Source: Verrucomicrobiia bacterium (lineage in GTDB: Bacteria; Verrucomicrobiota; Verrucomicrobiia; Chthoniobacterales; UBA6821). Taken from it: a DNA stretch of 64,000 nucleotides. The notes beneath the pieces were generated by a model, which did not search any database, was not told where the DNA came from, and saw only the letters and a program-made list of their open reading frames with translations. A program made the position numbers and the translations under genes. This document shows positions 1 through 64,000 of the stretch, piece after piece. Every line of letters begins with the position of its first letter. Position 1 is the first letter of the stretch. The DNA lies in assembly GCA_026398175.1 (NCBI GenBank), contig JAPLTJ010000121.1:3357-67356 (forward strand), given 5' to 3'.

Positions 1-219
1 CATTTTGTGGCGCTCTCCTTGCAGCTCGGTTGGGTTTTAATGCTCTCTGGCATCCTTGGAAACCTTTGTGATCGCTGGTTCCGCGGCCATGTCATCGATT
101 TCTTAGGATTTCAAATTTGGAATTATTACTGGCCACCGTTTAACATTGCTGATACTTGCATCTGCATGGCGACCGGATTTTTTCTACTGAGTGCTTTTTC
201 TTCTCAAAGATCGAAGTAA
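1..219 (+). CDS. lspA: Lipoprotein signal peptidase (SPase II), C-terminal part; 5' end lies outside the window
   Basis: The frame is open from base 1. The translation has SPase II C-terminal motifs (GNLCDR, VIDF, FNIADTCI) and a hydrophobic tail. Confidence 0.8.
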   Translation, partial: HFVALSLQLGWVLMLSGILGNLCDRWFRGHVIDFLGFQIWNYYWPPFNIADTCICMATGFFLLSAFSSQRSK

Positions 220-228
220 AGGATGCAA

Positions 229-279
229 GCCAAAGAACGGAATAGCCACAAAAGAACGCAAAGAACGCAAAGAAAAGAC
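229..279. repeat. Tandem-word arm (AAAGAACGC period 9), left partner
   Basis: GCCAAAGAACGGAATAGCCACAAAAGAACGCAAAGAACGCAAAGAAAAGAC starts 10 nt after the lspA stop. It is about three-quarters complementary (hand alignment) to 738-778. Confidence 0.55.
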
Positions 280-300
280 AAAAAATGAGCCGCTAGTGGA

Positions 301-660
301 TTATTTTATTCTTCCCTCATCGAGATCGATGTAGTCAAAGATTGTCTGAATGTCAGTGCGACCTTCATAACCGCATTCCTTGAGGCGTTGTTTGACAAGT
401 TCTGCGGCATCATCATGCCAACCGTGTTTCATCATGAAGGCATTCCAAATTATCATCTCTTCTTCGGTGTGTGCTTTTCCGTTTTTGATGCACCACGCCC
501 AAGCCTCTTCATCAGAGGCTCCAGCAATTGTCACTTTTTTTAAAGCTTCATAATCAACGCCCAAAAAGCGAACGCAAACTCCATCCATTTTTTCTCCAAG
601 ATTAGCAAGATAGGCCTCAGGCAATTTTCCAACTGCATGCAATCGGATTTTATCGAGCAT
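301..660 (-). CDS. DUF5069-like conserved protein
   Basis: 119-aa ORF. The N-terminus MLDK..., the helical acidic body and the W-rich core resemble my recollection of DUF5069. Not searched. Confidence 0.55.
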   Translation of the reverse strand: MLDKIRLHAVGKLPEAYLANLGEKMDGVCVRFLGVDYEALKKVTIAGASDEEAWAWCIKNGKAHTEEEMIIWNAFMMKHGWHDDAAELVKQRLKECGYEGRTDIQTIFDYIDLDEGRIK

Positions 661-737
661 ACGACCAAAGAAGACAAGACTGTGAATTTGATCGTAAGGA
701 CTGCGAGGAATTTGTAAGTCTATTTTTATTTTATTAA

Positions 738-778
738 TTCTTTCTTTGGTTTTTTTGCGGCTATTTCTCTTTCTTCGG
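738..778. repeat. Tandem-word arm, right partner of 229-279
   Basis: TTCTTTCTTTGGTTTTTTTGCGGCTATTTCTCTTTCTTCGG shares the GGCTATT/AATAGCC core with the left arm. A second short partner, CCAAAGAAGA, lies at 661-680 next to the DUF5069 start. Confidence 0.5.
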
Positions 779-1483
779 AGTCACATGATAACTCGCTGGC
801 CAGCAGATTTGGCGGCGTAGGAGCCAATGAACACCGATGAGATCGAGAATGCCATGGCTCATTCTTTTGAAAATCGTATAGTTAGAATTGCCAAAGCGGC
901 GAGGGCGATGGTTGACTGGAAACTGTCCTAACGTGAGGCCTGCATTTTCTAACATCGCAATCATGTAGCATTGCATTTGATTAAAAGGCATGAGAAACCG
1001 AAGGTATTCTTTGCGGATGACTTTGAGCGTGCAGCCTGCATCGCGAACGGTATCGCCAGTGAAAAATTTGCGGACTTTATTAGCGACTTTGGAAGCTATT
1101 TTGACCTGCCAACTATCTTTGCGATTTTTACGATAGCCGCAGACAACATCGTAGTTTTTTGATTCACAAACTAACATCGGAATATCAGCAGGATCGTTTT
1201 GACCATCGCCATCCATCAAGATGCAGAGAGGATGTGAAGCTGCAAGTAAGCCAGCATAGAGGGCTGCGCTTTGGCCCAAATTTTTAGGGAACGAAATCAG
1301 GCGAACATCTTTGAATTTTCTGATCAGCGCTTCAGTTGTGTCACGACTCCCATCATTGACGGCAATGATTTCAGCATCAGGATTGGTGAGGCGTGTTTCT
1401 TCCAAAACAGCAACGACGTTATCTTTTTCATTGTAGAAAGGAATGATGATAGAAATTTTAGGCGAGGGATGAACTTGAGACAT
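761..1483 (-). CDS. Family 2 glycosyltransferase (polyprenyl-phosphate sugar synthase-like)
   Basis: Contains SIIIPFYNE, AVNDGSRDTT and DGDGQNDP (DxD), the typical GT2/Dpm1-ArnC-like core. Confidence 0.85.
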   Translation of the reverse strand: MSQVHPSPKISIIIPFYNEKDNVVAVLEETRLTNPDAEIIAVNDGSRDTTEALIRKFKDVRLISFPKNLGQSAALYAGLLAASHPLCILMDGDGQNDPADIPMLVCESKNYDVVCGYRKNRKDSWQVKIASKVANKVRKFFTGDTVRDAGCTLKVIRKEYLRFLMPFNQMQCYMIAMLENAGLTLGQFPVNHRPRRFGNSNYTIFKRMSHGILDLIGVHWLLRRQICWPASYHVTPKKEK

Positions 1484-1490
1484 GGAGGAA

Positions 1491-1520
1491 GGTTACAGGT
1501 TGTAGGTTACAGGTTACAGG
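1491..1520 (-). repeat. Heptamer arm (CCTGTAA/CCTACAA on the sense strand), 7 nt upstream of the GT2 start
   Basis: GGTTACAGGTTGTAGGTTACAGGTTACAGG fills most of a 46-nt intergenic gap. Confidence 0.7.
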
Positions 1521-1529
1521 AAAAAACAC

Positions 1530-2231
1530 CTATGCTGTTGGAATCAATCCTGCAAGACGCATGGGAGCTTCTGTGCCGTAGCGGGTTTTGATGGGAAGGG
1601 CCAAAATAAAACTTCCCGTTGGTGGAAGGCTGGCGGAGTTGGCCACATTTTCAACAATATATTTTTCGGCTCCCAAGAGTGTTGCGTGGACCGGATAGCC
1701 GCTCTCTGGGCGGTCTGGAGAGAGAGTGTCAATGCCGAGACCGACAATATTTCTTTGCAAAAGAAATTCAGCCGCTTCTTTGGAGACGGAGGGAAAAAGA
1801 AAATTGTTGTGATAGCGCTCTGGCTGATTCCAAAATTGATCCCAGCCTGTTCTGATCAGAACAAAACTATTTGGCTCGATGGCGCCGTAGATTTTTTCAA
1901 AGAGTGCAAGATCATCGAGGGAGACCGAGTAATGTTCATGAGCTTGTGCTGAGACATCGATTGTCACGCAAGGTGCTATCAGGCTGTTAAGATCTAGCTG
2001 CTCAACGGTTGCTTTTCCAATGCTGCAATGAGCTGGTGCATCGATGTGGGTTCCAATACCCGCGTGCAGCTTGAGTTGTTGGACACGAAAAGAAACATCG
2101 CTGGTTGTCAGATCGTAATCAAGTTTTACTTCCTGATGAAATCCACATGAGCCAGTCCAAGAAGGAATGCTTTCATTCAAGGTATGGGTTAAGTCGATGA
2201 TGCGATAAGGAAAAGACATAGAAGAAGCCAT
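1530..2231 (-). CDS. Cyclase family protein / kynurenine formamidase-like
   Basis: Carries the HxGTHxDAPxH metal motif (HAGIGTHIDAPAHC) and has cyclase-family length. Confidence 0.8.
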   Translation of the reverse strand: MASSMSFPYRIIDLTHTLNESIPSWTGSCGFHQEVKLDYDLTTSDVSFRVQQLKLHAGIGTHIDAPAHCSIGKATVEQLDLNSLIAPCVTIDVSAQAHEHYSVSLDDLALFEKIYGAIEPNSFVLIRTGWDQFWNQPERYHNNFLFPSVSKEAAEFLLQRNIVGLGIDTLSPDRPESGYPVHATLLGAEKYIVENVANSASLPPTGSFILALPIKTRYGTEAPMRLAGLIPTA

Positions 2232-2234
2232 TGC

Positions 2235-2536
2235 TGTCCAAAATAAAAAAGGCTACACCGAGACGTCATTCCAGCGGACGCTGGTACGTCATTCGTGCGA
2301 AGGCAGGAACCAAGCGGCTGTGGATCTTTATTTTTGGTTTCGTAAAAGTGGTATGATATCACAAAAGGAAGAAATACTTTCTTTAAAAAGAAGCGATGCT
2401 TTATTTTATAGAACCATTAATTCTGTATTGAAGGTCTCCTGGATTCCAGCGTCCGCTGGAATGACGGTAATGTGTAAATGTGGGCATAATATGGTTAGAG
2501 AAGCCTTTTCTTCTGTTAGTAGATTTTATTTTGGAC
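2235..2536 (+). mobile_element. MITE-like repeat, copy 1 (about 300 bp)
   Basis: Termini TGTCCAAAATAAA ... TTTATTTTGGAC. Internal palindromes lie at 2262-2311 (two tandem variants) and 2451-2477. It aligns along its full length with copies 2 and 5. Confidence 0.75.
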
Positions 2537-2559
2537 CAGAGTCAGAGGAAGCGTAACAA

Positions 2560-3072
2560 TTACATCATAATAATTCCCTTTTCCATGGCGCGTGCCAATG
2601 TTTTCTTGGCATCGGCGCTGTAAGCACGTGTTGGGGCAATTTCATCTTCTTCGTCATTGAGAGTTGCTCCTGTTCTCTCTTTTTTCTTTTTATTGATGGA
2701 AGGTCTTCGTGAGCCTCTTTGTCCAACGGGAGCGAGCATTTGGTCCTGGGCCATGGCTGCTTGAATAGATGACTTGGTGGCGTCATCAACTGTCGTGTAT
2801 TGATTGCCAGCTACTGCTTGGTTTGTTGCGGTTGATCCAAAAACAAAAGCGGTGGAGTCATTAGACTGCATGGAATAACTATCAGGAGCAACGGTTCCTG
2901 GTGCCACGCTAACACTTGCCGCGGTGCCTCCGCTAACGCCCGTAGAAGTTTCTCCCTTGCCAGCAGTCGGAGGTGTTGAACTGTTGGAGGGAGAGGCCCG
3001 ATCGTTATTAAATGCCAGCGATGATTGAATCACTTGTGCTGGAGAAATAAGCGTGATGGGATGGTTGGCCAT
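2560..3072 (-). CDS. Hypothetical Ser/Thr/Ala-rich protein, no signal peptide
   Basis: 170-aa ORF. It is the only long ORF between two MITE-like copies. Low-complexity sequence with no recognisable domain. Confidence 0.4.
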   Translation of the reverse strand: MANHPITLISPAQVIQSSLAFNNDRASPSNSSTPPTAGKGETSTGVSGGTAASVSVAPGTVAPDSYSMQSNDSTAFVFGSTATNQAVAGNQYTTVDDATKSSIQAAMAQDQMLAPVGQRGSRRPSINKKKKERTGATLNDEEDEIAPTRAYSADAKKTLARAMEKGIIMM

Positions 3073-3082
3073 GGTTAAAAAA

Positions 3083-3106
3083 GGTTACAGGTTGCAGGCT
3101 ACAGGT
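3083..3106 (-). repeat. Heptamer arm, 10 nt upstream of the start of ORF 2560..3072
   Basis: GGTTACAGGTTGCAGGCTACAGGT is in the same family and orientation as 1491-1520. Confidence 0.65.
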
Positions 3107-3115
3107 AATCATTGC

Positions 3116-3411
3116 TGTCCAAAATAAATATTTCAAAATAAAAAAACGCTACACCTAGACGTCATTCCTGCGAAGGCAGGAAAGAGGGGGCTGTGGATCT
3201 TTATTTTTGTTTTCGCAAAAGTGGCATGATTTCACAAAAGGAAGAAATGCTTTCTTCGAAAAAAGAATTGAGACTTTATTTTAAGCGATCATCAAGTCTG
3301 TGCCGATAGTCGCTGGATTCCAGCGTCCGCTGGAATGACGGTAATGTGTAAATGTAGGCAGAATGTGGTTAGCCAGGCCCTTTCTTCTGTTGGTAGATTT
3401 TATTTTGGACA
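3116..3411 (+). mobile_element. MITE-like repeat, copy 2
   Basis: Same termini. The first palindrome is the variant TTCCTGCGAAGGCAGGAA (3158-3186) and the second is canonical (3315-3341). Confidence 0.75.
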
Positions 3412-3538
3412 AGAGTGACAGGTAATACTACTTGAAGAAAATTTTTTAGTCATTATCGTCAGATTCAGGTATTCTATCAGGATCATTCAAGATGTCGCTG
3501 ATCAAAGTTGGCTGCAATGATGCTCGGCTTTGTGGTTG

Positions 3539-5314
3539 TCATTGCTGTTGGAGTGCTGGTCTGACAACTTCTTCCATATGATTTTTCAGTGCTTGGAATG
3601 CCGCTTCTCTATTTTCAGGCGTGGCCGAAGCAACACCAAAGAAAAGATCGATGGTTTTTTGCATCGAGGAGTCTTTCAGCAAGGCGTTAGCTAGCTTGCC
3701 ATTAGCTCCAAGAATACGAAGATACTCTGCAGTGGTGGTAGGGATTTTTTTGCCAGCGATAACATCGACTTTCTTTCGATCAAAAAATGTTGCGACCGCT
3801 TGCTCAAAACCTTTTGGATCCAGTAATTCGATGAGGGTTGCTCCAGCGCTATGAAAATCAACTTCTGATCCATAAGCTTTTCGATTAAGAACTTCTGGTG
3901 CGAGAGTATCTGGAGTTCCAGCAAGCTTTGTTGAGTACAATGGATTATTATTTTTGGGCGTGGTTATTGCCCCATTGAGCATTTTACTTCGTTTCCCAAA
4001 GACTCCTCCTAAGCCAGCATCGATGACAGTCAATTTCTGATAGGTTGGGCTTTGTGGATCAGCATCAAACATGAGGTTCTCTGTTTTGATATCCCGATGG
4101 ATGAAGTTACGCGCATAAGTTTTTTCTAGAAAACTAAAGAGTTGTTCTGAAATAGTGTGGAAATGCTTGGATCCATCAAGAGGCAGTTCGCGAGATTCTG
4201 GGGCTACAAGTTTTCGGAGTTCCTGTCCAGGTGCTTTTTCCATCAGTTGACCAAGCAAGGCGACGCTTGTACCTAGAGACAAATTTTGTGTAAAAGCTTT
4301 TACTTGTTCGGTAGGGACATAGAATTTTTTTTCTAGTTCGGTAGGCTCTTTTATTTCTAAAATAAAAACAGCTGTCTTTGCAAAGTGAGGCAAGTCGTTA
4401 AGACGTGATGCTGCAATGTCTCCAGTGCGATGAAATTTGCTAGTAGGGCTAGCAATAAAAACACATTTTTCTTTTTCTTCTTTATAAACATATTCTTTAT
4501 AACCAATGGAAGCTGCATAGACCTTTCCAAAAGCTCCTTGTCCAATTGGTTTGGACGCATCGATTTTTACTCCTTTTGTGATGAGATAAGAAATCAGACT
4601 TATTGACGGTGGTATTTCTTTAGTTTCGGAGGAGGGTAGTGAGGGCAACACGTTGTCTAAGCTTTGGAGGTTTTCATTGTTATTTGTAGCAAATAGACTT
4701 TTGAAATTTTTCCCCAAATTTTGATCATTAGGTGCGCTGGAAAGATATTCGCTAAAGCTGTTTTTAAGTAAATTTAGCTGAGCAGGTGTTATCCCAGGAT
4801 AAGCATTTTGAAGAAGATCATAGATGTACAAATTAGTCGCGGTCTTTTCTGCTTCACTTGGAGCAAACCAAAAATTTTTATATTGCAACGCGGCCCCCTC
4901 TTTGGCTTGTCTTAAGACGAGTGTTCCTTTCCCTTCTAGCCCGCTGAGTGAGGAAAGAAGTTCTTTTGCCTGATCTTGTGAACCCTGAAAGGCGTAACGG
5001 GATACTAGCTGTCTAGCAACTGTTGTTATCTGTGTAGCCTCGTAGTTTGCACGAGGAATCGTAATTTTCGCTCCGGACCAAAAAGAAGAAGTGATGGGGG
5101 TTTTTTCTTGTGCTGTAGCTGCAACACGCGCTCTTTCCTCATTTCCTGGTTGAGAATTTGTCTGCCTCACTCTCCATCCAAAGAACGAACAAAATTTTGA
5201 ACTCCAAGATGACTCAACTGACGAAGTGGTGGAGGCGGAGGCGACGACGGTGGCATTGTTGGATGACGAAGATGCGCTTGCTTTATTCATAAATTTATTA
5301 AAATAATCCCGCAA
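3539..5314 (-). CDS. Hanks-type Ser/Thr protein kinase with a large uncharacterised N-terminal region
   Basis: Has a Gly-loop GQGAFGKVY, catalytic loop HRDIKTENLMF, DAG (DFG-like) and APE motifs in the C-terminal half. The alternative start at 5290 would remove the overlap with the upstream gene. Confidence 0.8.
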   Translation of the reverse strand: MRDYFNKFMNKASASSSSNNATVVASASTTSSVESSWSSKFCSFFGWRVRQTNSQPGNEERARVAATAQEKTPITSSFWSGAKITIPRANYEATQITTVARQLVSRYAFQGSQDQAKELLSSLSGLEGKGTLVLRQAKEGAALQYKNFWFAPSEAEKTATNLYIYDLLQNAYPGITPAQLNLLKNSFSEYLSSAPNDQNLGKNFKSLFATNNNENLQSLDNVLPSLPSSETKEIPPSISLISYLITKGVKIDASKPIGQGAFGKVYAASIGYKEYVYKEEKEKCVFIASPTSKFHRTGDIAASRLNDLPHFAKTAVFILEIKEPTELEKKFYVPTEQVKAFTQNLSLGTSVALLGQLMEKAPGQELRKLVAPESRELPLDGSKHFHTISEQLFSFLEKTYARNFIHRDIKTENLMFDADPQSPTYQKLTVIDAGLGGVFGKRSKMLNGAITTPKNNNPLYSTKLAGTPDTLAPEVLNRKAYGSEVDFHSAGATLIELLDPKGFEQAVATFFDRKKVDVIAGKKIPTTTAEYLRILGANGKLANALLKDSSMQKTIDLFFGVASATPENREAAFQALKNHMEEVVRPALQQQ

Positions 5315-6035
5315 TGATATTTACGATCAACGCTAGGATGGAAGTGTTAAAAAGAAAAGAGAGTAATCCATGTAATAAAACGAGTCGGCGTAATCGATGT
5401 GTGGCAATGCCGACATCGGCGACCTGGCAGGTCATTCCGATGACAAAAGAAAAATAGACAAAGTCCCAATAGTCAGGAAATTTTTCTTGGCCAGGAAAAA
5501 CTAATCCTCCTGTGACGCTCTTTTCTTCTTCTGGATCAGGCTTTGTAGCAGATAATGAGGGATCTCTTGCTGGCGGTAAGGGATGATAAAAAAAATGAGC
5601 ATACAAACTTGCAAAGCGCGTATGAACAAAAGTCCACGAAATTGCGATTGTGATCAGTGCAAAAGCAATGCTTTCGGAAACATGAGGAGTAAATTTTTCT
5701 TTTGCTAAACTTAACAAGAACCATGTTGATAAAACACTGGCAATGGAGGCTAGGATGAGGACGAAAAAGAAAAAATGACGCGCAGTGTCGGTGACGCGCA
5801 GTCGTTTTCTAATCGAGTAAGGATCTTTGGTGAAAATTAAAAACCAAGTTAGTATGATGCTAGTCAAAGCAAATCCATCCCAAGCAACAATGGATGGGAC
5901 CGGAAAAAGAAAAGAGTGATGCAGTCCCCAAAAAAGAAGAAGTGCTATCAAGCATTCGATGGCCCAATATTCATGCAAGCGCAAAAAACAATGGAATCGT
6001 TTTGAAGATTGAGTTATTTTTTTGAACGATGACAT
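5298..6035 (-). CDS. DUF1345 family membrane protein
   Basis: Multi-TM protein with the motif DYWDFVYFSFVIGMTCQVADV, which is characteristic of DUF1345. Confidence 0.75.
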   Translation of the reverse strand: MSSFKKITQSSKRFHCFLRLHEYWAIECLIALLLFWGLHHSFLFPVPSIVAWDGFALTSIILTWFLIFTKDPYSIRKRLRVTDTARHFFFFVLILASIASVLSTWFLLSLAKEKFTPHVSESIAFALITIAISWTFVHTRFASLYAHFFYHPLPPARDPSLSATKPDPEEEKSVTGGLVFPGQEKFPDYWDFVYFSFVIGMTCQVADVGIATHRLRRLVLLHGLLSFLFNTSILALIVNIIAGLF

Positions 6036-6062
6036 TATGAAGCCAATAAATTAACACAAATT

Positions 6063-8279
6063 ATGTTCTCTCGCTCCTTTTTAACAAAGAATTTTTTTTC
6101 GCAGCCCTTAGCGGGAGTGGTGGTTTTTTTAGTGGCGTTGCCGTTGTCGCTTGGTATTGCTTTAACCTCGGGGGCGCCGCTTATTTCAGGACTCTTGGGT
6201 GGCATGGTGGGAGGTCTTGTGGTTGGCTTGCTGAGCGGCTCTCAGGTTAGTGTCAGTGGCCCTTCTGCCGCGTTGGCGGCCATCGTGGCGCAACAAATTG
6301 GGGGGTTGCGTTCCTTTGAAGCATTTTTGTTAGCACTTTTTTTTGCTGGGCTCATTCAAGTCGTTTTGGGCTGTTGCCGTGGAGGCTTCATTGCAGAGTT
6401 TTTTCCCTCGAGCGTCATTAAGGGGTTGCTCGCAGCGACGGGAATTTTAATTGCGCTCAAACAAATTCCCCACTTGCTTGGTTATGATCCTGTCGTTTTT
6501 GGAGATTCTTCTTTTTGGGAATGGGATGGAAACAATACGTTCAGCGCTATTCGGTGTGCTGTTACGCATCTTCAATGGGGAGCTCTATTAGTTGGCGTGA
6601 CCTCGCTTCTTTTTTTAGTACTGAGCAATCGGTTGAAATGCTTGAAGAGCTTGCCCATTCCAGCACCACTGTTCGTTGTAATCATGTCAGTTATTGCTAA
6701 TGGGATGTTAGGACATATAGGAAGTTCTTGGGATATAAATGCTACTCATCTTGTTAAAATTCCTGACATCCCTACACCTGCAGCTTTTTTAACTACGCTC
6801 CGATTTCCAGATTGGCAACAATGGTTGCAGCCTGGAATTTATGCAGCAGCTATTTTTATAGCTATCAGCGCTAGTCTTGAAACATTGCTCAACCTTGAAG
6901 CAACAGATAGAATCGATCCAGAGCAGCATGTGAGTCCTCCCAATCGGGAGCTCATTGCTCATGGAATTGGGAATATGATTCTAGGTCTTATTGGAGGCAT
7001 TCCCGTTACGAGTGCGATTGTACGAAGCACAGCCAACATTACAGCAGGAGGAAGGACCCGTTGGTCAACAGTCACCCATGGTCTCTTTCTTCTTGCCTCA
7101 ATTCTTTTTTTATCCCGTTGGATTAATCAAATTCCTTTGGCGACATTGGCAGCTATTTTGGTGGTTGTCGGCATGAAGCTCGCACAACCACAGCTTTTTG
7201 TGAAGCTTTGGCGCGAGGGGAGCAATCAGTTCGTTCCCTTTTGCGCGACTATTTTGGCCATCATTTTTACCAATTTACTTTTTGGTATTTTGATTGGTCT
7301 TGGGGTTGGTCTTCTTTTCTTACTACATAACAATCTCTATCGGCCGATACACCAAGTCTTGGAGCGGCATGCAGCTGGAGATGTCTTGCGATTGGAGTTG
7401 GCTAACCAAGTGAGTTTTTTAAATCGTCCCTCACTCATGAAGGCCCTCGATGCAGTGCCCGTAAAAAGTCATCTTTTTATCGACGCACGTGCCACGGATT
7501 ACATTGATCCAGATATCATCAGCTTGATTCATGATTTTATTCAATCGAAAGCCAAGGTGCGCAACATCACCGTGAGTCTGCTCGGCTTTCAGGAGAAGTA
7601 TCAACGCATGAAAGATGTTATTCGATTTGTTGACTATTCGACGCAAGAGCTCCAATCTAAGCTCTTGCCAGAGGAGGTGATGGCGATCATGAGAGAAGGG
7701 AATGAACGTTTTTGGCAAGGACGTCCGTTGCAGCGCGATCTTCGTCGTCAAGTTCGAGAAACATCCGAAGCGCAGTATCCGATGGGAGTTGTTTTAAGTT
7801 GTATCGATAGTAGAGCTCCCGTGGAGATGGTTTTTGATGCTGGCTTGGGAGATTTTTTTAGCATTCGCATGGCGGGTCAGGTTGCTAATGAAAGGGAGCT
7901 TGCCAGCATGGAATATAGTTGTGTGGTAGCTGGGGCTAAACTTATCATCGTCCTGGGACATACTTCTTGTGGGGCTGTTGGGGCTGCTCTCGAATTTTAT
8001 CAGAAGAAAACCACAGCCCAACAAGCTGCGGGATGTGAGCATCTTGATTTGCTGTTAAAAGAAATTCAACAATCCATTGATCCCTCAACACCGGCAACTT
8101 TTTCTTCGGCTGAGGAAAAGAAAAAATGGACCAATGAGCTGGCACGACGTCATGTTAGTGCGACGATTATCTTTATCCGTAAAGAAAGCCCTTCCTTGCG
8201 ACGCCTCGAAGAAGAAGGAACAATCGCCATTGTAGGAGCATTCTATGATCTAGCAACGGGGAAGGTGGAGTTTTTGTAA
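6063..8279 (+). CDS. SulP-family anion (bicarbonate/sulfate) transporter fused to a beta-carbonic anhydrase
   Basis: N-terminal SulP TM core plus a STAS-like segment. The C-terminus has beta-CA motifs CIDSR and GHTSCGAV. Confidence 0.9.
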   Translation: MFSRSFLTKNFFSQPLAGVVVFLVALPLSLGIALTSGAPLISGLLGGMVGGLVVGLLSGSQVSVSGPSAALAAIVAQQIGGLRSFEAFLLALFFAGLIQVVLGCCRGGFIAEFFPSSVIKGLLAATGILIALKQIPHLLGYDPVVFGDSSFWEWDGNNTFSAIRCAVTHLQWGALLVGVTSLLFLVLSNRLKCLKSLPIPAPLFVVIMSVIANGMLGHIGSSWDINATHLVKIPDIPTPAAFLTTLRFPDWQQWLQPGIYAAAIFIAISASLETLLNLEATDRIDPEQHVSPPNRELIAHGIGNMILGLIGGIPVTSAIVRSTANITAGGRTRWSTVTHGLFLLASILFLSRWINQIPLATLAAILVVVGMKLAQPQLFVKLWREGSNQFVPFCATILAIIFTNLLFGILIGLGVGLLFLLHNNLYRPIHQVLERHAAGDVLRLELANQVSFLNRPSLMKALDAVPVKSHLFIDARATDYIDPDIISLIHDFIQSKAKVRNITVSLLGFQEKYQRMKDVIRFVDYSTQELQSKLLPEEVMAIMREGNERFWQGRPLQRDLRRQVRETSEAQYPMGVVLSCIDSRAPVEMVFDAGLGDFFSIRMAGQVANERELASMEYSCVVAGAKLIIVLGHTSCGAVGAALEFYQKKTTAQQAAGCEHLDLLLKEIQQSIDPSTPATFSSAEEKKKWTNELARRHVSATIIFIRKESPSLRRLEEEGTIAIVGAFYDLATGKVEFL

Positions 8280-8280
8280 C

Positions 8281-8305
8281 TTGCAGAATAACTGTTTTTC
8301 TGCAA
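8281..8305 (+). terminator. Hairpin after the SulP-CA gene
   Basis: TTGCAGAA-N9-TTCTGCAA forms an 8-bp perfect stem starting 2 nt after the stop codon, with T-rich flanks. Confidence 0.5.
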
Positions 8306-8315
8306 TGTTGATTAT

Positions 8316-8564
8316 ATGCAAATGGTTTTAACAATGACAGAGCGTGGCATTATTTCTCTGCCTAAAAAAATAAGGACTGTTTTAGGTCTTCATGGAAATG
8401 ATCATTTGATTGCTGAGGTAACATCTCAAGGTCTTCTCCTGAAGCAGGCTGTTACGCTTCCTGTCGAGATATATCAAGATGCTCGTGTTCGAGAGTTTGA
8501 TGAAGCTGAAGCAGAGCTTGCTGCCATATTAAAAGCAAAAAAAAAGAAAACAGATCGTAGTTAA
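8316..8564 (+). CDS. AbrB/MazE/SpoVT-type antitoxin
   Basis: Small protein with a SpoVT-AbrB-like N-terminus (ISLPKKIRTVLGL). It lies 12 nt upstream of a PIN gene. Confidence 0.7.
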   Translation: MQMVLTMTERGIISLPKKIRTVLGLHGNDHLIAEVTSQGLLLKQAVTLPVEIYQDARVREFDEAEAELAAILKAKKKKTDRS

Positions 8565-8576
8565 GTTTTCTTTTTT

Positions 8577-8984
8577 ATGAAGATTTTTCTCGACGCCAAT
8601 ATTTTGTTTTCAGCTGCAAAATCAAATGGAGCGATTCGTTTTTTAATCATGAGCCTGCTTGATAAAGAGCATCAGCTTGTAATTAATCTGTTTGTTCAAG
8701 AGGAGGCCGAACGCAATTTAACTGCAAAAGCGCCAGAAGCATTAGAATATTTTTACGATTTGATATTGCGGCTTACGATTGTTCCTTTAACGAACTATCA
8801 GTTGCTGCCCAAAAAGGCTTCGTTTTTGCCACTCAAAGATCAGCCAGTACTTCAAGCTGCACTTCATGATCGTTGTGATGTCTTGCTAACTGGAGATCGA
8901 ACTCATTTTGGAAGATTATATGGTGAGAGAATCGAAAGTCTTGCTGTTTATTCTCCAGGTGCTTTAGCTGATTTAATTTTATAG
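8577..8984 (+). CDS. PIN-domain toxin (VapC-like)
   Basis: Has N-terminal FLDANIL with an acidic residue and C-terminal LLTGDRTHF. The size is typical of a PIN toxin. Confidence 0.75.
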   Translation: MKIFLDANILFSAAKSNGAIRFLIMSLLDKEHQLVINLFVQEEAERNLTAKAPEALEYFYDLILRLTIVPLTNYQLLPKKASFLPLKDQPVLQAALHDRCDVLLTGDRTHFGRLYGERIESLAVYSPGALADLIL

Positions 8985-8991
8985 CCTCTAC

Positions 8992-10545
8992 ATGACTACC
9001 AACTATCAATGCAACCTTCTCCCCGCGAAGACGGGGATGCGAATAGGCTTCCTCGTAGGATGCTTAATCATCCTCGTTACCCTTTTCCGCTTTTGGTACG
9101 CCACGCAGCTTGAGTTGATCGGCGATGAGGCATATTATTGGTATTGCTCGCGGCATCTCGATTGGAGTTTTTTTGATAAGGGACCCGGTGCGGCCGTTAC
9201 CATTTTTTTAGGAACGCATCTTTTTGGAGATACTGTTTTTGGAGTTCGCTTTTTTGCCGTGCTGCTTTCGGCTGCCACTGGCATAGGACTCTTTGTTCTT
9301 GCTCGCATGCTCTATTCGTCGCGTGCGGCTTTTTGGACCTTGATGATAGTGCTCTTCATGCCGCTCTATGCGGTGGGGAGCATTTTGATGACGATTGATC
9401 CGCTGAGTATCTTTTTTTGGACGATGGCGGCTATCTCATTTTGGAAATCCACAAAAAGTGACAAGATTTGGTTTTGGATTCTCACGGGAGCTTTTGTTGG
9501 TCTTGGAATGTTAGCCAAATATACAAACTTGGTTGAGTTGCTCTGCTTTGCTCTTTTTTGCCTTTGGAGCCCAGCCCAACGTCGTCAATTCAGGAGGCCT
9601 CATTTCTACGTGATGTTGGCTACCGTCCTCTGCTTTGCCTTTCCTATGATTATTTGGAATTGTGAACATCACGGCATTGGCATTATCCATCTTCTTCACC
9701 GAGGCGATCTGGATCACGCCTGGAGTGTTAAACCCGTTGAGATCCTCACCTTTCTTGGCGCACAAGCCGGGGTCATTTCACCATTCTTTTTTCTTGGAGT
9801 GATGCTTTCTGTTTTTTGGCCTCAATATGATGATCTTCATGCAGAGGCGACACGTTATTTGCGTTCTCTCTTTATTCCTCTTTTTGTTTTTTATTCCTGT
9901 CTCAGTTTGAATAAAGCGGCGGAGCCAAATTGGCCTGCTCCTTGTTATGTTGCAGGAATGATCTTGCTGGCTGGTAATTGGCAGGCACTTGTGCGTCGTT
10001 GGCCTTGGGCAAAAAAATGGGTTGTGACTGCTTTTGTCATTGCTGCCCTTGAGACTGTCCTGTTGCACAATACTTTTTGGTTGCATCTTCCTTTGCCTCA
10101 ATCTTGGAATCAGAGCAAAAATCCCATCGTTCAAAAAATAAGTGAGGCTTATCGCAACCTGGGAGTTGTTGATCCTCTTGATCGAACCAGGGGAGGGGCT
10201 TCCATTGCGCAACATGCTTTGGAGCTTTCTCAAAAATATAAAACCTCATTTTTTATTTCCGACAATTATCAAACAGCAAGCCTCTTGAGTTTTTATCTTC
10301 CTGCTCATCCTGATACCTACGAGGCCGATTGGGGGCGGATCAAAGATCAATTTTCCATCTGGCCTGGATACCATCAGCAATATGCTCCAGGAAGCAATGC
10401 TATCCTTGTGTACGAATGGAGATATCCGCCGAGAGAAATGTGGTATGATTTTTCTCGGATGCCACTCCTCGACGAATACTATTCAACAACAGGCACGCGG
10501 CCGCTTAAAAAATATTACTATTCTCTTTGTGAGGGGTTGCGGTGA
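8992..10545 (+). CDS. GT39/ArnT-family (GT-C) glycosyltransferase
   Basis: Polytopic membrane protein with the N-terminal loop motif GDEAYYWYCSRHLDWSFFDKGPG, typical of ArnT/PMT_2. Confidence 0.85.
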   Translation: MTTNYQCNLLPAKTGMRIGFLVGCLIILVTLFRFWYATQLELIGDEAYYWYCSRHLDWSFFDKGPGAAVTIFLGTHLFGDTVFGVRFFAVLLSAATGIGLFVLARMLYSSRAAFWTLMIVLFMPLYAVGSILMTIDPLSIFFWTMAAISFWKSTKSDKIWFWILTGAFVGLGMLAKYTNLVELLCFALFCLWSPAQRRQFRRPHFYVMLATVLCFAFPMIIWNCEHHGIGIIHLLHRGDLDHAWSVKPVEILTFLGAQAGVISPFFFLGVMLSVFWPQYDDLHAEATRYLRSLFIPLFVFYSCLSLNKAAEPNWPAPCYVAGMILLAGNWQALVRRWPWAKKWVVTAFVIAALETVLLHNTFWLHLPLPQSWNQSKNPIVQKISEAYRNLGVVDPLDRTRGGASIAQHALELSQKYKTSFFISDNYQTASLLSFYLPAHPDTYEADWGRIKDQFSIWPGYHQQYAPGSNAILVYEWRYPPREMWYDFSRMPLLDEYYSTTGTRPLKKYYYSLCEGLR

Positions 10546-10557
10546 CTTCCAGTAAAA

Positions 10558-11553
10558 TTAATTTTTGCTAAGCGAAGTTAAGGCATTCTGATAAATATTC
10601 CGAACAACTGTTCCCCAACTATTCGCAACGTAGTTATCAACACCCTCTTGGTCCCAGATCGCTGTGCTGAAGCCATTTTGAGAGGCAAAGCCAATCCAGG
10701 TATTCAGACCGGAATTTGGTAACGTGTTGGGATCTGTCGGATCAACGCCGGCGCTGATGCGTGCGGAAGTGAAACCATGTTGTTGAATAAGCCAAGTATT
10801 CCAAGATGTCATGAAACCTTCATTTTGAGAAAGTGGGCAGCCGTCCCAGTATGTCATCACATAGACGCGATCGATGGCGCACCAATTTTGGCTTGTAACA
10901 GCAGCAGCTAGGAATGATGTGTTGCAGGCGTGCCAAGGCCCACTAGCATCACATCCACCAAAGACACAGCAGCTGGTTGCTAGATCAGGAGCAAGATCTT
11001 TAAATTTTCCTGCCATAGTCCCAGCAAAAGAGGCAGGAGTTGTGTCATCCATTTCATAGTCGAAGTCGGCTCCGTCAGCTCCTGTTGTGCGGCAGAGGTC
11101 GACAAGGGCTTGGGCAAAAGAATCGACATTGTCTGAATTGAGAACATTCCAAGAATTTCCAAAAGTTGTTCCAGCTTGTCCTCCGATAGAGAGTTTAACG
11201 CTGCAGCCAGCAGCCTTGCACTGCTGAACAAAATTGGTGAGTGCTGCAACATCAGGAAAGGCGCCAGTTCCGGCTGGCTTGCCTGGTGTGTCGAGGGAGT
11301 AACCGTTGATCGTTGCAGCGCCGTTGACAACAGCGAGCTGTCCAACAAAAACATTAATCGTATTAACTCCTTTGGGAAGGGCGGCAATGTAGGGAGAGGT
11401 ATCTAAATTGGCGCTCCAATCTTCAACCCAGGTGCTATTTTCGTAGCCAAGACCATCTTGGAAAGCTTTCACTGAATTTTTATTCTGGGCATGATCTGTT
11501 GCAAATCCTAAAAGGGAAAGAGTAGCGAAAAGGAAGAATAGATTTTTTTTCAT
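10558..11553 (-). CDS. Secreted GH18-like glycosyl hydrolase (chitinase/endo-beta-N-acetylglucosaminidase family)
   Basis: Has the catalytic DxxDxDxE motif (DGADFDYE). Starting at MKKNLFFLFATLSLL gives a signal peptide. The longer track ORF (to 11907) would overlap the upstream gene. Confidence 0.75.
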   Translation of the reverse strand: MKKNLFFLFATLSLLGFATDHAQNKNSVKAFQDGLGYENSTWVEDWSANLDTSPYIAALPKGVNTINVFVGQLAVVNGAATINGYSLDTPGKPAGTGAFPDVAALTNFVQQCKAAGCSVKLSIGGQAGTTFGNSWNVLNSDNVDSFAQALVDLCRTTGADGADFDYEMDDTTPASFAGTMAGKFKDLAPDLATSCCVFGGCDASGPWHACNTSFLAAAVTSQNWCAIDRVYVMTYWDGCPLSQNEGFMTSWNTWLIQQHGFTSARISAGVDPTDPNTLPNSGLNTWIGFASQNGFSTAIWDQEGVDNYVANSWGTVVRNIYQNALTSLSKN

Positions 11554-11611
11554 TAATGAATAAAAGTAAAATTTTGAACAGTAGTCAAAGCAAGAATTTG
11601 TGGTTTGCAGT

Positions 11612-12799
11612 CTATATTGCCTCTGCAGCCGCATGGCCACTAGCCCAAGCCCACTGAAAGTTGTAACCGCCCAGCCAGCCGGTGACATCCACGACTTCAC
11701 CAATAAAATAAAGCCCTGGAATTTTTCGAGATTCCATTGTTTTAGAAGAGAGTTCGGAGGTGGAGATGCCACCTTGTGTGACTTCAGCCTTGGGATAACC
11801 TTCGGTATCAGCGAAACGAAGTGGCCACTGGTGCAGGAGCTGAAGAAAATTTGAAAATTCTTGATGGGTGCATTGGTGAGCAGATTTTGAAAAGTGATAC
11901 CGCTCACACCATCCTTCCGAAAAACGTCGAGGAAGATAATGGCTTAAAATGTTAGGTAGCAAAGCCTGGCTCTTTCCTTCTTGCTGTAGCTGTAAAGACG
12001 CTGTGGAGTCTGGCAGTAAATCGAAAACAAGCTCTTCACCTGGCTTCCAGGTTGATGAAATTTGAAGAATTGCAGGCCCGCTTACGCCACGATGGGTGAA
12101 TAAGAGAGCTTCCTCAAATTGAACATCGCGATAAGTGACGCGCACTGGTAGCGAGACTCCAGCTAGGTTGCTACAAAAATAACGATCTGCTGGTATAAAA
12201 GTCAGTGGGACAAGTGCTGGTCGTAGTGGTGTAACGGTGATGTCAAATTGTTTGGTGATGCGATAGCCAAAATCAGTAGCGCCTAGTTTTGCAAAGGAAC
12301 TCCCTCCAGTAGCGATGACCAGAGAGTCGGCGGTGAAAGGCCCTCGAGAAGTAATGAGATGGAATTTTTCTCCCTTGCTGATTTCTTGAACGAGACAGGA
12401 AGTCATGATTGTAACACCTGCATCATGACATTCGTGTAACAACATTTCGATGATTTCTCGAGAGCTTCCATCGCAAAATTGCTGTCCCAATTTTTTTTCA
12501 TGATAGGCGATTCCATGCTTTTCTACGAGGGCGATGAAATCCCAAGGAGAAAAGCGTGCTAGTGCTGGCTTGCAAAAATTGGGATTCTCAGAAAGGTAAT
12601 TTTCTGCGGCGGCATGGATGTTCGTGAAATTACAGCGACCACCACCCGAGATCCCTATTTTTTTTCCAACACGATCATTGTGTTCCAATAAAAGAACTCG
12701 ACTTCCTCGCTGAGCCGCTTGGAAAGAGCAAAAGAGGCCAGCTGCGCCTGCGCCGATCACGATGACGTTGTAATGTTGTTGAAATAAAGAAGCTTTCAT
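11612..12799 (-). CDS. HI0933/YhiN-family NAD(P)/FAD-dependent oxidoreductase
   Basis: Contains VIVIGAGAAGL and ISGGGRCNFTN, and ends with the characteristic YNFQWAWASG. Confidence 0.9.
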   Translation of the reverse strand: MKASLFQQHYNVIVIGAGAAGLFCSFQAAQRGSRVLLLEHNDRVGKKIGISGGGRCNFTNIHAAAENYLSENPNFCKPALARFSPWDFIALVEKHGIAYHEKKLGQQFCDGSSREIIEMLLHECHDAGVTIMTSCLVQEISKGEKFHLITSRGPFTADSLVIATGGSSFAKLGATDFGYRITKQFDITVTPLRPALVPLTFIPADRYFCSNLAGVSLPVRVTYRDVQFEEALLFTHRGVSGPAILQISSTWKPGEELVFDLLPDSTASLQLQQEGKSQALLPNILSHYLPRRFSEGWCERYHFSKSAHQCTHQEFSNFLQLLHQWPLRFADTEGYPKAEVTQGGISTSELSSKTMESRKIPGLYFIGEVVDVTGWLGGYNFQWAWASGHAAAEAI

Positions 12800-12868
12800 A
12801 AAAACGGATTTTTATCTTCTATGTTATAAACCGTGACGGCAAGCCATTCATGGGGTATGTTAGATTCT

Positions 12869-14440
12869 ATGGAAAAACGTACGTTCGAGGCGCTCGGCCT
12901 CTCCCCCGAGATGATGAAGGCTGTGGCTCAACTTGGCTTTGAGGAGGCCTCGCCTATTCAGACAGCAGCTATTCCGATTTTATTAACTGGTGCTGATGTT
13001 GTTGGGCAGTCTCAAACCGGTTCTGGAAAAACGGCAGCCTATGCCATTCCTGCTATTGAAAAAGTTGACCCTACGAGTAAAGCTGTTCAAGTCTTAGTCC
13101 TCTGCCCAACGCGTGAGCTAGCAACGCAGGTTGCCGATGAAGTTTATAAACTGACAGCTTTTAAGCGCAACATTCATTGTGTTCCGATTTATGGCGGTGC
13201 TTCTTATGAACGTCAGCTTTTTGAATTAAAAAAAGGAGTTCAAATTGTCATTGGGACGCCAGGTCGCGTCATGGATCATTTGGAGCGTGGCACGTTGAAA
13301 CTGGATCAAGTTAAGGTTGTTGTTTTGGATGAAGCGGATCGCATGCTCGATATGGGCTTTCGTGATGATATTCAAATCATCCTTGAAAAGACACCTGAAG
13401 ACAGGCAGACAGTTTTCTTTTCAGCAACGCTTTCCAAGCCGATCCGCGATTTGATTAATCGTTTTTCACATGAGCCGCAGACGGTCAAGATCGAGCAGAA
13501 GGAGTTGACCGTTCCAACGGTGGAGCAATGGTTTTATGAAGTTCCTGGGCGCATGAAGACAGAAGCGTTTATTCGACTGATCGATTTTCATGGATACAAA
13601 CTTGGGATTATTTTTTGTAATACGCAACGCATGGTCGATGAACTGGCTGATGCACTCTTGGCGCAGGGATTCTCGACGGATCGCTTGCATGGCGGGATTC
13701 CGCAAGCTCAGCGGACTCGGGTGATGAACAAGTTTAAAAATTCTGAATTTGAGTTTCTTGTGGCAACCGATGTCGCAGGACGAGGGATTGATGTTGAATC
13801 CTTAGAGCTCGTGGTCAATTATGATCTCCCATACGATCCAGAAGATTATGTGCATCGCATTGGACGCACGGGACGAGCTGGAAAAAAAGGAGTGGCGATG
13901 ACGTTTGTCACGGGGCGTGATATTTATAAACTTCAATTTATTGAACGCTACACCAAAACAAAAATTCGTCGTGGAATACTTCCGACTGTCGGAGAGGTTG
14001 AAGGAAAACGTGCGGAACAACTTTACGGAAAACTTCAGAAACAACTTCAACAAAACTCGTTCAAAAAGCATGAGATCATCATGGATCGTTTGTTGGAAGA
14101 GGGATATTCTTCGACTGATATTGGATCAGCACTTTTTTCGATGCTGTTAGGAAATGCTCCTGAAGCAGCTAAAAAAGAGGCTGTAGAGCCTTCTCGCGAG
14201 CGCGAGTCGCAAGATTTTTCTTTTGCGCAAGCTAAGGGAGGTCGAGGTGGGCAGCGTGATGATCGCCGTGAGGCTCCTCGTGGAGGCCAAGGTTTTAAAA
14301 GCGGTCCTCCTCGTGGCGATCGAGGAGAACAACGAAGTGGCCCGCCAAGGCGCAATAGTGACTACCGAGCTGACGCACCTAGGAGTGGTTCCTTTAAAAA
14401 AGGGCCTGTGCGCAAATATTCGAAGGCTCCTAGGGACTGA
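12869..14440 (+). CDS. DEAD-box ATP-dependent RNA helicase with an RG-rich C-terminal tail
   Basis: Has the Q motif, GSGKT, DEAD, SAT and HRIGRTGRAG. The start could instead be GTG 12833 or ATG 12857. Confidence 0.9.
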   Translation: MEKRTFEALGLSPEMMKAVAQLGFEEASPIQTAAIPILLTGADVVGQSQTGSGKTAAYAIPAIEKVDPTSKAVQVLVLCPTRELATQVADEVYKLTAFKRNIHCVPIYGGASYERQLFELKKGVQIVIGTPGRVMDHLERGTLKLDQVKVVVLDEADRMLDMGFRDDIQIILEKTPEDRQTVFFSATLSKPIRDLINRFSHEPQTVKIEQKELTVPTVEQWFYEVPGRMKTEAFIRLIDFHGYKLGIIFCNTQRMVDELADALLAQGFSTDRLHGGIPQAQRTRVMNKFKNSEFEFLVATDVAGRGIDVESLELVVNYDLPYDPEDYVHRIGRTGRAGKKGVAMTFVTGRDIYKLQFIERYTKTKIRRGILPTVGEVEGKRAEQLYGKLQKQLQQNSFKKHEIIMDRLLEEGYSSTDIGSALFSMLLGNAPEAAKKEAVEPSRERESQDFSFAQAKGGRGGQRDDRREAPRGGQGFKSGPPRGDRGEQRSGPPRRNSDYRADAPRSGSFKKGPVRKYSKAPRD

Positions 14441-14443
14441 GTG

Positions 14444-14510
14444 ATTCGCAGGGATGGAAGTAGATAAGAAAAAGAATTTACAGGGATGGAAGCGATGGAA
14501 GGGATACTGG
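14444..14510 (+). repeat. Purine-rich arm(s) after the helicase stop (two sub-copies)
   Basis: ATTCGCAGGGATGGAAGTAGATAAG and ATTTACAGGGATGGAAGCGATGGAAGGGATACTGG. Confidence 0.8.
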
Positions 14511-14605
14511 AAAATACTTTTTCTAAGTTCTGCCTTTTTAAATTAGCTTTCAATAAATTCTGGTGACACTTTTCAAAAAGGAGTTTCAAATTTATTAAAT
14601 TTATT

Positions 14606-14637
14606 CAATCCCTTCCATCGCTTCTATCCCTGTGAAT
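14606..14637 (+). repeat. Complementary pyrimidine-rich arm covering the esterase GTG start
   Basis: CAATCCCTTCCATCGCTTCTATCCCTGTGAAT pairs with 14478-14507 (26 WC + 2 G.U of 30, hand count). Confidence 0.8.
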
Positions 14638-16377
14638 TTCTTCTCGCTTCTGTCTTCTGTTGTTGTTGCCAGCTTCTTGCTAGCGACAGCACACGCCGAC
14701 GTGACAATGCCAGCGATCTTTGGAGATCATATGGTGATGCAACAAGGAACGTCATTGCCGATTTGGGGTGAGGCTGATCCAGGCGAGCGAGTAACAGTGA
14801 AATTTGTGGGACAACAAGCAATGACCACGGCAAGAAAAGATCGGCAATGGCGCGTGAACTTGCAAACGGTTTATCTGAGGAGTTCTCCAGATGTCTTGAT
14901 GGTTGATGGAAAAAATCATCTCGAATTTTCGGATGTGATCATGGGAGATGTCTGGCTCTGCTCCGGGCAATCTAATATGGCGTTTCCTTTGCGAGAAGCC
15001 GATGGAGGAGAGACGGCGATTATTCATGCTGAAGATGGCCAGTTGCGTTTTTTTGTTGTTCCTGAAAAGCAAGCTTTTCAACCTCAACATCAAATGGAAG
15101 GAAGTTGGGAGCGCTGCTCGCCAGAGGCTGCGGCAGGATTTTCTGCGATTGGTTATTTTTTTGGACGCGATCTTCGAATGGCAACTGGCATGCCCGTTGG
15201 ATTAATTGGAAGTTATTGCGGAGGCAGCTCAGCGCAAGCGTGGATGAGTCTTCCTGCGCTTCAGCAGTCACCTTCTTTCAGTCATTATCTTGCAGAATAT
15301 TATCAGGGCGCCCGTGATTTTTCAAAAAATCAGGACACTTATTCTCAGCGAAAAATGGATTATGAGCAAGAGCTAGCTGCCTGGGAAGAGCAGGTAGGAA
15401 CGCCCTATCAAGAAGAACTGGCAACTTGGAAACTCAAATGCAAAGAGGCTTGTTCAAAACTTTGGGCGCAGCCATTAAAACCAGATCCACTTTCGCAAAA
15501 ACCAACACCTCCTTTGCCGCCAGACGGAGGTGTTACGGCGCCAACACTGCTTTTCAATGCTATGATTGCCCCGTTGATTCCGTATGCCATGACCGGTGTG
15601 ATTTGGTATCAGGGAGAGTCTAATGAGAATAGGAAATCTCAGCATTCTTGGATGGCTCAATTTGAGAATAATAGTGTTGACAGCACCGTTTTTTCAGTTT
15701 TTGAATACCGACGTCTTTTTCAACGGTTGATTCGTTCATGGCGTGTAGCTTGGGGAGAGGGACCATTCCCTTTTTATTTTGTGAGTTTAGCTGGATTCCG
15801 TAAGTCAACGTTCGATCCTGTCGAAATGTTGATGGATGATGAAGGGGGCTTGAATCCTTGTTGGGCTTGGTTGCGCGAGGGTCAAGCCGTCGCGCTCTCA
15901 CTGCCTGAGACAGGGATGGCAGTGGCTACTGATATTGGCAATCCTAACGATATTCATCCCAAGGATAAACTTGATGTGGGACGGCGGTTGGCATTGCTCG
16001 CGCGGAAAAATCTTTACGGTCAACAAGTCGTAGCGAGTGGTCCGACTTATTGTTCGATGAAACAAGAAGAGAAAAAAATTCGTCTGACATTTAACGATGT
16101 TGGCAAAGGCCTGACTGTTGCAGCTCCGCCGTGGCGGTATGATGGGACGATCGTGATGCCGCTTTCCCTTCAAGGTTTTGCCATTGCAGGAGACGATCGT
16201 CATTGGTACGACGCTGTTGCTCTCATTGAAGGAAGTGATATCATCGTCTCCAGCGAGTTTGTTTTAAAACCAACAGCGGTTCGTTACAATTGGAAAGATA
16301 ATCCCACGGGCAACCTCTACAACAAAGAGGGATTGCCTGCGGCGTCATTTAGAACGGATTTGGATCAACCGAAGTAA
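14632..16377 (+). CDS. Sialate O-acetylesterase (SASA/SGNH-like) family protein, secreted
   Basis: The GTG start gives the signal peptide MNFFSLLSSVVVASFLLATAHA. GDVWLCSGQSNM is the esterase nucleophile motif. Confidence 0.8.
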   Translation: MNFFSLLSSVVVASFLLATAHADVTMPAIFGDHMVMQQGTSLPIWGEADPGERVTVKFVGQQAMTTARKDRQWRVNLQTVYLRSSPDVLMVDGKNHLEFSDVIMGDVWLCSGQSNMAFPLREADGGETAIIHAEDGQLRFFVVPEKQAFQPQHQMEGSWERCSPEAAAGFSAIGYFFGRDLRMATGMPVGLIGSYCGGSSAQAWMSLPALQQSPSFSHYLAEYYQGARDFSKNQDTYSQRKMDYEQELAAWEEQVGTPYQEELATWKLKCKEACSKLWAQPLKPDPLSQKPTPPLPPDGGVTAPTLLFNAMIAPLIPYAMTGVIWYQGESNENRKSQHSWMAQFENNSVDSTVFSVFEYRRLFQRLIRSWRVAWGEGPFPFYFVSLAGFRKSTFDPVEMLMDDEGGLNPCWAWLREGQAVALSLPETGMAVATDIGNPNDIHPKDKLDVGRRLALLARKNLYGQQVVASGPTYCSMKQEEKKIRLTFNDVGKGLTVAAPPWRYDGTIVMPLSLQGFAIAGDDRHWYDAVALIEGSDIIVSSEFVLKPTAVRYNWKDNPTGNLYNKEGLPAASFRTDLDQPK

Positions 16378-16406
16378 TACCACTTCTGTTAAATAATGAG
16401 ACTATA

Positions 16407-16435
16407 GGACTCAGGAGTTTTGATCTCCTGACTCC
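16407..16435 (+). terminator. Hairpin after the esterase gene
   Basis: GGACTCAGGAG-TTTTGAT-CTCCTGACTCC forms an 11-bp stem with one mismatch. Confidence 0.45.
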
Positions 16436-16436
16436 G

Positions 16437-17717
16437 TTGATTATCAACTTTGCACTCAATATGGCTTTACTGATGATACTTCCTTTTGTTGTGCTGTTAC
16501 TCGCGATTGCCTTCATGCCATTCGTTTATCCAGCTTGGTGGGAGGCTCACTTTCGAAAAGTTGCTAGTTTTGTAGGAGGGATCATCATTTTTTATTATCT
16601 GCTAGTTCTTCATGATAGTTCTCGATTATTCGTTCTTTTTCATGAGTACCTGAGTTTCATTATTCTCATTGGTTCATTTTTTGTTGTTGCTGGTGGCATT
16701 TATCTGCGTGTTCAAGGTGAGTCGACTCCTCTGGGTAATACACTTTTTTTATTGGGTGGAGCCTTGCTTGCCAGTTTGATCGGAACAACAGGAGCCTCCA
16801 TGTTGCTCATTCGTCCATGGATTCATAGTAATCGTTATCGTATTACGGCATTTCATCTCGTTTTTTTTATTTTTATGATCAGCAATATTGGAGGAGGGCT
16901 CACTCCGATTGGAGATCCTCCTCTGTTTCTCGGTTATCTTCGAGGCATTCCTTTTTTTTGGGTGATCAAGCATCTTTGCTCTCCGTGGCTAGTGGCCATG
17001 GCTCTGCTTTCAATCATTTTTTATTTTTTGGATAGAAGAAATTTTCTAAGAGCCCCAATTCTTGTCAGAGAAGAAAAAACAGCAGAAGAGGTTTGGACTT
17101 TTCGGGGGATTGGGAACCTGGGATTTCTTGTCTGTATTGTTATGGCCGTTTTTTTTCCAAGTCCTTGGAGAGAGTCAGTCATGATTCTTCTAGCCTTGAG
17201 TTCTTACTTTTTGACGCCCAAAAAAATCTTCGAATCTAACAAGTTTAATTTTTATCCGATTGAGGAAGTAGCGTGGCTCTTTTTTGGAATTTTTGCAACA
17301 ATGGCCCCTGTGCTTGATTATCTGGATCAACAGAAAGAGATAATTGCTTCTTGCATACGGCTACAACCAATTCATTTTTATTATCTCACGGGTCTGGTTT
17401 CAGCAATGCTCGATAATGCACCAACCTATCTTACGTTTCTTCAACTCCATCTTAGCCTTAATGGGGGAAGTATTAATTCCATGAGCGATGTTGCTTTTTC
17501 TGCGGCTCATCATCCTTCGCCTATCATAGCAATCTCGTTAGGAGCTGTTTTTTTTGGTGGGATGACCTATATTGGTAATGGTCCTAATTTTATGATCAAG
17601 AGTATTGCGGAAGAGACAGGGATTAAGATGCCTCATTTTTTCAAGTATATTTTTTACTACTCGCTTCCCATCTTGTTGCCAATCCTTCTGCTCATTGGAT
17701 GGCTTTATTGTTCTTAA
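16437..17717 (+). CDS. ArsB/NhaD-superfamily (CitMHS-like) ion transporter
   Basis: Protein with about 12 TM segments and a GG..TPIGDPP motif. The start could instead be ATG 16461. Confidence 0.6.
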   Translation: MIINFALNMALLMILPFVVLLLAIAFMPFVYPAWWEAHFRKVASFVGGIIIFYYLLVLHDSSRLFVLFHEYLSFIILIGSFFVVAGGIYLRVQGESTPLGNTLFLLGGALLASLIGTTGASMLLIRPWIHSNRYRITAFHLVFFIFMISNIGGGLTPIGDPPLFLGYLRGIPFFWVIKHLCSPWLVAMALLSIIFYFLDRRNFLRAPILVREEKTAEEVWTFRGIGNLGFLVCIVMAVFFPSPWRESVMILLALSSYFLTPKKIFESNKFNFYPIEEVAWLFFGIFATMAPVLDYLDQQKEIIASCIRLQPIHFYYLTGLVSAMLDNAPTYLTFLQLHLSLNGGSINSMSDVAFSAAHHPSPIIAISLGAVFFGGMTYIGNGPNFMIKSIAEETGIKMPHFFKYIFYYSLPILLPILLLIGWLYCS

Positions 17718-17764
17718 GAAGTGGCCCCACTTCCCACATTAAGATTTAGAAACAGATTGGCATT

Positions 17765-17785
17765 CTTACAGCCTACAGCCTATAG
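17765..17785 (+). repeat. Heptamer arm, 14 nt upstream of ffh
   Basis: CTTACAGCCTACAGCCTATAG. Confidence 0.55.
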
Positions 17786-17799
17786 TTTATAACCTTATT

Positions 17800-19167
17800 A
17801 TGTTTTCCCGTCTTTCTGATCAACTTCAACAAACTTTTAAAAATCTCCGAGGGCAAGGACGCATTACCGAAGCGAATATTTCTGAAGCGCTCCGCGAAGT
17901 CCGCCTGGCCTTGCTCGACGCGGATGTTCATTTTCAAGTTGCCAAGGATTTTATAGCAAGGGTGAAGGAAAAAGCTTTGGGTGAAACGGTGATTAAAAGT
18001 GTCGCTCCAGGGCAGCAGATCATCAAAATTTTTCAAGATGAGTTGACGCAGTTGCTCGGCGGAGATGCTGCTCCTCTTGATTTAAACAAGCCCGCGCGCA
18101 TTTTAATGGTGGGACTGAATGGTGCAGGAAAAACAACTTCTTCTGCCAAGTTAGCAAAATGGTTAAAGGCGCAAGGGCAACATCCAATGCTCGTAGCCCT
18201 TGATTTAGTCAGGCCTGCAGCTATTGAGCAGCTTGTAACTTTAGGAAAACAAATTGAAGTTCCTGTTTTTGAACCAGCGGCTGGTTCCACTGATGTGATT
18301 GCAACAGCCCGTGAAGCTCTTGCATGGTGTGAGCAGCAACATGGCAATGTCACTATTTTTGATACAGCGGGACGTCGAGAAATTGATGAGGCGCTCGTGA
18401 ATGAATTAAGTCAGTTAAAAGAGTTGTTCCAACCACAGGAAATTTTATTGGTTTGTGACGGAGCTACCGGACAACAGGCGGTGAGTGTCGCAGAACGATT
18501 TCACGCAGCGCTCGAGCTGACGGGGCTCATTCTTACTAAATTAGATGGTGATGCTCGTGGTGGTGCTGCTCTTTCTTTGCGTTCGGTGACCGGGAGGCCA
18601 ATTAAATTTGTGGGCGTTGGAGAGAAGCTTGATCAATGGGAGCTGTTTCATCCTGATCGCCTTGCAGGACGTATTCTTGGGATGGGAGATGTTGTTAGTT
18701 TTGTCGAAAAGGCAGCAGAGGCTTTTGAGATGGATGAGATGATGCAGCTGGAGAAAAAATTAAAAACATCCTCCTTGGACCTGAATGATTTTTTAGCTCA
18801 GTTAAAAATGATTCGACGAATGGGGCCCTTAGAAAATCTTGTTGGGATGTTGCCTGGAGGAGCGAAACTTCCTCCCAATGTCACCAATGGAAAAGAGCTC
18901 ACCCAGATAGAAGCGATTATTTTTTCGATGACTCTCCAAGAACGAAAACGCCCTGAGATTCTTAATGCACGCCGTCGCCATCGGATTGCGCAAGGGAGTG
19001 GCACCACGGTAACGGCAGTTAATAATCTCCTTCTTCGCTTTCAGCAACTCAAGAAGATGACAAAAAACATGGGGAATATGAAAAAAATGCTGGCCCAATT
19101 CGGAAAAAGCGGATTAAATATGCCGTCACAACAGAACTACCAGCGTCATTTCATTTCTCCGAAATAA
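17800..19167 (+). CDS. ffh: Signal recognition particle protein
   Basis: Has N and G domains (GLNGAGKTT, DTAGR, TKLDGD) and a Met-rich M domain. Confidence 0.95.
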   Translation: MFSRLSDQLQQTFKNLRGQGRITEANISEALREVRLALLDADVHFQVAKDFIARVKEKALGETVIKSVAPGQQIIKIFQDELTQLLGGDAAPLDLNKPARILMVGLNGAGKTTSSAKLAKWLKAQGQHPMLVALDLVRPAAIEQLVTLGKQIEVPVFEPAAGSTDVIATAREALAWCEQQHGNVTIFDTAGRREIDEALVNELSQLKELFQPQEILLVCDGATGQQAVSVAERFHAALELTGLILTKLDGDARGGAALSLRSVTGRPIKFVGVGEKLDQWELFHPDRLAGRILGMGDVVSFVEKAAEAFEMDEMMQLEKKLKTSSLDLNDFLAQLKMIRRMGPLENLVGMLPGGAKLPPNVTNGKELTQIEAIIFSMTLQERKRPEILNARRRHRIAQGSGTTVTAVNNLLLRFQQLKKMTKNMGNMKKMLAQFGKSGLNMPSQQNYQRHFISPK

Positions 19168-19213
19168 ACTGACGGTACGTTGGCAGTTAACAACATTTAC
19201 CCAATCGATTACC

Positions 19214-19474
19214 ATGGCAGTAGCAATTAGACTTCGTCGCGAAGGAGCACGCAATCATCCTTTTTATCGCGTCACTGTAGCAGACCAACGCAGCCCGCGT
19301 GATGGCAAATTTATTGAACTGATAGGACATTATGATCCTAAGAAAAAAGGTGATAATTTTACTATCAATTTAGAGCGCGCTGAATATTGGTTGAGCGTTG
19401 GGGCACGTCCATCTCAGACCGTTAAGAGTTTCATTACTAAAACACGGAAGCAGCAAGAGTCTGTTGCTGCTTAG
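19214..19474 (+). CDS. rpsP: 30S ribosomal protein S16
   Basis: Begins MAVAIRLRREGARNHPFYRVTVAD and lies downstream of ffh. Confidence 0.95.
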   Translation: MAVAIRLRREGARNHPFYRVTVADQRSPRDGKFIELIGHYDPKKKGDNFTINLERAEYWLSVGARPSQTVKSFITKTRKQQESVAA

Positions 19475-19534
19475 TTGGTATCCCCGCCTTCGAGGGGACA
19501 AGGTTGCAGCAGTATTGGCAGTAAATTAGTTTTT

Positions 19535-19738
19535 ATGAAATTAGTTTTTATTCCTTCGTTTGCTTTTTTGTTGCTTTTTTTTGCCGTTGCCTGTGATCGG
19601 CATCCTGCATCACAGACGATTCCTGGATATCAAGAAAAGAGTCACCTGCTTAATGGCAAGGAAGCCTTGACTCCAGCAGCTCATCCTATGAAGTTTTTTT
19701 CTCAGAAGAATTCTGAGAAGAAAAATGATGTCAATTAG
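19535..19738 (+). CDS. Small putative lipoprotein
   Basis: MKLVFIPSFAFLLLFFAVAC has a lipobox-like AVAC. The longer track ORF begins at a non-ATG codon directly after rpsP. Confidence 0.45.
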   Translation: MKLVFIPSFAFLLLFFAVACDRHPASQTIPGYQEKSHLLNGKEALTPAAHPMKFFSQKNSEKKNDVN

Positions 19739-19747
19739 GTTTTCAAA

Positions 19748-19776
19748 TTGACATTGCCGTTTGTATCAGTTAGCAC
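19748..19776 (+). promoter_or_regulatory. Candidate promoter of TA cassette A (TTGACA-N17-TAGCAC, 6 nt before the ATG)
   Basis: The same geometry recurs at cassettes B and C. Confidence 0.45.
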
Positions 19777-19782
19777 TACGAC

Positions 19783-19974
19783 ATGATGATGACTGAACAA
19801 CACACTGCAACTTTAGTGCAATCAAATACAAAAGAATGCGATTCCTTTGATGGCGCTAGTTATAAGGCTGAGTTAATTGCTGCAATTGAGGAGTCAAGAG
19901 CTGCAATAAGACGAGGAGAATTTTTCACCCTTGAGGAAATTGAAAAAGAAATTCCTTCATGGATTATCGGATAA
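19783..19974 (+). CDS. Antitoxin of ParE-type TA cassette A
   Basis: Small acidic protein that overlaps the toxin start by 16 nt. Its C-terminal motif AAIEE..A.IRRGEF.TLEEI.KE..SW is shared with cassettes B and C. Confidence 0.75.
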   Translation: MMMTEQHTATLVQSNTKECDSFDGASYKAELIAAIEESRAAIRRGEFFTLEEIEKEIPSWIIG

Positions 19975-20255
19975 TCTTGTCTCCTTCGGCTCGACGCGAT
20001 CTTAGAAATATCATTCATTATATTTCTCTTGATTCCCGTATAGCAGCTGAGCGTTTTGCAGTATTTCTGAGTTCAAGAACTCAAATACTTAAAAAGCATC
20101 CTGAAATAGGACGTGTTTTTCCTGAGGTTGGAGACGTTAGAATAAGGGAAATTATTGTGAAGAGTTATCGAGTGATTTACGAAATCAATTTTTTGAAAAA
20201 GCAAATTGAAATTCATCACTATTGGCACGCAGCTCGAGGGACTCCTGAAATTTAA
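19959..20255 (+). CDS. RelE/ParE-family toxin (cassette A)
   Basis: 98 aa with SPSARRDLRNI, HPEIGR, YRVIYE and the ParE-typical HYWHAARG. Confidence 0.85.
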   Translation: MDYRIILSPSARRDLRNIIHYISLDSRIAAERFAVFLSSRTQILKKHPEIGRVFPEVGDVRIREIIVKSYRVIYEINFLKKQIEIHHYWHAARGTPEI

Positions 20256-20260
20256 AATTC

Positions 20261-20938
20261 ATGAACCTCATTCTCTTTGATCTCGATCATACCTTGTTGA
20301 ACGGTGACACTCAAAGCGAGTGGGGATGTTACTTGGCTGACCGTGGTGTTATTGATCTTGCGGCTTATCAAGAAGCGATGGCTGTTTTTGATGAGACCTA
20401 TCATCGAGGAGCATTGGATATTCGAGCGTTGGTGGAGTTCCAGATTAAAATTTTAAAACCATATTCTCTTCCAACGCTCCATGCGTGGAGTGAAGAATTT
20501 GTGCAGGAGCGGATTCGTCCGTTGCTTGTCGAAGCTGGATGGAAAGCCATTGCTGAGCACAAAAAACAAGGGGATGAACTGGTTCTGATTACGGCAACAA
20601 ATGAATTTCTGACGACACCCATCGCGAAGCTCTTAGGTATTCAGCATTTGATTGCCTCTCAAGAAGAGTATGATGCTCAGGGAAACCTCACAGGATTTTT
20701 TTGTGGCATTCCCTCTTATCGTGAGGGAAAAGTAACGCGCTTTCATCAATGGTTGAAAGAACAAGGCCGAAAGAGAAGTGATTACAACAAGATTTTATTT
20801 TATAGTGACTCTCATAATGACCTTCCTCTTCTTTCTCTTGTTGATGAGCCGATCATCGTGAATCCTGATTCACACCTGCGAGAGCATGCCTTCAAAAACA
20901 AATGGAAGATTGTTGACTTTGGAATTCAACGAAGATAA
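20261..20938 (+). CDS. HAD-IB family hydrolase (SerB-like phosphatase)
   Basis: Motif I FDLDHTLL, a cap domain, and the downstream motif YSDSHNDLPLL. Confidence 0.85.
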   Translation: MNLILFDLDHTLLNGDTQSEWGCYLADRGVIDLAAYQEAMAVFDETYHRGALDIRALVEFQIKILKPYSLPTLHAWSEEFVQERIRPLLVEAGWKAIAEHKKQGDELVLITATNEFLTTPIAKLLGIQHLIASQEEYDAQGNLTGFFCGIPSYREGKVTRFHQWLKEQGRKRSDYNKILFYSDSHNDLPLLSLVDEPIIVNPDSHLREHAFKNKWKIVDFGIQRR

Positions 20939-21155
20939 TTATTGAGGTCCTAGCTTTTCTCTTCCGTTGACAATAGAATTGTAATTTTCCAATCCTGCTC
21001 TGTCCAATTTTGTTGGATCTTCAACGCATTACGTATTAGTGCGTGTTTCAGGATGACCTCTTCTGCACCAGCAGCCCTGCTGTCCAAGCTCTGTTCTGGC
21101 TGACTGAATTTTCCGTTCAACCACTTTTTCTGTTCCTTGATGGAGCATTGTCTCT

Positions 21156-22913
21156 ATGAATCTTCCTAAAAAAGTTTTTCCTTTTATTTTTTATTTTGTC
21201 CGTCAGCAATGGATCAAGTTTTTCATTGCCGTTGTCGCTTCTGCCTGCTGGGGAGCATACAGTTCTTTTTTTCCTTGTTTGCTAAAGCGTCTCATTAATG
21301 TGCTCGATTCTCATGAGATGACAGCGTTAGAAATTAATGCTGCTGCGGCAAAGGTGATTGGGCTCATCGTCTTTCTTTGGCTTGGGAGTCAACTCTTGTT
21401 GAGAGTTCAAGGGATGTTGTTCAGTATCCATTTTTGTGCAAGATTTCGAGCAAATATTCGAGAGGCCCTTTTTAATTACGTTCAAACACATTCCTCTTCT
21501 TATTTTGCGAATAATTTTTCTGGAACCATTGCCAGCAAAATATCAGATGTACCCACGAGCTGTGAAACGATGCTGATGAGTATCTGTTTTGAATTTACAT
21601 CAGCCATCATCATGGCTCTGGTGGTGATCGTTACGATGTGGATTAGTCATCCTCTTTTTGCTGGATTGCTAATTTTATGGCTCGTGCTCCATTTTTTAAT
21701 AACGTTTCTTTTTCTCAAAAAAGGAAATGTCTTGCTGGGGTACCACGCCAGTGCTGTGACAACACTTTCTGGAAAGATTGTTGATGTTTTCACAAACATT
21801 CAAAGCATGAAGCTCTTTGCTCGTGAAAAGTACGAACGCCATTATCTGCGTCATTTTCAAAATGAGGAAAGCAAATGCTCCAAGCAAGCTTATGGCTTTT
21901 TAGAGTGGATGCAGATGGTTTTTTTCTTCAATCAGACTTTTTTAATGTTTGGAATGCTCTTTCTTTTAATGAGAGGGTGGCAGCACCATTCTGTGAGTCT
22001 TGGAGATTTCACGCAGATTATGATGCAGGCTTTTTGGTTATCAGGGTGGATGTGGTATGTGAGTTACCAAATGAGATTTTTTATTAAGAATGCAGCAATC
22101 GTAGGCTCTGCTCTTTCACTCATTCAACAACCGCATGATGTCGTAGACGTTCCAGGTGCAGACTCATTAAAAGTTTCACGAGGAGAAATCTGTTTTGATG
22201 ACGTGAGCTTTTCTTATCATCAACAACCTATTTTTCAAAAGCTCAACGTGACGATTCATGCTGGCGAAAAAGTGGGGATTGTGGGCCTGTCGGGAGCGGG
22301 TAAAACAACTTTCATGAATCTTATCTTGAGGCTTTATGAGTTGAATGCTGGAAAAATTTTAATCGATGATCAATCGATCGCAGATGTCACGCAGCAATCG
22401 CTGCATGAAAACATTGCGGTCATTCCGCAAGAGCCACTCCTTTTTCATCGTACCTTGATGGAAAATATTCGCTATGGGCGCCTGGAAGCCGCTGATGAAG
22501 AGGTTCTCAAGGCATCTCAGCAGGCTCATTGCCACGAATTTGTTGAGGATCTCTCCGAAAAGTATGAAACGCTCGTGGGAGAGCGCGGAACCAAGCTTTC
22601 TGGAGGTCAACGTCAGCGCATTGCGATTGCACGAGCGTTGTTGAAAGATGCACCTATCCTTATTTTAGATGAAGCCACTTCATCGCTTGATTCGATGACG
22701 GAGAAAAAAATTCAAGAAGGATTGCATTCTTTGATGCGTGGTAGAACTACGATCGTGATTGCTCATCGTCTCTCAACGCTCGCTGCTATGGATCGTATTT
22801 TGGTTTTTCATGAGGGCACCATTGTTGAAGATGGGACCATTCAAGAGTTGCTTCACAAAGGAAATCATTTTGCGGCACTCTGGAAAATGCAGCAGCAAGA
22901 TCATGGAGATTGA
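21156..22913 (+). CDS. ABC exporter, fused permease/ATPase (MsbA-like)
   Basis: Six TM segments in the N-terminal half. Walker A GLSGAGKTT, signature LSGGQRQR and Walker B LILDEATS. Confidence 0.9.
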   Translation: MNLPKKVFPFIFYFVRQQWIKFFIAVVASACWGAYSSFFPCLLKRLINVLDSHEMTALEINAAAAKVIGLIVFLWLGSQLLLRVQGMLFSIHFCARFRANIREALFNYVQTHSSSYFANNFSGTIASKISDVPTSCETMLMSICFEFTSAIIMALVVIVTMWISHPLFAGLLILWLVLHFLITFLFLKKGNVLLGYHASAVTTLSGKIVDVFTNIQSMKLFAREKYERHYLRHFQNEESKCSKQAYGFLEWMQMVFFFNQTFLMFGMLFLLMRGWQHHSVSLGDFTQIMMQAFWLSGWMWYVSYQMRFFIKNAAIVGSALSLIQQPHDVVDVPGADSLKVSRGEICFDDVSFSYHQQPIFQKLNVTIHAGEKVGIVGLSGAGKTTFMNLILRLYELNAGKILIDDQSIADVTQQSLHENIAVIPQEPLLFHRTLMENIRYGRLEAADEEVLKASQQAHCHEFVEDLSEKYETLVGERGTKLSGGQRQRIAIARALLKDAPILILDEATSSLDSMTEKKIQEGLHSLMRGRTTIVIAHRLSTLAAMDRILVFHEGTIVEDGTIQELLHKGNHFAALWKMQQQDHGD

Positions 22914-22938
22914 CATGCTATAAAAGATCTGTTAGTAC
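22910..22938 (+). promoter_or_regulatory. Candidate promoter of TA cassette B (TTGACA-N17-TAGTAC)
   Basis: The TGA stop of the ABC gene (22911-22913) lies inside the TTGACA hexamer. The -10-like element ends 6 nt before the ATG. Confidence 0.45.
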
Positions 22939-22944
22939 GAATAC

Positions 22945-23151
22945 ATGATGATGACTAAACTAGAAACAACAGAAAAAATCGAAAATCGTTTTCTAGTAGG
23001 TCAGCCATGCGAAGATGACTCTATCGATGCTGCTGACTATCAAAAGAAATTTATTGCGGCAGTTGAGGAGGGGTTGGCTGAGCTTGATCGCGGAGAGTTT
23101 GTTACTCTTGAAGAAATTAAAAAAGAATTTTCTTCATGGGGTACGAGATAA
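22945..23151 (+). CDS. Antitoxin of ParE-type TA cassette B
   Basis: Paralog of 19783..19974, with a 16-nt overlap with its toxin. Confidence 0.75.
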   Translation: MMMTKLETTEKIENRFLVGQPCEDDSIDAADYQKKFIAAVEEGLAELDRGEFVTLEEIKKEFSSWGTR

Positions 23152-23432
23152 TTTTTTCTCCTCGAGCTCAACGCGACCTCAGAAATATTAAGCGTTATAT
23201 TTCTGTTTACTCTTTTCAAGTGGCAGAACGTTTCTGTCAAAAGCTTGTAGCAAAAACAGAGGTGCTTGAAGTTCATCCAGAGATAGGACGCATGGTTCCT
23301 AGTTTTGCTAGTCGTTCATTGCGAGAAATTATTGTTGGAAATTATCGGGTGATTTATAGAGTTGATCTTTTGGCTAAACAAATTGAAATTATTCGCTATT
23401 GGCACGCTGCACGAGGAATTCCTGAAATTTGA
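23136..23432 (+). CDS. RelE/ParE-family toxin (cassette B)
   Basis: Paralog of 19959..20255 (SPRAQRDLRNI, HPEIGR, YRVIYR, RYWHAARG). Confidence 0.85.
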   Translation: MGYEIIFSPRAQRDLRNIKRYISVYSFQVAERFCQKLVAKTEVLEVHPEIGRMVPSFASRSLREIIVGNYRVIYRVDLLAKQIEIIRYWHAARGIPEI

Positions 23433-23498
23433 AGATGTGCAGCAAGATTCTTTGTTTGAAGGTTGTTCATCTGGATAGCCAGGTGCTAAGCTGATCGG

Positions 23499-24266
23499 AT
23501 GAAATGTGTCATTTTAGCAGGTGGCCTTGGAACCCGCATTAGCGAAGAGACGGTGCTCAAGCCAAAACCAATGGTAGAAATCGGAGGGAAACCCCTTCTT
23601 TGGCATGTGATGAAAATTTATTCCGCACATGGTATTAACGACTTCATTATCTGTGCTGGCTACAAGGGATATTTGATCAAAGAATATTTTGCTAACTATT
23701 TTCTGCACATGTCAGATGTTACTTTTGACATCAAAGAAAATAGTATGGAGGTTCATGAGCGTTATGCTGAGCCATGGAAAGTGACCGTTGTGGATACGGG
23801 AGAGGAGACGATGACAGGAGGGCGTTTAAAAAAAGTGGCTCGTTATCTGGGAACCGAGACGTTTTGTATGACCTATGGTGATGGAGTGGGAGATGTTGAT
23901 ATTACAAAAGTTTTAGAAGCACATCGACGAGGAAAGCGTAAAGCCACGATCACCGCAGTGCAGCCACCTGGGCGCTTTGGAGCGTTGCACCTAGAACACG
24001 ATACCGTTACTCATTTTATTGAAAAGCCAGAGGGTGATGGAGCCTGGATTAATGGGGGATTTTTTGTTTTAGAGCCAGAGGTGCTCTCCTACATTGAGCA
24101 TGATCAAATAATTTGGGAGCGAGAGCCTCTTCAAAGATTGGCAAAAGAAAAAGAATTGAATTCCTACCAACATCATGGTTTTTGGCAGCCGATGGACAGC
24201 CTTCGTGACAAGCAACTCCTCGAACAGCTGTGGAATAAGGGGCAGGCTCCTTGGAAAATTTGGTAA
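23499..24266 (+). CDS. rfbF: Glucose-1-phosphate cytidylyltransferase
   Basis: [34 protein letters not shown], and the length and C-terminus are typical of RfbF/DdhA. Confidence 0.93.
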
Positions 24267-24316
24267 GAAGAAATTTAACCGCGAAATACGCGAAAAAACG
24301 TAATCAACATCACTGG

Positions 24317-24606
24317 TGTCCAAAATAAAATTACTCGCATGCTATGCGTATGACTTTTCTGAAAAAGCAGGAGTATCTTATTTCAGTGCTACTCAGCAAT
24401 CCTAGTAACCGTCATTCCAGCGGACGCTGGAATCCAGGCGAAGGTCAATTCAGATTTGATCGCTAGCGTCAAAAAAATTAAAATAATTAGTAAGGATGAG
24501 AAAATACTTTTACGAAAACAAAAATAAAGATCGCCTCCTCGCGGAGGCGAGGACCCAGAAGAGACCACCAACCAGCGTCCGCTGGAATGACGGTGGTGTA
24601 GCTGGA
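24317..24606 (-). mobile_element. MITE-like repeat, copy 3 (diverged; one terminus missing), between rfbF and rfbG
   Basis: TGTCCAAAATAAAA at 24317. Palindromes at 24411-24437 and 24573-24592, plus an extra hairpin CGCCTCC-TCGC-GGAGGCG at 24531-24548. The centre matches copy 4. Confidence 0.65.
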
Positions 24607-24836
24607 ATCTGGCTAGTGGCGATTTTTCTTTTTTTGATGAATATACCTTTCACGAATGATTTTTAGGAATTTCTGCTTGTTTCTTTTTCCTCTGGCTGTG
24701 TTACCCTCGCTGACGTTATGTACGCATAGCGCTGCGCTCGGTCGCCTTGCCAGAGAAAAAAGCTCCAGCGCATAATTGTCCTAAAAATCATCCGCAAAAG
24801 GTATACGTTAGTACGAATTTAGCGGTTTGTTATTTT

Positions 24837-25961
24837 ATGATCTCACTTCATTCCCAGCTTTCTAATATCTACCGAGGCAAGAAAGTCTTTCTCACAGGCC
24901 ACACGGGCTTCAAAGGCTCATGGCTGGCTGAGTGGCTCTTGCAGCTGGGGGCAGAAGTGCACGGCTATGCTTTAGAGCCAGCGACAACGTCAGCACTATT
25001 TCATCAGTTGGATCTGGCCTCGCGATTGCATCATCAAGCAGGAGATATTCGGAATGCCTCATTGCTGAGAGAATCGATTTTATCTTTTTATCCTGATTTT
25101 GTTTTTCATTTAGCTGCTCAGCCGCTTGTGCGCTATTCGTACCAGGAGCCGCTTGAAACTTACGAGACCAATGTCATGGGGACGTTGCATGTTCTCGAAG
25201 CCTTACGCGAGCTTCAAAAAAATTCTTCTCATCGCATTGCTGCGGTGATGGTCACCACCGATAAATGTTATGAGAATAAGGAGGATCAGACTGCTTATCA
25301 CGAAGATCATCCTCTCGGCGGACATGATCCTTACAGCTCGAGCAAAGCGATGGCTGAAATTGGAACAGCAGCCTATCGGCGTTCTTATTTTTCTAACACT
25401 AGTTCTAATTTCTCTGCCGTGCATGTCGCTACAGCTCGTGCTGGCAATGTGATTGGTGGGGGAGATTGGGCAGATGATCGTATTATTCCCGATGCGATTC
25501 GTGCTTTAGAAAAAAAAGAACCGATCCTTGTTCGCAATCCTTCTTCCGTAAGGCCTTGGCAGCATGTTCTGGAGCCGCTCTGCGGGTATTTGATGTTGGG
25601 GGCTCAACTCATGCAAGATCGGGAATTGGCGGGAGCTTTTAATTTTGGGCCTGACCCAAAAGAAAACTATTCTGTTTCCAATGTGGTGACCGAAGTGCTT
25701 CTCCATTGGCCAGGCTCTTGGAAAGATGTTAGCGACCCTATTGCGCCGCATGAAGCAAAACATCTCAATCTCTCCATTAAAAAAGCTATTGAGCTTTTAG
25801 GGTGGCGTCCTGTTTGGGATTTCAAAAAAACCATAGCTCAAACCATCGAGTGGTATCGCTTGCATCATGAAGATCCTAAAACTGCACGTGTATTAACCCA
25901 GGAGCAGATTTTTTCTTACGAAGAGGCTGCAGGGATCGCCTTAAAAACTGAAATTTCATGA
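24837..25961 (+). CDS. rfbG: CDP-glucose 4,6-dehydratase
   Basis: GKKVFLTGHTGFKGSWL, the YSSSK catalytic motif and RPWQHVLEP. The start was chosen at ATG 24837 because the track ORF extends into non-coding repeat DNA. Confidence 0.92.
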   Translation: MISLHSQLSNIYRGKKVFLTGHTGFKGSWLAEWLLQLGAEVHGYALEPATTSALFHQLDLASRLHHQAGDIRNASLLRESILSFYPDFVFHLAAQPLVRYSYQEPLETYETNVMGTLHVLEALRELQKNSSHRIAAVMVTTDKCYENKEDQTAYHEDHPLGGHDPYSSSKAMAEIGTAAYRRSYFSNTSSNFSAVHVATARAGNVIGGGDWADDRIIPDAIRALEKKEPILVRNPSSVRPWQHVLEPLCGYLMLGAQLMQDRELAGAFNFGPDPKENYSVSNVVTEVLLHWPGSWKDVSDPIAPHEAKHLNLSIKKAIELLGWRPVWDFKKTIAQTIEWYRLHHEDPKTARVLTQEQIFSYEEAAGIALKTEIS

Positions 25962-27451
25962 ACTCAAAAGCAATCGAACTTAAAAAAGAAATTCTGCGTC
26001 TCACGCGAGAGTATTCCTCGCTCACCCATCAGGCCAATTTGCCAGCATGGGAGAGAGCGTCTGATTTTATTCCTGGTGAAACCATGATTCCGTATGCAGG
26101 TCGCGTTTTTGATTTCAACGAAGTCGAGGCTGCTGTCGGAAGCACGCTCGATTTTTGGCTGACGCTGGGAAAAGAGGGGGAAGCTTTTGAAAAAGAGTTT
26201 GCTGCTTTTCTTGGAGTTAAACATACGCTCTTGGTGAACTCCGGATCGTCAGCAAATTTGGTGGCGCTTTCAGCACTGACGACCCACAAACTCCCTTCGC
26301 ATCAGCGTTTGCAGCCTGGAGATGAAGTCATCACCGTGGCAGCTGGTTTTCCAACGACGGTGGCTCCGATCATTCAGCTAGGAGCAGTTCCTGTTTTTCT
26401 CGATAACAATCCTGCAACTGGAAACATGAATGTTGCGTTGTTAGAAAAAGCTTTTTGTGAAGGAAAAACAAAAGCAGTGATGATGGCTCACGCTCTCGGA
26501 AATCCTTTTGATCTAGGAACCGTCTTGGAATTTTGTCGTCGTCACAGTCTCTGGTTGATCGAGGATAATTGCGACTCACTCGGTTCCACCTATTCAATGC
26601 CCCTTGAGCGCGCAAAAAAATTGGGCATTACTGAAAATTCTCCAGGCATTCCGTTTGATGGAAAAAATATCACGCGGTACACCGGAACATGGGGTGACCT
26701 TTCAACGCAATCTTTTTATCCACCGCACCATCTCACGATGGGAGAGGGAGGTGCCGTAAATATTATCTCACGTCCACCGCTCAAGTCCTATGCAGAGAGC
26801 TTTCGTGATTGGGGGCGTGATTGTTGGTGTGCTTCCGGCAAGGACAATACCTGCAACAAACGCTTCTGTTGGCAGCTGGGCGAATTGCCAAAGGGATACG
26901 ATCACAAATATATTTATAGCCATCTCGGCTACAATTTGAAGCCGCTTGATCCTCAAGCTGCGATCGGACGTCAGCAGCTCAAGAAGCTACCTGCTTTTGT
27001 GGAGGCGCGGAAAAAAAATTGGGAGATCTTGCGCGCAGGCCTTGCTGATTTAGAAAAGTTTTTTGAGTTTTCTTTGCCGACCCATGCAACCGCTTGGAAT
27101 CAAGATGTCACTTTCGATTGGGATGATTCTGGATGTCAGGCTGACTGCTCTTGGTTTGGATTTATGCTGCGCGTCAAATCAACAGCTCCTTTTTCTCACA
27201 CTGACTTTGCGCGTTATCTCGAAGAGAAAAAAATTGGAACGCGGATGTTTTTTGGAGGAAACTTGTTGCGACAACCAGCATTCGTGCAGTTGAAGAAAGA
27301 TTGTCCTGAGGCCTTGCGTGTCTTGGGAAGCCTCGCTGGAGCTGATGACATCATGAACAGTGCACTTTTTTTAGGAACTTATCCTGGATTGACGCAAGCG
27401 ATGTTGGAGTATGAAATTAAGATGATTCATGAGTTTTGCCTTCCTTCTTGA
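25958..27451 (+). CDS. rfbH: CDP-4-keto-6-deoxy-D-glucose 3-dehydrase (E1; DegT/DnrJ/EryC1 family)
   Basis: ATGA overlap with rfbG. RfbH-type N-terminus, NSGSSANL, the DNCDSLGS region and a Cys-rich segment (CWCASGKDNTCNKRFC). Confidence 0.88.
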   Translation: MNSKAIELKKEILRLTREYSSLTHQANLPAWERASDFIPGETMIPYAGRVFDFNEVEAAVGSTLDFWLTLGKEGEAFEKEFAAFLGVKHTLLVNSGSSANLVALSALTTHKLPSHQRLQPGDEVITVAAGFPTTVAPIIQLGAVPVFLDNNPATGNMNVALLEKAFCEGKTKAVMMAHALGNPFDLGTVLEFCRRHSLWLIEDNCDSLGSTYSMPLERAKKLGITENSPGIPFDGKNITRYTGTWGDLSTQSFYPPHHLTMGEGGAVNIISRPPLKSYAESFRDWGRDCWCASGKDNTCNKRFCWQLGELPKGYDHKYIYSHLGYNLKPLDPQAAIGRQQLKKLPAFVEARKKNWEILRAGLADLEKFFEFSLPTHATAWNQDVTFDWDDSGCQADCSWFGFMLRVKSTAPFSHTDFARYLEEKKIGTRMFFGGNLLRQPAFVQLKKDCPEALRVLGSLAGADDIMNSALFLGTYPGLTQAMLEYEIKMIHEFCLPS

Positions 27452-27476
27452 CTATAAAAACTTAATCTGTTAGGCC
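27448..27476 (+). promoter_or_regulatory. Candidate promoter of TA cassette C (TTGACT-N17-TAGGCC)
   Basis: The TGA stop of rfbH (27449-27451) lies inside the -35-like hexamer. The spacing to the ATG is the same as in A and B. Confidence 0.45.
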
Positions 27477-27482
27477 TTTTTT

Positions 27483-27683
27483 ATGATCACTCAACAACCG
27501 CCGCCGCATACTTCCAGTTCTCATTTGGCAGAGGCTTCTTGTGAAGATCTTTCCTTCGATTCTATTCCCTATGATGTAGAGCTCGTAGCAGCTATTGAAG
27601 AGGCTCGGGCTGAGATTAGACGTGGAGAATTTATTACACACGAAGAACTTGAAAAAGAATTCTATTCATGGTTTTTCGAATAA
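27483..27683 (+). CDS. Antitoxin of ParE-type TA cassette C
   Basis: Paralog of the A and B antitoxins, with a 16-nt overlap with its toxin. Confidence 0.75.
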   Translation: MITQQPPPHTSSSHLAEASCEDLSFDSIPYDVELVAAIEEARAEIRRGEFITHEELEKEFYSWFFE

Positions 27684-27967
27684 TTGTCTCTCCCGGAGCA
27701 AGGCGTGATCTTAGAGGGATTCAACGTTATATTTCTATTGATTCGCCTCAAGCAGCTCTACGCTTTGGTCAACGACTTCTGAAAAAACAAGAAATGCTTG
27801 GAAGTCATCCTGAAATAGGACGTGTCGTTCCTGAAATAGGTAATCGAGCGGTACGAGAGCTTATTGTTGGAAATTATCGATTGATTTATGAAGTCAATTT
27901 TTTGAACAAGGAGATTGAAATATTTCGCTACTGGCACGCTGCTCGAGGGATTCCAAAGATCCGTTGA
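27668..27967 (+). CDS. RelE/ParE-family toxin (cassette C)
   Basis: Paralog of the A and B toxins (SPGARRDLRGI, HPEIGR, YRLIYE, RYWHAARG). Confidence 0.85.
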   Translation: MVFRIIVSPGARRDLRGIQRYISIDSPQAALRFGQRLLKKQEMLGSHPEIGRVVPEIGNRAVRELIVGNYRLIYEVNFLNKEIEIFRYWHAARGIPKIR

Positions 27968-27974
27968 TATACTC

Positions 27975-29177
27975 ATGACGAATAAAAAAAACATTGTTCC
28001 GCCACTTCTGCAGGAAGATCTCGAGCATGTCTTAACACACACGAAGCCCCTCTGGGAGCAGGTGCGGGGAGGTCGGATTTTTGTGACGGGGGCAACAGGA
28101 TTTTTTGGAACTTGGTTGCTAGAAACTTTTTTGTATGCCAATGACCAATTGAAATTAGGAGCAGAGCTTGTGGGGCTCAGTCGTAATTCTGCTGCATTTG
28201 CTGCAAAGGCGCCTCACATCGTCAATCATCCAGCGATTACAATGCATGCTGGTGATGTGCGTGATTTTATTTTTCCTAACCCGACTTTCACTATTCGAGA
28301 TGGCGATCTTTCTCAATATACTCGGCCTCAAAACGATTTTTTAAATCATTCATGTATGAAACATACACCGCATGATTTTAAAAATGATTTTGAGACCAAG
28401 TCCTCACAAAATCTCATCCATTCGAATAGCGAAAGTCGGGTAGGAAAATTTTCTCATGTGATTCATGCAGGCACAACTTCCAGTGCGCCCGTGCCGCCGC
28501 TAGAAATGCTGGAGACGATTACCCGAGGAACACGGCGAGCGCTTGATTTTGCGGTCGCTTGTGAAGCAAAGCGATTTCTTTTTGTCAGCTCTGGCGCTGT
28601 TTATGGTGACGCACGCTCAGAGCAACATCATTTTTCCGAAGAAGACCACGCGGCTCCCGATCCCATGAATTCTGCCTCTGCGTATGGCGAGGGAAAGCGA
28701 TTCGCTGAGCTGCTGTGCCGACTTTATCATGACAACCATCAGCTGGAGACGACGATTGCGCGCTGTTTTGCCTTTGTTGGACCGCATTTGCCACTCAATG
28801 CTCATTTTGCGATTGGGAATTTTTTACGCGATGCTTTAGAAAAAAAACCGATCGTGATCAAGAGCGATGGTCAGTCGCAGCGTTCCTACCTCTACGCTGC
28901 GGATCTGATGATTTGGCTCTGGACAATTCTTTTTAAAGGCCAGCCTTGCCGTCCATACAATGTCGGTTCGGAGCACGCGCTCACCATCAAGCAGCTAGCG
29001 GAAAAAGTTCACGACACACTACAACTCAAGGAAAAGGTGCAAATCGGAACCGGTGGTAAAACTTCATGCTACGTCCCTGACACAACTAGGGCACACAAAG
29101 AATTAGGATTGCAAGAGTGGGTGACAATCGAGGAGAGTGTTCGGAAATGTTTTGATTGGGCTGCTGAAATTACTTAG
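27975..29177 (+). CDS. NAD-dependent epimerase/dehydratase (extended SDR), candidate 4-ketoreductase
   Basis: VTGATGFFGTWL Rossmann motif and YGEGK (YxxxK). A low-complexity insertion of about 60 aa sits between HAGDVRDF and HVIHAG. The start was moved to ATG 27975, downstream of the toxin stop. Confidence 0.8.
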   Translation: MTNKKNIVPPLLQEDLEHVLTHTKPLWEQVRGGRIFVTGATGFFGTWLLETFLYANDQLKLGAELVGLSRNSAAFAAKAPHIVNHPAITMHAGDVRDFIFPNPTFTIRDGDLSQYTRPQNDFLNHSCMKHTPHDFKNDFETKSSQNLIHSNSESRVGKFSHVIHAGTTSSAPVPPLEMLETITRGTRRALDFAVACEAKRFLFVSSGAVYGDARSEQHHFSEEDHAAPDPMNSASAYGEGKRFAELLCRLYHDNHQLETTIARCFAFVGPHLPLNAHFAIGNFLRDALEKKPIVIKSDGQSQRSYLYAADLMIWLWTILFKGQPCRPYNVGSEHALTIKQLAEKVHDTLQLKEKVQIGTGGKTSCYVPDTTRAHKELGLQEWVTIEESVRKCFDWAAEIT

Positions 29178-30069
29178 CTAACTTACAAGCTATTTGAAAA
29201 ATGTAAGATGTGTTAGCTCCACCCCAAGCGTTCAATTTATTTAACGCAATAACATCAAAGCCGCAATTAGCTACTAGTCGACGTAGTGATTCTTCAGAAT
29301 AAAAATTGATATGCTCATGCCAATGGCGTTTTTTTAGTTGAAGCTCCATATCATCATTGGCATTTTGCATGATTTCTTCAAAGGGGACCTCAATATACAA
29401 TATTGTATTTGATTGCATAGCCTCTTTGATTTCTAAAAGTAAATCTGAGGGATAGGAGACGTGCTCTAGAACATGACTGCAGACAACAAGATCGTAAGTA
29501 GTTTTTGAAATTTCCTTTTTATCAACGAGCTTTGCACCTTCAATAGGTTGCTTGTTGTTGATTTCATAAATGTGCAATAGAGAGCTGTTGTTTTTAAAAG
29601 GAGTGTTTTTACCAGTATCTCCTCCCCAATCTAGTGTTTTTATAGGAGAAGTGAGAAAAGGAGAGAGGAACTTTTCTACTTGGTCTATATAAGTAACTCC
29701 TCCAGTTAATGTCTCATTTCGTTTTTTATAACCTGGTTCATAATGTTCCCTTAATTCAGTATAGTCTTTTTCACGATATCCCTCGTAGAGTGATGAGAGC
29801 TCTCTCTCTGAAAACCGTACATCTAAAAAAAGGAAGCCACAACTTGGGCAAAAAGTTGAATGACATAATGCATAGGCCATTCCTGTTGGAATAGTCTTTA
29901 AGCCCCATGTTTCATCGATTTTTACTGGTGCTAATCCCAATGCACGATGAGAAATAAAAGGCATTAATAATGCCGGAGATTTTTTGAGAGCTGTATTATT
30001 ACAACAAACACAGGCGGTAGCTATTCGTTCTTTGCAAGTGGACATGGAAGTTTTTATAATTTCAGACAT
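29170..30069 (-). CDS. Class I SAM-dependent methyltransferase with an N-terminal Zn-ribbon (sugar C/O-methyltransferase-like)
   Basis: CxxC...CxxC (CVCCNN, CPSCGF), DWGGDTG, and the VCSHVLEHV motif. Confidence 0.75.
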   Translation of the reverse strand: MSEIIKTSMSTCKERIATACVCCNNTALKKSPALLMPFISHRALGLAPVKIDETWGLKTIPTGMAYALCHSTFCPSCGFLFLDVRFSERELSSLYEGYREKDYTELREHYEPGYKKRNETLTGGVTYIDQVEKFLSPFLTSPIKTLDWGGDTGKNTPFKNNSSLLHIYEINNKQPIEGAKLVDKKEISKTTYDLVVCSHVLEHVSYPSDLLLEIKEAMQSNTILYIEVPFEEIMQNANDDMELQLKKRHWHEHINFYSEESLRRLVANCGFDVIALNKLNAWGGANTSYIFQIACKLAK

Positions 30070-30187
30070 GAAAAATTGATTGAAAGTTCTTATCTGTCAA
30101 ACAACAAAAATATATTTTAATTGATTAAAGAGGATTTTTATTAATGATTTGTTTTTTACTTTCTTTCGATCAAAAACTTTTTAACCA

Positions 30188-31984
30188 ATGATACGGGTCG
30201 CTGATTACATTATTCAAAAATTAGCAGAGCATGGCATCAAAGATGTTTTCATGGTGACAGGGGGAGCTGCTATGCACCTCAATGATGCTTTTGGTCGCTC
30301 CTCTCAGATGAAAGTGACTTGTTGCCATCATGAGCAAGCCTGTGCGATGGCCGCGGAAAGTTATTTTCGTCTCACAAATCGCTTTGCTGCTGTCAACGTG
30401 ACAGCAGGACCTGGTGCCATCAATGCACTCAATGGAGTGTATGGAGCTCATGTTGACTCGATGGGAATGATTGTGATTTCTGGACAAGCAAAATGGGAGA
30501 CGCTTGTTCGCTCTACGGATTTGCCTCTGCGGCAACTCGGCGATCAGGAGGTTGATATCGTGCAGATGGTGAAGGGAATTACAAAATATGCAGTGGTTAT
30601 TCAAGATCCTAAAACGATTCGTTATCACTTAGAACGTGCTCTCTACTTGGCATCTCATGGGCGTCCTGGGCCGGTTTGGTTGGATGTTCCGATCAATGTT
30701 CAAGGAACCATGATTAATCCTGATCAACTTCAAGGTTACAATCCACAAGAAGATCAAATTAAATTTGAAACAAAAAATCTGAGAGAAGCGATTCAAAATA
30801 TTGTTCACGAGCTTTCATCGGCAAAACGCCCTGTCATCTATGCAGGGACAGGAATTCGTTTGTCAGAGCAGTATGAAGTTTTTCTTGAATTAATTAATCG
30901 CCTGAAAATTCCAGTGGTAACAGCATGGAATTCCAATGATCTTCTTCCTGATGATCACTCTTGTTATGCTGGGCGTCCAGGTTCTGTTGGAAATAGGGCA
31001 GGGAATTTTACCGTGCAGAATGCTGATTTTGTCTTGGTATTAGGATGTCGACTCAACCTCCGTTTAATTTCTTACAATTGGGAGAATTTTGCAAAGCAGG
31101 CAAAGATCGCGATGATTGACGTTGATGATGCTGAGTTAAAAAAGCCAACATTGAAAATAGATATTCCTGTTCATGCAGATTTGAGAGAAGCGTTGCCATT
31201 ATTGCTAGAGAAATCAGGCGAGTGGAAGTCGCATCATGAGGAGTGGCTGGCCTGGTGCCGAGAGCGACTGCAGCTCTATCCTGCGGTGACAGAAGCAATG
31301 AAAAATGATTCTAAGGGAGTGAATCCCTATTACTTTTTTGATAAGCTTTTTGCTCAGCTTGATGAAAATGAAATCATCGCTTGTGCTGATGGGACGGCTT
31401 CTGTAGCGGCAATGCAAGCTGCCATTATTAAACGAGGACAACGTCTTTTTCACAATTCAGGTTGTGCCTCGATGGGATATGATTTGCCTGCAGCAATTGG
31501 CGCAGCTCTGGGATGCCCTGATCGTAAGCGCATCATCTGCATCGCTGGAGATGGAAGTGTTATGATGAATCTTCAAGAATTACAGACAATTGTTCATGAG
31601 CACTTGCCGATAAAACTTTTTATTCTTAATAATCATGGGTATCACTCCATTCGACAGACACAGCAAAATTTTTTCTCAAATAATATTATTGGTTGTGATG
31701 TCGAGTCTGGAGTCAGTTTTCCTAATTTTGAGAAAATGGCAGGAGCATTTGGATTGCTTTATCGGAAGATTGACAAACATGCCGATATTGATGAGGCGAT
31801 CAGAAAAATTCTTTCTCAACCAGGTGCTATGATAACAGAAGTGATGCTAGACTTGCATCAAGCATTTGAACCCAAACTTTCTTCACGCAAATTAGAAGAT
31901 GGAACAATGGTGACTGCTAGCCTAGAAGATATGGCGCCATTTTTAGCACGAGAAGAATTAGGAAAAAATATGATTGCTTCTTAG
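30188..31984 (+). CDS. Thiamine-pyrophosphate enzyme of the acetolactate-synthase family (YerE-like candidate)
   Basis: N-terminal Pyr domain, a middle domain and a C-terminal PP domain with GDGSVMMNLQEL...NNHGY. Confidence 0.85.
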   Translation: MIRVADYIIQKLAEHGIKDVFMVTGGAAMHLNDAFGRSSQMKVTCCHHEQACAMAAESYFRLTNRFAAVNVTAGPGAINALNGVYGAHVDSMGMIVISGQAKWETLVRSTDLPLRQLGDQEVDIVQMVKGITKYAVVIQDPKTIRYHLERALYLASHGRPGPVWLDVPINVQGTMINPDQLQGYNPQEDQIKFETKNLREAIQNIVHELSSAKRPVIYAGTGIRLSEQYEVFLELINRLKIPVVTAWNSNDLLPDDHSCYAGRPGSVGNRAGNFTVQNADFVLVLGCRLNLRLISYNWENFAKQAKIAMIDVDDAELKKPTLKIDIPVHADLREALPLLLEKSGEWKSHHEEWLAWCRERLQLYPAVTEAMKNDSKGVNPYYFFDKLFAQLDENEIIACADGTASVAAMQAAIIKRGQRLFHNSGCASMGYDLPAAIGAALGCPDRKRIICIAGDGSVMMNLQELQTIVHEHLPIKLFILNNHGYHSIRQTQQNFFSNNIIGCDVESGVSFPNFEKMAGAFGLLYRKIDKHADIDEAIRKILSQPGAMITEVMLDLHQAFEPKLSSRKLEDGTMVTASLEDMAPFLAREELGKNMIAS

Positions 31985-32032
31985 TTTGCTTGTTTTTTTT
32001 GCTATTCTCATTCAATCTTCAAAACCTTTTAT

Positions 32033-33118
32033 ATGATTATTAAGCGAGATTATTTTGAAGAACTTTTTGTTCTCGAGATGGCAAATAACCATTTGGGTAA
32101 TCTTGATCGTGCTTTAAAAATTGTTGCTGATTTTTCCAAAGTTGTTCGTTTTAACAATGTGCGCGCAACGATCAAGTTGCAGCTGCGTGATGTCGAAAAT
32201 TTTATTCATTCTGATTTTCGAGACAGAAAAGAAATTCGCTATATCAAAAAGACACTCGATACAAAAATGTCGCGTGAACACGTTGCTACTATTATTGAAG
32301 AGATCCGCCAAAGTGGATGCATTCCTAGCGCTACTCCTTTTGATGAAGCTTCTGTAGGATTTTGTGAAGAGTTAGAATTGCCACTGATTAAGATTGCTAG
32401 TTCGGATATCAATGATTGGTTTCTTATTGAACGTATCGCTAAGACGCGAAAACCAGTCATTGCTTCCTCAGGCGGTTCTTCGTTGAAAGATACCGATGAT
32501 TTAGTAACTTTTTTTGCTAATCGAAATATTCCCTTAGCCTTGAATCATTGTGTTTCGCTTTACCCTGCTGAAGATACAGACCTTCAGATGAATCAAATTG
32601 ATTTTTTAAAAAACCGTTATCCACATAATACCATCGGCTTTTCTACTCATGAGTATCACGATTGGGAAACAAGCATGGCTATTGCCTATGCAAAAGGGGC
32701 TCGAACTTTTGAACGTCACATTGACATTGAAACGGAAGGAGTCACTGTTTCTCCTTATTGTAGTTTGCCCCATCAAGTGGACTTGTGGTTTAAATCTTTT
32801 CGCCGTGTTAAGGCGATGTGCGGGCATCCTGGAACTGTTAAACGAACTCCGCCTCCAGAGGAGTTAAAATATTTGGATGCGCTGGTTCGTGGTGCCTATG
32901 CAAAAAAAGATCTTCAAAAAGGACATGTTTTAACAGAAGAAGACCTTTACCTCGCCATTCCTTTACAAAAAGGCCAAGCTTCTTGTCGTGAAATCATGAA
33001 GGGACAATCGCTTTTATCCGATATCAAAAAAGATGCTCCATTGATAATCGATCAAATTGATAGCCCTTATGCCTATGATGATGAATTGAAGCAGCAAATT
33101 TATAATCGAGGCATTTAG
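32033..33118 (+). CDS. NeuB/SpsE-family (sialic-acid-synthase-like) PEP-condensing enzyme with a C-terminal SAF domain
   Basis: EMANNHLGNLDRA, IKIASSDI and the FSTHEY motif. The C-terminal part of about 70 aa is SAF-like. Confidence 0.75.
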   Translation: MIIKRDYFEELFVLEMANNHLGNLDRALKIVADFSKVVRFNNVRATIKLQLRDVENFIHSDFRDRKEIRYIKKTLDTKMSREHVATIIEEIRQSGCIPSATPFDEASVGFCEELELPLIKIASSDINDWFLIERIAKTRKPVIASSGGSSLKDTDDLVTFFANRNIPLALNHCVSLYPAEDTDLQMNQIDFLKNRYPHNTIGFSTHEYHDWETSMAIAYAKGARTFERHIDIETEGVTVSPYCSLPHQVDLWFKSFRRVKAMCGHPGTVKRTPPPEELKYLDALVRGAYAKKDLQKGHVLTEEDLYLAIPLQKGQASCREIMKGQSLLSDIKKDAPLIIDQIDSPYAYDDELKQQIYNRGI

Positions 33119-33120
33119 TT

Positions 33121-34050
33121 ATGAAGCTCATTAGCATTGTTTCTGGTTGCTATAATGAAGTAGGAAATGTCGAAGACCTTGTTGCTCGAGTGGGGCAAGC
33201 AATGCAGCAGCAGCCTCATTATGATTACGAACAGATCATTATTGATAATGCTTCGACTGATGGGACTCAGGAGTTACTTAAAAAATTAGCTAAGAAAAAT
33301 CCAAAGTTGAAAGTCATTCTCAACGCTAGGAATTTTGGACATGTTCGTTCTCCTTATCATGGTATGATGCAAGGATCTGGAGAGGCGATTGTTTACTTGG
33401 CTTCTGATTTGCAAGATCCGCCAGAGCTGATTCCCGAGATGGTGAGCAAGTGGGAACAAGGAGCTAAGGCTGTTGTTTGTGTCAAGGAATCAAGCGAAGA
33501 AAGACCGCTGTTTTTTAAGATGCGGCGTCTTTGCTATTCCATTTTTGACCGACTCGCAAATGTCGAGACGATTCAAAATTTTACTGGCTTCGGTCTTTAT
33601 GATCGGACGATTATTAATCATTGCCGCAACATGCAAGATTCTTATCCCTATTTTCGTGGGATGATTTCAGAAATTGGTCTTCCTATTGTTGAACTCCCTT
33701 ATCGACAACTAGTGAGAAAAAAGGGAATCACTAAAAATAATTTCTATACGCTTTATGATGTTGCGATGTTAGGAATGACGAATTACACAAAAATCCCTCT
33801 CCGACTTGCTTCTATCGTTGGTTTTTTCATGGCATTAGTTAGCTTTTTTTTGGCCTGCGGTTATTTTATTTATAAACTTCTTTTTTGGGCCAAGGTCCCT
33901 TTTGGAACAGCGCCTCTCATTATAGGCTTATTCTTTTTTGCTTCGGTCCAACTTTTTTTTATTGGCATTCTTGGGGAATACATCAGTGCCATTTATACAC
34001 AAGTGCTCAATAGGCCCTTGGTGATAGAAAAAGAGAGGGTTAATTTTTAA
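33121..34050 (+). CDS. GT2 polyprenyl-phosphate glycosyltransferase (GtrB/CsbB/ArnC-like)
   Basis: SIVSGCYNE, IIIDNASTDGT and a DLQDPPE motif, plus two C-terminal TM helices. Confidence 0.85.
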   Translation: MKLISIVSGCYNEVGNVEDLVARVGQAMQQQPHYDYEQIIIDNASTDGTQELLKKLAKKNPKLKVILNARNFGHVRSPYHGMMQGSGEAIVYLASDLQDPPELIPEMVSKWEQGAKAVVCVKESSEERPLFFKMRRLCYSIFDRLANVETIQNFTGFGLYDRTIINHCRNMQDSYPYFRGMISEIGLPIVELPYRQLVRKKGITKNNFYTLYDVAMLGMTNYTKIPLRLASIVGFFMALVSFFLACGYFIYKLLFWAKVPFGTAPLIIGLFFFASVQLFFIGILGEYISAIYTQVLNRPLVIEKERVNF

Positions 34051-34066
34051 TAGGTTATCTATAAGC

Positions 34067-35020
34067 ATGAAAACAGTTCAGAAATTAAAATTTTTTCTTG
34101 TTTCATTGGGTCCAAGAAGCTTAGTGACCCAAGCGTTTTTAAAACTATATGCCTCTTTACTCGGTTATAGAATCTATTTTAAAAACCATTGTATTAAGAT
34201 AATAAAGAGTAAGAAACAGCTAATCATTAAGCTACGCGACTATGCTTTCATTCCTATTATCATGAAACAGGTTTTTGATAATAGATTTGAAGTTATTGAA
34301 CCAATACAAAGCGACGATTGCTTGGTTCTTGATTTTTCAATGCCTGCAACTCATTGCTATAAGCGCTGTGGAATTAGCTTTATGTTTCTTGGTATACCAG
34401 AGGATGATTCTATTGATGCTTATACATCCCTTTTTAAACCTAAGGAAGGCATGGTTGTCTTTGATGTTGGTGCTGGTGTTGGCTCAATAACGTATTTTTT
34501 ATCTCAGATGGTAGGAGAGCAAGGGAAGGTTTATGCATTTGAGCCAGATGACAAGAGTCGTGAATGCTTAGAAAAAAACATCATAGATAAAAAATTAAAT
34601 AATATTACAATATTAGATACTGCACTTGCTGGCCAATCAGGGATAGGAATATTTAATATGGATGGGTCTATGGCTGCTTCACTAGTTCAGGCTTCAATTT
34701 ATCCAAATACTGGAGTAAAAAAAGAAGTGGGAACTCTAACTTTAGAGGATTGCTGCCAGCGGTTAGGAGTTGTACCCAACTTTATTAAAATGGATATAGA
34801 GGGTTCTGAAGTTGAAGTTATTGCTCGTTCTTTAGATTTTCTCCAAAAAAACCCTATTCATTTTGCTTTTGATAGTTGTCATAAGTTAAAAGATGGTTCG
34901 TTTAGTTATGAACATCTTGAAAATCTCTTTCGATCTATTAATTACTCAGTGAGATCTCAGATGTTTTCTGGAGAAATGTTTACTTTTGCTTCGCCTTCCT
35001 CTCTAAAAGTTAGTTATTAA
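34067..35020 (+). CDS. FkbM-family methyltransferase
   Basis: VFDVGAGVGSITYF and IKMDIEGSEVEV. Confidence 0.8.
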   Translation: MKTVQKLKFFLVSLGPRSLVTQAFLKLYASLLGYRIYFKNHCIKIIKSKKQLIIKLRDYAFIPIIMKQVFDNRFEVIEPIQSDDCLVLDFSMPATHCYKRCGISFMFLGIPEDDSIDAYTSLFKPKEGMVVFDVGAGVGSITYFLSQMVGEQGKVYAFEPDDKSRECLEKNIIDKKLNNITILDTALAGQSGIGIFNMDGSMAASLVQASIYPNTGVKKEVGTLTLEDCCQRLGVVPNFIKMDIEGSEVEVIARSLDFLQKNPIHFAFDSCHKLKDGSFSYEHLENLFRSINYSVRSQMFSGEMFTFASPSSLKVSY

Positions 35021-35106
35021 TTTTCTATCATGAAATACGTGTGTAGGCTGTTAATAGTGCAAAAATCAACAACACTCGGTAGAAAGAAAATTAATTATTT
35101 AACTCA

Positions 35107-37467
35107 ATGAAGGCGCAACGATCTTTATTTATAATCATTCTCCTGTTTGTTGCCTTCATCGCCATCCTCTGGCTCTTACAGGCGCCTTCAGCAGAAGAAG
35201 CCTTTGGTGATCTTGGACGACTTTGGGATACAAGGCAGGGATTCCTCTCTGGTTGGAGTCCGCATTTTCTTTTAGGAAGTAGTTTGGTGATTCAGCAGGT
35301 TGCAATTTGGGTCGTTTTATTATCCAATTTGTCGATTGTCATTTTTGGGCCTCTGATTGGTGGACTTGCCGCTTTTAAATTGGTAGCCATCCTCTCCCTA
35401 GCCGCCAGTGGAGTGACGATGTTCTTTTTTGTTCGTCGTTTGACGCGGGATGAGACGCAGGCGGCAGTGGCGGCATTGGCCTATATCATGATGCCATCGA
35501 TCACCGTGGCAATGGGCATTTATGAGCATTTCAGCGTGACGCTTTGTTTTGTTTTTGTCCCTCTGATTTTGCGCGGAATTTTAGTTTTATCGGAAGAAGA
35601 ATCGCCACGAGAGATCGTGGGCCTCGGTTTGGCGGCTAGTGCGATTGCGTTGAGTTACACAAAAATCGCCGTCGTGATTTCGCCGATGCTTTTGTTGTGG
35701 ACGTTGGAAGTTTTACGATTGCAGCCTGCCAATGTTCGTTTAAAAATTATGAGTCGCTATGCCATGAGTGCTGGTCTGGCACTAGCGCTGGCTCTTCCAT
35801 TTTTGTTGCCAGCTTCACGAGAGTTTGGTTTTGCGGCAGGATTTTTATTCGATCCGCTAGAGGGATGGCAGCATCATTACGCTTTTAAATCAGCGCTGCA
35901 GTGGATCGATCTCTGGGGTGTTTTCATGAAAGGTTCCGATCCTAATGTTGAAAGGGATTCTGTGATGTTTGCCATTGGGTTGATACCGATGCTCGCTATT
36001 TCTTTTGGGCTAGGTCTTTCTTCTCTTCAAGAGTGGCGTCGCTCTTCCCTCGGACGTTGGTTTTTGATCTTAGTAGCTTGTTGGTTGCTTTCCATGAATC
36101 TGGCTGCTGGTCCTGACGGGATTCTTTTAGGACATTGGCATCTTCTAAAAGAGGGTGCTCGCGGTATGTTTGACTTTGCTATTCCTTGTCTTTGGTTTGC
36201 TCTTGCTTGGCTGGTCTGGATGAGTTATCAGACCATCTGTTGTCTTATTGGAGGTAAAGCATGGCGCTCTTGGTTGTTGTTGGCCGTATTTTTGGCAACG
36301 CCATTTTTTCGTATCGCTGCAGCATTTCCTCTTTTTAACGACATTCGCGCCCCGGAATCATTTTGGAGCGTTGGTGGTTTTTGTGTCTTAGCAGCAGCTG
36401 TTGGGATGGTGACTGTAGCACTTTTTACAAAAGTTATTTCAACGCGATTTCGTCTTATCAGTGCCATCGGTATTGGTCTTCTTTTTTTATTGGAGCTTTA
36501 TCCGATTCACTCTGCTTATTGGACTCGTGGTCTTCCTGAAGAATTATTTTCTGATTACGATCAATCACTCACATTTTTAAAAAATGCTCCGTTGCCAGGT
36601 CGCGTGCATCCTCTTTGTAGTCGCTATTTTTACTTAACCATTCCTCAGAAGACGGGCCACTCTCTCAGCACCGAAGCGCTTCTTCGGCACTTTGAATTAA
36701 AATGGGTCAGGCATTTTGAGGCTGCGGGCGCAGCTAATATGGATGCGATGCAAAGCTATCTGAATCTTGCTGGCGTTTCTTATATTTTCATCGATAAAGA
36801 AGATCCACTGACGCCCAAGCAAGCCCAGGATGTCTACAGGACGGTCTTTCCCGTTGTTTTTGAAAATCGTTCTATTGTAATTTTATCCAATGAAGCCTCG
36901 CTCTATCCTGCTTTTTTGGCACGTAATTTTGTTACTCTGCCTCTGGAAAGCTACCAGCAGGCTCCGATGGCGTTGCAGTTAGCAAGGATGAATCTCCTTG
37001 GAGTAGAGCTTGCGCAAAGTGATCAAAGGCAGACTGGATTTGCAGGAAGAGCTACTGGAAATAATCAGGTGGAGCTTCTTCCTCAATATCAAGGCCGCGG
37101 TGGCGCTCCTTTTCAGCGTGTGGCGTCTGTTGGTAATCGGGCTGATGACTATGGAAAGATGACCTATCGTTTGCCGCCTACTGTTTCAGGGTGGCTAACA
37201 GTTACTGAGGTCTTTCATCCAGATTGGACTGCAACTATCGATGGGCAGCCAGCTGATATTCATCGTGCTGCTGCTGCACTGCTTTCTGTCTATGTGCCAC
37301 TCGGGTCTCAAGAAATTATTTTTAAATTTATTCAACCTGCTTGGTATGCGCTTTTGTTTTATTTAGGATGCTTCTTTTGGTTGATAGCGCTAGGTGCCTT
37401 TTTGTTTTTTGCCAGTCGCTGGGCTAGGCCTGAATGGAAGAAACTTTGGGATGGAACAACCAGGTAG
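35107..37467 (+). CDS. Large polytopic membrane protein, YfhO-like GT-C glycosyltransferase candidate
   Basis: More than 12 N-terminal TM helices, a soluble domain of about 270 aa and a terminal TM helix. This is the YfhO architecture. The call is by topology only. Confidence 0.5.
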   Translation: MKAQRSLFIIILLFVAFIAILWLLQAPSAEEAFGDLGRLWDTRQGFLSGWSPHFLLGSSLVIQQVAIWVVLLSNLSIVIFGPLIGGLAAFKLVAILSLAASGVTMFFFVRRLTRDETQAAVAALAYIMMPSITVAMGIYEHFSVTLCFVFVPLILRGILVLSEEESPREIVGLGLAASAIALSYTKIAVVISPMLLLWTLEVLRLQPANVRLKIMSRYAMSAGLALALALPFLLPASREFGFAAGFLFDPLEGWQHHYAFKSALQWIDLWGVFMKGSDPNVERDSVMFAIGLIPMLAISFGLGLSSLQEWRRSSLGRWFLILVACWLLSMNLAAGPDGILLGHWHLLKEGARGMFDFAIPCLWFALAWLVWMSYQTICCLIGGKAWRSWLLLAVFLATPFFRIAAAFPLFNDIRAPESFWSVGGFCVLAAAVGMVTVALFTKVISTRFRLISAIGIGLLFLLELYPIHSAYWTRGLPEELFSDYDQSLTFLKNAPLPGRVHPLCSRYFYLTIPQKTGHSLSTEALLRHFELKWVRHFEAAGAANMDAMQSYLNLAGVSYIFIDKEDPLTPKQAQDVYRTVFPVVFENRSIVILSNEASLYPAFLARNFVTLPLESYQQAPMALQLARMNLLGVELAQSDQRQTGFAGRATGNNQVELLPQYQGRGGAPFQRVASVGNRADDYGKMTYRLPPTVSGWLTVTEVFHPDWTATIDGQPADIHRAAAALLSVYVPLGSQEIIFKFIQPAWYALLFYLGCFFWLIALGAFLFFASRWARPEWKKLWDGTTR

Positions 37468-37479
37468 TCCTAATCGCCT

Positions 37480-38469
37480 TCAATCCTCTAAATCAACCGG
37501 ATGATTTTTTAACGCTGGCAACCATTCGTGTGCCCAAGCAATAACGCTATCGATCCCTTCTTCTAATTCAATATTAGGGTGCCACTGAAGTTCGCGATGA
37601 CTTTTGGAATTATCAAGAAGATAGGCAGCATCTTTGCCAGGACGATCTTCAGCAAGAGTTATCACATCTTCCAAATTAACATTCATGCGAGTGCAAATTA
37701 AGGCAACAAGATCACGGATTGAAATAAAACGATTGGTAGAGAGATGATAAGCCTCTCCTGGTGCTCCCTGGCGCGCTGTCTTTAAAGTGCCAGAGACAAC
37801 ATCATCAATATGAATAAAAGATCGCACTGCATGGCCTCCACCATGAAGAGGAATTTTTTTTCCTAACAAGATAGAAAGAATCGCACGAGGAATGATGCGA
37901 TGCGTTTGTTGTCCGGGGCCATAAACGTTTGCGGCGCGAGTAAAGACAACAGGAAAGCGGTCATTTTTAAAAATAGTGTTGAGGTGCCATTCGCAAGCGG
38001 CACGCGATGTAGCGTGAGGAGTGCTGGGATTAAAAGAGTTGCTCTCGGTAGCAAGCTCTTGGCAATGTCCATAAACTTCAGGGGTGGAAACGTGAACGTA
38101 TTTTTTAAGGAAAGAACAATGTTTTAAATGATCATGAAGTTGAGCATTGCTAAAAAGATTCGTTCGATGCCACTCTTCGATTCCTTGAGTATTTTTTAAC
38201 GCTCTTCGCTGCGCAGCAAAATTGATTACGTAATCTGGTTGGTAAGCGGCAATCGTTTTAGCTATTTCTTTTGTATGCTGATTAAGGTCGAGTTGTTCAA
38301 AAGAAAAATTGTGAGCAGCTCCCTTTTTCCAATGATAAGGTGTAAAAGGGATGCTCGGCTCTATCGAGCGGCTAATTCCTAGGACGCTGGATTCTTGCGA
38401 GAGAGCATGATGAACAAAGTGGCTTCCTGAAAAAGAATTGCTTCCAATAACAACGATTTTTCCGTGCAT
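37480..38469 (-). CDS. NAD-dependent epimerase/dehydratase (NDP-sugar 4,6-dehydratase-like SDR)
   Basis: VIGSNSFSGSHF Rossmann variant, STPEVYG and the SDR fold length. Confidence 0.75.
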   Translation of the reverse strand: MHGKIVVIGSNSFSGSHFVHHALSQESSVLGISRSIEPSIPFTPYHWKKGAAHNFSFEQLDLNQHTKEIAKTIAAYQPDYVINFAAQRRALKNTQGIEEWHRTNLFSNAQLHDHLKHCSFLKKYVHVSTPEVYGHCQELATESNSFNPSTPHATSRAACEWHLNTIFKNDRFPVVFTRAANVYGPGQQTHRIIPRAILSILLGKKIPLHGGGHAVRSFIHIDDVVSGTLKTARQGAPGEAYHLSTNRFISIRDLVALICTRMNVNLEDVITLAEDRPGKDAAYLLDNSKSHRELQWHPNIELEEGIDSVIAWAHEWLPALKNHPVDLED

Positions 38470-38497
38470 TTTTTTTGTGGCTTGTAGTTCGGTCCGG

Positions 38498-38520
38498 AAT
38501 TATTATTTGAAATAACAATT
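38498..38520. promoter_or_regulatory. Near-perfect 9-1-9 AT-rich palindrome upstream of sufC (candidate Fur/IscR/SufR-type operator)
   Basis: AATTATTATTTGAAATAACAATT. A TATACT -10-like hexamer lies at 38542-38547, 16 nt before the sufC ATG. Confidence 0.35.
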
Positions 38521-38563
38521 TGGTTTTTGAGATAGAGAAGATATACTGTACAGGAATTTTATT

Positions 38564-39310
38564 ATGAAGACACTCTCTATTCGCAATCTCCATGCTTCTA
38601 TCGGCGAGAAGCCAATTCTTCGAGGCCTCAATTTAGACATTCCTCAAGGGGAAGTGCATGCCATTATGGGAAAAAATGGTTCTGGAAAAAGCACTCTCGC
38701 AAAAGTCATGGCAGGACATCCCGACTATACGGTGACGGAAGGGGATGTTTTACTCAATGGGCAAAGCATTCTTGGCATGGAGCCTGATGTACGGGCGCGT
38801 TTGGGGCTCTTCCTTGCTTTTCAATACCCCATGGAAATTCCAGGAGTGACCATCGCCAACTTTATTCGAGCTGCAGTGCAGGCTCGTCTGCCTGAGGGAG
38901 AAGAGTTAGAAGCCACGGAGTATTACGCAAAGCTTTACGCTAAGATGGATGAGTTGAGTATTCCTCGTGCATTTACTTCGCGTTCGGTGAATGAAGGTTT
39001 TTCGGGTGGAGAAAAAAAGAGATGTGAGATTTTGCAAATGGCGATGCTTCAGCCGAGCTATGCCGTGCTTGATGAAACAGACAGCGGCCTTGATATTGAT
39101 GCGCTCAAAGTTGTTTCTTCAGGAGTCAATGCTCTCCGAGGTCCAGAGGTTGGAATGCTTGTCATCACGCACTATCAACGGCTTCTCGATTACATCGTTC
39201 CTGACAAAGTCCATGTCATGGGCGAAGGAGAAATTGTCTTGAGTGGGGATAAAGATCTGGCGCTCAAACTCGAGGCTGAAGGCTACGACTGGGTGACGGC
39301 AAAAAAATAA
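38564..39310 (+). CDS. sufC: Fe-S cluster assembly ATPase
   Basis: [17 protein letters not shown] and the [11 protein letters not shown] motif. Confidence 0.95.
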
Positions 39311-39410
39311 TTCACAGGGATAGAAGCGATAAAAGAAGTTTTATTTTTAGCGCTTTTTAGCGAATTTAGCGGTTATGCTTTTATCTCTCATCCCTTTCAT
39401 CGCTGTAAAT
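39311..39410 (+). repeat. Arm pair in the sufC-sufB spacer, same sequence family as 14444-14637
   Basis: TTCACAGGGATAGAAGCGATAAAAGAAG (starts 1 nt after the sufC stop) and CTCTCATCCCTTTCATCGCTGTAAAT (ends 16 nt before the sufB ATG). The complementarity is weaker (core AGCGATAAAAG / CTTTCATCGCT). Confidence 0.6.
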
Positions 39411-39426
39411 CTCTTTCCTCTTTCTT

Positions 39427-40839
<1,413 letters not shown>

Positions 40840-40888
40840 AAAGAAGCATTAGCCACAAAGTAAAACAAAAAATATTTAGAAACACTCT

Positions 40889-41133
40889 TGTCCAAAATAC
40901 ACCAATCAATAGAAGAAAAGCAGCAACTAGCCACACCGCCATCATTCGAGCGGACGCTGGAATCCAGCGACTGACGATCTTTATTTTTGTTTTCGTAAAA
41001 GTGTTGTTTAATCCTCCTCAATCTTTTTAAATTTTTTTGACGCTACTACTCAAATGTGAATTGACCTTCACCTGGATTCCAGCGTCCGCTGGAATGACGG
41101 TTAATCGAGTTGTCAAATAGCATTGAAATAAGA
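40889..41133 (+). mobile_element. MITE-like repeat, copy 4 (3' terminus truncated), between sufB and sufD
   Basis: TGTCCAAAATAC at 40889. Palindromes at 40943-40966 and 41074-41100. The core GATCTTTATTTTTGTTTTCGTAAAAGTG is shared with all long copies. Confidence 0.65.
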
Positions 41134-41185
41134 TTTTCTTCTTCTTTCTTTTTTATTGTACGTTCTTCGTAGTTAATTTTTTTAT

Positions 41186-42454
41186 ATGAATATTATTTCC
41201 GAATATCAGATTTCTTTAGATTTGCCGGCTTGGCTTGTCCAGCAGCAAGCTCACGCCTGGGAGCAATTTTTAAAACTCCCACAACCAACACGTCATGATG
41301 AACAGTGGCGTTTTTCCAATTTAAAAATTCTCGATCTTGCTCGGTGGCATCTGGCATCGGCACCGGCAAATGTGGATGCTTTGTTAGCTCGTTCTCAAGG
41401 AAGTGCTGATCTTGCTGCTAAGCTCGTCTTTGCTAATGAGCGTTTGATTTCACGAGAGATTCACGATCTTCCTGAAGGCGTTCTGCTGCTGCCATTGGAA
41501 GAGGCAGCTCGTGATCATGAGGCCTTGTTCCAGCGCTATTTCATGAAGCATCCTGCTCTTCTCGGTTCAGCCAAGATCGCAGCGCTTCATCGTGCGCAAC
41601 TTCAAACGGGAGTCTTCCTCTACGTGCCAGCTGGAGTGAAGATTGAAAAACCGATTGAACTTTGGCATTGGAGCGAGGGAGATCATGCCGCCATTTTTCC
41701 ACACACACTCGTCGTCTGTGAGGAAAGGAGTTCTGCGTCCGTCATTGATCATTTTTTCTCGATGAACAACGAGGCCTCCTTTGTTGCAGGAGTGAATGAT
41801 TTGATTGTAAAAGCAGATGCTCATCTCAAATACATTGCGGTTCAAAATTGGAGTCGTGAAACAACGGCGTTTCATTTGAACACGACCGATGTTGGCAAGA
41901 ATGCTGTTGCTACCTCGCTACAGCTCAACTTAGGAGGCCGGTACATTCGTACGGAGAGCAACAGCCGACTCTTAGAAGAAGGGGCACGAAGTGTGATGCT
42001 TTCAATCAATCCAATAGATGCCGATGGTGAGATAGATCAACGGACCTTTCAAGATCACCTTGCTCCGAGTGCTACGAGTGATTTACTTTATCACAATGCT
42101 CTCGATGATCGTTCAAGGAGTGTTTTTTCCGGGCTCATCAAAGTTGGAACAGCTGCTCATGAGACCGACGCTTATCAAAAAGTGCGCAATCTGATGCTGA
42201 GTGATGAAGCCGAGGCCAACTCCATGCCAGGACTCGAGATCTTAGCCGATCGGGTTCGCTGCTCCCACGGTGCGACCTCGGGAGAACTCAATCAAGATGA
42301 ACTTTTTTATATGATGGCGCGCGGCATCCCTCCACAAAAGGCTGCGAAGCTGATTGTCCGTGGATTTTTTGAAACAGTTTTAAGACGTCTGGAAGAACCT
42401 TCGTTAGAAAAATATTTTGGACAGTTGCTGAATCAACGATTGGGGTTGGATTAA
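41186..42454 (+). CDS. sufD: Fe-S cluster assembly protein
   Basis: SufB/D beta-helix family (VQNWS, RCSHGAT.G.L..DELFYM). Confidence 0.9.
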   Translation: MNIISEYQISLDLPAWLVQQQAHAWEQFLKLPQPTRHDEQWRFSNLKILDLARWHLASAPANVDALLARSQGSADLAAKLVFANERLISREIHDLPEGVLLLPLEEAARDHEALFQRYFMKHPALLGSAKIAALHRAQLQTGVFLYVPAGVKIEKPIELWHWSEGDHAAIFPHTLVVCEERSSASVIDHFFSMNNEASFVAGVNDLIVKADAHLKYIAVQNWSRETTAFHLNTTDVGKNAVATSLQLNLGGRYIRTESNSRLLEEGARSVMLSINPIDADGEIDQRTFQDHLAPSATSDLLYHNALDDRSRSVFSGLIKVGTAAHETDAYQKVRNLMLSDEAEANSMPGLEILADRVRCSHGATSGELNQDELFYMMARGIPPQKAAKLIVRGFFETVLRRLEEPSLEKYFGQLLNQRLGLD

Positions 42455-43509
42455 CTTCCAAATAAATAAGCCACTCCCGGACGCTGATAGCAAAAGCCGC
42501 TGAGAGCCGCTGTCGTTGAAATCTTTTTTCCAAGGCCCAGAAATTTAAACGAGCGGCCCATGGTCTCTGGGTGGAGCAGCGTCTGCAGAAGACGAAACTC
42601 TTTTTGCTCGGCTGTTGTGAGCGATCTTCCTTCAAACGTTCGTAGCCATGTTTCAGCAGCACCGATGAGAAAGTGATGCTGGTCACTGTAGCCGAGGATT
42701 TCAAAATTGCGTTGAAGCGCTTTCTCGGCGAGGTCGGTAAAATCGACATGGGCTGTGATGTCCCGTTTTCCAACTTCTTCGAGAGGATTGTCGTGGCGAT
42801 GATGATTTTCGTAGCAGGCAATGCTTCCTTCTGCGCGGTAAGAGGCAAAGCGATCGATTCCCGCATATCCATAATCCGCAATGAGGATTATGCCGCGCTT
42901 CATGCGTACTTCAATCTCTTGCAGCCAGGGAACGATGCCAAGTCTCACTTCCCATAAAAATTCAGGAGCAAGATTGTGAGGTAGTTTTTTTGCGACGCTC
43001 TGGAGTTCCTCTTGTTCGATCGGAAGCGTGACCCAAGCCTTTGCTGCTATGCGCTGTTCCAACCATTCCTCTCCATTCCAGCGGAGCAAGTCAATGGGGA
43101 AGGCATCCAGTAGTTCATTTGAAAAATGGAGGCCTTCAAATTCTGGGAGCTCTATGATTTTTTTTACCCAGGAAACATTTTGGTGTTGTTTCAATGTCTC
43201 TTGTTGTTTTTTTTGGTGAATAGAAAACGGTTCAACGATGTAGTAGTGGATTGATTTGAAAAAATCTGATGAGGCCTCCGCTGCCTCCAAGATATCGAGA
43301 GCCAGTCTTCCATCGTTGGCTCCTTGTTCTACAATCGTGAAGGGCTCTGGTTGTCCCATCTTTTCCCAGAGCTCTTCAAAAAAGAGCGCTAAAATTTTCC
43401 CGTAAATTTTCCCCACACTCACGTTAGTAAAAAAATCACCGGCTTTGCCAATGTGGACGCGACCAGAGGCGTAGTAGCCGTGCTCAGGATCGTAGAGAGC
43501 CTGCTCCAT
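42451..43509 (-). CDS. MidA/NDUFAF7-family (DUF185) SAM-dependent methyltransferase
   Basis: YYASGRVHIGKAGDFFTNVSVG and VEQGANDGRLA. The start was set at MEQALYDPEHGYY because the upstream track extension translates repeat DNA. Confidence 0.8.
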   Translation of the reverse strand: MEQALYDPEHGYYASGRVHIGKAGDFFTNVSVGKIYGKILALFFEELWEKMGQPEPFTIVEQGANDGRLALDILEAAEASSDFFKSIHYYIVEPFSIHQKKQQETLKQHQNVSWVKKIIELPEFEGLHFSNELLDAFPIDLLRWNGEEWLEQRIAAKAWVTLPIEQEELQSVAKKLPHNLAPEFLWEVRLGIVPWLQEIEVRMKRGIILIADYGYAGIDRFASYRAEGSIACYENHHRHDNPLEEVGKRDITAHVDFTDLAEKALQRNFEILGYSDQHHFLIGAAETWLRTFEGRSLTTAEQKEFRLLQTLLHPETMGRSFKFLGLGKKISTTAALSGFCYQRPGVAYLFGS

Positions 43510-43524
43510 GAATTCGGCGAAAGA

Positions 43525-43740
43525 CAGGCAGGAGGCTACAGGCTGGAGGCTAGAAGAGAGGCTGAAGGCGGAGGGCTGAAGGCTGAAGGAAAAGCAATTT
43601 TGAGTTGCTAGTTTATGATTCATGCTAGTTTTCTTTGTGGGCATTCTTTTTTGCCATATAAGAATTGTTTTCCATTAAAATGCGAGAATATCAAACTAAG
43701 TTTTCTTCAGCCTTCAGTCTTCAGCCCTTAGCCTTCAGCC
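43525..43740 (-). repeat. Arm pair (CTTCAGC family) between hypothetical gene 43740..45455 and the MidA-like gene
   Basis: On the minus-strand RNA, GGCTGAAGGCTAAGGGCTGAAGACTGAAGG pairs with CCTTCAGCCTTCAGCCCTCCGCCTTCAGCC as 10 + 10 + 7 bp, separated by a 2x2 and a 1x1 mismatch. The spacer is about 115 nt. Confidence 0.8.
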
Positions 43741-45455
43741 TATTTCAGAATCTCCCTCACATAGACATTGACCGTCCCATCATTTCCCTTTTTAACATCG
43801 GTAATCATAAAAGGGTGATCTTGATTGCGTGCAACTGAAGTCCCTTCAGCAGGAGGTACTGCTCCAGCAGGATAAGCAACGATGATGCGCATTTTTGTGA
43901 TGCCATCGGGTGTCAGCGAGGAATTATTTGATTGGTAGCGGAGGACAGAGCGGTCTTGACCAGAGGCTGTCACCGCAAAATCTCCTTGAAGATAAAGCCG
44001 CTCACCAGCAAGTCCCTGTTCTGCAAGATCGCGAAGTTGTGGTGCAGCGACGAAGCGTCCGCGAGGCATTTTTCCAGGGTCGTATGTTGGCCACAATGGA
44101 TTATTGGAATCAGGAAGAGGGCCTCTTTCGGTAATTGCCATTGGGGTTCCGGGAGCAGGAGCAAACGATGTAGGCGGCGGCAGACTGGATTGATTGGCAG
44201 CAGCAAGAGCTGGTGCCGCTTCTGCTTCGAGAGGAGTTGTTGAAGAAAGGGGCGTTGCTGTTGGAAGAGGCGCGACCTGTTTCGCAGGAGCCACTGGAAG
44301 CGCTACTGGAGTTGCAGGCAGCACTGCTGGCGTGTTCAGAGGAAGTGCACGAGCCACTTTTGGGGCAGTGACAGGCACTGCTTTTGCTGCGCGCGAAATA
44401 TTTTTTAAAAATGATTTTTTGGCAGAGGCCGCTAGTTTGTTAGAAATAATTTGTAAGATAAAGGCAGAGTTGGGCTGCACCGTTTGTTGTGTCCCTTCCT
44501 GCCTAGAAAACCCCATCTTCGTACGATAATCTGCATGCTGTGTCTCTGCCGAAATAAGATCTTTTGGAGGAAGCAAAGGAAGTCCTCCTTCGATATTGAG
44601 GTGAGCCGGTGGTGCTAGTGAAAAGAGAACAGGGCCGCTGCTTGTAGGTCCATAACTTCCATAAAGAAGCGAGATGGTGGTCAATTTTAAATGTCCATCG
44701 GGAAGTTTTTCAACATGCAGGATGGCGGAAAGGTCTAAAGGCTTTTCAAATTTAATCTCTTGGCCTGGAGTGAGCGCCTGCTCTAGAGGATTGAGATCAT
44801 TAGACATTTTTTCAAATTCTACTGCTGGTGCGACAGGCTGTGCTGCTCCACTATTAGTGCCAGTGAGTATCTCGTGTATACTGCGGGTCTGCGCATCAGA
44901 GATTCCTTTCACTTCACTAGCGCGATCGATTTTTGAAATAAGTTTACTGTTTACTGCCGGAAAAACCTGCTCCAAGAGGATTTCTGGCTGGTCTACTGAT
45001 TGAAGCAAGGCGCACATTCCTGGATAAAAAAAATTTTTTTTAGTGAGCGGAAAAGCAGCCAAGACGCGATAAGTCTCGGTGACATAGGGTGTCAAATCGT
45101 GCGTCTGATGATAATTGCGAAGAAAGTTAGAAAGGAGTCGATCGTTTAAGCGTCTCGTTTCACGTTGGCCGAGCGGACCAAAGCGCTCGAGAAGTTGTTT
45201 TGGTTTTAGGAATTCACCGCGCGGTGCTTCTGTCAACTCGAAGCGTTGAGGCTCATCTAATTTATGAAGCCTCATGAGGAGATGATAATTCACTGATTTT
45301 TCAGGATGCCCAAAAACATAGAAGCTTCCTATCCAGCAAAAAAGGGCAAACCCCATCAGCAAGAAGATAAAAATAGTCCACGCAAATATCCCGTCAACAC
45401 CATGGGCGCTGGCTCGTCGTGGTGTGGCGCTAGGAAAACGATTGTAATTTTTCAT
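43740..45455 (-). CDS. Hypothetical membrane-anchored protein with a Pro/Ala-rich linker
   Basis: One N-terminal TM (IFAWTIFIFLLMGFALFCWIGSFYVF), a PA-rich tract of about 90 aa and a C-terminal domain of about 120 aa. Start at MKNYNRF. Confidence 0.55.
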   Translation of the reverse strand: MKNYNRFPSATPRRASAHGVDGIFAWTIFIFLLMGFALFCWIGSFYVFGHPEKSVNYHLLMRLHKLDEPQRFELTEAPRGEFLKPKQLLERFGPLGQRETRRLNDRLLSNFLRNYHQTHDLTPYVTETYRVLAAFPLTKKNFFYPGMCALLQSVDQPEILLEQVFPAVNSKLISKIDRASEVKGISDAQTRSIHEILTGTNSGAAQPVAPAVEFEKMSNDLNPLEQALTPGQEIKFEKPLDLSAILHVEKLPDGHLKLTTISLLYGSYGPTSSGPVLFSLAPPAHLNIEGGLPLLPPKDLISAETQHADYRTKMGFSRQEGTQQTVQPNSAFILQIISNKLAASAKKSFLKNISRAAKAVPVTAPKVARALPLNTPAVLPATPVALPVAPAKQVAPLPTATPLSSTTPLEAEAAPALAAANQSSLPPPTSFAPAPGTPMAITERGPLPDSNNPLWPTYDPGKMPRGRFVAAPQLRDLAEQGLAGERLYLQGDFAVTASGQDRSVLRYQSNNSSLTPDGITKMRIIVAYPAGAVPPAEGTSVARNQDHPFMITDVKKGNDGTVNVYVREILK

Positions 45456-45477
45456 GGTTTTTTGTGAAAGGTAACAG

Positions 45478-45807
45478 CTATCGCTGCGGTTCAAATGACG
45501 TTCCGCATCCACAGCTGCGAGCCGCTCGCGGATTCATGATTCGAAAGCCAGTTCCTGTCAAACCTCCCTCATAATCAATAGTACAATCTGCGAGTTGCTC
45601 AAGGCTTTTTGCATCAATGAAAATAAAAGCTCCTTCTGATTCAATGACAGTGTCTCCTTCTTGCTGCGCTGCCAAGTTCATGGCATATTGCAGCCCAGCG
45701 CAACCACCTTGTTCGACAGCAAGGCGGAGACCTTGACCTTGAGGTGACTGCTTTTCTAGGACTAGTTCACGCACGTGCTTAGCCGCTTGTGGGGTAATGG
45801 AAATCAT
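45478..45807 (-). CDS. HesB/IscA-family Fe-S cluster insertion protein (ErpA/SufA-like)
   Basis: 109 aa ending with the CGCG.SF motif, plus an upstream conserved Cys (GGCAG). Confidence 0.9.
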   Translation of the reverse strand: MISITPQAAKHVRELVLEKQSPQGQGLRLAVEQGGCAGLQYAMNLAAQQEGDTVIESEGAFIFIDAKSLEQLADCTIDYEGGLTGTGFRIMNPRAARSCGCGTSFEPQR

Positions 45808-45816
45808 AAGAAGAAT

Positions 45817-45978
45817 GTAACGAGTAAAGAGTAAAGGGTAAAGAGTGCAGAGACCTTCAAGTCATCTCAGTTGTAGTTCATAAAAAAAATTATCCTATCA
45901 GATCAAAATTAAATATTAAAAATAAAATAAACCTACCCAAGAACTCTTTACCCGTTACCTTTTAGCCTTTACTCTGCC
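45817..45978. repeat. Arm pair (GTAAAGA / CTCTTTAC family) in the divergent iscA-mutL region
   Basis: GTAACGAGTAAAGAGTAAAGGGTAAAGAGTGCAG and CTCTTTACCCGTTACCTTTTAGCCTTTACTCTGCC flank a very AT-rich spacer of about 93 nt. Confidence 0.75.
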
Positions 45979-45992
45979 TTTATTTTTTTTCC

Positions 45993-47774
45993 ATGGGACG
46001 CATTCATCTTCTAAGTGACATTGTCGCAAACCAAGTGGCTGCTGGGGAGGTGGTGGAGCGGCCCGCTTCGGTACTCAAGGAGCTTATCGAAAATAGTATT
46101 GATGCCGGCGCAAAGAAAATCCTCGTTGAATTTAACGGAGGGGGCGTTGAATTGTTGCGCATCACCGATGATGGCTCTGGGATGGATCGTTCCGATGCAT
46201 TACTTTCGCTCGAACGTCATGCCACCAGCAAAATTCGGACGATTCATGATTTGGCCTTAGTGAATACGCTCGGATTTCGCGGAGAGGCCTTGCCTAGTAT
46301 TGCGAGTGTATCTCGTTTTCGTCTTATTACTCGTCAACAAGAAATGGAGGTTGGCACTGAGATCAAGGTGGAAGGAGGAAAGATTGTTGAAGTGAAAGAA
46401 AGCGGCGAAGCTCCTGGGACTAAAATTGAGATGAGGGATCTTTTTTATAATGTTCCGGCACGCCGGAAATTTCTCAAAGGAGAACAGACGGAAGCCGCGC
46501 ACTTGATAGCACAATTACAATTCTTAGCGGTAGCGCATCCCGAGATTGCATGGACTTGTGTGCGTGATGGAAAAGAAGTTTTTCGCTTGGGGGCTACCGA
46601 GAGTCTTGCTGTGAGGCTTAGCGATCTTTACGGTTCTCCTTTTCTCAAGCGGATGAAAGAAGTGATGCCGTTAGAAGTTGACGGAATAGTGGTGCGAGGA
46701 TTTTTTGCGCGTCCTGGAGAAGGGCGTTCCGATCGGTCACATCAATTGCTTTTTGTAAATGGACGGATCATTCGTAATAACCTTTTGTCTCAAGCCTTGA
46801 GAGAAGCGTGCGATGGAATTTTGCCAAAGGGGCTTCATCCTCCTGCCGTTCTCTTTTTTGAACTCGATCCCGCCAAGCTTGATTGCAATGTCCATCCGGC
46901 AAAACGAGAAATTCGTTTTCAAGAGCCAGCCAAGCTGAAAGCAGCTGCATTGAGGGCGGCCGCGAGGGTGATGGGAAACTTTGAACAAGCAGCGACAGGG
47001 ATTCCTCCACTGCAAGAGATTGCTCGGTCGTATCAGGTGCAACGGAGAGAATATCCGACAGAACTTTTTTCTGAAAGAAATGCGATCATCGAAGAAAAAG
47101 GAGAGCGTCATGCATCCCCTCTAGAAACCAGTGTTCAAGAGCCTATCGCGGCCATAGAAAAAATTCCATTTCGTTATCTCGGTAATTTAGCTCAACGTTA
47201 TTTATTGTTGGAAGAAGAGGAGGGGCTCGTTTTGTTGGAAATTAGCGGAGCGCTTGAACGCATCACCTATGATGCGCTTTATCAAACGCTCTTGAGGGGA
47301 GCTTTGCAACGTCAACCGCTCCTGCTGCCACAGGTCGTTGAGCTTTCTCCGGCGGAATCTTCTTGGATCATGGCGCATCAAGAACTTTTAGAAAAAGCGG
47401 GAGTCGAAGTGGAACTTTTTGGAGAAGAGACAAGAGCCTCGGTCTCTCAGAGTCTCAAAGTCGATGCTGTTCCTGTCATCGCAGCTCAAGTTCCAGTGGC
47501 CACATTGTTGCAACAACTCGTTCACGATTTTCAACAAGAGGAATCTAGAAGTTCGCTCAAAGAAGGAAAGCGTGTCCTTGCTGTTGAGGAGACATTGGCA
47601 CGCTCCGTGAGCGGCATGGTAGCTCAAGCAAAAAAATTGCCAGAGGGAGAAACGGCAGCCGTGATGCTTGTTCGAGATCTTCTGCGTTGCTCACTTCCTT
47701 ACTCGACTCCTTCAGGAAAACCGACGATGATCCAACTTTCGCAAACTGAATTGCGAAGAAAATTTAGTAAGTAA
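45993..47774 (+). CDS. mutL: DNA mismatch repair protein
   Basis: GHKL ATPase motifs (IAAGEVVERPASVLKELIENSIDAG, DDGSGM, GFRGEAL) and the C-terminal dimerisation region. Confidence 0.93.
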   Translation: MGRIHLLSDIVANQVAAGEVVERPASVLKELIENSIDAGAKKILVEFNGGGVELLRITDDGSGMDRSDALLSLERHATSKIRTIHDLALVNTLGFRGEALPSIASVSRFRLITRQQEMEVGTEIKVEGGKIVEVKESGEAPGTKIEMRDLFYNVPARRKFLKGEQTEAAHLIAQLQFLAVAHPEIAWTCVRDGKEVFRLGATESLAVRLSDLYGSPFLKRMKEVMPLEVDGIVVRGFFARPGEGRSDRSHQLLFVNGRIIRNNLLSQALREACDGILPKGLHPPAVLFFELDPAKLDCNVHPAKREIRFQEPAKLKAAALRAAARVMGNFEQAATGIPPLQEIARSYQVQRREYPTELFSERNAIIEEKGERHASPLETSVQEPIAAIEKIPFRYLGNLAQRYLLLEEEEGLVLLEISGALERITYDALYQTLLRGALQRQPLLLPQVVELSPAESSWIMAHQELLEKAGVEVELFGEETRASVSQSLKVDAVPVIAAQVPVATLLQQLVHDFQQEESRSSLKEGKRVLAVEETLARSVSGMVAQAKKLPEGETAAVMLVRDLLRCSLPYSTPSGKPTMIQLSQTELRRKFSK

Positions 47775-47783
47775 AATCACTCT

Positions 47784-48084
47784 TGTCCAAAATAAAATTT
47801 ACCAACAGAAGAAAGGGCCTCTCTAATCACATTCTGCCTACACTTACACATTGCCGTCATTCCAGCGGACGCTGGAATCCAGCGTCCGTCGACACAGAAT
47901 TGATGATTTTCTAAAATAAAGTCTCACTTCTTTTTTAAAGAAAGCATTTTCTCCTTTTGCAACATCATACCAATTTTACGAAAACAAAAATAAAGATCCA
48001 GAGCCGCCTGGATTCCAGCGTCCGCTGGAATGACGTTTGGGTGTAGTGTTTTTTTATTTTAAAAAAATTAATTTATTTTGGACA
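47784..48084 (-). mobile_element. MITE-like repeat, copy 5 (full length), 9 nt after the mutL stop
   Basis: Both termini are intact. Palindromes at 47856-47886 and 48010-48035. It is the reverse complement of the copy 1/2 layout. Confidence 0.75.
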
Positions 48085-48108
48085 CCACTGAAGTGAAATA
48101 TGCTTTTT

Positions 48109-48140
48109 CCTTCAGTCTTCAGTCCTTAGCCTGTAACCTG
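48109..48140 (+). repeat. Arm (CTTCAG/CTGTAAC words), 5 nt upstream of the NUDIX-like gene
   Basis: CCTTCAGTCTTCAGTCCTTAGCCTGTAACCTG. The short partner ACTGAAG lies at 48087-48093. Confidence 0.65.
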
Positions 48141-48145
48141 TTTTT

Positions 48146-48766
48146 ATGAAATCCCAAGAAAAAGTTCTCGTTGTTCCTCGTTCTCTCTTTGACTCGCTTG
48201 GCTCTTTTCAAGGCCTTAACAGCGAAGTAGAGCGATACCTTCCCATTTTTTTAGATCCAGCGAATCACTCGTTTGTCGCTCGCTCGGAGGCGGAGGAAGA
48301 TCCTTCGCTCAAGCAGCTCATTCCTTACATTATCGTGACTTGTGGTGATCGCGTGTTGCAATACCAACGTGGGAGTGGCTCTGGCGAAACGCGCCTTTTA
48401 AAAAAGCGCTCTCTTGGAATCGGCGGCCACATCAATGATGAAGATGGTCTCGGAAAAGATTTTGATGCTGCTGCCTATGAGAGGGCCTTGCTGCGAGAGT
48501 TAGAGGAGGAGTTGAATTTGCCAGCCTCGTTTCACAAAAGCAAAATTAAACCATTGGCGCTCCTCAATGATGATTCAAATCCCGTAGGAGAAGTTCATCT
48601 TGGTGTTGTGCATCAATGCGAGCTTTTGTCTGACGAAGTCACGGCACGTGAGGAAGCGATTGCTGAGTTGGGATTTTTTACCTACGAAGAATTGCAACAT
48701 CGCATTGAGGAATTTGAGAGCTGGTCGCAGATTGTGATTCGAGGCTGGAGGGAATTGCAAGGATAG
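48146..48766 (+). CDS. NUDIX-fold phosphoesterase-like protein (COG4112-type, tentative)
   Basis: The central segment GIGGHI..E...........RELEEEL resembles a Nudix box. Assigned from memory only. Confidence 0.45.
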   Translation: MKSQEKVLVVPRSLFDSLGSFQGLNSEVERYLPIFLDPANHSFVARSEAEEDPSLKQLIPYIIVTCGDRVLQYQRGSGSGETRLLKKRSLGIGGHINDEDGLGKDFDAAAYERALLRELEEELNLPASFHKSKIKPLALLNDDSNPVGEVHLGVVHQCELLSDEVTAREEAIAELGFFTYEELQHRIEEFESWSQIVIRGWRELQG

Positions 48767-49083
48767 GCGCTGTAAAGGTAATCCTGATGTCTATTGTTCC
48801 TGATTGCGTCCCGAGGGAGGAGAATTGGAGGCATTTTTACAGAGAAAATTGCCAGGAGCGCTATATCGGAGGTGCTAAAATATTCTTAGCAACATCTTCA
48901 TTGTCTGGATGATTTGCTGAAAACAGGGGCTTCTCAACCGAGCGCTATGCTCATAGCACCCACTCTAACAAACAACGCTACAGGTCAAATGTGGAGGTTT
49001 TTTTGAGGGGCGCGTTTCGATTTTACTGTTTCAAACTAGTTGAGATTGACTTCATTGCTGCCATCAAAGATAATCCCGCAATT

Positions 49084-49950
49084 ATGGCACGCTACCTTGA
49101 TCCAAAAAATGATTTGGTTTTTAAAAAAATCTTTGGACATCATCCCGCGTTACTCAAAAGCTTTCTCAATGCCATCTTGCCATTGCCAGATGATTGCGTC
49201 ATTGAGAGTTTGACTTATCTTTCTCCAGAAAGTGTGCCTGAATTGGCTGCCTTAAAAAATTCTATCGTCGATGTCCGCTGCTGCGACAACCATGGGCGTC
49301 ACTTTATCGTTGAAATGCAGTTGCAGTGGACGGGTGATTTTATAAAAAGAATGTTATTCAATACTGCTGCGACTTATGTTAGGCAGCTTGAAAAAGGAAA
49401 AAAATATGAGCACTTGAGCCCCGTCTATGGACTGGCTCTGCTCGATGATACTTTTACTTCCGAAGAAAAATGGTTTCATCATTATCGCATGGCCAATGTT
49501 CATGACGGCAGCAAAAATTTAGATGATATTCAATTGGTCTTAATCGAGCTTCCTAAATTCAAACCGAATAATATTGTCGGAAAGAAGCTGACTGTTTTGT
49601 GGCTTCGTTTTTTAAAAGAAATTAAAGATGGCACAGAAGTAATCGATCCTAGCTTGTTTGAAGTAGAAGAAATTAAGGAAGCACTTCGTTTGCTCGAAGT
49701 GGCTTCTTACAATGCAGCCGAGTTATTGGCTTACGATCAGCGTTGGGATGTTGTGAGCTCTGAAAGAACGTTGATCAGCGGCAAATTTGCTGAAGGTAAG
49801 GCTGAAGGTAAGGCTGAAGAAAGAAACACGCTCGTAATGAATATGCATCACGAGGGATTGCTGATGAAGCAAATCTGCACGATTGCTAAGTTATCACAAG
49901 ACGAGGTTCAAAAAATTATTGAAGCTGCGGAATGCAGTCAAATTACTTAG
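49084..49950 (+). CDS. Rpn/YhgA-like PD-(D/E)XK recombination-promoting nuclease (transposase_31 family)
   Basis: N-terminus YLDPKNDLVFKKIFG, D...VEMQ nuclease core and a C-terminal (GKAE)n tract. Confidence 0.8.
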   Translation: MARYLDPKNDLVFKKIFGHHPALLKSFLNAILPLPDDCVIESLTYLSPESVPELAALKNSIVDVRCCDNHGRHFIVEMQLQWTGDFIKRMLFNTAATYVRQLEKGKKYEHLSPVYGLALLDDTFTSEEKWFHHYRMANVHDGSKNLDDIQLVLIELPKFKPNNIVGKKLTVLWLRFLKEIKDGTEVIDPSLFEVEEIKEALRLLEVASYNAAELLAYDQRWDVVSSERTLISGKFAEGKAEGKAEERNTLVMNMHHEGLLMKQICTIAKLSQDEVQKIIEAAECSQIT

Positions 49951-49973
49951 AACTTATAGGCAATTGACACGCC

Positions 49974-51062
49974 CTAATTCCCCACTTCTCCCATCATTGT
50001 TACGAGAGGAAGAAAGAGCGCAACAATCAAGGTCCCTACGGTCAGCGCGAGGAGGAGGATGGTGACGGGCTCGAGCAGCGTCAGGAGGCGTTCCAAGTGA
50101 GTTTGTAATTCTTCCTCATAAAAATCTGCGAGATTGAGGAACATTTTTGGAAGCTGGCCAGTTGCTTCTCCAACTTCCATCATGTTCACGACCATGGGAG
50201 GAAAAAAAGCATGCTGGCGCAACGAGGCAGCCATTGCATTGCCATGCTGAATGCTATCATGAACTTCTTGGAAGAGCTGATCCACGGAGCGAGAGCCGGT
50301 CGTCTCTTTTCCTAGCTCCAGTGCTTGCAACAAGGGGATGCCCTGAGTCAGGAGTGTTCCCACCGTTCTTGTAAAGCGAGCTAAGATATTTTTTTGAAAG
50401 AGCTTTTGAAAATAGGGAGTTCTCAAAAAGATCCGATCTCGCCATAAACGACCCAAAGCTGTTTTCGAAAAAAAAATGATTACTCCCAGCAACGTCACTC
50501 CTCCAAAAATAAGAAGGTGAGGGTGTTTTATGATGTTACGACTTAAATTTAAAATCAGTTGGGTCAATGCCGGGAGGGCCTTGTCAGAGAACATTTCTGA
50601 AAAGATAACTTCAAATTTTGGGACCACAAAAAAAAGTAACAACCCTATGATGAGGAGAGCTGCTATCAGCACGATCATCGGATAAAGCAGAATGGAAAAT
50701 AATTTCTGCTGAAGTTTTTGGCGCTTGTCTTGCAATGCTGCTAGTTGTTGCAAGACATCTCCCAAGATTCCTCCACGTTCGCCAGCTTTCACCATGCTCC
50801 GATAGTCATTCGAAAAAAGTGTTGGATGCTCGCTCAGGGCACTGCTGAAGCTCTTGCCTTCGTGGAGAGAGGCGATTAGTTGAGAAATGATTTTTTTGAA
50901 ATGACTTTTAGGCTGCTGCTCTTCCAACATCAAGAGGCTTGGCAACAGTGGCATGCCAGCGTGGAGTAAGGTGGCGAGCTGATGGGTAAAAAGAGAAAGC
51001 GTTTTAGAAGAAATCTTTTTTTCAGGGAAATGTTTTTGAAAAAAAGAAGAATGCATTAGCAA
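49974..51062 (-). CDS. Type II secretion / type IV pilus platform protein (GspF/PilC family)
   Basis: Two T2SSF repeats (FTHQLATLLHAGMPLL, FTRTVGTLLTQGIPLL) and 3 TM segments. Confidence 0.8.
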   Translation of the reverse strand: MLMHSSFFQKHFPEKKISSKTLSLFTHQLATLLHAGMPLLPSLLMLEEQQPKSHFKKIISQLIASLHEGKSFSSALSEHPTLFSNDYRSMVKAGERGGILGDVLQQLAALQDKRQKLQQKLFSILLYPMIVLIAALLIIGLLLFFVVPKFEVIFSEMFSDKALPALTQLILNLSRNIIKHPHLLIFGGVTLLGVIIFFSKTALGRLWRDRIFLRTPYFQKLFQKNILARFTRTVGTLLTQGIPLLQALELGKETTGSRSVDQLFQEVHDSIQHGNAMAASLRQHAFFPPMVVNMMEVGEATGQLPKMFLNLADFYEEELQTHLERLLTLLEPVTILLLALTVGTLIVALFLPLVTMMGEVGN

Positions 51063-51075
51063 TTCTCATACTATT

Positions 51076-52110
51076 TTAAGCCTCTAAGCTCAAGCCTTGA
51101 GTTTTTGGTTTCATTAATTGCAGAGTCAGTTTTTTAAACTCTTGGACCAGGTGGTAGACAATAATAGCTACAAAAAAGGCAAGAAGACTTACGGTGATTC
51201 GTCCATAGGCCACATGAAAATTCGAATCGGGAGCTGGTACCATAAAAACTGAAAAGGAACACATTGCTATGATGCCGCGGAGAATAGGCGTATGATTTGA
51301 AAAGTAGGAAGCAAGCCATTCTAATAATCCAAATAGCCCTGCTAATCCGAGGAGATAAATAGTGATGTCATTTGCAAAAGCAACGATACCTACGAGGAAA
51401 GCCATTGCTACAAATGCTCCCAAAAAATAACCGATCATTTGTTGAAGATAGAGGTTTGCGGATTTTCCAATTTCTAAAAAAGTAATTGTGGAAATGCTTG
51501 CCATGACCAGGCGTCCCCCTTGATCTGTTTGAATAGCCACTTCTAACATAATGGCGATGGATGCCGTAATTCCGATACTAACGATGCTGCCAAAATCTAT
51601 CTTCGGATAAGTTTGAGGTGGTTGATGTTTTTTAGTGAGTGCTGCAGCAAGGTAAGTCATCACAATGGGAACAATTGTTTGAGCCCAGATTTTAAGACCC
51701 TGAATCAGCAGGTCGTTTCCGTAATCCGAGTGAGTGGCCGTTGTATAAAGTGCTAAAAAACAGGCTCCAAAAGCATACGCACTTCCAGGTCCTGAATGCT
51801 TAAAAAAAAGAGCGTATCCAAATGCAGCAATAAAGCCTGCCAGAGGAAAGGAAAGCCAAGGGGCTTGGAAAAAAGCGATCAAGAGAGCCATGCTCGTGAG
51901 GATGCCGAGTGAGAGTGCAGCAAATAGAGCTAGAACATGACTCAATGTGGGTCTTGGCAAGAGAGAGAGCGTTGCAGCCAAACTCAGTGACATGTAGCAA
52001 TGGGGAATTCTAAAACATTCCAATACTAAAACAGTTCCTGCAGTTCCAAGAGCGATGCAGAGTGCTGAAGAAGTTTTCTCGCCAAATTGAAATAGAGAAT
52101 TATTACTCAT
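51076..52110 (-). CDS. Half-size FUSC/ArAE-like inner-membrane efflux subunit
   Basis: About 10 TM helices and 345 aa. It overlaps the upstream HlyD gene by 8 nt (ATGAGTAA), in an AaeB/YdhK-like context. Confidence 0.5.
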   Translation of the reverse strand: MSNNSLFQFGEKTSSALCIALGTAGTVLVLECFRIPHCYMSLSLAATLSLLPRPTLSHVLALFAALSLGILTSMALLIAFFQAPWLSFPLAGFIAAFGYALFFKHSGPGSAYAFGACFLALYTTATHSDYGNDLLIQGLKIWAQTIVPIVMTYLAAALTKKHQPPQTYPKIDFGSIVSIGITASIAIMLEVAIQTDQGGRLVMASISTITFLEIGKSANLYLQQMIGYFLGAFVAMAFLVGIVAFANDITIYLLGLAGLFGLLEWLASYFSNHTPILRGIIAMCSFSVFMVPAPDSNFHVAYGRITVSLLAFFVAIIVYHLVQEFKKLTLQLMKPKTQGLSLEA

Positions 52111-53287
52111 TTTCTTGAATCGATTTAAAATCGTAAAGCGGCGGAACAAAAGGAATCGACTCCGGTTCTTGAAGTAATTTTAACTCCGTGTTGTAAGGAG
52201 TGGTGCGTGTGTCAATGATCACGGTCGCTTTACCTCCTGAACGAAATTCGGGTTGTTCTTTTGATTGAAGGACGATGCGGACAGGAAAGCGTGTTGCCAA
52301 TTGGATGAAATCAAACGTTGGTGGGACAGCAGATAAGACACCTTCTCCGGCGGCTTGGTTTTTTGAGGCGCCGACATAAGGAATGACGCCGCGCGCTATT
52401 CCTTGAACAATACCATCAACGGAAGTTAAGCGTCGTCCCATGATGAAAACCTTAGCGCTTTGTCCTCGCCTGACGCGGTGAATATCAATTTCTCTAAAAT
52501 TGCCCATAACGTACCAAATGCTCGAGTCAACAATGGTGAAGAGCTGTTCACCAGTAGCGGCGTAGGAACCTGGTGCAATTTTAAGATTCGTGATGTAGCC
52601 CTCACACGATGCAAAAACTTTGCAATAAGAGACTCGAAGTTCTGCATTCTTCAGTTCTGCTTCTGCTTCTTCAATGCGTGTATTTCTTCCAGCATATTCA
52701 CCATATAAATTTTCAGCACGAACGACAGCAGCCTCTGCTTCTTTGACTAAGGCTGCGCTACTTTCAGCTTCGGATTGAGATTGTTGAACTTTATCAGCAG
52801 AAGCAAAATTTCCTTCGAGAAGCGGCTTGAGGCGCTCGTAGTGCGCAATAGCATATGATGCCTTGGCCTGACGATCGCGCAAAGTCGCTTTGGCGGCTTT
52901 GATCTGTTCTTCGAGCGCGGTGACTTCAAGTCGAACAAGATTGAGTTTTGCGCGAGCACGAGCTGCTTCTGCTTCGTAAGGACGAGCATCGAGCTTGAGG
53001 ATCAGATCGCCACGTTTGACTTTCTGATTATCAACAACATGAATTTCGGTAATGGTGCCACCGACTTGAGCCGCAACGCCAACAGTATTTGCAAGAACTT
53101 CTGCATCATCGGTGCGAGGACAAAGTTCAATATTATGCCAGGCCAAATACGCGCCCAAGAAGCCTGCCAGCAGAATAAAAATGCGAATGGGGGTTACGAG
53201 CCATTGGAGCGAGCTGTCAGATTGCTCTCCATTTTTAGGAAGAGGATCAGGAATAGCGAGAGATGTTTTTTTTTCTTCAGAAGTCAT
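52103..53287 (-). CDS. HlyD-family membrane fusion protein (AaeA/YdhJ-like)
   Basis: N-terminal TM, coiled-coil hairpin, and lipoyl and beta-barrel motifs. Start MTSEEKK, which overlaps the DUF1656 stop in ATGA. Confidence 0.85.
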   Translation of the reverse strand: MTSEEKKTSLAIPDPLPKNGEQSDSSLQWLVTPIRIFILLAGFLGAYLAWHNIELCPRTDDAEVLANTVGVAAQVGGTITEIHVVDNQKVKRGDLILKLDARPYEAEAARARAKLNLVRLEVTALEEQIKAAKATLRDRQAKASYAIAHYERLKPLLEGNFASADKVQQSQSEAESSAALVKEAEAAVVRAENLYGEYAGRNTRIEEAEAELKNAELRVSYCKVFASCEGYITNLKIAPGSYAATGEQLFTIVDSSIWYVMGNFREIDIHRVRRGQSAKVFIMGRRLTSVDGIVQGIARGVIPYVGASKNQAAGEGVLSAVPPTFDFIQLATRFPVRIVLQSKEQPEFRSGGKATVIIDTRTTPYNTELKLLQEPESIPFVPPLYDFKSIQENE

Positions 53288-53523
53288 CGGGCTGAAAAAT
53301 AGAATATCCAAGTCCAAAGCGTAATGACGGCAAAAAATGCAGGAATCATTAAACCAGGAGGTTGAAAAACACGAGAGAGATGAAGGCGTGATGCCACGAT
53401 GGCCGTTCCCCAGGTCCCAATGATGCCGACGATCATGCACATCAGCCAGCCTGGAAAGTAGGCTCCCCCAATATTAATGAGAGGGTCGTGGTTCAACTTG
53501 ATGATTGCTAAATTTTCCAACAT
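53284..53523 (-). CDS. DUF1656 small membrane protein (AaeX/YdhI-like)
   Basis: 80 aa with two TM segments, located directly upstream of the HlyD gene. The start at MLENL excludes the repeat-derived extension. Confidence 0.7.
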   Translation of the reverse strand: MLENLAIIKLNHDPLINIGGAYFPGWLMCMIVGIIGTWGTAIVASRLHLSRVFQPPGLMIPAFFAVITLWTWIFYFSAR

Positions 53524-53552
53524 AGTGAATAACTGCCAACGTGCCATTGGCA

Positions 53553-53712
53553 GTGTTGAAACGTTGAAGTGTTGAAATGTTGAAACGAGGCTCATTTTAA
53601 TATGTTGCCGTGAGTTATAGAACCAAGACTGTTTTTATTGTCAATTTTTACTGAGGTTTAAAACCTCTGTTCAACGCTTCAACATTTCAAGAGCTGCGGA
53701 GCAGCATTCAAC
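53553..53712. repeat. Arm pair (GTTGAAAN / NTTTCAAC octamers) in the divergent DUF1656-TolC region
   Basis: GTGTTGAAACGTTGAAGTGTTGAAATGTTGAAACGAGG and GTTCAACGCTTCAACATTTCAAGAGC... share a perfectly complementary 13-nt core, TTGAAATGTTGAA. Confidence 0.75.
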
Positions 53713-53746
53713 TTTTTTCTTCTCGTTGCTTATAAAACTAATTTTC

Positions 53747-55300
53747 ATGAGATATCTGCGCGGACTGATTATATATCTTTTTTTCTTTTGGGGAAGTTCT
53801 CTTCTTGCTGCCGTAGAAAGTTCTTTTCAAGAAAAGCATGCTGCCGCTGCGGGACCTGAAATGCTGCCACGAAGTGGGCAGAATCCCCGCGAAGGAGGGG
53901 ATCCAGCTAGCGTTGCTACGACCTCAACTAGTAACTTAAACTGTCGCGAAGCGACTTCAGCGTCTCAGTTTTCTTCTCAAAAAAGTTACAATCTTGGAAA
54001 CTTAATTGATCTTGCGCTCAATAATAATCCTTCTACACGCGCAGCATGGAGTCAAGCAAAGGCTGCTTCAGCCTCCGTAGGAGAGGCTCGTTCTCTTTAC
54101 TATCCATGGGTAAAAACTGGTTTTACTGGAGGGTACGACCAGAATTATCTTCCTCTTGTTGCAGGTCCTAATGTCTACAACCGGACTCAGGCCACCGTTT
54201 TTTTTAGCTTAGAATATATTTTGCTCGATTTTGGACGAAGGGATGCTGATGTGGCGCGGACGATCGCTACCTTCAACGCGCTTGGTTTGACTTATCAACG
54301 GAAGTTGCAAGAGATTATTTTTGCCGTCCAGAAAGTTTATTTTGCGCACGAGGCTGCTCTTTGGAAAAAAAAGGCAGCAGAAACGAACCTCGCTTTTTTA
54401 TCAACCCTAGCTGATATGATTGCCCGAGAAAATGTTACTGGTTTGTCAGCAGGACCAGAGCTGCTCAAAGCACGAAAACAAGTTCTCGAAGCTCAGTATG
54501 AGGTGGAGGCAGCTACGGCGAAGGTCAAAAATACATTAGGAGAACTCTGCGTTGCTACGGGGCTTCCAGCTAACACTCCTTTGCAAATCACAACGACAGA
54601 GCGTCCTGTTTCCACCAAAAAATTACGAGGGGATGCCAATGAATTAGTGCGTCGGGCGCTTGTCTTTCGTCCTGATATTGCCGCTCGTGTCGCAGAGCTG
54701 AAAGCCAGTAAAGAAGCCACGCGACGAGCCATTGCTGATTTTTTTCCTGTTATTAAACTGCATTCAGACTATATCAACAGCACTTTTGGATACACTGCGA
54801 ATGATGGGACCTTGAATGGAACGCATAATAGAAATGGAAATTCTGGAGTGAATGGTTTTGTCATGGCGAGCTGGGATATTTTTGATGGTTTGGAGCGCAT
54901 CTTTAAAGTTCGGCAGCGACAAGAAGAAGATAAAGTTGCTGAAAGAAACTTAGAACAGACAAAGTTGAATACAACACGAGATGTTTGGACTTCTTACAAT
55001 GATAGTTTGACAGCAGAGCAACGTGTTAATTTTGCTGAAGGGTATGTGGCCTCTGCTAAAGAAACATTTGATGCCGTCAAAACGGCCGTGGAAACAGGGT
55101 TAACGAATGTTACTGATTTTGCTGAGTCAGGGAGTAATGTTGCTAATTCTGATTCAGAATTGGCTAGTGCTGTCGCGGATTATTCAACAGCATTGGCTCT
55201 TCTTGCGTTTTCAGTGGGGACCACTACTCCTGCGCCCTCGCGTGTTCCTCAGGACTTGGGAAAGCCCGGGGAATTGAAGTTGAAGGCGTTCTCGTTTTAG
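53747..55300 (+). CDS. TolC-family outer-membrane efflux protein
   Basis: Signal peptide MRYLRGLIIYLFFFWGSSLLA and two OEP repeats with coiled-coil segments. Confidence 0.85.
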   Translation: MRYLRGLIIYLFFFWGSSLLAAVESSFQEKHAAAAGPEMLPRSGQNPREGGDPASVATTSTSNLNCREATSASQFSSQKSYNLGNLIDLALNNNPSTRAAWSQAKAASASVGEARSLYYPWVKTGFTGGYDQNYLPLVAGPNVYNRTQATVFFSLEYILLDFGRRDADVARTIATFNALGLTYQRKLQEIIFAVQKVYFAHEAALWKKKAAETNLAFLSTLADMIARENVTGLSAGPELLKARKQVLEAQYEVEAATAKVKNTLGELCVATGLPANTPLQITTTERPVSTKKLRGDANELVRRALVFRPDIAARVAELKASKEATRRAIADFFPVIKLHSDYINSTFGYTANDGTLNGTHNRNGNSGVNGFVMASWDIFDGLERIFKVRQRQEEDKVAERNLEQTKLNTTRDVWTSYNDSLTAEQRVNFAEGYVASAKETFDAVKTAVETGLTNVTDFAESGSNVANSDSELASAVADYSTALALLAFSVGTTTPAPSRVPQDLGKPGELKLKAFSF

Positions 55301-55323
55301 AATAGTTAATAGAATAATGCTCT

Positions 55324-55452
55324 TGTTCAAAATAAAATCTACCAACATAAGAAAGTGCCTTGCTAACTACATTCTGCCTACACTTACACATTACCGTCAT
55401 TCCAGCGGACGCTGGAATGACGTCTGGGTCTAGCGTTTTTTTATTTCGAACA
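55324..55452 (-). mobile_element. MITE-like repeat, copy 6: 129-bp short form with a single palindrome
   Basis: TGTTCAAAATAAA ... TTTATTTCGAACA. Both end segments of the long form are joined at one GTCATTCCAGCGGACGCTGGAATGAC (55396-55421). Confidence 0.7.
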
Positions 55453-55491
55453 ATTTTTTTGTGTATTCTTTGTAGTTAATAAAATTTTTTC

Positions 55492-57702
55492 ATGAAAAAC
55501 CTAACTCACTTCTTAATCACACTTGCTTTGGTTGCCGTTGCTGCTCGAGGAGGTGATCAAAAACTTCCCATCGTTCAACAAAAAGCACTTGATGAAAATA
55601 GTATTTTGTTTGTACCACAAGGATACGACGCGAAGAACAATCCTTCCTTCGCTTTTGAAAAACCACTTAAGACAGTTGGACCTGTTCCTAAAAATTGGAA
55701 GCTTGTTCCTCATTTTTCATCGCATGGAACAAGCACGAAGGTTGTCCTTGATGTTCCCTTCCAGGCTTCTCTCTATGGGACGGGCGAGGTGACTGGATCG
55801 CTTTTGCGTAATGGAAAAGAAATCACGCTTTGGAATACTGATAATTCCACCTATGGTACGGCTCACGGTCGTCGGCTTTATCAATCGCATCCGTGGGTCT
55901 TGGGTGTCCGTCTTGATGGAAGCGCTTTTGGGATTATTTTTGACACAACCTGGAAGGCTCATTTAAAAACAACATCGCAGCAAATTATTTTCACAAGTGA
56001 GGGGCCTGCTTTTAGAGTTGTTATCCTCGAAGGAAAAACGCCGCAAGCCCTTGTTCGCAAACTAGCCGACCTTACTGGAAAAATACCGCTGCCACCAAAG
56101 TGGGCGATCGGTTTTCAACAATGCCGCTACTCCTATTACCCCGATAGCAAAGTGCGTGAGATCGCTGATCAATATCGGGCTCGTCATCTGCCGTGCGATG
56201 TCATCTGGCTCGACATTCATTTCATGGACGGGTATCGCGATTTTACTTTTGATCCTGAGCGATTCCCTGATCCAAAAGCAACAAACGATTATTTGCACAA
56301 GCATGGCTTTCATTCGGTCTGGATTGTCGATCCTGCAATAAAAATTGATCCCAACTATTTTGTTTATCAACAGGGCTCCAATTTGTTTTCTAATGAAAAT
56401 TTTAAAGTGGGTTCGAGCGTGGCAGGTTTGAAGACTGCTTGGGTGCTCACGAAAAATGGTCAACCTTTTCAAGGTGAGGTTTGGCCAGGAAAATCTGTCT
56501 TTCCCGATTATACAATGCCAGAGGTTCGCCATTGGTGGTCGGGACTCTATCACAATTTCTTAGCTCAGGGAATTGATGGTGTTTGGAATGACATGAATGA
56601 ACCTTCTGTTTTTACTGGTCCTCACCTCACCATGCCTGAAGATAACTGGCATCGCGGCGGAGGCGGGCTTCCAGCTGGCATTCACCGGATGTATCACAAT
56701 GTTTATGGAATGCTGATGGCATCAGCAACACGTGCTGGCATTCTTCATGAACGTCCTGACAAACGTCCTTTCCTTCTGTCGCGCTCTAACTATCTCGGAG
56801 GCCAACGCTATGCAACGACATGGACGGGTGACAATAGTTCCGGGATGCACTATTTGAAAATGTCGATTCCGATGGGGCTTAACCTAGGGCTTTCAGGATC
56901 ACCTTTCAACGGCGTTGACCTTGGTGGTTACGCAGGCAAAGAGAATTCTGATCTTTTTGGAAAATGGATTGTGTTGGCTGCGTTCTTTCCTTTTTCGCGA
57001 GCTCACACGGCTGTCTATAACCCGCCGCGCGAGCCATGGGTCTTTGGTCCCAAGATTGAAAACGTCACACGTACTAGTTTGGAACGTCGTTATCGGATGT
57101 TGCCTTACCTCTACACGCTCTTTTACAAAGCCTCGCAGCATGGCGATCCGATTATGCAACCGGTTTTCTTTGCCGATCCAAAAAATTTGCTGCTTCGTTC
57201 CGAGGATCAGGCATTTTTATTAGGTCAAGATCTCCTCGTTGTTCCGCGCTGGGCAAGCCTTCCGAGGTTGCCAGGTGGTATTTGGCGTAACGTTTCTCTT
57301 CTTCCTGGAAAACAAGAAGAAGAAGATGGCTATCAGCCTCGCATCAAGATTCGCGGTGGTGCCATCGTGCCGCTCGGACGTGTGATTCAAAATGCCAACG
57401 AAGAATCGCTGAAACCGTTGACGTTGCTTGTCTGCTTAAATGAAAAAGGAGAGGCGAGTGGAACCCTCTACGAAGATGCAGGCGAGGGCTTCGGTTATAA
57501 AACAGGAGGCTATGCTCTCACGCACTATCACGCTATTCGCAAAGGAAAGACCGTGACTGTAACCATGGAAAAGCGGGAAGGAAGTCGCTTTATTTCTGAT
57601 CGTCCCGTCCATGTGCAGCTGGTCGTCAATGGTCCTGATGTAGAAGCGACTGGGCTTGAATCGCAAGGAATTGTTTTGAAATTAAACAAACGTTGGTTTT
57701 AA
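55492..57702 (+). CDS. GH31 alpha-glucosidase, secreted
   Basis: Signal peptide, GH31 catalytic regions (DVIWLDIHFMDGYRDFT, GVWNDMNEP) and WTGDN. Confidence 0.9.
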   Translation: MKNLTHFLITLALVAVAARGGDQKLPIVQQKALDENSILFVPQGYDAKNNPSFAFEKPLKTVGPVPKNWKLVPHFSSHGTSTKVVLDVPFQASLYGTGEVTGSLLRNGKEITLWNTDNSTYGTAHGRRLYQSHPWVLGVRLDGSAFGIIFDTTWKAHLKTTSQQIIFTSEGPAFRVVILEGKTPQALVRKLADLTGKIPLPPKWAIGFQQCRYSYYPDSKVREIADQYRARHLPCDVIWLDIHFMDGYRDFTFDPERFPDPKATNDYLHKHGFHSVWIVDPAIKIDPNYFVYQQGSNLFSNENFKVGSSVAGLKTAWVLTKNGQPFQGEVWPGKSVFPDYTMPEVRHWWSGLYHNFLAQGIDGVWNDMNEPSVFTGPHLTMPEDNWHRGGGGLPAGIHRMYHNVYGMLMASATRAGILHERPDKRPFLLSRSNYLGGQRYATTWTGDNSSGMHYLKMSIPMGLNLGLSGSPFNGVDLGGYAGKENSDLFGKWIVLAAFFPFSRAHTAVYNPPREPWVFGPKIENVTRTSLERRYRMLPYLYTLFYKASQHGDPIMQPVFFADPKNLLLRSEDQAFLLGQDLLVVPRWASLPRLPGGIWRNVSLLPGKQEEEDGYQPRIKIRGGAIVPLGRVIQNANEESLKPLTLLVCLNEKGEASGTLYEDAGEGFGYKTGGYALTHYHAIRKGKTVTVTMEKREGSRFISDRPVHVQLVVNGPDVEATGLESQGIVLKLNKRWF

Positions 57703-57731
57703 ATGCTTAAAAAAATAAGGAACCACATCAA

Positions 57732-58403
57732 ATGCAAATTCACAGTTCTATTTCTCAATTGAATGGAGCCGCTTCAGCAGAAGGAACGCCAGCAGCATCA
57801 GGATGGAAGCCCGGCAAGATAGCAGGTCAGGTAGCAGGTAAGATAGGATCGATCTTTGGATTCAAGGCAAGTATTGCTTCTTCTCAACAACATAGTGATC
57901 ATGTTGAACAAAGTAATGCTACACAACAAGAGATTGAAAGTAGAATTATAGGGATTGATAAACACTTGCAAAGCTTATCATCAAAGGGGTCAATACAAGA
58001 ATCTGATCCTCTAAAGAGGCAGCTTCAGCAGGAGAGTTTGCACAACACAAAGATTACTCTTGGACAAGAAAAAGGTCGGTTGCTAGAACAACTAGCCAAT
58101 AAAAATTACAGACTTCCTACAAATTCAAGCAAAACCTCTGCTCCTCCTGGTTCTTCCTCGCCAGTCACTGTAGCGAGAACCCCATCACCTACAACAGGCT
58201 CGCGAGATCCAAAGCAAGTAGCGCTTCAACAATATCAAAGCGATAAAAAACAAATCGCAGCGAATCAAAGACTCATGGATCAGCCAGGTGGTATTTTTAG
58301 TGCTGCCCAAAAAAGCGCGATAGCGCAAGACACCTGGAATCGTCAGCAAAAAACAGAGGAATACGAACAGAAACATCCGGAAGTTTTGCAAAATAATTCA
58401 TAA
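57732..58403 (+). CDS. Hypothetical Gln/Ser-rich disordered protein
   Basis: 223-aa ORF with no signal peptide, TM segment or recognisable domain. Confidence 0.4.
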   Translation: MQIHSSISQLNGAASAEGTPAASGWKPGKIAGQVAGKIGSIFGFKASIASSQQHSDHVEQSNATQQEIESRIIGIDKHLQSLSSKGSIQESDPLKRQLQQESLHNTKITLGQEKGRLLEQLANKNYRLPTNSSKTSAPPGSSSPVTVARTPSPTTGSRDPKQVALQQYQSDKKQIAANQRLMDQPGGIFSAAQKSAIAQDTWNRQQKTEEYEQKHPEVLQNNS

Positions 58404-58411
58404 AAATTTTC

Positions 58412-58440
58412 TTGCCACTTTTTCAATTCACTGTTACTTT
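58412..58440 (+). promoter_or_regulatory. Candidate sigma70-type promoter for rpmI (TTGCCA-N17-TACTTT)
   Basis: The hexamers and spacing were read directly. It lies 10 nt upstream of the rpmI ATG. Confidence 0.35.
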
Positions 58441-58450
58441 TTTCCGCCTC

Positions 58451-58660
58451 ATGCCAAAAGCAATCGCACGTAGTAAAACAAAGAAGTCTGTTGCAAAACG
58501 ATTCAAAATCACTGCAACGGGTAAAGTCATTCGCTCCAAAGCAGGCCGCCGCCACTTGCTGGAATGTAAAAATTCCAAATTAAAACGCAATATGGGCAAG
58601 CGCGCTGTGGTGGAAGCTTGTGATGTTAAACACATCAAAGCTAATCTTCCTTGGGGATAA
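58451..58660 (+). CDS. rpmI: 50S ribosomal protein L35
   Basis: MPKAIARSKTKKSVAKRFKITATGKV. Confidence 0.9.
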   Translation: MPKAIARSKTKKSVAKRFKITATGKVIRSKAGRRHLLECKNSKLKRNMGKRAVVEACDVKHIKANLPWG

Positions 58661-58788
58661 GATTTTCATTGATTCACGGGACTGGATGTTCGTTTTGAAT
58701 GTTCTAACCGGGCGGGTGAGTTCCTGAATCATTAACTAACAAACAGCCTGCCCGAGGAGACTCTTTGCGAAAGCAAAGAGATTTACAT
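58661..58788 (+). promoter_or_regulatory. Structured 128-nt rpmI-rplT spacer (possible L20-responsive leader)
   Basis: CGGGCGGG...CCTGCCCG forms a long-range stem (7 WC + 1 G.U). CTCTTTGC-GAAA-GCAAAGAG is a perfect 8-bp GNRA hairpin at 58765-58784, 4 nt before the rplT ATG. Confidence 0.35.
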
Positions 58789-59157
58789 ATGCCTAGAGCC
58801 ACTAACTCTCCCGCGAGTCGCGCACGTCGCAAGCGGGTCATTGATGAAGCCGCTGGTTATCGCGGTCGCCGTTCCAAACTTTTCCGCTATGCAAAAGATG
58901 CGCGGATGAAAGCCAAGTATTGGGCTTATCGTGATCGTAAGACACGGAAGCGCAATGTTCGCTCACTCTGGATTGCTCGTCTTAATGCAGCAGTTCGTGC
59001 AGAATCAATCACCTACAGCCGTTTTATGGAAGGCATGAAAGCAGCAGCGATCACTCTTGATCGTAAAGTGCTTTCTGATCTTGCCATCAACGATGCGAAG
59101 GCTTTTTCTGTCATCGTAGCTCAAGCAAAAGCAGCGCTAGCTAAGAAAAGCAAGTAA
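58789..59157 (+). CDS. rplT: 50S ribosomal protein L20
   Basis: MPRATNSPASRARRKRV..AKGYRGRRS-like N-terminus and the expected length. Confidence 0.93.
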   Translation: MPRATNSPASRARRKRVIDEAAGYRGRRSKLFRYAKDARMKAKYWAYRDRKTRKRNVRSLWIARLNAAVRAESITYSRFMEGMKAAAITLDRKVLSDLAINDAKAFSVIVAQAKAALAKKSK

Positions 59158-59313
59158 AGAGTGAAGGGTGAAGGGTAAAGAGTGGCTGGCGCAAATAATG
59201 AAATTCCATTTTTCAAAAGACAATATTCTAGAAAAACACGAATTCCTAATTGCTCATTTGATGTTCGATCTTAAAATTCAGAACTCTTTACTCTTTACTC
59301 TTCACGCTTTACC
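59154..59313 (+). repeat. Arm pair (GTAAAGA/GTGAAGG vs CTCTTTA/CTCTTCA) between rplT and pheS
   Basis: GTAAAGAGTGAAGGGTGAAGGGTAAAGAG contains the rplT TAA. It pairs with CTCTTTACTCTTTACTCTTCACGCTTTAC as 25 WC + 3 G.U + 1 mismatch of 29 (hand count). The spacer is 98 nt. Confidence 0.85.
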
Positions 59314-59330
59314 GCGTTGTGAAACAACGC
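59314..59330 (+). promoter_or_regulatory. Small hairpin immediately 5' of the pheS start codon
   Basis: GCGTTGT-GAA-ACAACGC ends 1 nt before the ATG. Confidence 0.35.
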
Positions 59331-59331
59331 T

Positions 59332-60342
59332 ATGAATATCGAGATTGATCAGCTTCAACAAAAAGCTCTAGCGGCCTTGGAAGCCTCTTCTGATGAGGCT
59401 TCGCTGAAGGAAGCGCGAGTTCATTATCTCGGTAAAGCAGGTGCCATTTCTCAATTAAGCGAAGGGATGCGCTGTCTTTCCAAAGAGGAGCGTCCTGTCG
59501 TCGGAAAGTTGTTGAATGAGCTGCGAACCTCTTTTACAGGGGCTCTCGAGGCCAAAGAAGCACAACTTGGAGCGGTAGCAGATGCGGCTCTTTTTGCGGA
59601 GCTTGATTCAACGCTTCCGGGGACGCCTTTGATTCAAGGCGGATTGCATCCGCTCACACTCTTGACGGATCGCGCGATTCAGATTTTTCGTCGGCTTGGG
59701 TTTGCTCTTGCGACAGGTCCTGATATTGACACCGAGTGGCGTTGCTTTGATGCCCTCAATACGCCGTCGCATCATCCAGCGCGCAATGATCAAGATACTT
59801 TTTATTTTCCTGATGGTCGTTTGCTGAGAACGCAGACTTCTACCGTTCAAATTCGGGCGATGGAGCAAGCGCCACCGCCTTTGCGCATCATTGCTCCTGG
59901 ATCGGCTTATCGACGTGATGAAATTGATGCGACGCATCTTTCTCAATTCACGCAAATGGAAGTTCTCTGCGTGGCTCCTGGAATTACGTTGGCTGATCTC
60001 AAAGGAACAGCGGAGTTTTTCTATCGTGAACTTTTTGGTCCTGAAATCGAGTGTCGCTTCCGACCTCATTTTTTCCCCTTCACCGAGCCGAGCTTCGAAA
60101 TTGATGTCCGCTCGTCGCTGCTTTCTAACAAATGGTTGGAGCTTGCTGGTTGTGGCATGGTCGATCCAGCGGTCTTTAAGGCAATCAATCAAAAACGTGG
60201 CGATAATGCCTATGATCCCGACAAAGTGAGCGGCTTCGCCTTTGGCTTCGGTCTGGAGCGCCTCGTCATGATCCTGACAGGAACTCCTGATATTCGCATG
60301 CTGACCGAAAATGATCTTCGGTTTTTAGAACGGTTTGTCTGA
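59332..60342 (+). CDS. pheS: Phenylalanine--tRNA ligase alpha subunit
   Basis: Class II motifs (FRPHFFPFTEPS, GFAFGFGLERL). Confidence 0.95.
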   Translation: MNIEIDQLQQKALAALEASSDEASLKEARVHYLGKAGAISQLSEGMRCLSKEERPVVGKLLNELRTSFTGALEAKEAQLGAVADAALFAELDSTLPGTPLIQGGLHPLTLLTDRAIQIFRRLGFALATGPDIDTEWRCFDALNTPSHHPARNDQDTFYFPDGRLLRTQTSTVQIRAMEQAPPPLRIIAPGSAYRRDEIDATHLSQFTQMEVLCVAPGITLADLKGTAEFFYRELFGPEIECRFRPHFFPFTEPSFEIDVRSSLLSNKWLELAGCGMVDPAVFKAINQKRGDNAYDPDKVSGFAFGFGLERLVMILTGTPDIRMLTENDLRFLERFV

Positions 60343-60344
60343 TT

Positions 60345-62702
60345 ATGAAAATTTCTCTCTCTTGGCTAGGCGACTATCTTAAGACCACTCAGACTGCAGA
60401 GCAGCTTGCTGAGACGCTGACGCGTTCGGGGATTGAGGTAAAGTCGATCGTCTCGCACGGAGCTGCTATCCCAAAAGTTGTCGCTGCTCAAATTTTGGAA
60501 TCAAGTCAGCATCCCGATGCCGATCGTCTCCGTGTTTGTAAAGTTGATGATGGAAGTGGAGCGCCGCGTCAAATTGTTTGTGGCGCTAAAAATTACAAAG
60601 TTGGGGACAAGATTCTACTAGCCTTGCCTGGAGCCGCTCTTCCGGGTGGTGTCAAAATTAAAGTTGGCAAGTTGCGTGGCGTTGAGAGCGAAGGAATGAT
60701 GTGTAGTTCAAAAGAACTCGGATTGGGCGAAGGAGTTGATGGCCTTCATATTCTCCCGCCAGAAACAATGATAGGCACGGAGCTCGGCGCGCTCTTTCCA
60801 GCTGATGATATTTTAGAATTGGAAATCACACCCAATCGTCCTGATTGGCTCGGTTATCTTGGTGTGGCTCGGGAAGCCTCTGTTTTTGGGGCTGGAGAGT
60901 TCAGCGAACATTCTGTTGAACTTCCTGCAACAATCGAAGACAAAAATGTGACGACAATCACAGCGCACAACGCCTGTCCTTTTTATAGTATTCGACGCAT
61001 TGATGGCATCACGATGAATCCAAGTCCCTCTTGGCTCGTGCAGCGGCTTGCCGTCATGGACGCAAGGTCGATCAATCTTGTTGTTGATCTTGCCAATTAT
61101 GTGATGTTTGAGACAGCGCAACCGTTGCATGCCTTTGATGCCGATAAGATCCAAGGAGCTTTAAACGTTCGGTTTGCTCGAGAGGAGGAAAAATTGGAAG
61201 CTCTTGATGGAAAAATATATCAACTGCGGCCTTCCGATCTTGTGATTGCTGATGATCAAGGAGTACAAGCATTAGCTGGCATCATTGGAGGAATGAAGAG
61301 TGGCGTGACTGAAAAGACGACTTCGATATTGCTAGAAAGTGCTGTTTTTGATCTCGCCACAGTGGCTGCTTCGCTTCGCTTTCATGGAATTAACACGGAA
61401 GGGGGCTATCGTTTTGAACGTGGCAATCGAGCTGGCACGCTGGAAGCTTCTGCGCGCGTGGCGGCGCTGCTTGCAGAGCTCGCTGGAGGCATCGTTTCGG
61501 AAAATCTTTTTATAGCAGGTCATTTTCCAGAGCCGCTCCAGATCGAACTCAGGGGTGATCAGGTACGTCAACTTCTTGGCGCTGAGATTACTGATCAGCA
61601 GATCGATGGGTATTTAAAAAAACTAGGACTGATCAAAAAAGAAAGTGCTTGGTTCATTCCATCATGGCGCCCCGATTTACTTCGTTCCGTTGATTTGATC
61701 GAAGAAGTCTCGCGGGTGCATGGCATTGAGGCAATCAAGTCTCGTTACATGGCCTTTCCAGCTCCTTCGAGCAAGGAAGATCAGGCCTACGATCAGATGA
61801 TGATGTTGCGACGGAGATTAGCAGCAGGTGGATTTTTTGAAGCTCGCACGGGTACCTTGGTTGCCAAAGAAGTTGCTAATGAAAAAAATATTGCTCTTCG
61901 CAATCCGATGGGAGAACAGCAAGCGGTCTTGAGAACGAGTTTGCTTCCAGGCTTAAAAAAAGTGCTGCAGCATAATTTGCATCAGGGAATTTCTTCAGCG
62001 CGACTTTTCGAACTTGGAAAAATTTATCAACAATCTGAGGCGCCTGATTGTGAAGAAAAATTTTCTTTAGCTCTGATGACAACAGGAGCAGCTGTTCCAA
62101 TGTCATGGAGATCGGACTCACAACGATCGCTCGATCTCTATGATCTCAAAGGAATGATTGATCAACTCGTGCCAGGAAAAATAAATTATCAATCTTGGGA
62201 GGAGCCTCTCCCTCCAGGCATGAGTCTGATGTTGTCTGTTTTTTGCGACACGCACCGCCTTGGCTATGTCGGACTTCTTCATCCATCGGCAGCTCGGGAG
62301 CTGATGCTCACAGGCCAAGAACATCCTGTCGCCGTGGCTGAGCTGGATGTGGCAATGCTTTGTAATGTGATTGAGCAAGAGGAGTGGAACAAAGGAGGAG
62401 TGCTCACTCGTTTTCCGGCGATGGTTCGCGATATCGCTCTCATCGTCGACAAGTCAGTCGCTTATGCCTCCTTGGAAAAGGTGCTGCTTTCCTCTCAGGA
62501 AGAGCTTTTGCGGTCGGTGACGCCTTTTGATATTTTTACCGATCCTTCTGGTGAAAAAATTGCGGTTGATAAAAAATCAGTCGCACTCTCTTTGAAATTT
62601 CAACACGACGAGCGGACCTTGACTGCCCAGGAAGTTGGTGAGACTTGCGAGCGATTGATAGCGTTATTAGAAAAATCTCTGCATGTTGAAATAAGGAAGT
62701 GA
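60345..62702 (+). CDS. pheT: Phenylalanine--tRNA ligase beta subunit
   Basis: MKISLSWL, the tRNA-binding OB domain, B3/4, B5 and FDX-ACB domains. It starts 2 nt after pheS. Confidence 0.95.
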   Translation: MKISLSWLGDYLKTTQTAEQLAETLTRSGIEVKSIVSHGAAIPKVVAAQILESSQHPDADRLRVCKVDDGSGAPRQIVCGAKNYKVGDKILLALPGAALPGGVKIKVGKLRGVESEGMMCSSKELGLGEGVDGLHILPPETMIGTELGALFPADDILELEITPNRPDWLGYLGVAREASVFGAGEFSEHSVELPATIEDKNVTTITAHNACPFYSIRRIDGITMNPSPSWLVQRLAVMDARSINLVVDLANYVMFETAQPLHAFDADKIQGALNVRFAREEEKLEALDGKIYQLRPSDLVIADDQGVQALAGIIGGMKSGVTEKTTSILLESAVFDLATVAASLRFHGINTEGGYRFERGNRAGTLEASARVAALLAELAGGIVSENLFIAGHFPEPLQIELRGDQVRQLLGAEITDQQIDGYLKKLGLIKKESAWFIPSWRPDLLRSVDLIEEVSRVHGIEAIKSRYMAFPAPSSKEDQAYDQMMMLRRRLAAGGFFEARTGTLVAKEVANEKNIALRNPMGEQQAVLRTSLLPGLKKVLQHNLHQGISSARLFELGKIYQQSEAPDCEEKFSLALMTTGAAVPMSWRSDSQRSLDLYDLKGMIDQLVPGKINYQSWEEPLPPGMSLMLSVFCDTHRLGYVGLLHPSAARELMLTGQEHPVAVAELDVAMLCNVIEQEEWNKGGVLTRFPAMVRDIALIVDKSVAYASLEKVLLSSQEELLRSVTPFDIFTDPSGEKIAVDKKSVALSLKFQHDERTLTAQEVGETCERLIALLEKSLHVEIRK

Positions 62703-62827
62703 TTTGTAGGCGTTCAGATGAACGATTCCGTTCTGCTAATCCTTGATCAACTGAGCTTCAGCAAAAGGGATTGCTTACACTGGTTCAGTAGATAGAGCGT
62801 CATCAGGGCTTGGAATGGTTTTTCAAG

Positions 62828-63994
62828 TTAACTTATTTCAACGTTTCTTTCAATTTCTGTTATTAAAGCGAGTGTTGTTGTTGCGAAAGCTAAATTTCCC
62901 TGAATCAAGATTTTTTCGTCTTCTAAGGAGTGACCAAGCCGCAATTCGTGAAAGGTTCTTTGAATCAAAGCTAGGAATGAAGGGGCGTATATGATTTCAT
63001 CAGCATCATCATTCTGTTTCTTAGCTTTATCAGCTAATCCTTTGAGTGCAGTCTTAAGTTGTTGTTTCAGTTGAGAAACTTGATGAGAAATTTCATCTAC
63101 ATTTTTAGCAACACGATCATTTTTGCTCAAATGTGGGGTCAGTTTTAATGCTTTTCCATTGGAGGTTAGAGTAGTGCAGAGGTCTCTAACAACAGTTTTA
63201 GCTAGCGTTACTTCTTCTTGAAGAAGTGTTGTTGCTGGTTCTAAGAATTGTTTAAAATTGTAAGCATTGAGATTAATAGGAGCTGAGCTTCCGAGTTCGT
63301 AGTAATTATGTTTTTCTTTTAATTCTTTCAAAGCTGCGGCAAGAGCTCTTGTTTCCAGAATAAGCTTGTGAGCGTTTGTTAGCGTTTTAGGAATATCCGT
63401 TGTCGTTCTTGTTAAGAGTGTTGAGAGGTCCAGAGAAAGAGATCTTGCTTGTGGGAAAGGAGAAGGGTGGTCAGCTATATCTTGAGCTAAGCCTGAGATG
63501 TTAGTTTTCAAGATGCTGATATCTTGCGGTAATGAAGAAACTTCGTCATCAAGACATTCTAGTTTATCAGCAATGGCTTTAACAGTCACTGCTGCATCCC
63601 TAATATAGCGAGCATTAGCTATTAAAGTATTGGTTCTCTCTAAAACTTGCTTGGTCAGTCGGTGACTTAGTCCAACAGAGGGAGCGGTAGGAAGAGAGAT
63701 ATCTAGTTTGATGGATTTTAGTGTTGGGTTTAATTCTCTAACAGCACTTTGGACAACGGTGTGGAGTTGGCGTTGATAGAAAGGCATTGCTGGTGAAGGC
63801 CCTCCTTCGCTTTCAGCAAGAGAAAGATCAAGGTTGATAGCTCGAAGAGTTGGATTCAGAGCGCTTGCTAAGGTTTTGTTGGTTACTTCTTGGACATATC
63901 CTCCCCATTGTGAGGTAGCAGCTTGTTCCTGCTCGGGCTTAGGAAAAGCGTACTGAGCAATATGAGGGCCAAAATTCTTTTCCAGAGATTGCAT
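62828..63994 (-). CDS. Hypothetical helical/coiled-coil protein with an internal LNPTL+I+LD+SL repeat
   Basis: 388-aa ORF with no signal peptide or TM segment. The repeated motif occurs at aa 46-59 and 88-101. Confidence 0.45.
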   Translation of the reverse strand: MQSLEKNFGPHIAQYAFPKPEQEQAATSQWGGYVQEVTNKTLASALNPTLRAINLDLSLAESEGGPSPAMPFYQRQLHTVVQSAVRELNPTLKSIKLDISLPTAPSVGLSHRLTKQVLERTNTLIANARYIRDAAVTVKAIADKLECLDDEVSSLPQDISILKTNISGLAQDIADHPSPFPQARSLSLDLSTLLTRTTTDIPKTLTNAHKLILETRALAAALKELKEKHNYYELGSSAPINLNAYNFKQFLEPATTLLQEEVTLAKTVVRDLCTTLTSNGKALKLTPHLSKNDRVAKNVDEISHQVSQLKQQLKTALKGLADKAKKQNDDADEIIYAPSFLALIQRTFHELRLGHSLEDEKILIQGNLAFATTTLALITEIERNVEIS

Positions 63995-64000
63995 TAATGT

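Follow-up and report, generated by a model that had tools for sequence, protein, structure and literature searches.

Intergenic tandem-word arms in a freshwater Chthoniobacterales clade as probable ends of small MITE-like elements

Results

Tandem-word arrays and arms in the window

The window analyzed here is a stretch of 64,000 nt from a freshwater member of the Chthoniobacterales (Verrucomicrobiota), whose genome is compact and poor in Shine-Dalgarno sites: an SD-like core precedes 6/53 genes, and leaders contain 15% G compared with 24% genome-wide. With Tandem Repeats Finder, arrays of period 7, 8 or 9 were located at 251-274, 1490-1520, 3082-3106, 14485-14505/14604-14631, 17767-17782, 43524-43589/43705-43741, 45817-45846/45946-45972, 48110-48124, 53555-53587 and 59153-59184/59283-59312. 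Intergenic DNA accounts for 9% of the window and yet holds 17 of the 22 arrays of this kind (binomial p = 2.6e-14). All eleven loci at which a first-pass annotation had described such arms were recovered, and additional ones were found at 24267-24300, 40840-40875/41135-41185, 55301-55320/55455-55491 and 661-700. The arms are present in independent assemblies, both 100% identical (L018, L020, L021) and 99.0–99.6% identical (L017, L019) to the window, and are thus not assembly artefacts.

Paired arms in the window are typically 30–38 nt long, 75–90% complementary and separated by 81–121 nt of AT-rich core, while across all genomes compared the spacers range from 3 to 240 nt. Their inverted-repeat scores lie 6–17 sd above those of shuffled intergenic sequence. 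Without exception, arms ahead of start codons are pyrimidine-rich and G-poor and those behind stop codons are purine-rich; the purine-rich arm is the left one in 12/12 pairs, whatever the gene context (++, --, -+ or +-). The arms form one element class of constant architecture, the unusual traits of which are only the tandem-word ends and the fixed purine-to-pyrimidine run, and the earlier view that they represent neither a single operator, a CRISPR array nor a classical intrinsic terminator is upheld. The claim that U-tracts are lacking is only partly true, as T-runs of 5–8 follow the start-proximal arms at 3073, 45975, 48140 and 53710.

The words were thought to differ between loci. Several are indeed in use, but they do not vary freely: about five discrete families, which reappear in related genomes, can be distinguished, namely F1 (CCTGTAA/CCTTCAG), F2 (CTCTTTA), F3 (TTTCAACN with a short hairpin), F4 (CCCTTCCATCGCTTCTATCCCTGTGAA) and F5 (TTCTTTGCG...TTTTGTGGCTATT). 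The purine-rich stretches of F1 and F2 are rich in stop codons. By inspection, some 20 of 23 two-armed intergenic regions carry matching families on both sides. Several cores have A-tract motifs in common, TTTCAAAA and TATTAAAA among them, and a motif check of 17 cores found the IHF consensus in none (0/17).

Gene context of the arms

At the left end of the window, an F5 arm (AATAGCCACAAAAGAACGCAAAGAACGCAAAGAA; 229-279), purine-rich on the + strand, begins 10 nt past the stop codon (217-219) of an ORF entering on that strand. A degenerate F5 element, in − strand sense, occupies 661-778; its purine-rich arm (738-778) overlaps the stop codon (761-763) of a GT2 gene, and a weak pyrimidine-rich partner (ca. 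661-700, with an exact 9-mer at 664-672) lies ahead of the DUF5069 gene start at 660. The pairing of 229-279 with 738-778 proposed previously is correct as to family, but the two arms flank the entire DUF5069 gene and the second has this weak local partner; 229-279 represents a solo arm or, alternatively, the left terminus of a large element extending to 778. The remaining F5 copies are an F5-like purine-rich arm (GAAGAAATTTAACCGCGAAATACGCGAAAAAACG; 24267-24300, +) immediately past a stop at 24266, followed by other MITEs, and two further pairs, one old and one degenerate. The old pair (40840-41185) has arms past the sufB stop (40840-40875) and ahead of the sufD start (41135-41185), with an unrelated MITE inserted between them; the degenerate pair (55301-55491) has arms past the OEP stop (55301-55320) and ahead of the GH31 start (55455-55491), separated by a partial copy of the same unrelated MITE.

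Family F1 is represented mainly by solo arms. That at 1490-1520 (− strand), (CCTGTAA)x4.4 on the sense strand, occupies the 46-nt intergenic region before the GT2 gene, the ATG of which follows 7 nt on. The arm at 3082-3106 (−) precedes the ATG at 3072 and has the same unrelated MITE, of roughly 300 bp, inserted beside it, a short arm (CTTACAGCCTACAGCCTATAG; 17765-17785, +) lies 14 nt upstream of the ffh start, and the arm at 48109-48140 (+), 5 nt upstream of the ATG of a NUDIX gene, is also solo in L001. A two-armed F1 element (43524-43741; arms 43524-43592 and 43701-43741) lies between the stop of a gene for a 590-aa protein and the start of a methyltransferase gene (43512), with the stop codon of the former (43740-43742) falling within the first word of the arm.

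Two F4 elements were found. The first (14449-14645), between the stop of a DEAD-box helicase gene and the start of a SASA esterase gene, has arms at 14468-14505 and 14608-14645 (complementary at 33/38 positions) and an AT-rich core of 102 nt. The second (39311-39412) is short and lies in the suf operon between the sufC stop and the sufB start; its arms (ca. 39311-39336 and 39385-39412), present as previously described, are degenerate (19/26 complementary; fold z = -0.6). An F2 element between rplT and pheS (59153-59331) consists of a purine arm (59153-59184) that includes the rplT stop codon, a 98-nt core, a pyrimidine arm (59283-59312) and a 7-bp hairpin (59314-59330) adjoining the pheS ATG.

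The annotation had placed the arms at stop/start junctions, but arms also bracket the divergent intergenic regions 45808-45992 and 53524-53746 and are therefore not a feature of such junctions as such. The former region, between an erpA-like gene and mutL, is filled by an F2 element (45817-45975), each arm of which, read in the sense of its own gene, is of the CTCTTTAC type. The latter, between an AaeX-like gene and an OEP gene, contains an F3 element (53533-53712) comprising a hairpin (53533-53553), (GTTGAAAC)x4 at 53554-53587, a core of 82 nt, (TTCAACNN)x2.5 at 53670-53690, a second hairpin (53693-53705) and an extra word (53706-53712).

Orthologous and unrelated junctions in related genomes

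The sample compared comprised about 250 kb of genome segments, with related genomes designated by L numbers. At orthologous junctions, elements are present, absent or replaced. The rplT-pheS junction carries F2 in the window, F1 in L107 and F4 in L105, and no element in L106 and L108; between the 590-aa and methyltransferase genes, F1 of the window is replaced by F5 in L001, F2 in L002 and a gap of about 25 nt in L006. The AaeX-like/OEP region contains F3 and spans 224 nt in both the window and L105, but is only 18 nt long in L001 and L107. An element between erpA and the 590-aa gene was found only in L014 and L006, with cores 91% identical as compared to 51% at third codon positions of erpA. 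Such junctions in relatives have either another family or an element-free gap of 18–26 nt. The window genome itself has element-free gaps of about 16–125 nt. Arms provide stop codons to upstream genes: L20 is 2–3 residues shorter where F1 or F2 has been inserted, and L006 has an ErpA with 3 additional residues. In one orthologous divergent intergenic region (L001, L015) the two arms come from different families, and nested F5 copies occur in L001.

Some arms and cores are conserved beyond synonymous sites. F3 of the window and L105 is 95.5% identical, and an arm and core of L006 and L012 agree at 44/45 positions by manual count (BLAST, 93% over 71 nt including flank). Such conservation could mean function instead of recent spread. 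The compared lineages are recombination mosaics: in the comparison of the window with L105, third-position identity reaches 0.80 in OEP but 0.59 in PheS. This weakens inferences from presence and absence. No insertion, excision or copy-number change was seen between two strains at 99.0–99.6% identity, and no target-site duplication was definable at any pair of filled and empty sites.

Full-length copies recur at unrelated junctions in both orientations. The window F4 element (14449-14641, helicase to esterase) matches L105 9815-9990 (rplT to pheS) over its full length in reverse orientation, with 85% identity over 163 nt in the reverse complement, 60% forward, BLAST E = 7e-35 and z = 12.8 for the spacer alone. 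Likewise, the rplT-pheS F2 element of the window is homologous in reverse complement to the mutL/erpA element of L006 (spacer-only z = 7.5), and about 45 nt of F5 core are common, also in reverse complement, to two junctions within L001 (z = 3.7–4.7). Core homology was demonstrated in these three family pairs only; most cores lack detectable similarity, and for F1 and F3 no comparison of cores at unrelated loci detected any. The F3 word-plus-hairpin module, found in both the window and L003 ahead of genes that are unrelated, is about 87% identical, and its hairpin shows a compensatory change.

Among the sampled genomes, the elements are restricted to one clade, and distant relatives lack the arms. 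Those whose 590-aa protein is 40–44% identical have one intergenic array in 47 kb, and L108 (PheS 73% identical) has two 2.1-copy arrays only, without word arms. Neither a transposase nor a full-length parent element bearing these ends was detected in the window or the sampled relatives. The window has only a PDDEXK_2/Rpn-like gene, which is without arms, and the sole RAYT-like Y1 transposase gene seen, in L106 and not in the window, is flanked by a different repeat (GGGGTCAG...TTCAATT).

Discussion

We propose, with a probability of about 0.65, that the arms are the terminal inverted repeats of small, non-autonomous, MITE-like DNA elements belonging to at least five families. Such elements, of ca. 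110–230 bp, would occupy intergenic gaps of one freshwater Chthoniobacterales clade, each unit having an AT-rich core enclosed by a purine-rich arm on one side and its pyrimidine-rich complement on the other. As this polarity is invariant under reverse complementation, the layout is the same whichever way an element inserts: in either orientation the upstream gene would be followed by purine-rich sequence, and the downstream start codon would be preceded by sequence that is G-poor and C/U-rich. The element-free gaps are so short that an inserted element adjoins both the stop and the start codon, which gives rise to the architecture first noticed. Movement would depend on a transposase supplied in trans, and the purine-to-pyrimidine polarity may have been kept because only it is tolerated where leaders need G-poor, unstructured RNA. 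Read-through transcripts may fold or be cut at the arms, as in Neisseria CREE.

The first-pass annotation had listed RNA-level functions as possible roles. Host-selected stems, in which pairing between purine and pyrimidine arms in polycistronic mRNA creates RNase III sites or masks the downstream initiation region, insulating cistrons, would suit the folds predicted at three co-directional loci (folding energies of -60.9, -72.3 and -73.4 kcal/mol, with z = -7.2, -3.8 and -6.9), where read-through RNA could form very stable long stems, and Neisseria CREE are bound or cleaved by RNase III according to PMC2649163. Yet, arm pairs between divergent and convergent genes are equal in quality to co-directional ones, although they cannot be on one mRNA, and whole elements recur inverted elsewhere; pairing as a function of stop/start junctions is thus unsupported. 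Transition mismatches in co-directional pairs (19 G:U vs. 25 A:C) reveal no wobble bias on the sense strand and look neutral, and among same-family arms the partner ranks first in just 6/18 cases (about 4 expected), so that arms track the family consensus and do not co-evolve locally. Taken together with mixed-family arms within one region, the 3–240 nt range of spacers, close relatives lacking the element at the same junctions and the 39311 pair, which scarcely folds, this makes selected stems improbable. We consider it similarly unlikely that the G-poor heptamers are primarily platforms for OB-fold proteins (S1 or cold-shock proteins, footprint about 7 nt) substituting for Shine-Dalgarno sites, with purine arms secondary. 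All start-proximal arrays do end about 5–30 nt ahead of the start, pyrimidine-rich and G-poor in sense, in a window where few genes have an SD-like core; solo start-proximal arms are kept at orthologous sites despite differing partners (mutL/erpA in 8 genomes, the leader of the NUDIX gene in L001 as in the window); the F3 module recurs before unrelated genes; and CspB, as cited in PMC4679880, binds to heptamer repeats with one molecule per heptamer. However, a single binding specificity is hard to reconcile with at least five unrelated word families of periods 7, 8 and 9, arms lie behind stops in a convergent region without a leader (L003 11672-12010), many highly expressed genes (rpsP, rpmI, rplT) have none, the same genes are armless in relatives, and arms move together with cores as units. 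RNase III processing, insulation and S1/Csp binding are possible consequences of the elements, none being required by the results.

A local mutational origin, with slippage expanding words and template switching between quasi-palindromes copying the arm, would involve neither mobility nor function. The mismatch spectra do look neutral, and heptanucleotide arrays, which in many prokaryotes are the most frequent kind of long simple repeat, have been ascribed to slippage (Mrazek 2007, as given in PMC4679880), but we regard this origin as very unlikely: it leaves unexplained the homologous cores at unrelated junctions and about 200 nt of extra DNA in gaps of 18–26 nt, copy number is constant between strains, and non-repetitive arm sequences of 18–45 nt (F5 ATAGCCACAAAAGAAC, F4 TTCACAGGGATRGAAGCGAT) are identical even where orthologous proteins are 49% identical. 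Invertible promoters, with arms as recombinase sites and the AT-rich core as a promoter flipped by a site-specific invertase, appear hardly credible. Family-consensus inverted repeats do surround AT-rich segments ahead of genes, and several cores contain A-tracts; no flipped core, however, was seen in two other strains or any orthologous pair, no recombinase gene was found nearby, cores of 3–120 nt are below synapsis length, the arms are imperfect and of variable length, and the adjoining genes are housekeeping ones (mutL, pheS, sufB, ffh).

The earlier claim that this layout is without a described counterpart was too strong, as the proposed MITE-like families are closest to Correia (CREE), REPIN and foldback elements. 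CREE insert at TA with duplication, whereas no target duplication was found here. They have a single 26-bp inverted repeat and a core containing an IHF site, both conserved; the window elements differ in their five or more families, tandem words of 7–9 nt, strict polarity and poorly conserved cores devoid of the IHF consensus. Like the present elements, CREE (nemis) of Neisseria are non-autonomous units of about 100–160 bp with inverted-repeat ends and a core, lying near genes and varying in presence between strains; PMC2649163 reports the RNase III effect on their transcripts and promoters that they can make at either end, and CREE are the best functional analogue for possible effects on neighboring genes. 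REPINs, mobilized by RAYT, resemble the present elements in that a genome contains several families of them, made up of inverted doublets around a spacer of lower conservation, and in their extragenic location, hairpin potential and singlets read as decayed remnants (PMC3116915), and a RAYT-like gene occurs in L106. However, every REP contains a short palindrome of its own, and the doublets have a fixed spacing (71 bp for GI), while most arms here have no internal palindrome, F3 excepted, and are variably spaced. Foldback transposons (Drosophila FB, Galileo) share internally repetitive long terminal inverted repeats with short tandem units and variable arms and middle, as outlined in PMC3573991, but are eukaryotic, kilobase-scale and moved by P or MULE-type transposases, with arms here of only 20–65 nt; no bacterial counterpart was found in the literature searched. 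Finally, TAACTGA heptamers of marine Beggiatoaceae, cyanobacteria (cf. STRR heptamers) and Bacteroidetes also stand as 2–6 tandem forward copies a few nt before the start of housekeeping genes of all classes, mostly without a Shine-Dalgarno site, which they were proposed to replace in Beggiatoaceae, and with a patchy phylogenetic distribution (PMC4679880). They comprise one word, with only one inverted pair in the genome, no stop-codon partner and no evident core-bearing unit, whereas the elements described here belong to several word families, have arms in inverted pairs and form movable units of arm, core and arm.

Genomic Setting of the Elements

The window, with 44% G+C and ~91% coding DNA, holds ordinary housekeeping and envelope genes and no tRNA or tmRNA genes, and its nearest public relatives are metagenome-assembled Chthoniobacterales (Verrucomicrobiota). 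Among the related loci compared, L001 is syntenic with the window, and its version of the 590-aa protein, a clade-specific product of the gene upstream of the methyltransferase gene, shows 86% global amino acid identity (80% in the best tblastn segment); L002 and L003 are farther from the window. We recovered the region, arms included, at 99.0–100% identity in independent assemblies of other samples; thus, an assembly artefact is excluded. Third-codon-position identity between the window and the related contig L105 amounts to 0.80 for the OEP gene (53747–55300) and 0.59 for pheS (59332–60342), a mosaic relatedness which, judged by sequence comparison, indicates recombination among these lineages. 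An SD-like core precedes 6 of the 53 window genes, and the 30 nt upstream of start codons contain 15% G vs. 24% genome-wide.

Tandem-Word Arms and Their Families

The first-pass annotation had reported arms built of tandem words, purine-rich behind stop codons and pyrimidine-rich before start codons, with an AT-rich core between them. Words of 7, 8 or 9 nt were present at every locus that it named, and the observation itself is confirmed and highly non-random. At six window loci, the arms form inverted repeats of 30–38 nt with 75–90% complementarity around AT-rich cores of 81–121 nt; across the window and its relatives they measure 30–45 nt, are 75–97% complementary and delimit units of 110–230 bp, within the 50–500 bp expected of a short non-coding MITE bounded by terminal inverted repeats. 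Compared with shuffled controls, a check which that annotation had proposed, the inverted-repeat scores lie 6–17 sd higher, and 17 of 22 arrays with a period of 7–9 nt are intergenic, although intergenic DNA makes up only 9% of the window (p = 2.6e-14). The earlier inventory lacked four further loci, all of the F5 type, and its coupling of 229–279 with 738–778 proved to be a mis-pairing across a gene. Arrays adjoining a start codon (~5–30 nt away) are without exception pyrimidine-rich and G-poor on the sense strand of that gene, and those adjoining a stop codon are without exception purine-rich. The purine-rich arm lies left on the + strand in 12/12 strong pairs from four genomes, and the purine-left/pyrimidine-right arrangement stays the same after reverse complementation; ordinary MITE repeats of the same DNA score ~0.5 on the same polarity measure.

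Instead of varying freely between loci, as had been supposed, the words belong to about five discrete families which recur across genomes whose orthologous proteins are only 49–86% identical: F1 (CCTGTAA/CCTTCAG/CCTACAG), F2 (CTCTTTA/CCCTTTA), F3 (TTTCAACN plus a 7-bp hairpin), F4 (ATCCCTTCCATCGCTTCTATCCCTGTGAA) and F5 (TTCTTTGCGTTCTTTTGTGGCTATT or ...GCGGTTAATTT). By inspection, both arms stem from one family in ~20 of 23 two-armed intergenic regions. Relatives in which the 590-aa protein is 40–44% identical carry one intergenic array in 47 kb, and the related contig L108 (PheS 73% identical) has two 2.1-copy arrays only and no word arms. Internal palindromes are absent from F1, F2, F4 and F5 arms; an adjacent 7-bp hairpin occurs only in F3 and in a sixth family, from L003. 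In the window and in L003, the F3 word-plus-hairpin module directly precedes genes unrelated to each other, with a compensatory change in the hairpin, which is compatible with dispersal or with a leader function. Tandem words with a short hairpin just before start codons were also seen in L003 at 1860–1923, 2725–2781 and 9130–9208 (AACTTAA heptamers and TATTCGGCC...GGCCGAATA), and at 5410–5480 of the related contig L107, where TTAAACTC octamers and a CTGCCAATG...CGTTGGCAG hairpin, whose loop is enlarged, lie just before a start codon; therefore, the families outnumber the five of the window.

Filled, Empty and Exchanged Junctions

The gap between rplT and pheS is filled by F2 in the window, by F1 in L107 (PheS 90% identical) and by F4 in L105 (84%), and it is element-free in L106 (80%) and L108 (73%). 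The junction from the 590-aa protein gene to the methyltransferase gene is occupied by F1 (window), F5 (L001) or F2 (L002), with filled lengths of 227, 176 or 202 nt vs. only ~25 nt in the empty site of L006, another relative. The divergent junction of the AaeX-like and OEP genes spans 224 nt with an F3 element (window, L105) vs. 18 nt in L001 and L107, and the junction from erpA to the 590-aa protein gene ~150 nt in the related locus L014 and 327 nt in L006, where a MITE is nested, vs. 6–22 nt elsewhere. Filled and empty sites, one of the marks of a MITE, are thus present in relatives.

A further mark, homology of whole units at unrelated sites, was found for F4, F2 and F5. The F4 element at rplT–pheS of L105 is homologous, in arms and core, to that between the helicase and esterase genes of the window (85% over 163 nt; BLAST E = 7e-35; spacer-only z = 12.8), in reverse-complement orientation only. 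Likewise, the F2 elements at rplT–pheS of the window and mutL/erpA of L006 match in reverse complement (spacer-only z = 7.5), and at two junctions of a single genome, L001, F5 elements have a core of ~45 nt in common, in opposite orientation. For F1 and F3, whole-unit homology at unrelated loci was undetectable in the ~250 kb sampled. BLAST with 7-nt words had revealed no cross-locus similarity, as if cores were unique to each locus; this was overturned by more loci and by both-strand global alignments of the spacers only. Nested F5 copies occur in L001, and cores of elements have been invaded by unrelated MITEs. We consider it probable (roughly 0.65) that the arms are the ends of MITE-like families with unusual tandem-word, purine-to-pyrimidine polar ends, which have settled in the minimal gaps between genes in a clade of freshwater Chthoniobacterales.

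As for the means of movement, comparison of filled and empty sites by eye yielded no callable target-site duplication, the flanks being too diverged and the element ends too ill-defined, and no transposase gene or parent element with these arms was found in the window or the examined loci. The sole transposase-like gene of the window (48991–49950; PD-(D/E)XK family, PDDEXK_2, Rpn/YhgA-like, E = 3e-41) is without word arms at its ends; it is missing from the syntenic place in L001, and the DNA upstream of it shares 85% identity with L105 428–590. The window holds no RAYT gene. In turn, the flanks of a RAYT-like gene of L106 (13270–14560; Y1_Tnp, E = 3e-6) carry a repeat family other than F1–F5, with inverted repeats GGGGTCAG-TGTTCAATTTTCAATTT / AAATTGAAAATTGAA-CCCTGACCCC and then CTGACCCCAATT repeats downstream; the 60-nt inverted repeat GGGGTCAGGGTTCGATTTTC of L106 is also present in L002 (4115–4440). 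Together, these repeats and the RAYT-like gene represent a candidate REPIN/RAYT system of the clade, distinct from F1–F5.

Between two strains at 99.0–99.6% identity, we detected no insertion, excision, inversion or copy-number change of the elements. Some arms and cores exceed synonymous sites in conservation: the mutL-side arms of L006 and L012 agree at 44/45 positions by hand count (BLAST 93% over 71 nt with flank), the cores of L014 and L006 are 91% identical where erpA third codon positions are 51% identical, and the F3 element is 95.5% identical between the window and L105. Such conservation may reflect recent spread, recombination or function.

RNA Pairing, Termination and Other Readings

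The first-pass annotation had named intercistronic RNase III-type processing stems as one possible role of the arms. Indeed, read-through RNA is predicted to form very stable long-range stems at three co-directional loci, though not at a fourth, and duplexes of at least 20 bp are predicted for co-directional loci; on one transcript, these are impossible at the divergent regions 45808–45992 and 53524–53746. Equally good pairs surround these two regions, the divergent region L006 3330–3502 and the convergent region L003 11672–12010 (39/40 complementary), which argues against selected RNA pairing, because the arms cannot share a functional mRNA there. On the sense strand of co-directional pairs, transition mismatches comprise 19 G:U vs. 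25 A:C, as expected under neutrality, and the best same-family match of an arm is its partner in only 6/18 cases (~4 expected by chance); therefore, arms track the family consensus and not the partner. Compensatory change between partner arms, which had been proposed as a check, was not found. The divergent mutL/erpA region carries arms of the same polarity in all eight genomes compared, of the families F2/F2, F1/F1 or mixed F2/F1, around spacers of 3, 7, 24, 24, ~90, 95 or 100 nt. With the non-co-directional pairs, the mismatches, the partner matching and these variable spacers all against it, an RNA signal is not supported as the cause of the arms. That the elements are not classical intrinsic terminators was borne out, as the loops in the window measure 80–120 nt vs. 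3–8 nt for a terminator; the claim that U-tracts are absent had overlooked T-runs behind several arms. Terminator-like sites were not enriched in a scan of 20 kb (29 found vs. 22.8 ± 4.7 expected), and at rplT–pheS a canonical terminator occurs only in the arm-poor relative L106. No Rfam family reached its gathering score, and the arm pairs were matched, below threshold, only by long hairpins of a generic kind (plant miRNA precursors). Sigma-70 promoter-like sites were not enriched, and the cores yielded no promoter or terminator calls.

Further explanations were rejected. A pair-specific origin of arms, by local inverted duplication or co-evolution, is at odds with partners that are not mutual best matches, and a telomerase-like process adding words separately at each 3′ end is at odds with the mirroring of non-repetitive arm features. 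Inverted repeats around a core recall invertible promoters; strains and orthologs are collinear, and no inversion was seen. Tandem words likewise recall phase-variable contingency loci, yet copy number is unchanged between strains. Leaderless promoters were rejected because the TAnnnT at fixed distance upstream of erpA is not conserved in seven genomes (by inspection), and an IHF site, as in CREE or BIME, because 0/17 cores contain one. Carriage by phages was dismissed as well: an F5 16-mer gave 11 IMG/VR matches, all attributable to chance and without arms, and an F1 16-mer 72, mostly single and spread over 29–69% GC. The words GGTTACAGG / CCTGTAACC are densely clustered, in both orientations, at one site in each of three unrelated phage contigs (L057 1567–1910, L058 8613–8833, L103 4381–4848); some form structures of A-run, hairpin and T-run, and the clusters resemble an origin, an operator or a terminator rather than the window's arms.

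Gene Boundaries and Polarity

Element-free junctions are tiny, 6–26 nt at the sites compared and 16–125 nt in the window; therefore, an insertion of 110–230 bp necessarily abuts both neighbouring genes. Every F1 and F2 word holds TGA, TAA or TAG, and the 7-nt period cycles stops through three frames. L20 is 2–3 residues shorter with an F1/F2 arm behind it, the stop codon lying inside the first word, and the ErpA frame of L006 continues into the arm for 3 codons. Not all arms place stops in each of the three frames: the two heptamer arms tested (F1, F2) and the F4 arm behind the helicase gene do, whereas the other F4 and the F5 arms do not. As the purine-to-pyrimidine polarity is symmetric, insertion in either orientation would place before the gene downstream a G-poor leader of the type already used in this SD-poor genome, and tolerance of such leaders could be why only this polarity occurs. 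The same genes have interchangeable leaders, from different families or element-free.

A bolder proposal, which we regard as rather unlikely, is that these are the first bacterial foldback-type elements, a MITE superfamily with ends of tandem-word arrays and an obligatory purine-to-pyrimidine polarity, evolved so that, whichever way the element is inserted, the upstream gene would receive stops in every frame and the downstream gene a G-poor, SD-independent leader together with a core that bears a promoter. As portable cassettes at gene boundaries, they would rewire operons in SD-poor bacteria, and the 7-nt period may reflect the length covered by an OB-fold protein (S1 or Csp) or by a putative transposase. 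If the polarity rule is an adaptation, a selfish element has shaped itself to gene boundaries; otherwise, this is an ordinary, though unusually structured, MITE colonisation.

The elements account for approximately a third of the intergenic DNA of the window (by the sum of listed element coordinates) and have housekeeping genes as neighbours, with sites in the suf operon, at mutL, at ffh and between rplT and pheS. For this common verrucomicrobial lineage of fresh water, the elements are a major cause of intergenic turnover that had not been described before. Short-read assemblies are broken by them, contigs of the same organism ending at elements, and the annotation of starts, stops and regulatory RNAs can be misled. 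They also provide a natural test of the sequences that an SD-poor bacterium accepts right before start codons.

Neighbouring Repeats and Genes

A separate MITE family of ~300 bp is present in the window in six full or partial copies of 77–94% identity (2232–2548, 3109–3418, 24375–24533, 40942–41134, 47777–48091 and 55303–55460), several of them inside or beside word-arm elements; its ends read CACTCTTGTCCAAAATAAA, it contains an internal inverted repeat of 21–29 nt (CGTCATTCCAGCGGACGCTGGAATCCAG), and it matches Wolbachia WsnRNA46 of Rfam below threshold (45 bits; gathering score 65). Members of a third family, again MITE-like and marked by a 27-nt inverted repeat (TATACCTTTCACGAATGATTTTTAGGA), are located at window 24642–24805, L105 9086–9249 and L003 8527–8984, the window and L105 copies being 94% identical. 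Another 27-nt inverted repeat (TTTCCTAACCCGACTTTCACTATTCGA; 123-nt spacer) lies at 28272–28448, in the 5′ part of ORF 27915–29177, whose epimerase domain does not begin until residue 178; translation probably starts further downstream, and the repeat is probably another intergenic element.

Three paralogous ParE-toxin genes (19739–20255, 22914–23432 and 27452–27967) are each preceded, in apparently intergenic DNA, by an unlisted small ORF (end ...EELEKEIPS-like), presumably the antitoxin, and a MazE/PIN pair is encoded at 8316–8984. On the minus strand, 53284–53523 encodes an 80-aa membrane protein, AaeX/DUF1656-like and so annotated in L105; in another frame, this ORF covers the position listed as the start of the HlyD-family ORF 52103–53440, and the start codon that the F3 arm adjoins is the ATG at 53523 instead of the GTG at 53440. 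The 590-aa protein has no Pfam domain, and in L017, a 99% identical strain, its Pro/Ala-rich middle carries a 33-nt in-frame insertion at window position 44383, a tandem duplication of AGCAGTGCCTGT....

Comparison With Known Systems

As far as the literature was searched, such elements are undescribed for Verrucomicrobia, and bacterial foldback-like inverted repeats or tandem-word inverted ends were not found. None of the known systems compared (CREE, REPIN, foldback, TAACTGA) matches the elements in all defining features. As leaders of one, pyrimidine-rich orientation ~5–30 nt from the start, in a genome with an SD-like core in 6/53 genes, the heptamer arrays before start codons recall the TAACTGA repeats described for Beggiatoaceae (PMC4679880). 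Yet, TAACTGA is one conserved word that is hardly ever inverted, whereas the arms comprise at least five families with periods of 7, 8 and 9, mostly in inverted pairs. The arms also resemble the internally repetitive ends of eukaryotic foldback transposons (PMC3573991). In population-genetic terms, the nearest analogue is the REPIN, which comes in several families, forms inverted doublets around a spacer of lower conservation and leaves singlets as remnants (PMC3116915). In contrast to the fixed spacing of REPIN doublets, that of window-type elements ranges from 3 to 240 nt, and the short imperfect palindrome of each REPIN unit has no counterpart here except the adjacent hairpin of F3. The nearest functional analogue is the CREE of Neisseria, which combines inverted ends with a core, creates promoters and gives rise to RNA that is bound or cut by RNase III (PMC2649163).

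Follow-up and report, generated by a model that had tools for sequence, protein, structure and literature searches.

A family of MITE-like elements with two inverted CGTC-type REPs in a Chthoniobacterales chromosome

The window, that is, the whole 64-kb stretch of DNA analysed here, belongs to the chromosome of an uncultured soil-type Verrucomicrobium (Chthoniobacterales) and contains six related non-coding elements, c1 to c6. All of them are located in intergenic spacers, each between co-directional genes in a chromosomal housekeeping context. An earlier note on this DNA had reported six copies together with their distances to gene ends; all six are present at or within a few bases of where it placed them, and the distances are about as it gave them. 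The copies, their palindromic units (REPs), their terminal inverted repeats (TIRs) and their 9-bp target-site duplications (TSDs) are as follows.

2229..2543, + strand: c1, full length, 315 bp (nhmmer E 2e-95), flanked by two - strand genes, a 170-aa hypothetical one (at its stop) and a putative cyclase gene (at its start)
2220..2228: left TSD of c1, AGAAGAAGC; right copy at 2544-2552, AGAGGAAGC, 8/9 identical
2264..2312, + strand: left REP of c1, a tandem hybrid of two REP variants, truncated CGTCATTCCAGCGGACGCTGG and then CGTCATTCGTGCGAAGGCAGGAACCA
2439..2466, - strand: right CGTC-1 REP of c1, CGTCATTCCAGCGGACGCTGGAATCCAG
3110..3417, + strand: c2, full length, 308 bp (nhmmer E 1e-106), between a Ser/Thr-kinase gene and the 170-aa hypothetical gene (- strand)
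3101..3109: left TSD of c2, ACAGGTAAT; right copy at 3418-3426, ACAGGTAAT, 9/9 identical
3160-3187 (+ strand) and 3313-3340 (- strand): REPs of c2, the left one being a compensated stem variant, CCTGCGAAGGCAGG
24311..24640, + strand: c3, mosaic subfamily, right terminus lost, between NTP-transferase and epimerase genes
24311-24329, 24410-24437 and 24572-24592: intact left TIR, REP and half REP of c3
40883..41140, - strand: c4, within the suf operon in the sufB/sufD spacer, far terminus lost
40883-40901, 40940-40967 and 41072-41099: TIR, degenerate REP and intact REP of c4
47778..48090, - strand: c5, full length, 313 bp (nhmmer E 4e-106), at the mutL stop codon, upstream of a NUDIX gene
47769..47777: left TSD of c5, AAGTAAAAT, overlapping the mutL TAA; right copy at 48091-48099, AAGTGAAAT, 8/9 identical
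47855-47882 (+ strand) and 48008-48035 (- strand): REPs of c5
55318..55458, - strand: c6, short form of ~140 bp, with an outer-membrane efflux gene on one side and a GH31 gene on the other

Three copies (c1, c2 and c5) are full length at 308-315 bp, two (c3 and c4) are truncated mosaics, and one (c6) is an internally deleted short form; sizes range from 140 to 335 bp over all six copies and from 140 to 315 bp for the intact and short forms. The full copies are mutually ~85-90% alike, and their end-to-end alignment, as described before, was reproduced (nhmmer E 1e-95 to 1e-106). The inverted termini also proved real, but the length previously assigned to them was too short: the TIRs are imperfect repeats of 19 nt, 5'-CAYTSNTGTCCAAAATAAA, with outermost ends 5'-CA...TG-3', and they set the limits of the three full copies at 2229-2543, 3110-3417 and 47778-48090. 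In c1, c2 and c5 this TIR is present at each end; c3 and c4 have it at a single end. The terminus TGTCCAAAATAAA has 22 matches at ≤2 mismatches in the window versus 4.2 ± 2.1 expected. Two arms unlike each other, ~25-45 nt and ~60 nt long, flank a core of ~160-200 bp, in which two inverted CGTC-1 REP hairpins, their CGTC heads facing out and their CCA(G) tails facing in, enclose a spacer of ~130-150 nt. In five of the six copies the same arm points towards the upstream gene, an orientation bias that is not significant.

The view that c3 and c4 form a subfamily with one terminus lost is upheld; the missing termini are on opposite sides, and the c4 spacer is oriented opposite to that of c1 and to c4's own arms. 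An extra arm in c3 (24360-24405) is common to c4 and to locus L073. The stretch at 55324-55452 was rightly called a short form: c6 has lost the whole inter-REP segment, leaving a single perfect palindrome, CGTCATTCCAGCGGACGCTGGAATGACG (55395-55422). Internal ORFs of the copies are short, not conserved and spurious, and no transposase is encoded in any copy, as had been concluded before. For the longest internal ORF (78 aa, 2320-2553), a search of 5.8 billion proteins gave only 2 relatives; both are the same locus in strain variants, and no extra copies of the element were recovered through it.

The palindrome motif gave 9 matches at ≤3 mismatches in the window versus 0 in 100 shuffles. Two palindromes per full copy had been described, and two are there, but the perfect symmetry ascribed to them is a property of c6 only, where the symmetric 26-mer GTCATTCCAGCGGACGCTGGAATGAC lies at 55396-55421; those in full copies are asymmetric (CGTC-ATTCCAGCG-GA-CGCTGGAAT-CCAG), and the left one of c1 is a single tandem hybrid. 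CGTC-1 REPs are defined by an unpaired CGTC (sometimes TGTC) head, an 8-bp stem beginning with AT, a 4-nt loop and a CCA tail (PMC3733652), and CGTC REPs are often paired in inverted orientation (Di Nocera et al. 2013, PMC3733652). All of these features are found here. Every intact REP in the window starts with an unpaired CGTC, and the heads in related loci are CGTC in 131 of 150 REPs and TGTC in 15 of 150; stem, loop and stem read ATTCCAGC, GGAC and GCTGGAAT, the 8-bp stem starting with AT and the loop being 4 nt; the partner arm is complementary in all stem variants (ATTCCCGC, ATCCCAGC, ATTCCGGC and ATTCCTGC); and window REPs have a CCA(G) tail, with CCA also present in 120 of the 150 REPs of related loci. 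Judged by sequence, the palindromes are CGTC-1 REPs, the class that includes Neisseria dRS3, with the same head, stem, loop, tail and inverted pairing, and the REP/dRS3 resemblance pointed out earlier has become a formal match. The motif itself is not new, as the same palindrome 23-mer is present in many phyla. Five phyla have been given for CGTC repeats, Verrucomicrobia not included (PMC3733652), and the window extends the range of CGTC-type REPs to Verrucomicrobiota. Whereas published CGTC REPs are free units or dimers with spacers of 20-100 bp, without an associated dedicated transposase (PMC3733652), the dimer in the window has a ~130-150-bp spacer and lies inside a transposon bounded by TIRs and TSDs.

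Insertion of these elements duplicates 9 bp of the target, and orthologous sites are empty in relatives. The earlier note had proposed a search for TSDs; in the three intact copies a 9-bp duplication abuts the TIRs at identical boundaries (9/9 in c2, 8/9 in c1 and 8/9 in c5), these boundaries being the best among all ±8-nt offsets, with a null P(≥8/9) of 1.8e-4 per copy. Both ends plus a duplication are present in these three copies only; a clean 9-bp duplication was not recoverable for c3, c4 and c6, and there is none at the TIR boundaries of c6. A 13-nt direct repeat, TAGTTAATAGAAT / TAGTTAATAAAAT (55303-55315 and 55472-55484), flanks c6 at offset positions. The sufB/sufD site of c4 is empty in L081, L078-80 and L082-83, and the mutL/NUDIX site of c5 is empty in L081 and L085. 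In locus L081 (SufB 95% identical), which is syntenic over 38.5-48.7 kb of the window, sufB and sufD are 43 nt apart and mutL and the NUDIX gene 51 nt; the former gap is 40-53 nt in five further relatives, and the latter is 13 nt in L085. When c5 and one duplication are taken out, collinearity with the relatives is restored. The metagenome scan with MutL yielded only 3 relatives, enough to show empty sites but too few to survey a population. The polymorphism comes only from comparison with relatives ~75-82% identical in DNA; the near-identical strains L088/89 share the c1 insertion, present at 98% identity in these independent metagenome contigs. Amplification is not recent, because the copies are only 85-90% alike.

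As the earlier note expected of a mobile family, insertion sites are thus polymorphic (c4 and c5), and copies are not restricted to the window: related elements occur at L034, L060 and L087-89, and the core occurs at many Chthoniobacterales loci. The 9-bp TSDs and the empty orthologous sites strengthen the reading as non-autonomous, TIR-bounded MITE-like units. These elements are a real MITE family, a fairly ordinary miniature transposon distinguished mainly by its two REPs. The exact window family looks confined to one narrow lineage, and the high genome-wide load proposed for it is an extrapolation from six copies. Locus L087 was considered as a product of deletion between c1 and c2 and rejected, as its right flank differs from the c2 flank.

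Very probably, the window contains a family of non-autonomous MITEs moved in trans by a DDE-type transposase. Such an enzyme, encoded elsewhere, would bind the TIRs, make a 9-bp staggered cut and move the whole unit in trans, and the REPs would ride along as cargo or act as structural or host-factor sites. Since the copies sit in short spacers between co-directional genes, they are probably co-transcribed; the RNA would form a long, very stable hairpin (z = -9.1 and -7.8 for predicted energies of -97 and -110 kcal/mol), with possible effects on the stability, processing or termination of the transcript. No transposase was found among the 20 largest or flanking window ORFs, and no autonomous element with matching ends in the window, in 89 genome and metagenome loci (~0.7 Mb) or in viral contigs; a TIR search at ≤4 mismatches over all related loci returned only MITE copies and L034. 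Three sets of candidates were rejected: an IS-sized TIR pair at L039, which encloses an ordinary membrane-protein gene; an IS66 element polymorphic in L078/L080, whose ends are unrelated; and 24 viral-contig matches to a degenerate TIR, all single and none related by nhmmer, which are chance matches. The IS4 family (IS10/IS50 type) makes a 9-bp target duplication and has ends starting 5'-C(A/T), as the window elements do, although no transposase gene was found here. The CTCTTG in the window-element terminus resembles the IS50 inside end, CTGTCTCTTG, which is a lead only. Duplications of 8-10 bp are also made by IS1, IS256 and ISAs1-type elements.

Alternatively, the copies could be REPIN/REP-type elements moved via their hairpins by a RAYT or an IS200/IS605-like HUH tyrosine transposase, the kind of partner suggested in the earlier note, with the TIRs being incidental. 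The paired, inverted REP hairpins and their unpaired tetranucleotide head do resemble REP doublets, and the REPINs of Pseudomonas and E. coli, whose two inverted REP hairpins form a larger hairpin, are likewise non-autonomous and dispersed intergenically; RAYT-like enzymes moving CGTC REPs were left open by Di Nocera et al. (PMC3733652). However, HUH single-strand transposition produces no target duplication and does not need TIRs, whereas the intact copies all have a 9-bp duplication abutting their TIRs. REPINs are characterised by GTAG heads and a dedicated RAYT gene and lack both TIRs and target duplications; none of this is true of the window elements: their REP head is CGTC, and a RAYT/HUH-type gene is absent among the annotated window ORFs. 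A tyrosine transposase gene flanked by CGTC REPs was not found in the published survey either (PMC3733652). Because of the TIRs and the 9-bp duplication, a RAYT/IS200-like enzyme is disfavoured and a DDE-type enzyme acting in trans is favoured, and we regard movement by the former as highly improbable. It is also unlikely that selection maintains the elements mainly as functional RNAs or regulatory modules, be it as portable terminators, as hairpins that stabilise mRNA or as small-RNA genes with a promoter of their own, mobility being merely historical. In favour of this reading, the predicted fold is very stable, T7ATTTT follows directly after the long hairpin on the gene-sense strand in c1, c2 and c5, a T7 run lies 13 nt downstream of the c6 palindrome, on the other strand a small hairpin and a T-run come after the left REP, and an extended -10-like TGGTATGAT is present in the c1 and c5 spacers; the shared arm orientation and the sRNAs arising from Coxiella QMITEs (PMC5896051) point the same way. 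Yet Rfam gave 0 matches at the gathering threshold over the whole window, a simple scanner found no gene-sense terminator, and simple promoter and terminator scans gave no consistent gene-sense signal. No -35 accompanies the -10-like box, which is not conserved, c2 reading CATGAT instead and c4 lacking it; the orientation bias is not significant, and a strong terminator in c4 would be harmful inside the suf operon. Moreover, the element is dispensable, because relatives without it at the same spacers keep the gene order. A tRNA scan of the window found none.

The copies directly show later change through REP-REP interactions: a deletion between the two palindromes has yielded c6, the c4 spacer has been inverted, and REP variants have been replaced or duplicated in c1 and c2. 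A second Chthoniobacterales MITE family (SMAG_U8253-type) has the same core within other TIRs, CTGGACTTTGGCCATTTTT, and a TSD of ~5 bp (L050 TTAAC, L054 TTTAA, L066 AGTAA), both different from those of the window family. The homology between the two is limited to REP-spacer-REP; positions 57-217 of c4 and 116-282 of L054 are 80% alike, the similarity ending at the CGTC heads and leaving arms without similarity. It is conceivable, if rather doubtful, that what actually moves or is exchanged is the REP doublet: a REPIN-like cassette with CGTC heads as its limits would have been placed in unrelated MITE chassis or passed from one to another, and the TIR element would be only one vehicle. REP variants do turn over within the otherwise conserved copies c1 and c2, and L084 carries a different REP-pair element in the same mutL/NUDIX spacer. 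On the other hand, bare doublets with their own insertion signature were not demonstrated, the homology extends ~13 nt past the head on one side, the 5-bp duplication is based on 3 perfect and 1 near-perfect case among only 8, and the same mosaic could arise by recombination or gene conversion among related MITEs. Keeping to MITEs mobilised by a DDE-type enzyme, we tentatively suggest that CGTC REPs, at least in Chthoniobacterales, may disperse inside them as a head-bounded REP-spacer-REP cassette. At least two unrelated chassis would carry it: the first has CA...TG ends and duplicates 9 bp, the second has CTGGACTTTGGCC ends and duplicates ~5 bp. If so, the cassette would be transferable between mobile elements, or repeatedly recruited through a benefit to MITE or host. 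Hitch-hiking in TIR/TSD-bounded MITEs would provide a concrete, testable route for a REP class reported without a dedicated transposase.

Neisseria Correia elements (NEMIS/CREE) and other bacterial MITEs are TIR-bounded, 100-400 bp long, intergenic and often co-transcribed, and their long hairpins can be cut by RNase III or act as terminators. In Correia elements the TIRs are 26 bp long, the duplication is TA, and there is an IHF site rather than dRS3-type REPs; the window elements are alike in size class, TIRs and long hairpins, but their termini and 9-bp duplication are unrelated. A REP inside a TIR-bounded unit, previously thought distinctive, has a precedent in QMITE2 of Coxiella burnetii, a small non-coding element with TIRs and a REP inside (Wachter et al. 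2018, PMC5896051). QMITE2 is 150-190 bp long, has long direct repeats of variable sequence (7-11 nt), contains a GTAG REP targeted by IS1111, and occurs mainly in 3' UTRs and intergenic regions in full-size forms and short, essentially bare-REP forms (PMC5896051). The short forms parallel c6; the window element differs in being ~310 bp long, with two inverted CGTC-type REPs in place of one GTAG REP, a long spacer and a host from another phylum. Likened by description, QMITE2 is at most an architectural analogue.

The elements inserted in very short operon spacers (suf, mutL-NUDIX and hyp-cyclase) and left the genes intact, so they could serve as natural probes of how a long RNA hairpin affects operon expression in a little-studied phylum. 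They also mark strain-level rearrangements (L087) and matter for annotation. Short-read assemblies break at them, as in contig L077 (99.3% identical), which stops ~40 nt past sufB at the c4 edge, a repeat-induced break. They yield spurious ORFs and false starts as well: the left-terminal CAT of c1 adds an ATG upstream of the cyclase ORF and in frame with it, giving that gene a MASS- extension.

All six copies of the MITE family named in the earlier note are present, and one repeat search connects all six regions. The palindrome motif gave nine matches in the window (three mismatches or fewer) as compared with none in 100 shuffles, and the terminus TGTCCAAAATAAA gave 22 matches (two mismatches or fewer) when 4.2 +/- 2.1 were expected. 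The full-length copies c1, c2 and c5 align over their whole length with roughly 85-90% identity (MAFFT), and a profile made from these copies finds all three again at E 1e-95 to 1e-106, with E 1e-15 to 1e-28 for the remaining three. Co-directional genes flank each of the six copies:

c1, 2229-2543, full length, neighbours a hypothetical 170-aa gene and a cyclase gene
c2, 3110-3417, full length, neighbours a Ser/Thr kinase gene and a hypothetical 170-aa gene
c3, truncated mosaic, neighbours NTP-transferase and epimerase genes
c4, truncated mosaic, neighbours sufB and sufD
c5, 47778-48090, reverse strand, full length, neighbours mutL and a NUDIX gene
c6, short form, neighbours an outer-membrane efflux protein gene and a GH31 gene

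The DNA is chromosomal, of Chthoniobacterales (Verrucomicrobiota), with about 44% G+C; proteins labelled Chthoniobacterales by their sources share 86-95% identity with its SufB, and the best matches of its coding DNA are Chthoniobacterales MAG loci. The genes are of the housekeeping type (sufCBD, mutL, pheT, deaD and sugar-nucleotide enzymes). No transposase was found among the 20 flanking or largest window ORFs scanned, and the Rfam and tRNA scans of the window gave zero matches.

The inverted ends proposed from the sequence alone are real but longer than stated, being 19 nt with the consensus CAYTSNTGTCCAAAATAAA. With the element limits set as 5'-CA...TG-3', the nine bases outside both ends form a direct repeat in each of the three intact copies:

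c2, left ACAGGTAAT, right ACAGGTAAT
c1, left AGAAGAAGC, right AGAGGAAGC
c5, left AAGTAAAAT, right AAGTGAAAT

This 9-bp register outscores all other offsets within +/-8 nt, and the null probability of eight or more of nine bases matching is 1.8e-4 per site. A fixed 9-bp duplication abutting the terminal inverted repeats (TIRs) is the signature of staggered-cut (DDE-type) transposition, and such a duplication is not expected from HUH/RAYT or IS200/IS605-type movement. The 9-bp duplication and C(A/T) ends make an IS4-like transposase a tentative candidate. The short form c6 is flanked by a 13-nt direct repeat (TAGTTAATAGAAT at 55303-55315 and TAGTTAATAAAAT at 55472-55484), which lies 2 nt and 13 nt off recognisable TIRs and therefore misfits the 9-bp rule. 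At c1, the CAT of the element's terminus supplies the ATG at which the cyclase ORF is called (2229-2231, minus strand). The in-frame ATG at 2217-2219 was probably the ancestral start; c1 would then lie just 9 nt upstream of it, the length of the duplication itself.

Empty sites were found in relatives. With c5 and a single repeat of its target duplication removed, the window is collinear with two comparison loci, L085, where the mutL-NUDIX spacer is 13 nt, and L081, which has a 95% identical SufB and shares synteny with window 38.5-48.7 kb (72-83% DNA identity). In L081 the sufB-sufD and mutL-NUDIX gaps are 43 and 51 nt, and the sufB-sufD gap is 40-53 nt in L078-80 and L082-83. The same mutL-NUDIX spacer in L084 (2965-3240) holds another twin-palindrome element (GTCATCCTCGCGAACGCGAGGACCCAG type), reading CTGGGTCCTCGCGTGCGCGAGGATGACGG ... 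CGTCATCCTCGCGAACGCGAGGACCCAG with the heads pointing inward; this spacer has thus been hit independently. A related CCTCGCG-type palindrome occurs within c3 (window 24534-24556) and in the L034 copy. The c1 insertion is common to the close strain variants L088 and L089 (98%). In L087, a 94.5% identical variant, c1 is joined (560-664) to another right flank, in which a heptamer array precedes a gene beginning MKLTYYGHSCFEV, without a matching duplication, which argues for a rearrangement at the element and suggests recombination between two MITE copies. Locus L077, 99.3% identical to the window, stops about 40 nt past sufB, at the c4 edge, as is typical of repeats in short-read assemblies. An IS66-family element (DDE_Tnp_IS66, 466 aa) is itself polymorphic, being present in L078 (15362-17002) and L080 and absent at 15362 of the otherwise identical L079; its ends (GTAACTACCAAC...) are unrelated to the MITE termini.

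A full copy consists of a TIR, a left arm of 25-45 nt, a REP with its head outward, a spacer of about 130-150 nt, an inverted REP, a right arm of about 60 nt and a TIR, and its two arms are dissimilar. As each REP is palindromic, a pair of REPs in inverted orientation is at the same time a pair of near-direct repeats. In c6 all sequence between the two REPs is gone; a simple deletion between them would produce its single perfect CGTC...GACG palindrome. The c4 spacer is inverted relative to the c4 arms, and the profile matches c4 on both strands. Copies c3 and c4 each lack one terminus, at opposite ends, and have a third arm type in common with L073. In c1 the left REP joins two variants as a tandem hybrid, and in c2 it is a compensated stem variant.

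Each palindrome is asymmetric, reading CGTC / ATTCCAGC / GGAC / GCTGGAAT / CCA(G). CGTC-tagged REPs are defined by an unpaired CGTC (or TGTC) head and a CCA tail, with 8-9-bp stems starting with A-T pairs and 4-5-nt loops, and their family CGTC-1 (8-bp stem, 4-nt loop) takes in Neisseria dRS3 (Di Nocera et al. 2013, PMC3733652). All CGTC-1 features are found in the window palindromes, which bears out the dRS3 association made in the earlier note. An exact scan for the 23-mer ATTCCAGCGTCCGCTGGAATGAC across 185,579 species genomes gave at least 76 loci, where about 0.02 matches in 596 Gb are expected by chance. Among the matches listed, these lie in very distant phyla: Verrucomicrobiota (Chthoniobacterales), Gammaproteobacteria (Xanthomonadales and uncultured), Zetaproteobacteria, Alphaproteobacteria (Sphingomonadales), Betaproteobacteria (Burkholderiales), Bacteroidota and Dehalococcoidia. 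Of 150 perfect-stem units in the listed matches, 131 have a CGTC head, 15 a TGTC head and 120 a CCA tail; their loops are GGAC, GAAA, GGAA or GAAC, and the stem variants ATTCCCGC, ATCCCAGC, ATTCCGGC and ATTCCTGC are altered on both arms. Tandem clusters with a spacing of about 110-145 bp were seen in L008, L049 and L072, and many copies in MAG MFD04580.bin.2.93 and Zetaproteobacteria Dive96_bin10. REP-like palindromes at window 9020-9038 (TCCCCGCGAAGACGGGGAT) and 53884-53902 (TCCCCGCGAAGGAGGGGAT(CCAG)) lie within the 5' ends predicted for the ORFs of a PMT_2 glycosyltransferase and an outer-membrane efflux protein; either they are REP relics inside the genes, or the start codons have been mis-called.

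Outside the window, among the loci compared, the right arm and TIR of the window type occur only in L034 and an L060 fragment, and many Chthoniobacterales loci match profile positions of about 19-243 only, the REP-spacer-REP core. In MAG SMAG_U8253 the core is embedded in an element of 354-563 bp whose TIRs are different (CTGGACTTTGGCCATTTTT, 0-4 mismatches) and whose duplications measure about 5 bp (perfect in L050, TTAAC, L054, TTTAA, and L066, AGTAA; 4/5 in L009; others unclear). Pairwise BLAST limits the likeness of the two families to the core, the arms being without similarity; c4 57-217 and L054 116-282, for instance, match at 80%, stopping at the CGTC heads. With core-only similarity and different TIRs and duplications, one REP-doublet module thus sits in two transposon chassis, which apparently use different transposases. 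Recombination among MITEs could explain this, and so could transfer of the module in its own right. On an unproven reading, CGTC REPs are spread as the cargo of MITEs that a DDE enzyme mobilises.

The window family is a genuine MITE, and Coxiella QMITE2 is the nearest described architecture. QMITE2 has TIRs, 7-11-nt direct repeats variable in sequence and an internal GTAG REP, exists in full-size and bare-REP short forms, and prefers 3' UTRs (Wachter et al. 2018, PMC5896051). The window family differs in its REP class (CGTC-1), its two REPs around a long spacer, its host phylum and its core common to a second chassis. Assignment as a REPIN was rejected on the REP head and on the presence of a target duplication, and assignment as a Correia element was also rejected. 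No account of elements of this kind in Verrucomicrobia came up in our literature search.

The RNA fold of c5 has an energy of -97 kcal/mol (z = -9.1) for the gene-sense strand and -110 kcal/mol (z = -7.8) for the other; the two REPs form a 28-30-bp duplex, and there is pairing between the TIRs too. In c1, c2 and c5, T7ATTTT comes after the long hairpin on the gene-sense strand, and in c6 a T7 run comes 13 nt after the perfect REP hairpin; on the opposite strand the left REP is followed by a small hairpin and a T-run. An extended -10-like TGGTATGAT in the spacer is not conserved in c2 or c4. As a consensus scanner found no gene-sense terminator, and the same operons are kept in relatives without the element, effects on RNA are plausible but unproven. 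The MITE is dispensable.

Inverted pairs of arrays of about 7-nt repeats (GTAAAGA, GGCTGAAGG, GGGATGGAAG and similar) surround AT-rich cores of about 95-120 nt in the window, and single arrays also occur:

45811-45847 and 45940-45972, inverted array pair
59148-59184 and 59280-59312, inverted array pair
43554-43593 and 43698-43745, inverted array pair
14468-14505 and 14608-14645, inverted array pair
3078-3106 and 48105-48144, single arrays

The repeat sequence differs from pair to pair, yet both arms are complementary. The pyrimidine-rich downstream array stops 10-25 nt upstream of the start codon (mutL, NUDIX and the ORF at 59332), and the fold calculated for the mutL leader has -32 kcal/mol (z = -2.6); the pairs may be 5'-UTR or promoter structures. 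Arrays in the same style occur at further Chthoniobacterales loci (L034, L048, L054 and L087), and the c2 target duplication lies at the end of one heptamer array.

Follow-up and report, generated by a model that had tools for sequence, protein, structure and literature searches.

A predicted stem over an esterase start codon is probably formed by the terminal repeats of a dispersed MITE-like element

In the stretch of 64,000 nucleotides analyzed here (the window), a DEAD-box helicase gene is followed on the + strand by a sialate O-acetylesterase gene, and repeat material begins 4 nt past the helicase TGA stop. The features of this junction are the following.

14438-14440, + strand: TGA stop of the DEAD-box helicase gene (12833-14440), whose orthologues carry Pfam helicase domains.
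14444-14474, + strand: degenerate extra purine-rich arm copy ATTCGCAGGGATGGAAGTAGATAAGAAAAAG, detected by the repeat search and in the fold.
14476-14505, + strand: left (5') arm, ATTTACAG followed by GGGATGGAA, GCGATGGAA and GGGAT with a 9-nt period, belonging to the dispersed TTYACAGSGATRRAAGSGAT arm family.
14506-14607, + strand: AT-rich 102-nt interior, homologous to the interiors of copies at loci L121 (E = 2.5e-14) and L126/L128 (E = 3.7e-12).
14608-14637, + strand: right (3') arm ATCCCTTCCATCGCTTCTATCCCTGTGAAT, the reverse complement of the left arm, whose outer end GTGAAT encodes Met-Asn of the esterase.
14632-14634, + strand: GTG start of the sialate O-acetylesterase gene (14632-16377), within the right arm, from annotation and orthologue alignment.
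14638-14675, + strand: pyrimidine-rich signal-peptide codons TTCTTCTCGCTTCTGTCTTCTG..., which lengthen the predicted helix outwards on the + strand only.

The original prediction placed a 30-bp stem in this junction, with 26 Watson-Crick pairs, two G.U pairs and two terminal mismatches, and a recount from the sequence agrees when 14478-14507 (TTACAGGGATGGAAGCGATGGAAGGGATAC, 30 nt by direct reading) is set against 14635-14606. The G.U pairs are 14479.14634 and 14488.14625 and the mismatches lie at 14506 and 14507. The coordinates of the stem stand; the arm string given with them is 31 nt long, starts at 14477 and is one base off. Positions 14476-14477 also pair with 14636-14637, so that the full complementary arms are 14476-14505 and 14608-14637, and the repeat search widens them to 38 nt (14468-14505 and 14608-14645, 87% complementary, 102 nt apart). 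In the 64-kb window the only match of the 26-nt arm core is its own inverted partner, and none of 100 shuffles gives a match. The claim that the 3' arm holds the esterase start also proved correct: the public annotation gives an identical 581-aa protein (P0001) starting at GTG 14632, and the esterase orthologues begin with MNFF, MNLF or MNSF at an aligned ATG or GTG.

Folding of 14400-14680 with RNAfold gave -101.3 kcal/mol for the + strand (z = -6.9) and -79.3 kcal/mol for the - strand (z = -5.2), with 0 out of 200 shuffles as stable in either case, which puts the stem far beyond shuffles on both strands. In the Boltzmann ensemble the start codon of a transcript reading through from the helicase gene has a predicted probability of 0.001 of being unpaired, in line with the earlier claim that the stem buries the esterase start; this would apply to any transcript that carries both arms. 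When the transcript starts inside the spacer, the initiation region is 62% open. A further claim was that a partial copy of the 5' arm upstream of the stem could compete for pairing. The copy is real (14444-14460, 17 nt, 88% against the 5' arm and against the 3' arm), but its structure with the 3' arm (-31.3 kcal/mol) is 24 kcal/mol weaker than the main duplex (-55.4 kcal/mol), and in the minimum-energy fold it pairs instead with signal-peptide codons, the segment 14444-14474 being paired with esterase codons 3-15 through many G.U pairs. The energies thus do not favour switching between alternative structures. When the region and related elements were scanned against Rfam, nothing reached a gathering score; the only matches were sub-threshold ones to plant microRNA precursor models, which are generic long hairpins. 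Within 14200-14900 no sigma-70 promoter or intrinsic terminator was found except two weak sites inside the coding region.

Such a fold raises the possibility that an inserted repeat has been exapted as a translational control hairpin: helicase and esterase would be co-transcribed, the stem would close a GUG that has no Shine-Dalgarno sequence, and esterase synthesis would be conditional on its opening, with temperature, the DEAD-box helicase of the preceding gene and RNase III cleavage as possible triggers. Speaking for this reading are the very stable predicted stem, the start that is paired in read-through RNA and mostly open without the 5' arm, and the arms themselves, which are nearly perfect (25 out of 26 positions complementary in the core, at the upper end of the range found in the family). 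A Shine-Dalgarno-like motif was found upstream of none of the 43 starts inspected in the window, where leaders are A/T-rich or pyrimidine-rich, and in a genome of this kind the accessibility of the leader may matter more. Set against it are the coordinates, according to which a ribosome at the helicase stop would touch the outer helix only and not the core stem.

The orthologous junctions bear directly on this question. Gene order is kept in relatives (sulfate transporter, glycosyltransferase, GH18, flavoprotein, DEAD-box helicase, SASA esterase, SRP54), and the neighbourhood of the DEAD-box helicase is an ancestral gene order unlinked to the element. The space between helicase stop and esterase start varies among these relatives as follows.

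Window and L006/L007 (esterase 97%): junction of 191 nt with the same architecture, a state shared with the window by L006/L007 only.
L001/L008/L009 (esterase about 85%): junction of 35 nt with three CGCAAAGAR repeats.
L004/L005 (esterase 79%): junction of 44 nt with a short hairpin, sequence CCTTCCATCCCTGTGAATTT.
L010 (esterase 83%): a different inner inverted repeat (CGCGAAA / TTTAGCG), followed by CTTCATCGCTTCTATCCCTGTGAATTC.
L002/L003 (esterase 78%): junction filled by a whole PDDEXK_2 gene.

The PDDEXK_2 (Rpn/transposase-like) gene lies at 9119-9988 of L002 and 2540-3409 of L003, and a remnant of it is present in the annotated esterase N-terminus of another relative (P0008). The 5' arm and the spacer are missing from the L001, L004, L010 and L002 junctions. 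The 23 nt that end with the GTG are the same in the window and in L010, whose esterases are 83% identical. Arms or arm-like sequences at orthologous sites show much stronger conservation than neutral sequence, a point that weighs against reading the repeat as a MITE-like element. The junction states indicate that a sequence resembling the 3' arm and abutting the start is old and that the 5' arm and spacer belong to one shallow lineage. The extra copy at 14444-14474 probably represents the former 5' arm of a short inverted repeat of ancestral age, which L004 still has.

When folded, the L001, L004, L010 and L002 leaders are no more stable than shuffles (z of -0.5 to -1.3), which indicates that there is no conserved structure burying the esterase start and which also disposes of the idea that every orthologue buries its start in a different hairpin. 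The spacing of 35-44 nt in relatives does make co-transcription of helicase and esterase plausible, as an exapted hairpin would need. Between two insertion-bearing lineages the esterase has a dN/dS of 0.20, that is, it is under purifying selection, and the gene is thus still in use despite the hairpin.

The original prediction took the G.U pairs as a sign of a strand-specific structure acting at the RNA level, and this part did not hold. All three transition mismatches of the window and L006/L007 copies are G.U on the + strand, as expected for an exapted hairpin, but the family as a whole has no such bias: when G/A differences between the two arms were oriented by the downstream gene in 55 family members, 46 gave a sense-strand G.U and 53 an A.C (p = 0.55). 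The two G.U pairs at 14476-14637 therefore carry no strand information. Likeness between the arms is 24.7 out of 36 within an element versus 24.0 out of 36 between elements (55-57 elements), variable arm positions do not covary, and the conserved part is the periodic motif on each arm. The window and L006/L007 arms differ at two positions, one of which gives a G.U pair and the other an uncompensated C.C. The rate of change in the junction is not distinguishable from that of four-fold sites, with 4 differences out of 191 positions between the window and L006 versus 26 out of 539 four-fold sites (p = 0.14, not significant). Together with orthologues that do not form the structure and arms that are dispersed in both orientations, these results lead us to regard the exapted hairpin as quite improbable. 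The comparative evidence speaks against a dedicated strand-specific riboregulator and favours terminal repeats that are conserved for a DNA- or protein-level reason.

An arm consists of roughly three GGGAT-type repeats of 9 nt and ends in TTYACAG. A BLAST search of the window with the element revealed a second, degenerate arm pair:

39311-39409, no strand assigned: the left arm abuts or overlaps the TAA of gene 38564-39310 and the right arm ends 17 nt before ATG 39427; the interior consists of TTTAGCG repeats, as in L010.

We also scanned one genome per species (596 Gb) with the arm pattern, for which about 35 matches were estimated to occur by chance, and the matches listed comprise more than 108 stretches, which run past the pattern into a third GGGAT repeat. 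At least 5-7 arm loci are present in each of three related Chthoniobacterales metagenome-assembled genomes (MAGs), one of which is the L001 genome, whose helicase-esterase junction is without the element. Multi-copy arms were also found in other Verrucomicrobiota, in Acidobacteriota, in Desulfuromonadales (Geobacter, Geomonas and others) and in two unclassified MAGs, and in Acidobacteriota and Desulfuromonadales the motif is present as inverted pairs. The arms are almost always arranged as a + arm with a - arm 40-390 nt downstream, and 57 such pairs were recovered. In the unclassified MAG BS750m-G18 the arm forms part of a longer conserved repeat (CTCTTACAGTGATATTTCCCCTTATTAAAATTTACAGGGATGAAAGGGAT...; loci L050, L053, L055, L067, L080, L092-L094, L101, L102, L107, L111, L114 and L118), and the frequent position of this repeat at contig ends suggests a very high copy number.

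Whole-element copies were found in two further contexts. L121, from the same sample as L010, has at positions 1-146 a copy whose arms and spacer are homologous to those of 14476-14637 (81% identity) and which follows a different gene, and L126/L128 carry the element between two chromate-transporter genes (79% identity). Across these copies the element is 79-83% identical and the spacer 69-80%, with different flanks; in the wider family the interior varies greatly between copies. Metagenome scans with spacer patterns, through which the L126/L128 context came to light, gave 0 matches with the first pattern and 11 with the second, 2 of which are real. The L121 copy has the same orientation to its flanking genes as the window copy and the L128 copy has the opposite one, another finding that counts against an exapted hairpin. 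In L128 the upstream gene ends within the left arm (AAT TCA CAG GGA TAG) and the downstream gene, the second chromate transporter, starts at the right-arm GTG. A search for the arm motif as text in the Geobacter bemidjiensis supplements did not find it, and a literature search for the motif text or for Verrucomicrobia repeats gave nothing informative.

[quoted passage not shown] The element is short (162 bp, 14476-14637, where MITEs are below about 500 bp) with no ORF of 40 aa or more on the + strand; it has terminal inverted repeats of 26-30 nt; and it is carried by other loci and lacking from the L001, L004 and L002 junctions. No direct repeat was found at any offset in 55 pairs when we looked for a target-site duplication, a negative result that is weak given the uncertain element boundaries; one AATT match was discarded as a palindromic extension of the inverted repeat. 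Nor did about 1 Mb of loci contain an arm pair around a transposase-coding segment of gene size. An arm pair of L012 that is 1.6 kb apart was rejected as an autonomous element since it encloses ordinary genes, and so were the BS750m-G18 loci, which hold outer-membrane and sensor kinase genes. With no autonomous partner or transposase found near any copy, we call the element MITE-like and not a proven classical MITE. The arms do not resemble REP/BIME units, which are imperfect palindromes of 20-40 nt, being purine-rich tandem repeats that are not self-complementary. We consider it probable that the stem represents the two ends of such a dispersed MITE-like inverted-repeat element, and its RNA hairpin is then probably a by-product of the terminal repeats.

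The window contains a related class of elements, of a different family, whose arms are arrays of about four heptamers. The layout shared by these elements is a purine-rich tandem array of about 30 nt at or adjoining a stop, an AT-rich spacer of about 100 nt and a complementary pyrimidine array 0-20 nt before a start.

45817-45972, no strand assigned: GTAAAGA heptamer arms with a 96-nt spacer, between a divergent Fe-S assembly gene and mutL.
43559-43741, - strand: AGGCTGA heptamer arms, between a 590-aa gene and a methyltransferase gene.
59153-59312, + strand: AGTGAAG/GTAAAGA arms, from the TAA of ORF 58765-59157 to 20 nt before ATG 59332.

The first of these fills a 185-nt gap between divergent genes, with one arm adjoining each start codon. 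No single mRNA would carry both arms there, unless promoters lie inside the neighbouring coding regions, and arms on separate mRNAs argue for inverted symmetry as a DNA-level property. In relatives, the Fe-S/mutL gap holds the same arms around an unalignable spacer of equal length (L122), GGYTACA arms with a 31-nt spacer (L121) or GGCTGAG arms with a nested copy of another repeat (L119). The site of 43559-43741 has the same arms and an unalignable spacer in L119, a GGGAT-type element instead in L121, and is empty in L122, where the two genes overlap in GTGA. At orthologous sites with unalignable spacers the heptamer arms are about 95% identical, for MutL proteins that are 80-92% identical; this conservation hints at either a host-level function or concerted evolution. 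The N-terminus of the methyltransferase (Methyltransf_28; 42451-43644, - strand) is encoded by the spacer and pyrimidine arm of 43559-43741, and the gene appears to have gained about 32 N-terminal residues from this element.

Other repeats occur in the window. Another MITE-like family has four copies (2264-2466, 24408-24594, 40939-41100 and 47855-48035) with terminal repeats CGTCATTCCAGCGGACGCTGGAATCCAG of 21-29 nt, each with a small internal hairpin and with arms 104-161 nt apart. An inverted-repeat element TATACCTTTCACGAATGATTTTTAGGA ... TCCTAAAAATCATCCGCAAAAGGTATA lies at 24642-24805, and a homologue of it is nested at a non-orthologous site, the L119 Fe-S/mutL spacer (about 9747-9905). Finally, a 27-nt inverted repeat (28272-28448, 85% complementary, 123 nt between arms) lies inside ORF 27915-29177.

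The behaviour of the arms allows another reading, in which the elements are host cis-regulatory or recombination cassettes and not transposons. A conserved host protein would bind the tandem repeats of the arms, or the arms would serve as pyrimidine-rich leaders that bring in ribosomes where Shine-Dalgarno sequences are lacking; one or more promoters would lie in the AT-rich interior, and cassettes would be swapped between junctions by recombination via their shared arms. The near invariance of the arms over unalignable spacers at orthologous sites fits this reading, as do the sister element with an arm next to each of two divergent starts, the conservation of the arm motif across phyla and the failure to find either a target-site duplication or a transposase. 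It fits as well that about 10 of the 43 inspected genes have pyrimidine-rich arrays of 7 or 9 nt immediately before the start, in some cases lacking a partner arm. Solo pyrimidine heptamer arrays upstream of starts were observed at 1490-1520, 3082-3106, 17767-17782 and 48110-48124, with sense-strand units GTAACCT, TACAGCC and CTTCAGT, and one of these arrays precedes ffh.

The reading is also in keeping with the use of arms as start and stop codons. At least 11 unrelated genes appear to start at the arm-end GTG (CCCTGTGAA; L015 3174, L024 4035, L037, L040 6343, L052, L057 671, L074 2720, L097 5022, L108 and L128 1178), and the opposite arm overlaps the TAA or TAG stop of upstream genes. Of 79 arms with CTGTGAA at their end, 20 have a GTG that begins an ORF of 100 codons or more. 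Six of the 20 are orthologues of the esterase; the others are unrelated genes with N-termini that look complete, taken from their N-terminal sequences to encode a pyruvate kinase, BioB-like, PrmC-like, MurF-like and RibF-like proteins, an ABC ATPase, a PP2C phosphatase and an EamA transporter. The second chromate-transporter gene of L128 can be added to them. The remaining arms mostly stop 9-22 nt short of an ATG or adjoin a TAA. Closeness of arms to gene ends is expected in genomes with junctions of 35-45 nt; the repeated use of an arm GTG as a start is less trivial.

Against a host cassette stand several results. No sigma-70 consensus promoter, and no terminator, was found in the four spacers scanned (14506-14607 and those of three sister elements), a TTGCTC-16-TAAAAT found by hand at 59k having failed the 4/6 rule for a promoter. 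Element-free junctions work in close relatives (L001 and the empty site of L122), and the cross-phylum spread, the many copies per genome and the copies at contig ends would suit a mobile element just as well. Nor was a candidate binding protein identified. The motif ACAGGGAUG resembles the CsrA consensus. CsrA-binding RNAs present GGA in loops or single strands, and the motifs here would sit inside the stem; tblastn with an E. coli CsrA query detected no csrA in the 1.09 Mb of loci, which says little on whole genomes. We therefore regard host cassettes as unlikely and retain the MITE-like element as the preferred reading.

The closest known cases are Correia, ERIC and Chunjie, which are MITEs found in operons and forming long RNA hairpins, and the Rickettsia palindromic elements (RPEs). 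Like Correia (Neisseria), ERIC (enterobacterial) and Chunjie elements, the present one is non-coding, falls in the range of about 100-250 bp, is AT-rich inside, has terminal inverted repeats and many copies, lies between genes or inside operons and is predicted to fold as RNA into a very stable hairpin. Hairpins of Correia elements are substrates for RNase III and may include promoters. Unlike these three, the present element has arms of three 9-nt tandem repeats, a variable interior and an arm motif shared across phyla. Chunjie, a MITE of Geobacter uraniireducens, is 178-235 bp long, has reported folds of about -98 to -130 kcal/mol and sits in an operon without destroying it (PMC3184786, PMC10969869). 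It has 9-bp direct repeats, whereas we found no target-site duplication; the likeness to Chunjie is one of description.

RPEs insert in or next to genes without destroying them and become coding sequence (PMC10969869). Similarly, the right arm supplies Met-Asn of the esterase, and in 43559-43741 a whole arm is translated. RPEs, however, encode a conserved peptide in frame inside genes, whereas the elements described here occupy stop-to-start junctions and provide start or stop codons or short N-terminal extensions. Burial of a start codon in a long helix, here predicted on read-through RNA, is also known from RNA thermometers and RNase III-activated leaders; those structures are short-range, conserved in orthologues and marked by compensatory changes, whereas the stem described here is long-range (102-nt loop), lineage-specific, repeat-derived and without covariation. 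Integron attC sites such as the Vibrio cholerae repeats are likewise imperfect inverted repeats between ORFs, with a variable centre and complementarity that is kept though sequences differ. Unlike attC sites, by inspection, the present element is flanked by conserved syntenic housekeeping genes and not by cassettes, and neither an integrase nor an R/L core-site consensus was seen. Relative to these known cases, the new traits are the arms built of tandem repeats, the lack of a detectable target duplication, the cross-phylum motif, the conservation of arms over replaced spacers and the donation of start codons.

We thus propose that a dispersed non-coding element of about 160 bp, MITE-like or foldback-like, occupies the helicase-esterase junction of a freshwater, Chthoniobacterales-type Verrucomicrobium. 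The periodic arm motif would be a putative binding array for a transposase or recombinase and would not be selected for base pairing, and the element may have spread by transposition or by recombination between pre-existing arms. In transcripts reading through from the helicase gene, a duplex of about 30 bp (-55 kcal/mol) would block initiation at the GUG and would be a likely substrate of RNase III, a double-strand RNase. Esterase mRNA that can be translated would then begin within the AT-rich interior or arise by processing of the hairpin. A more speculative model, to which we give a low probability, treats the GGGAT-arm and heptamer-arm elements together as portable operon-junction cassettes shared across phyla, with arms bound by a conserved protein, starts independent of a Shine-Dalgarno sequence (the arm-end GTG of at least 11 housekeeping genes) and exchange of the interior by recombination between arms; the hairpin at the present junction would be a processing or occlusion signal that uncouples helicase and esterase.

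The present case is a caution that a spectacular long-range stem over a start codon can be merely the ends of a repeat element. The family deserves attention in its own right, as its members fit exactly between the stop and the start of conserved housekeeping genes, in a genome that lacks Shine-Dalgarno sequences, donate GTG starts and sometimes N-terminal residues or stops, and have arms that are conserved far beyond their interiors, with an arm motif common to Verrucomicrobiota, Acidobacteriota and Desulfuromonadales. Should a host protein bind the arms, or should the arms act as leaders, they would bear on how translation starts are defined without a Shine-Dalgarno sequence and on how operon junctions are remodelled.
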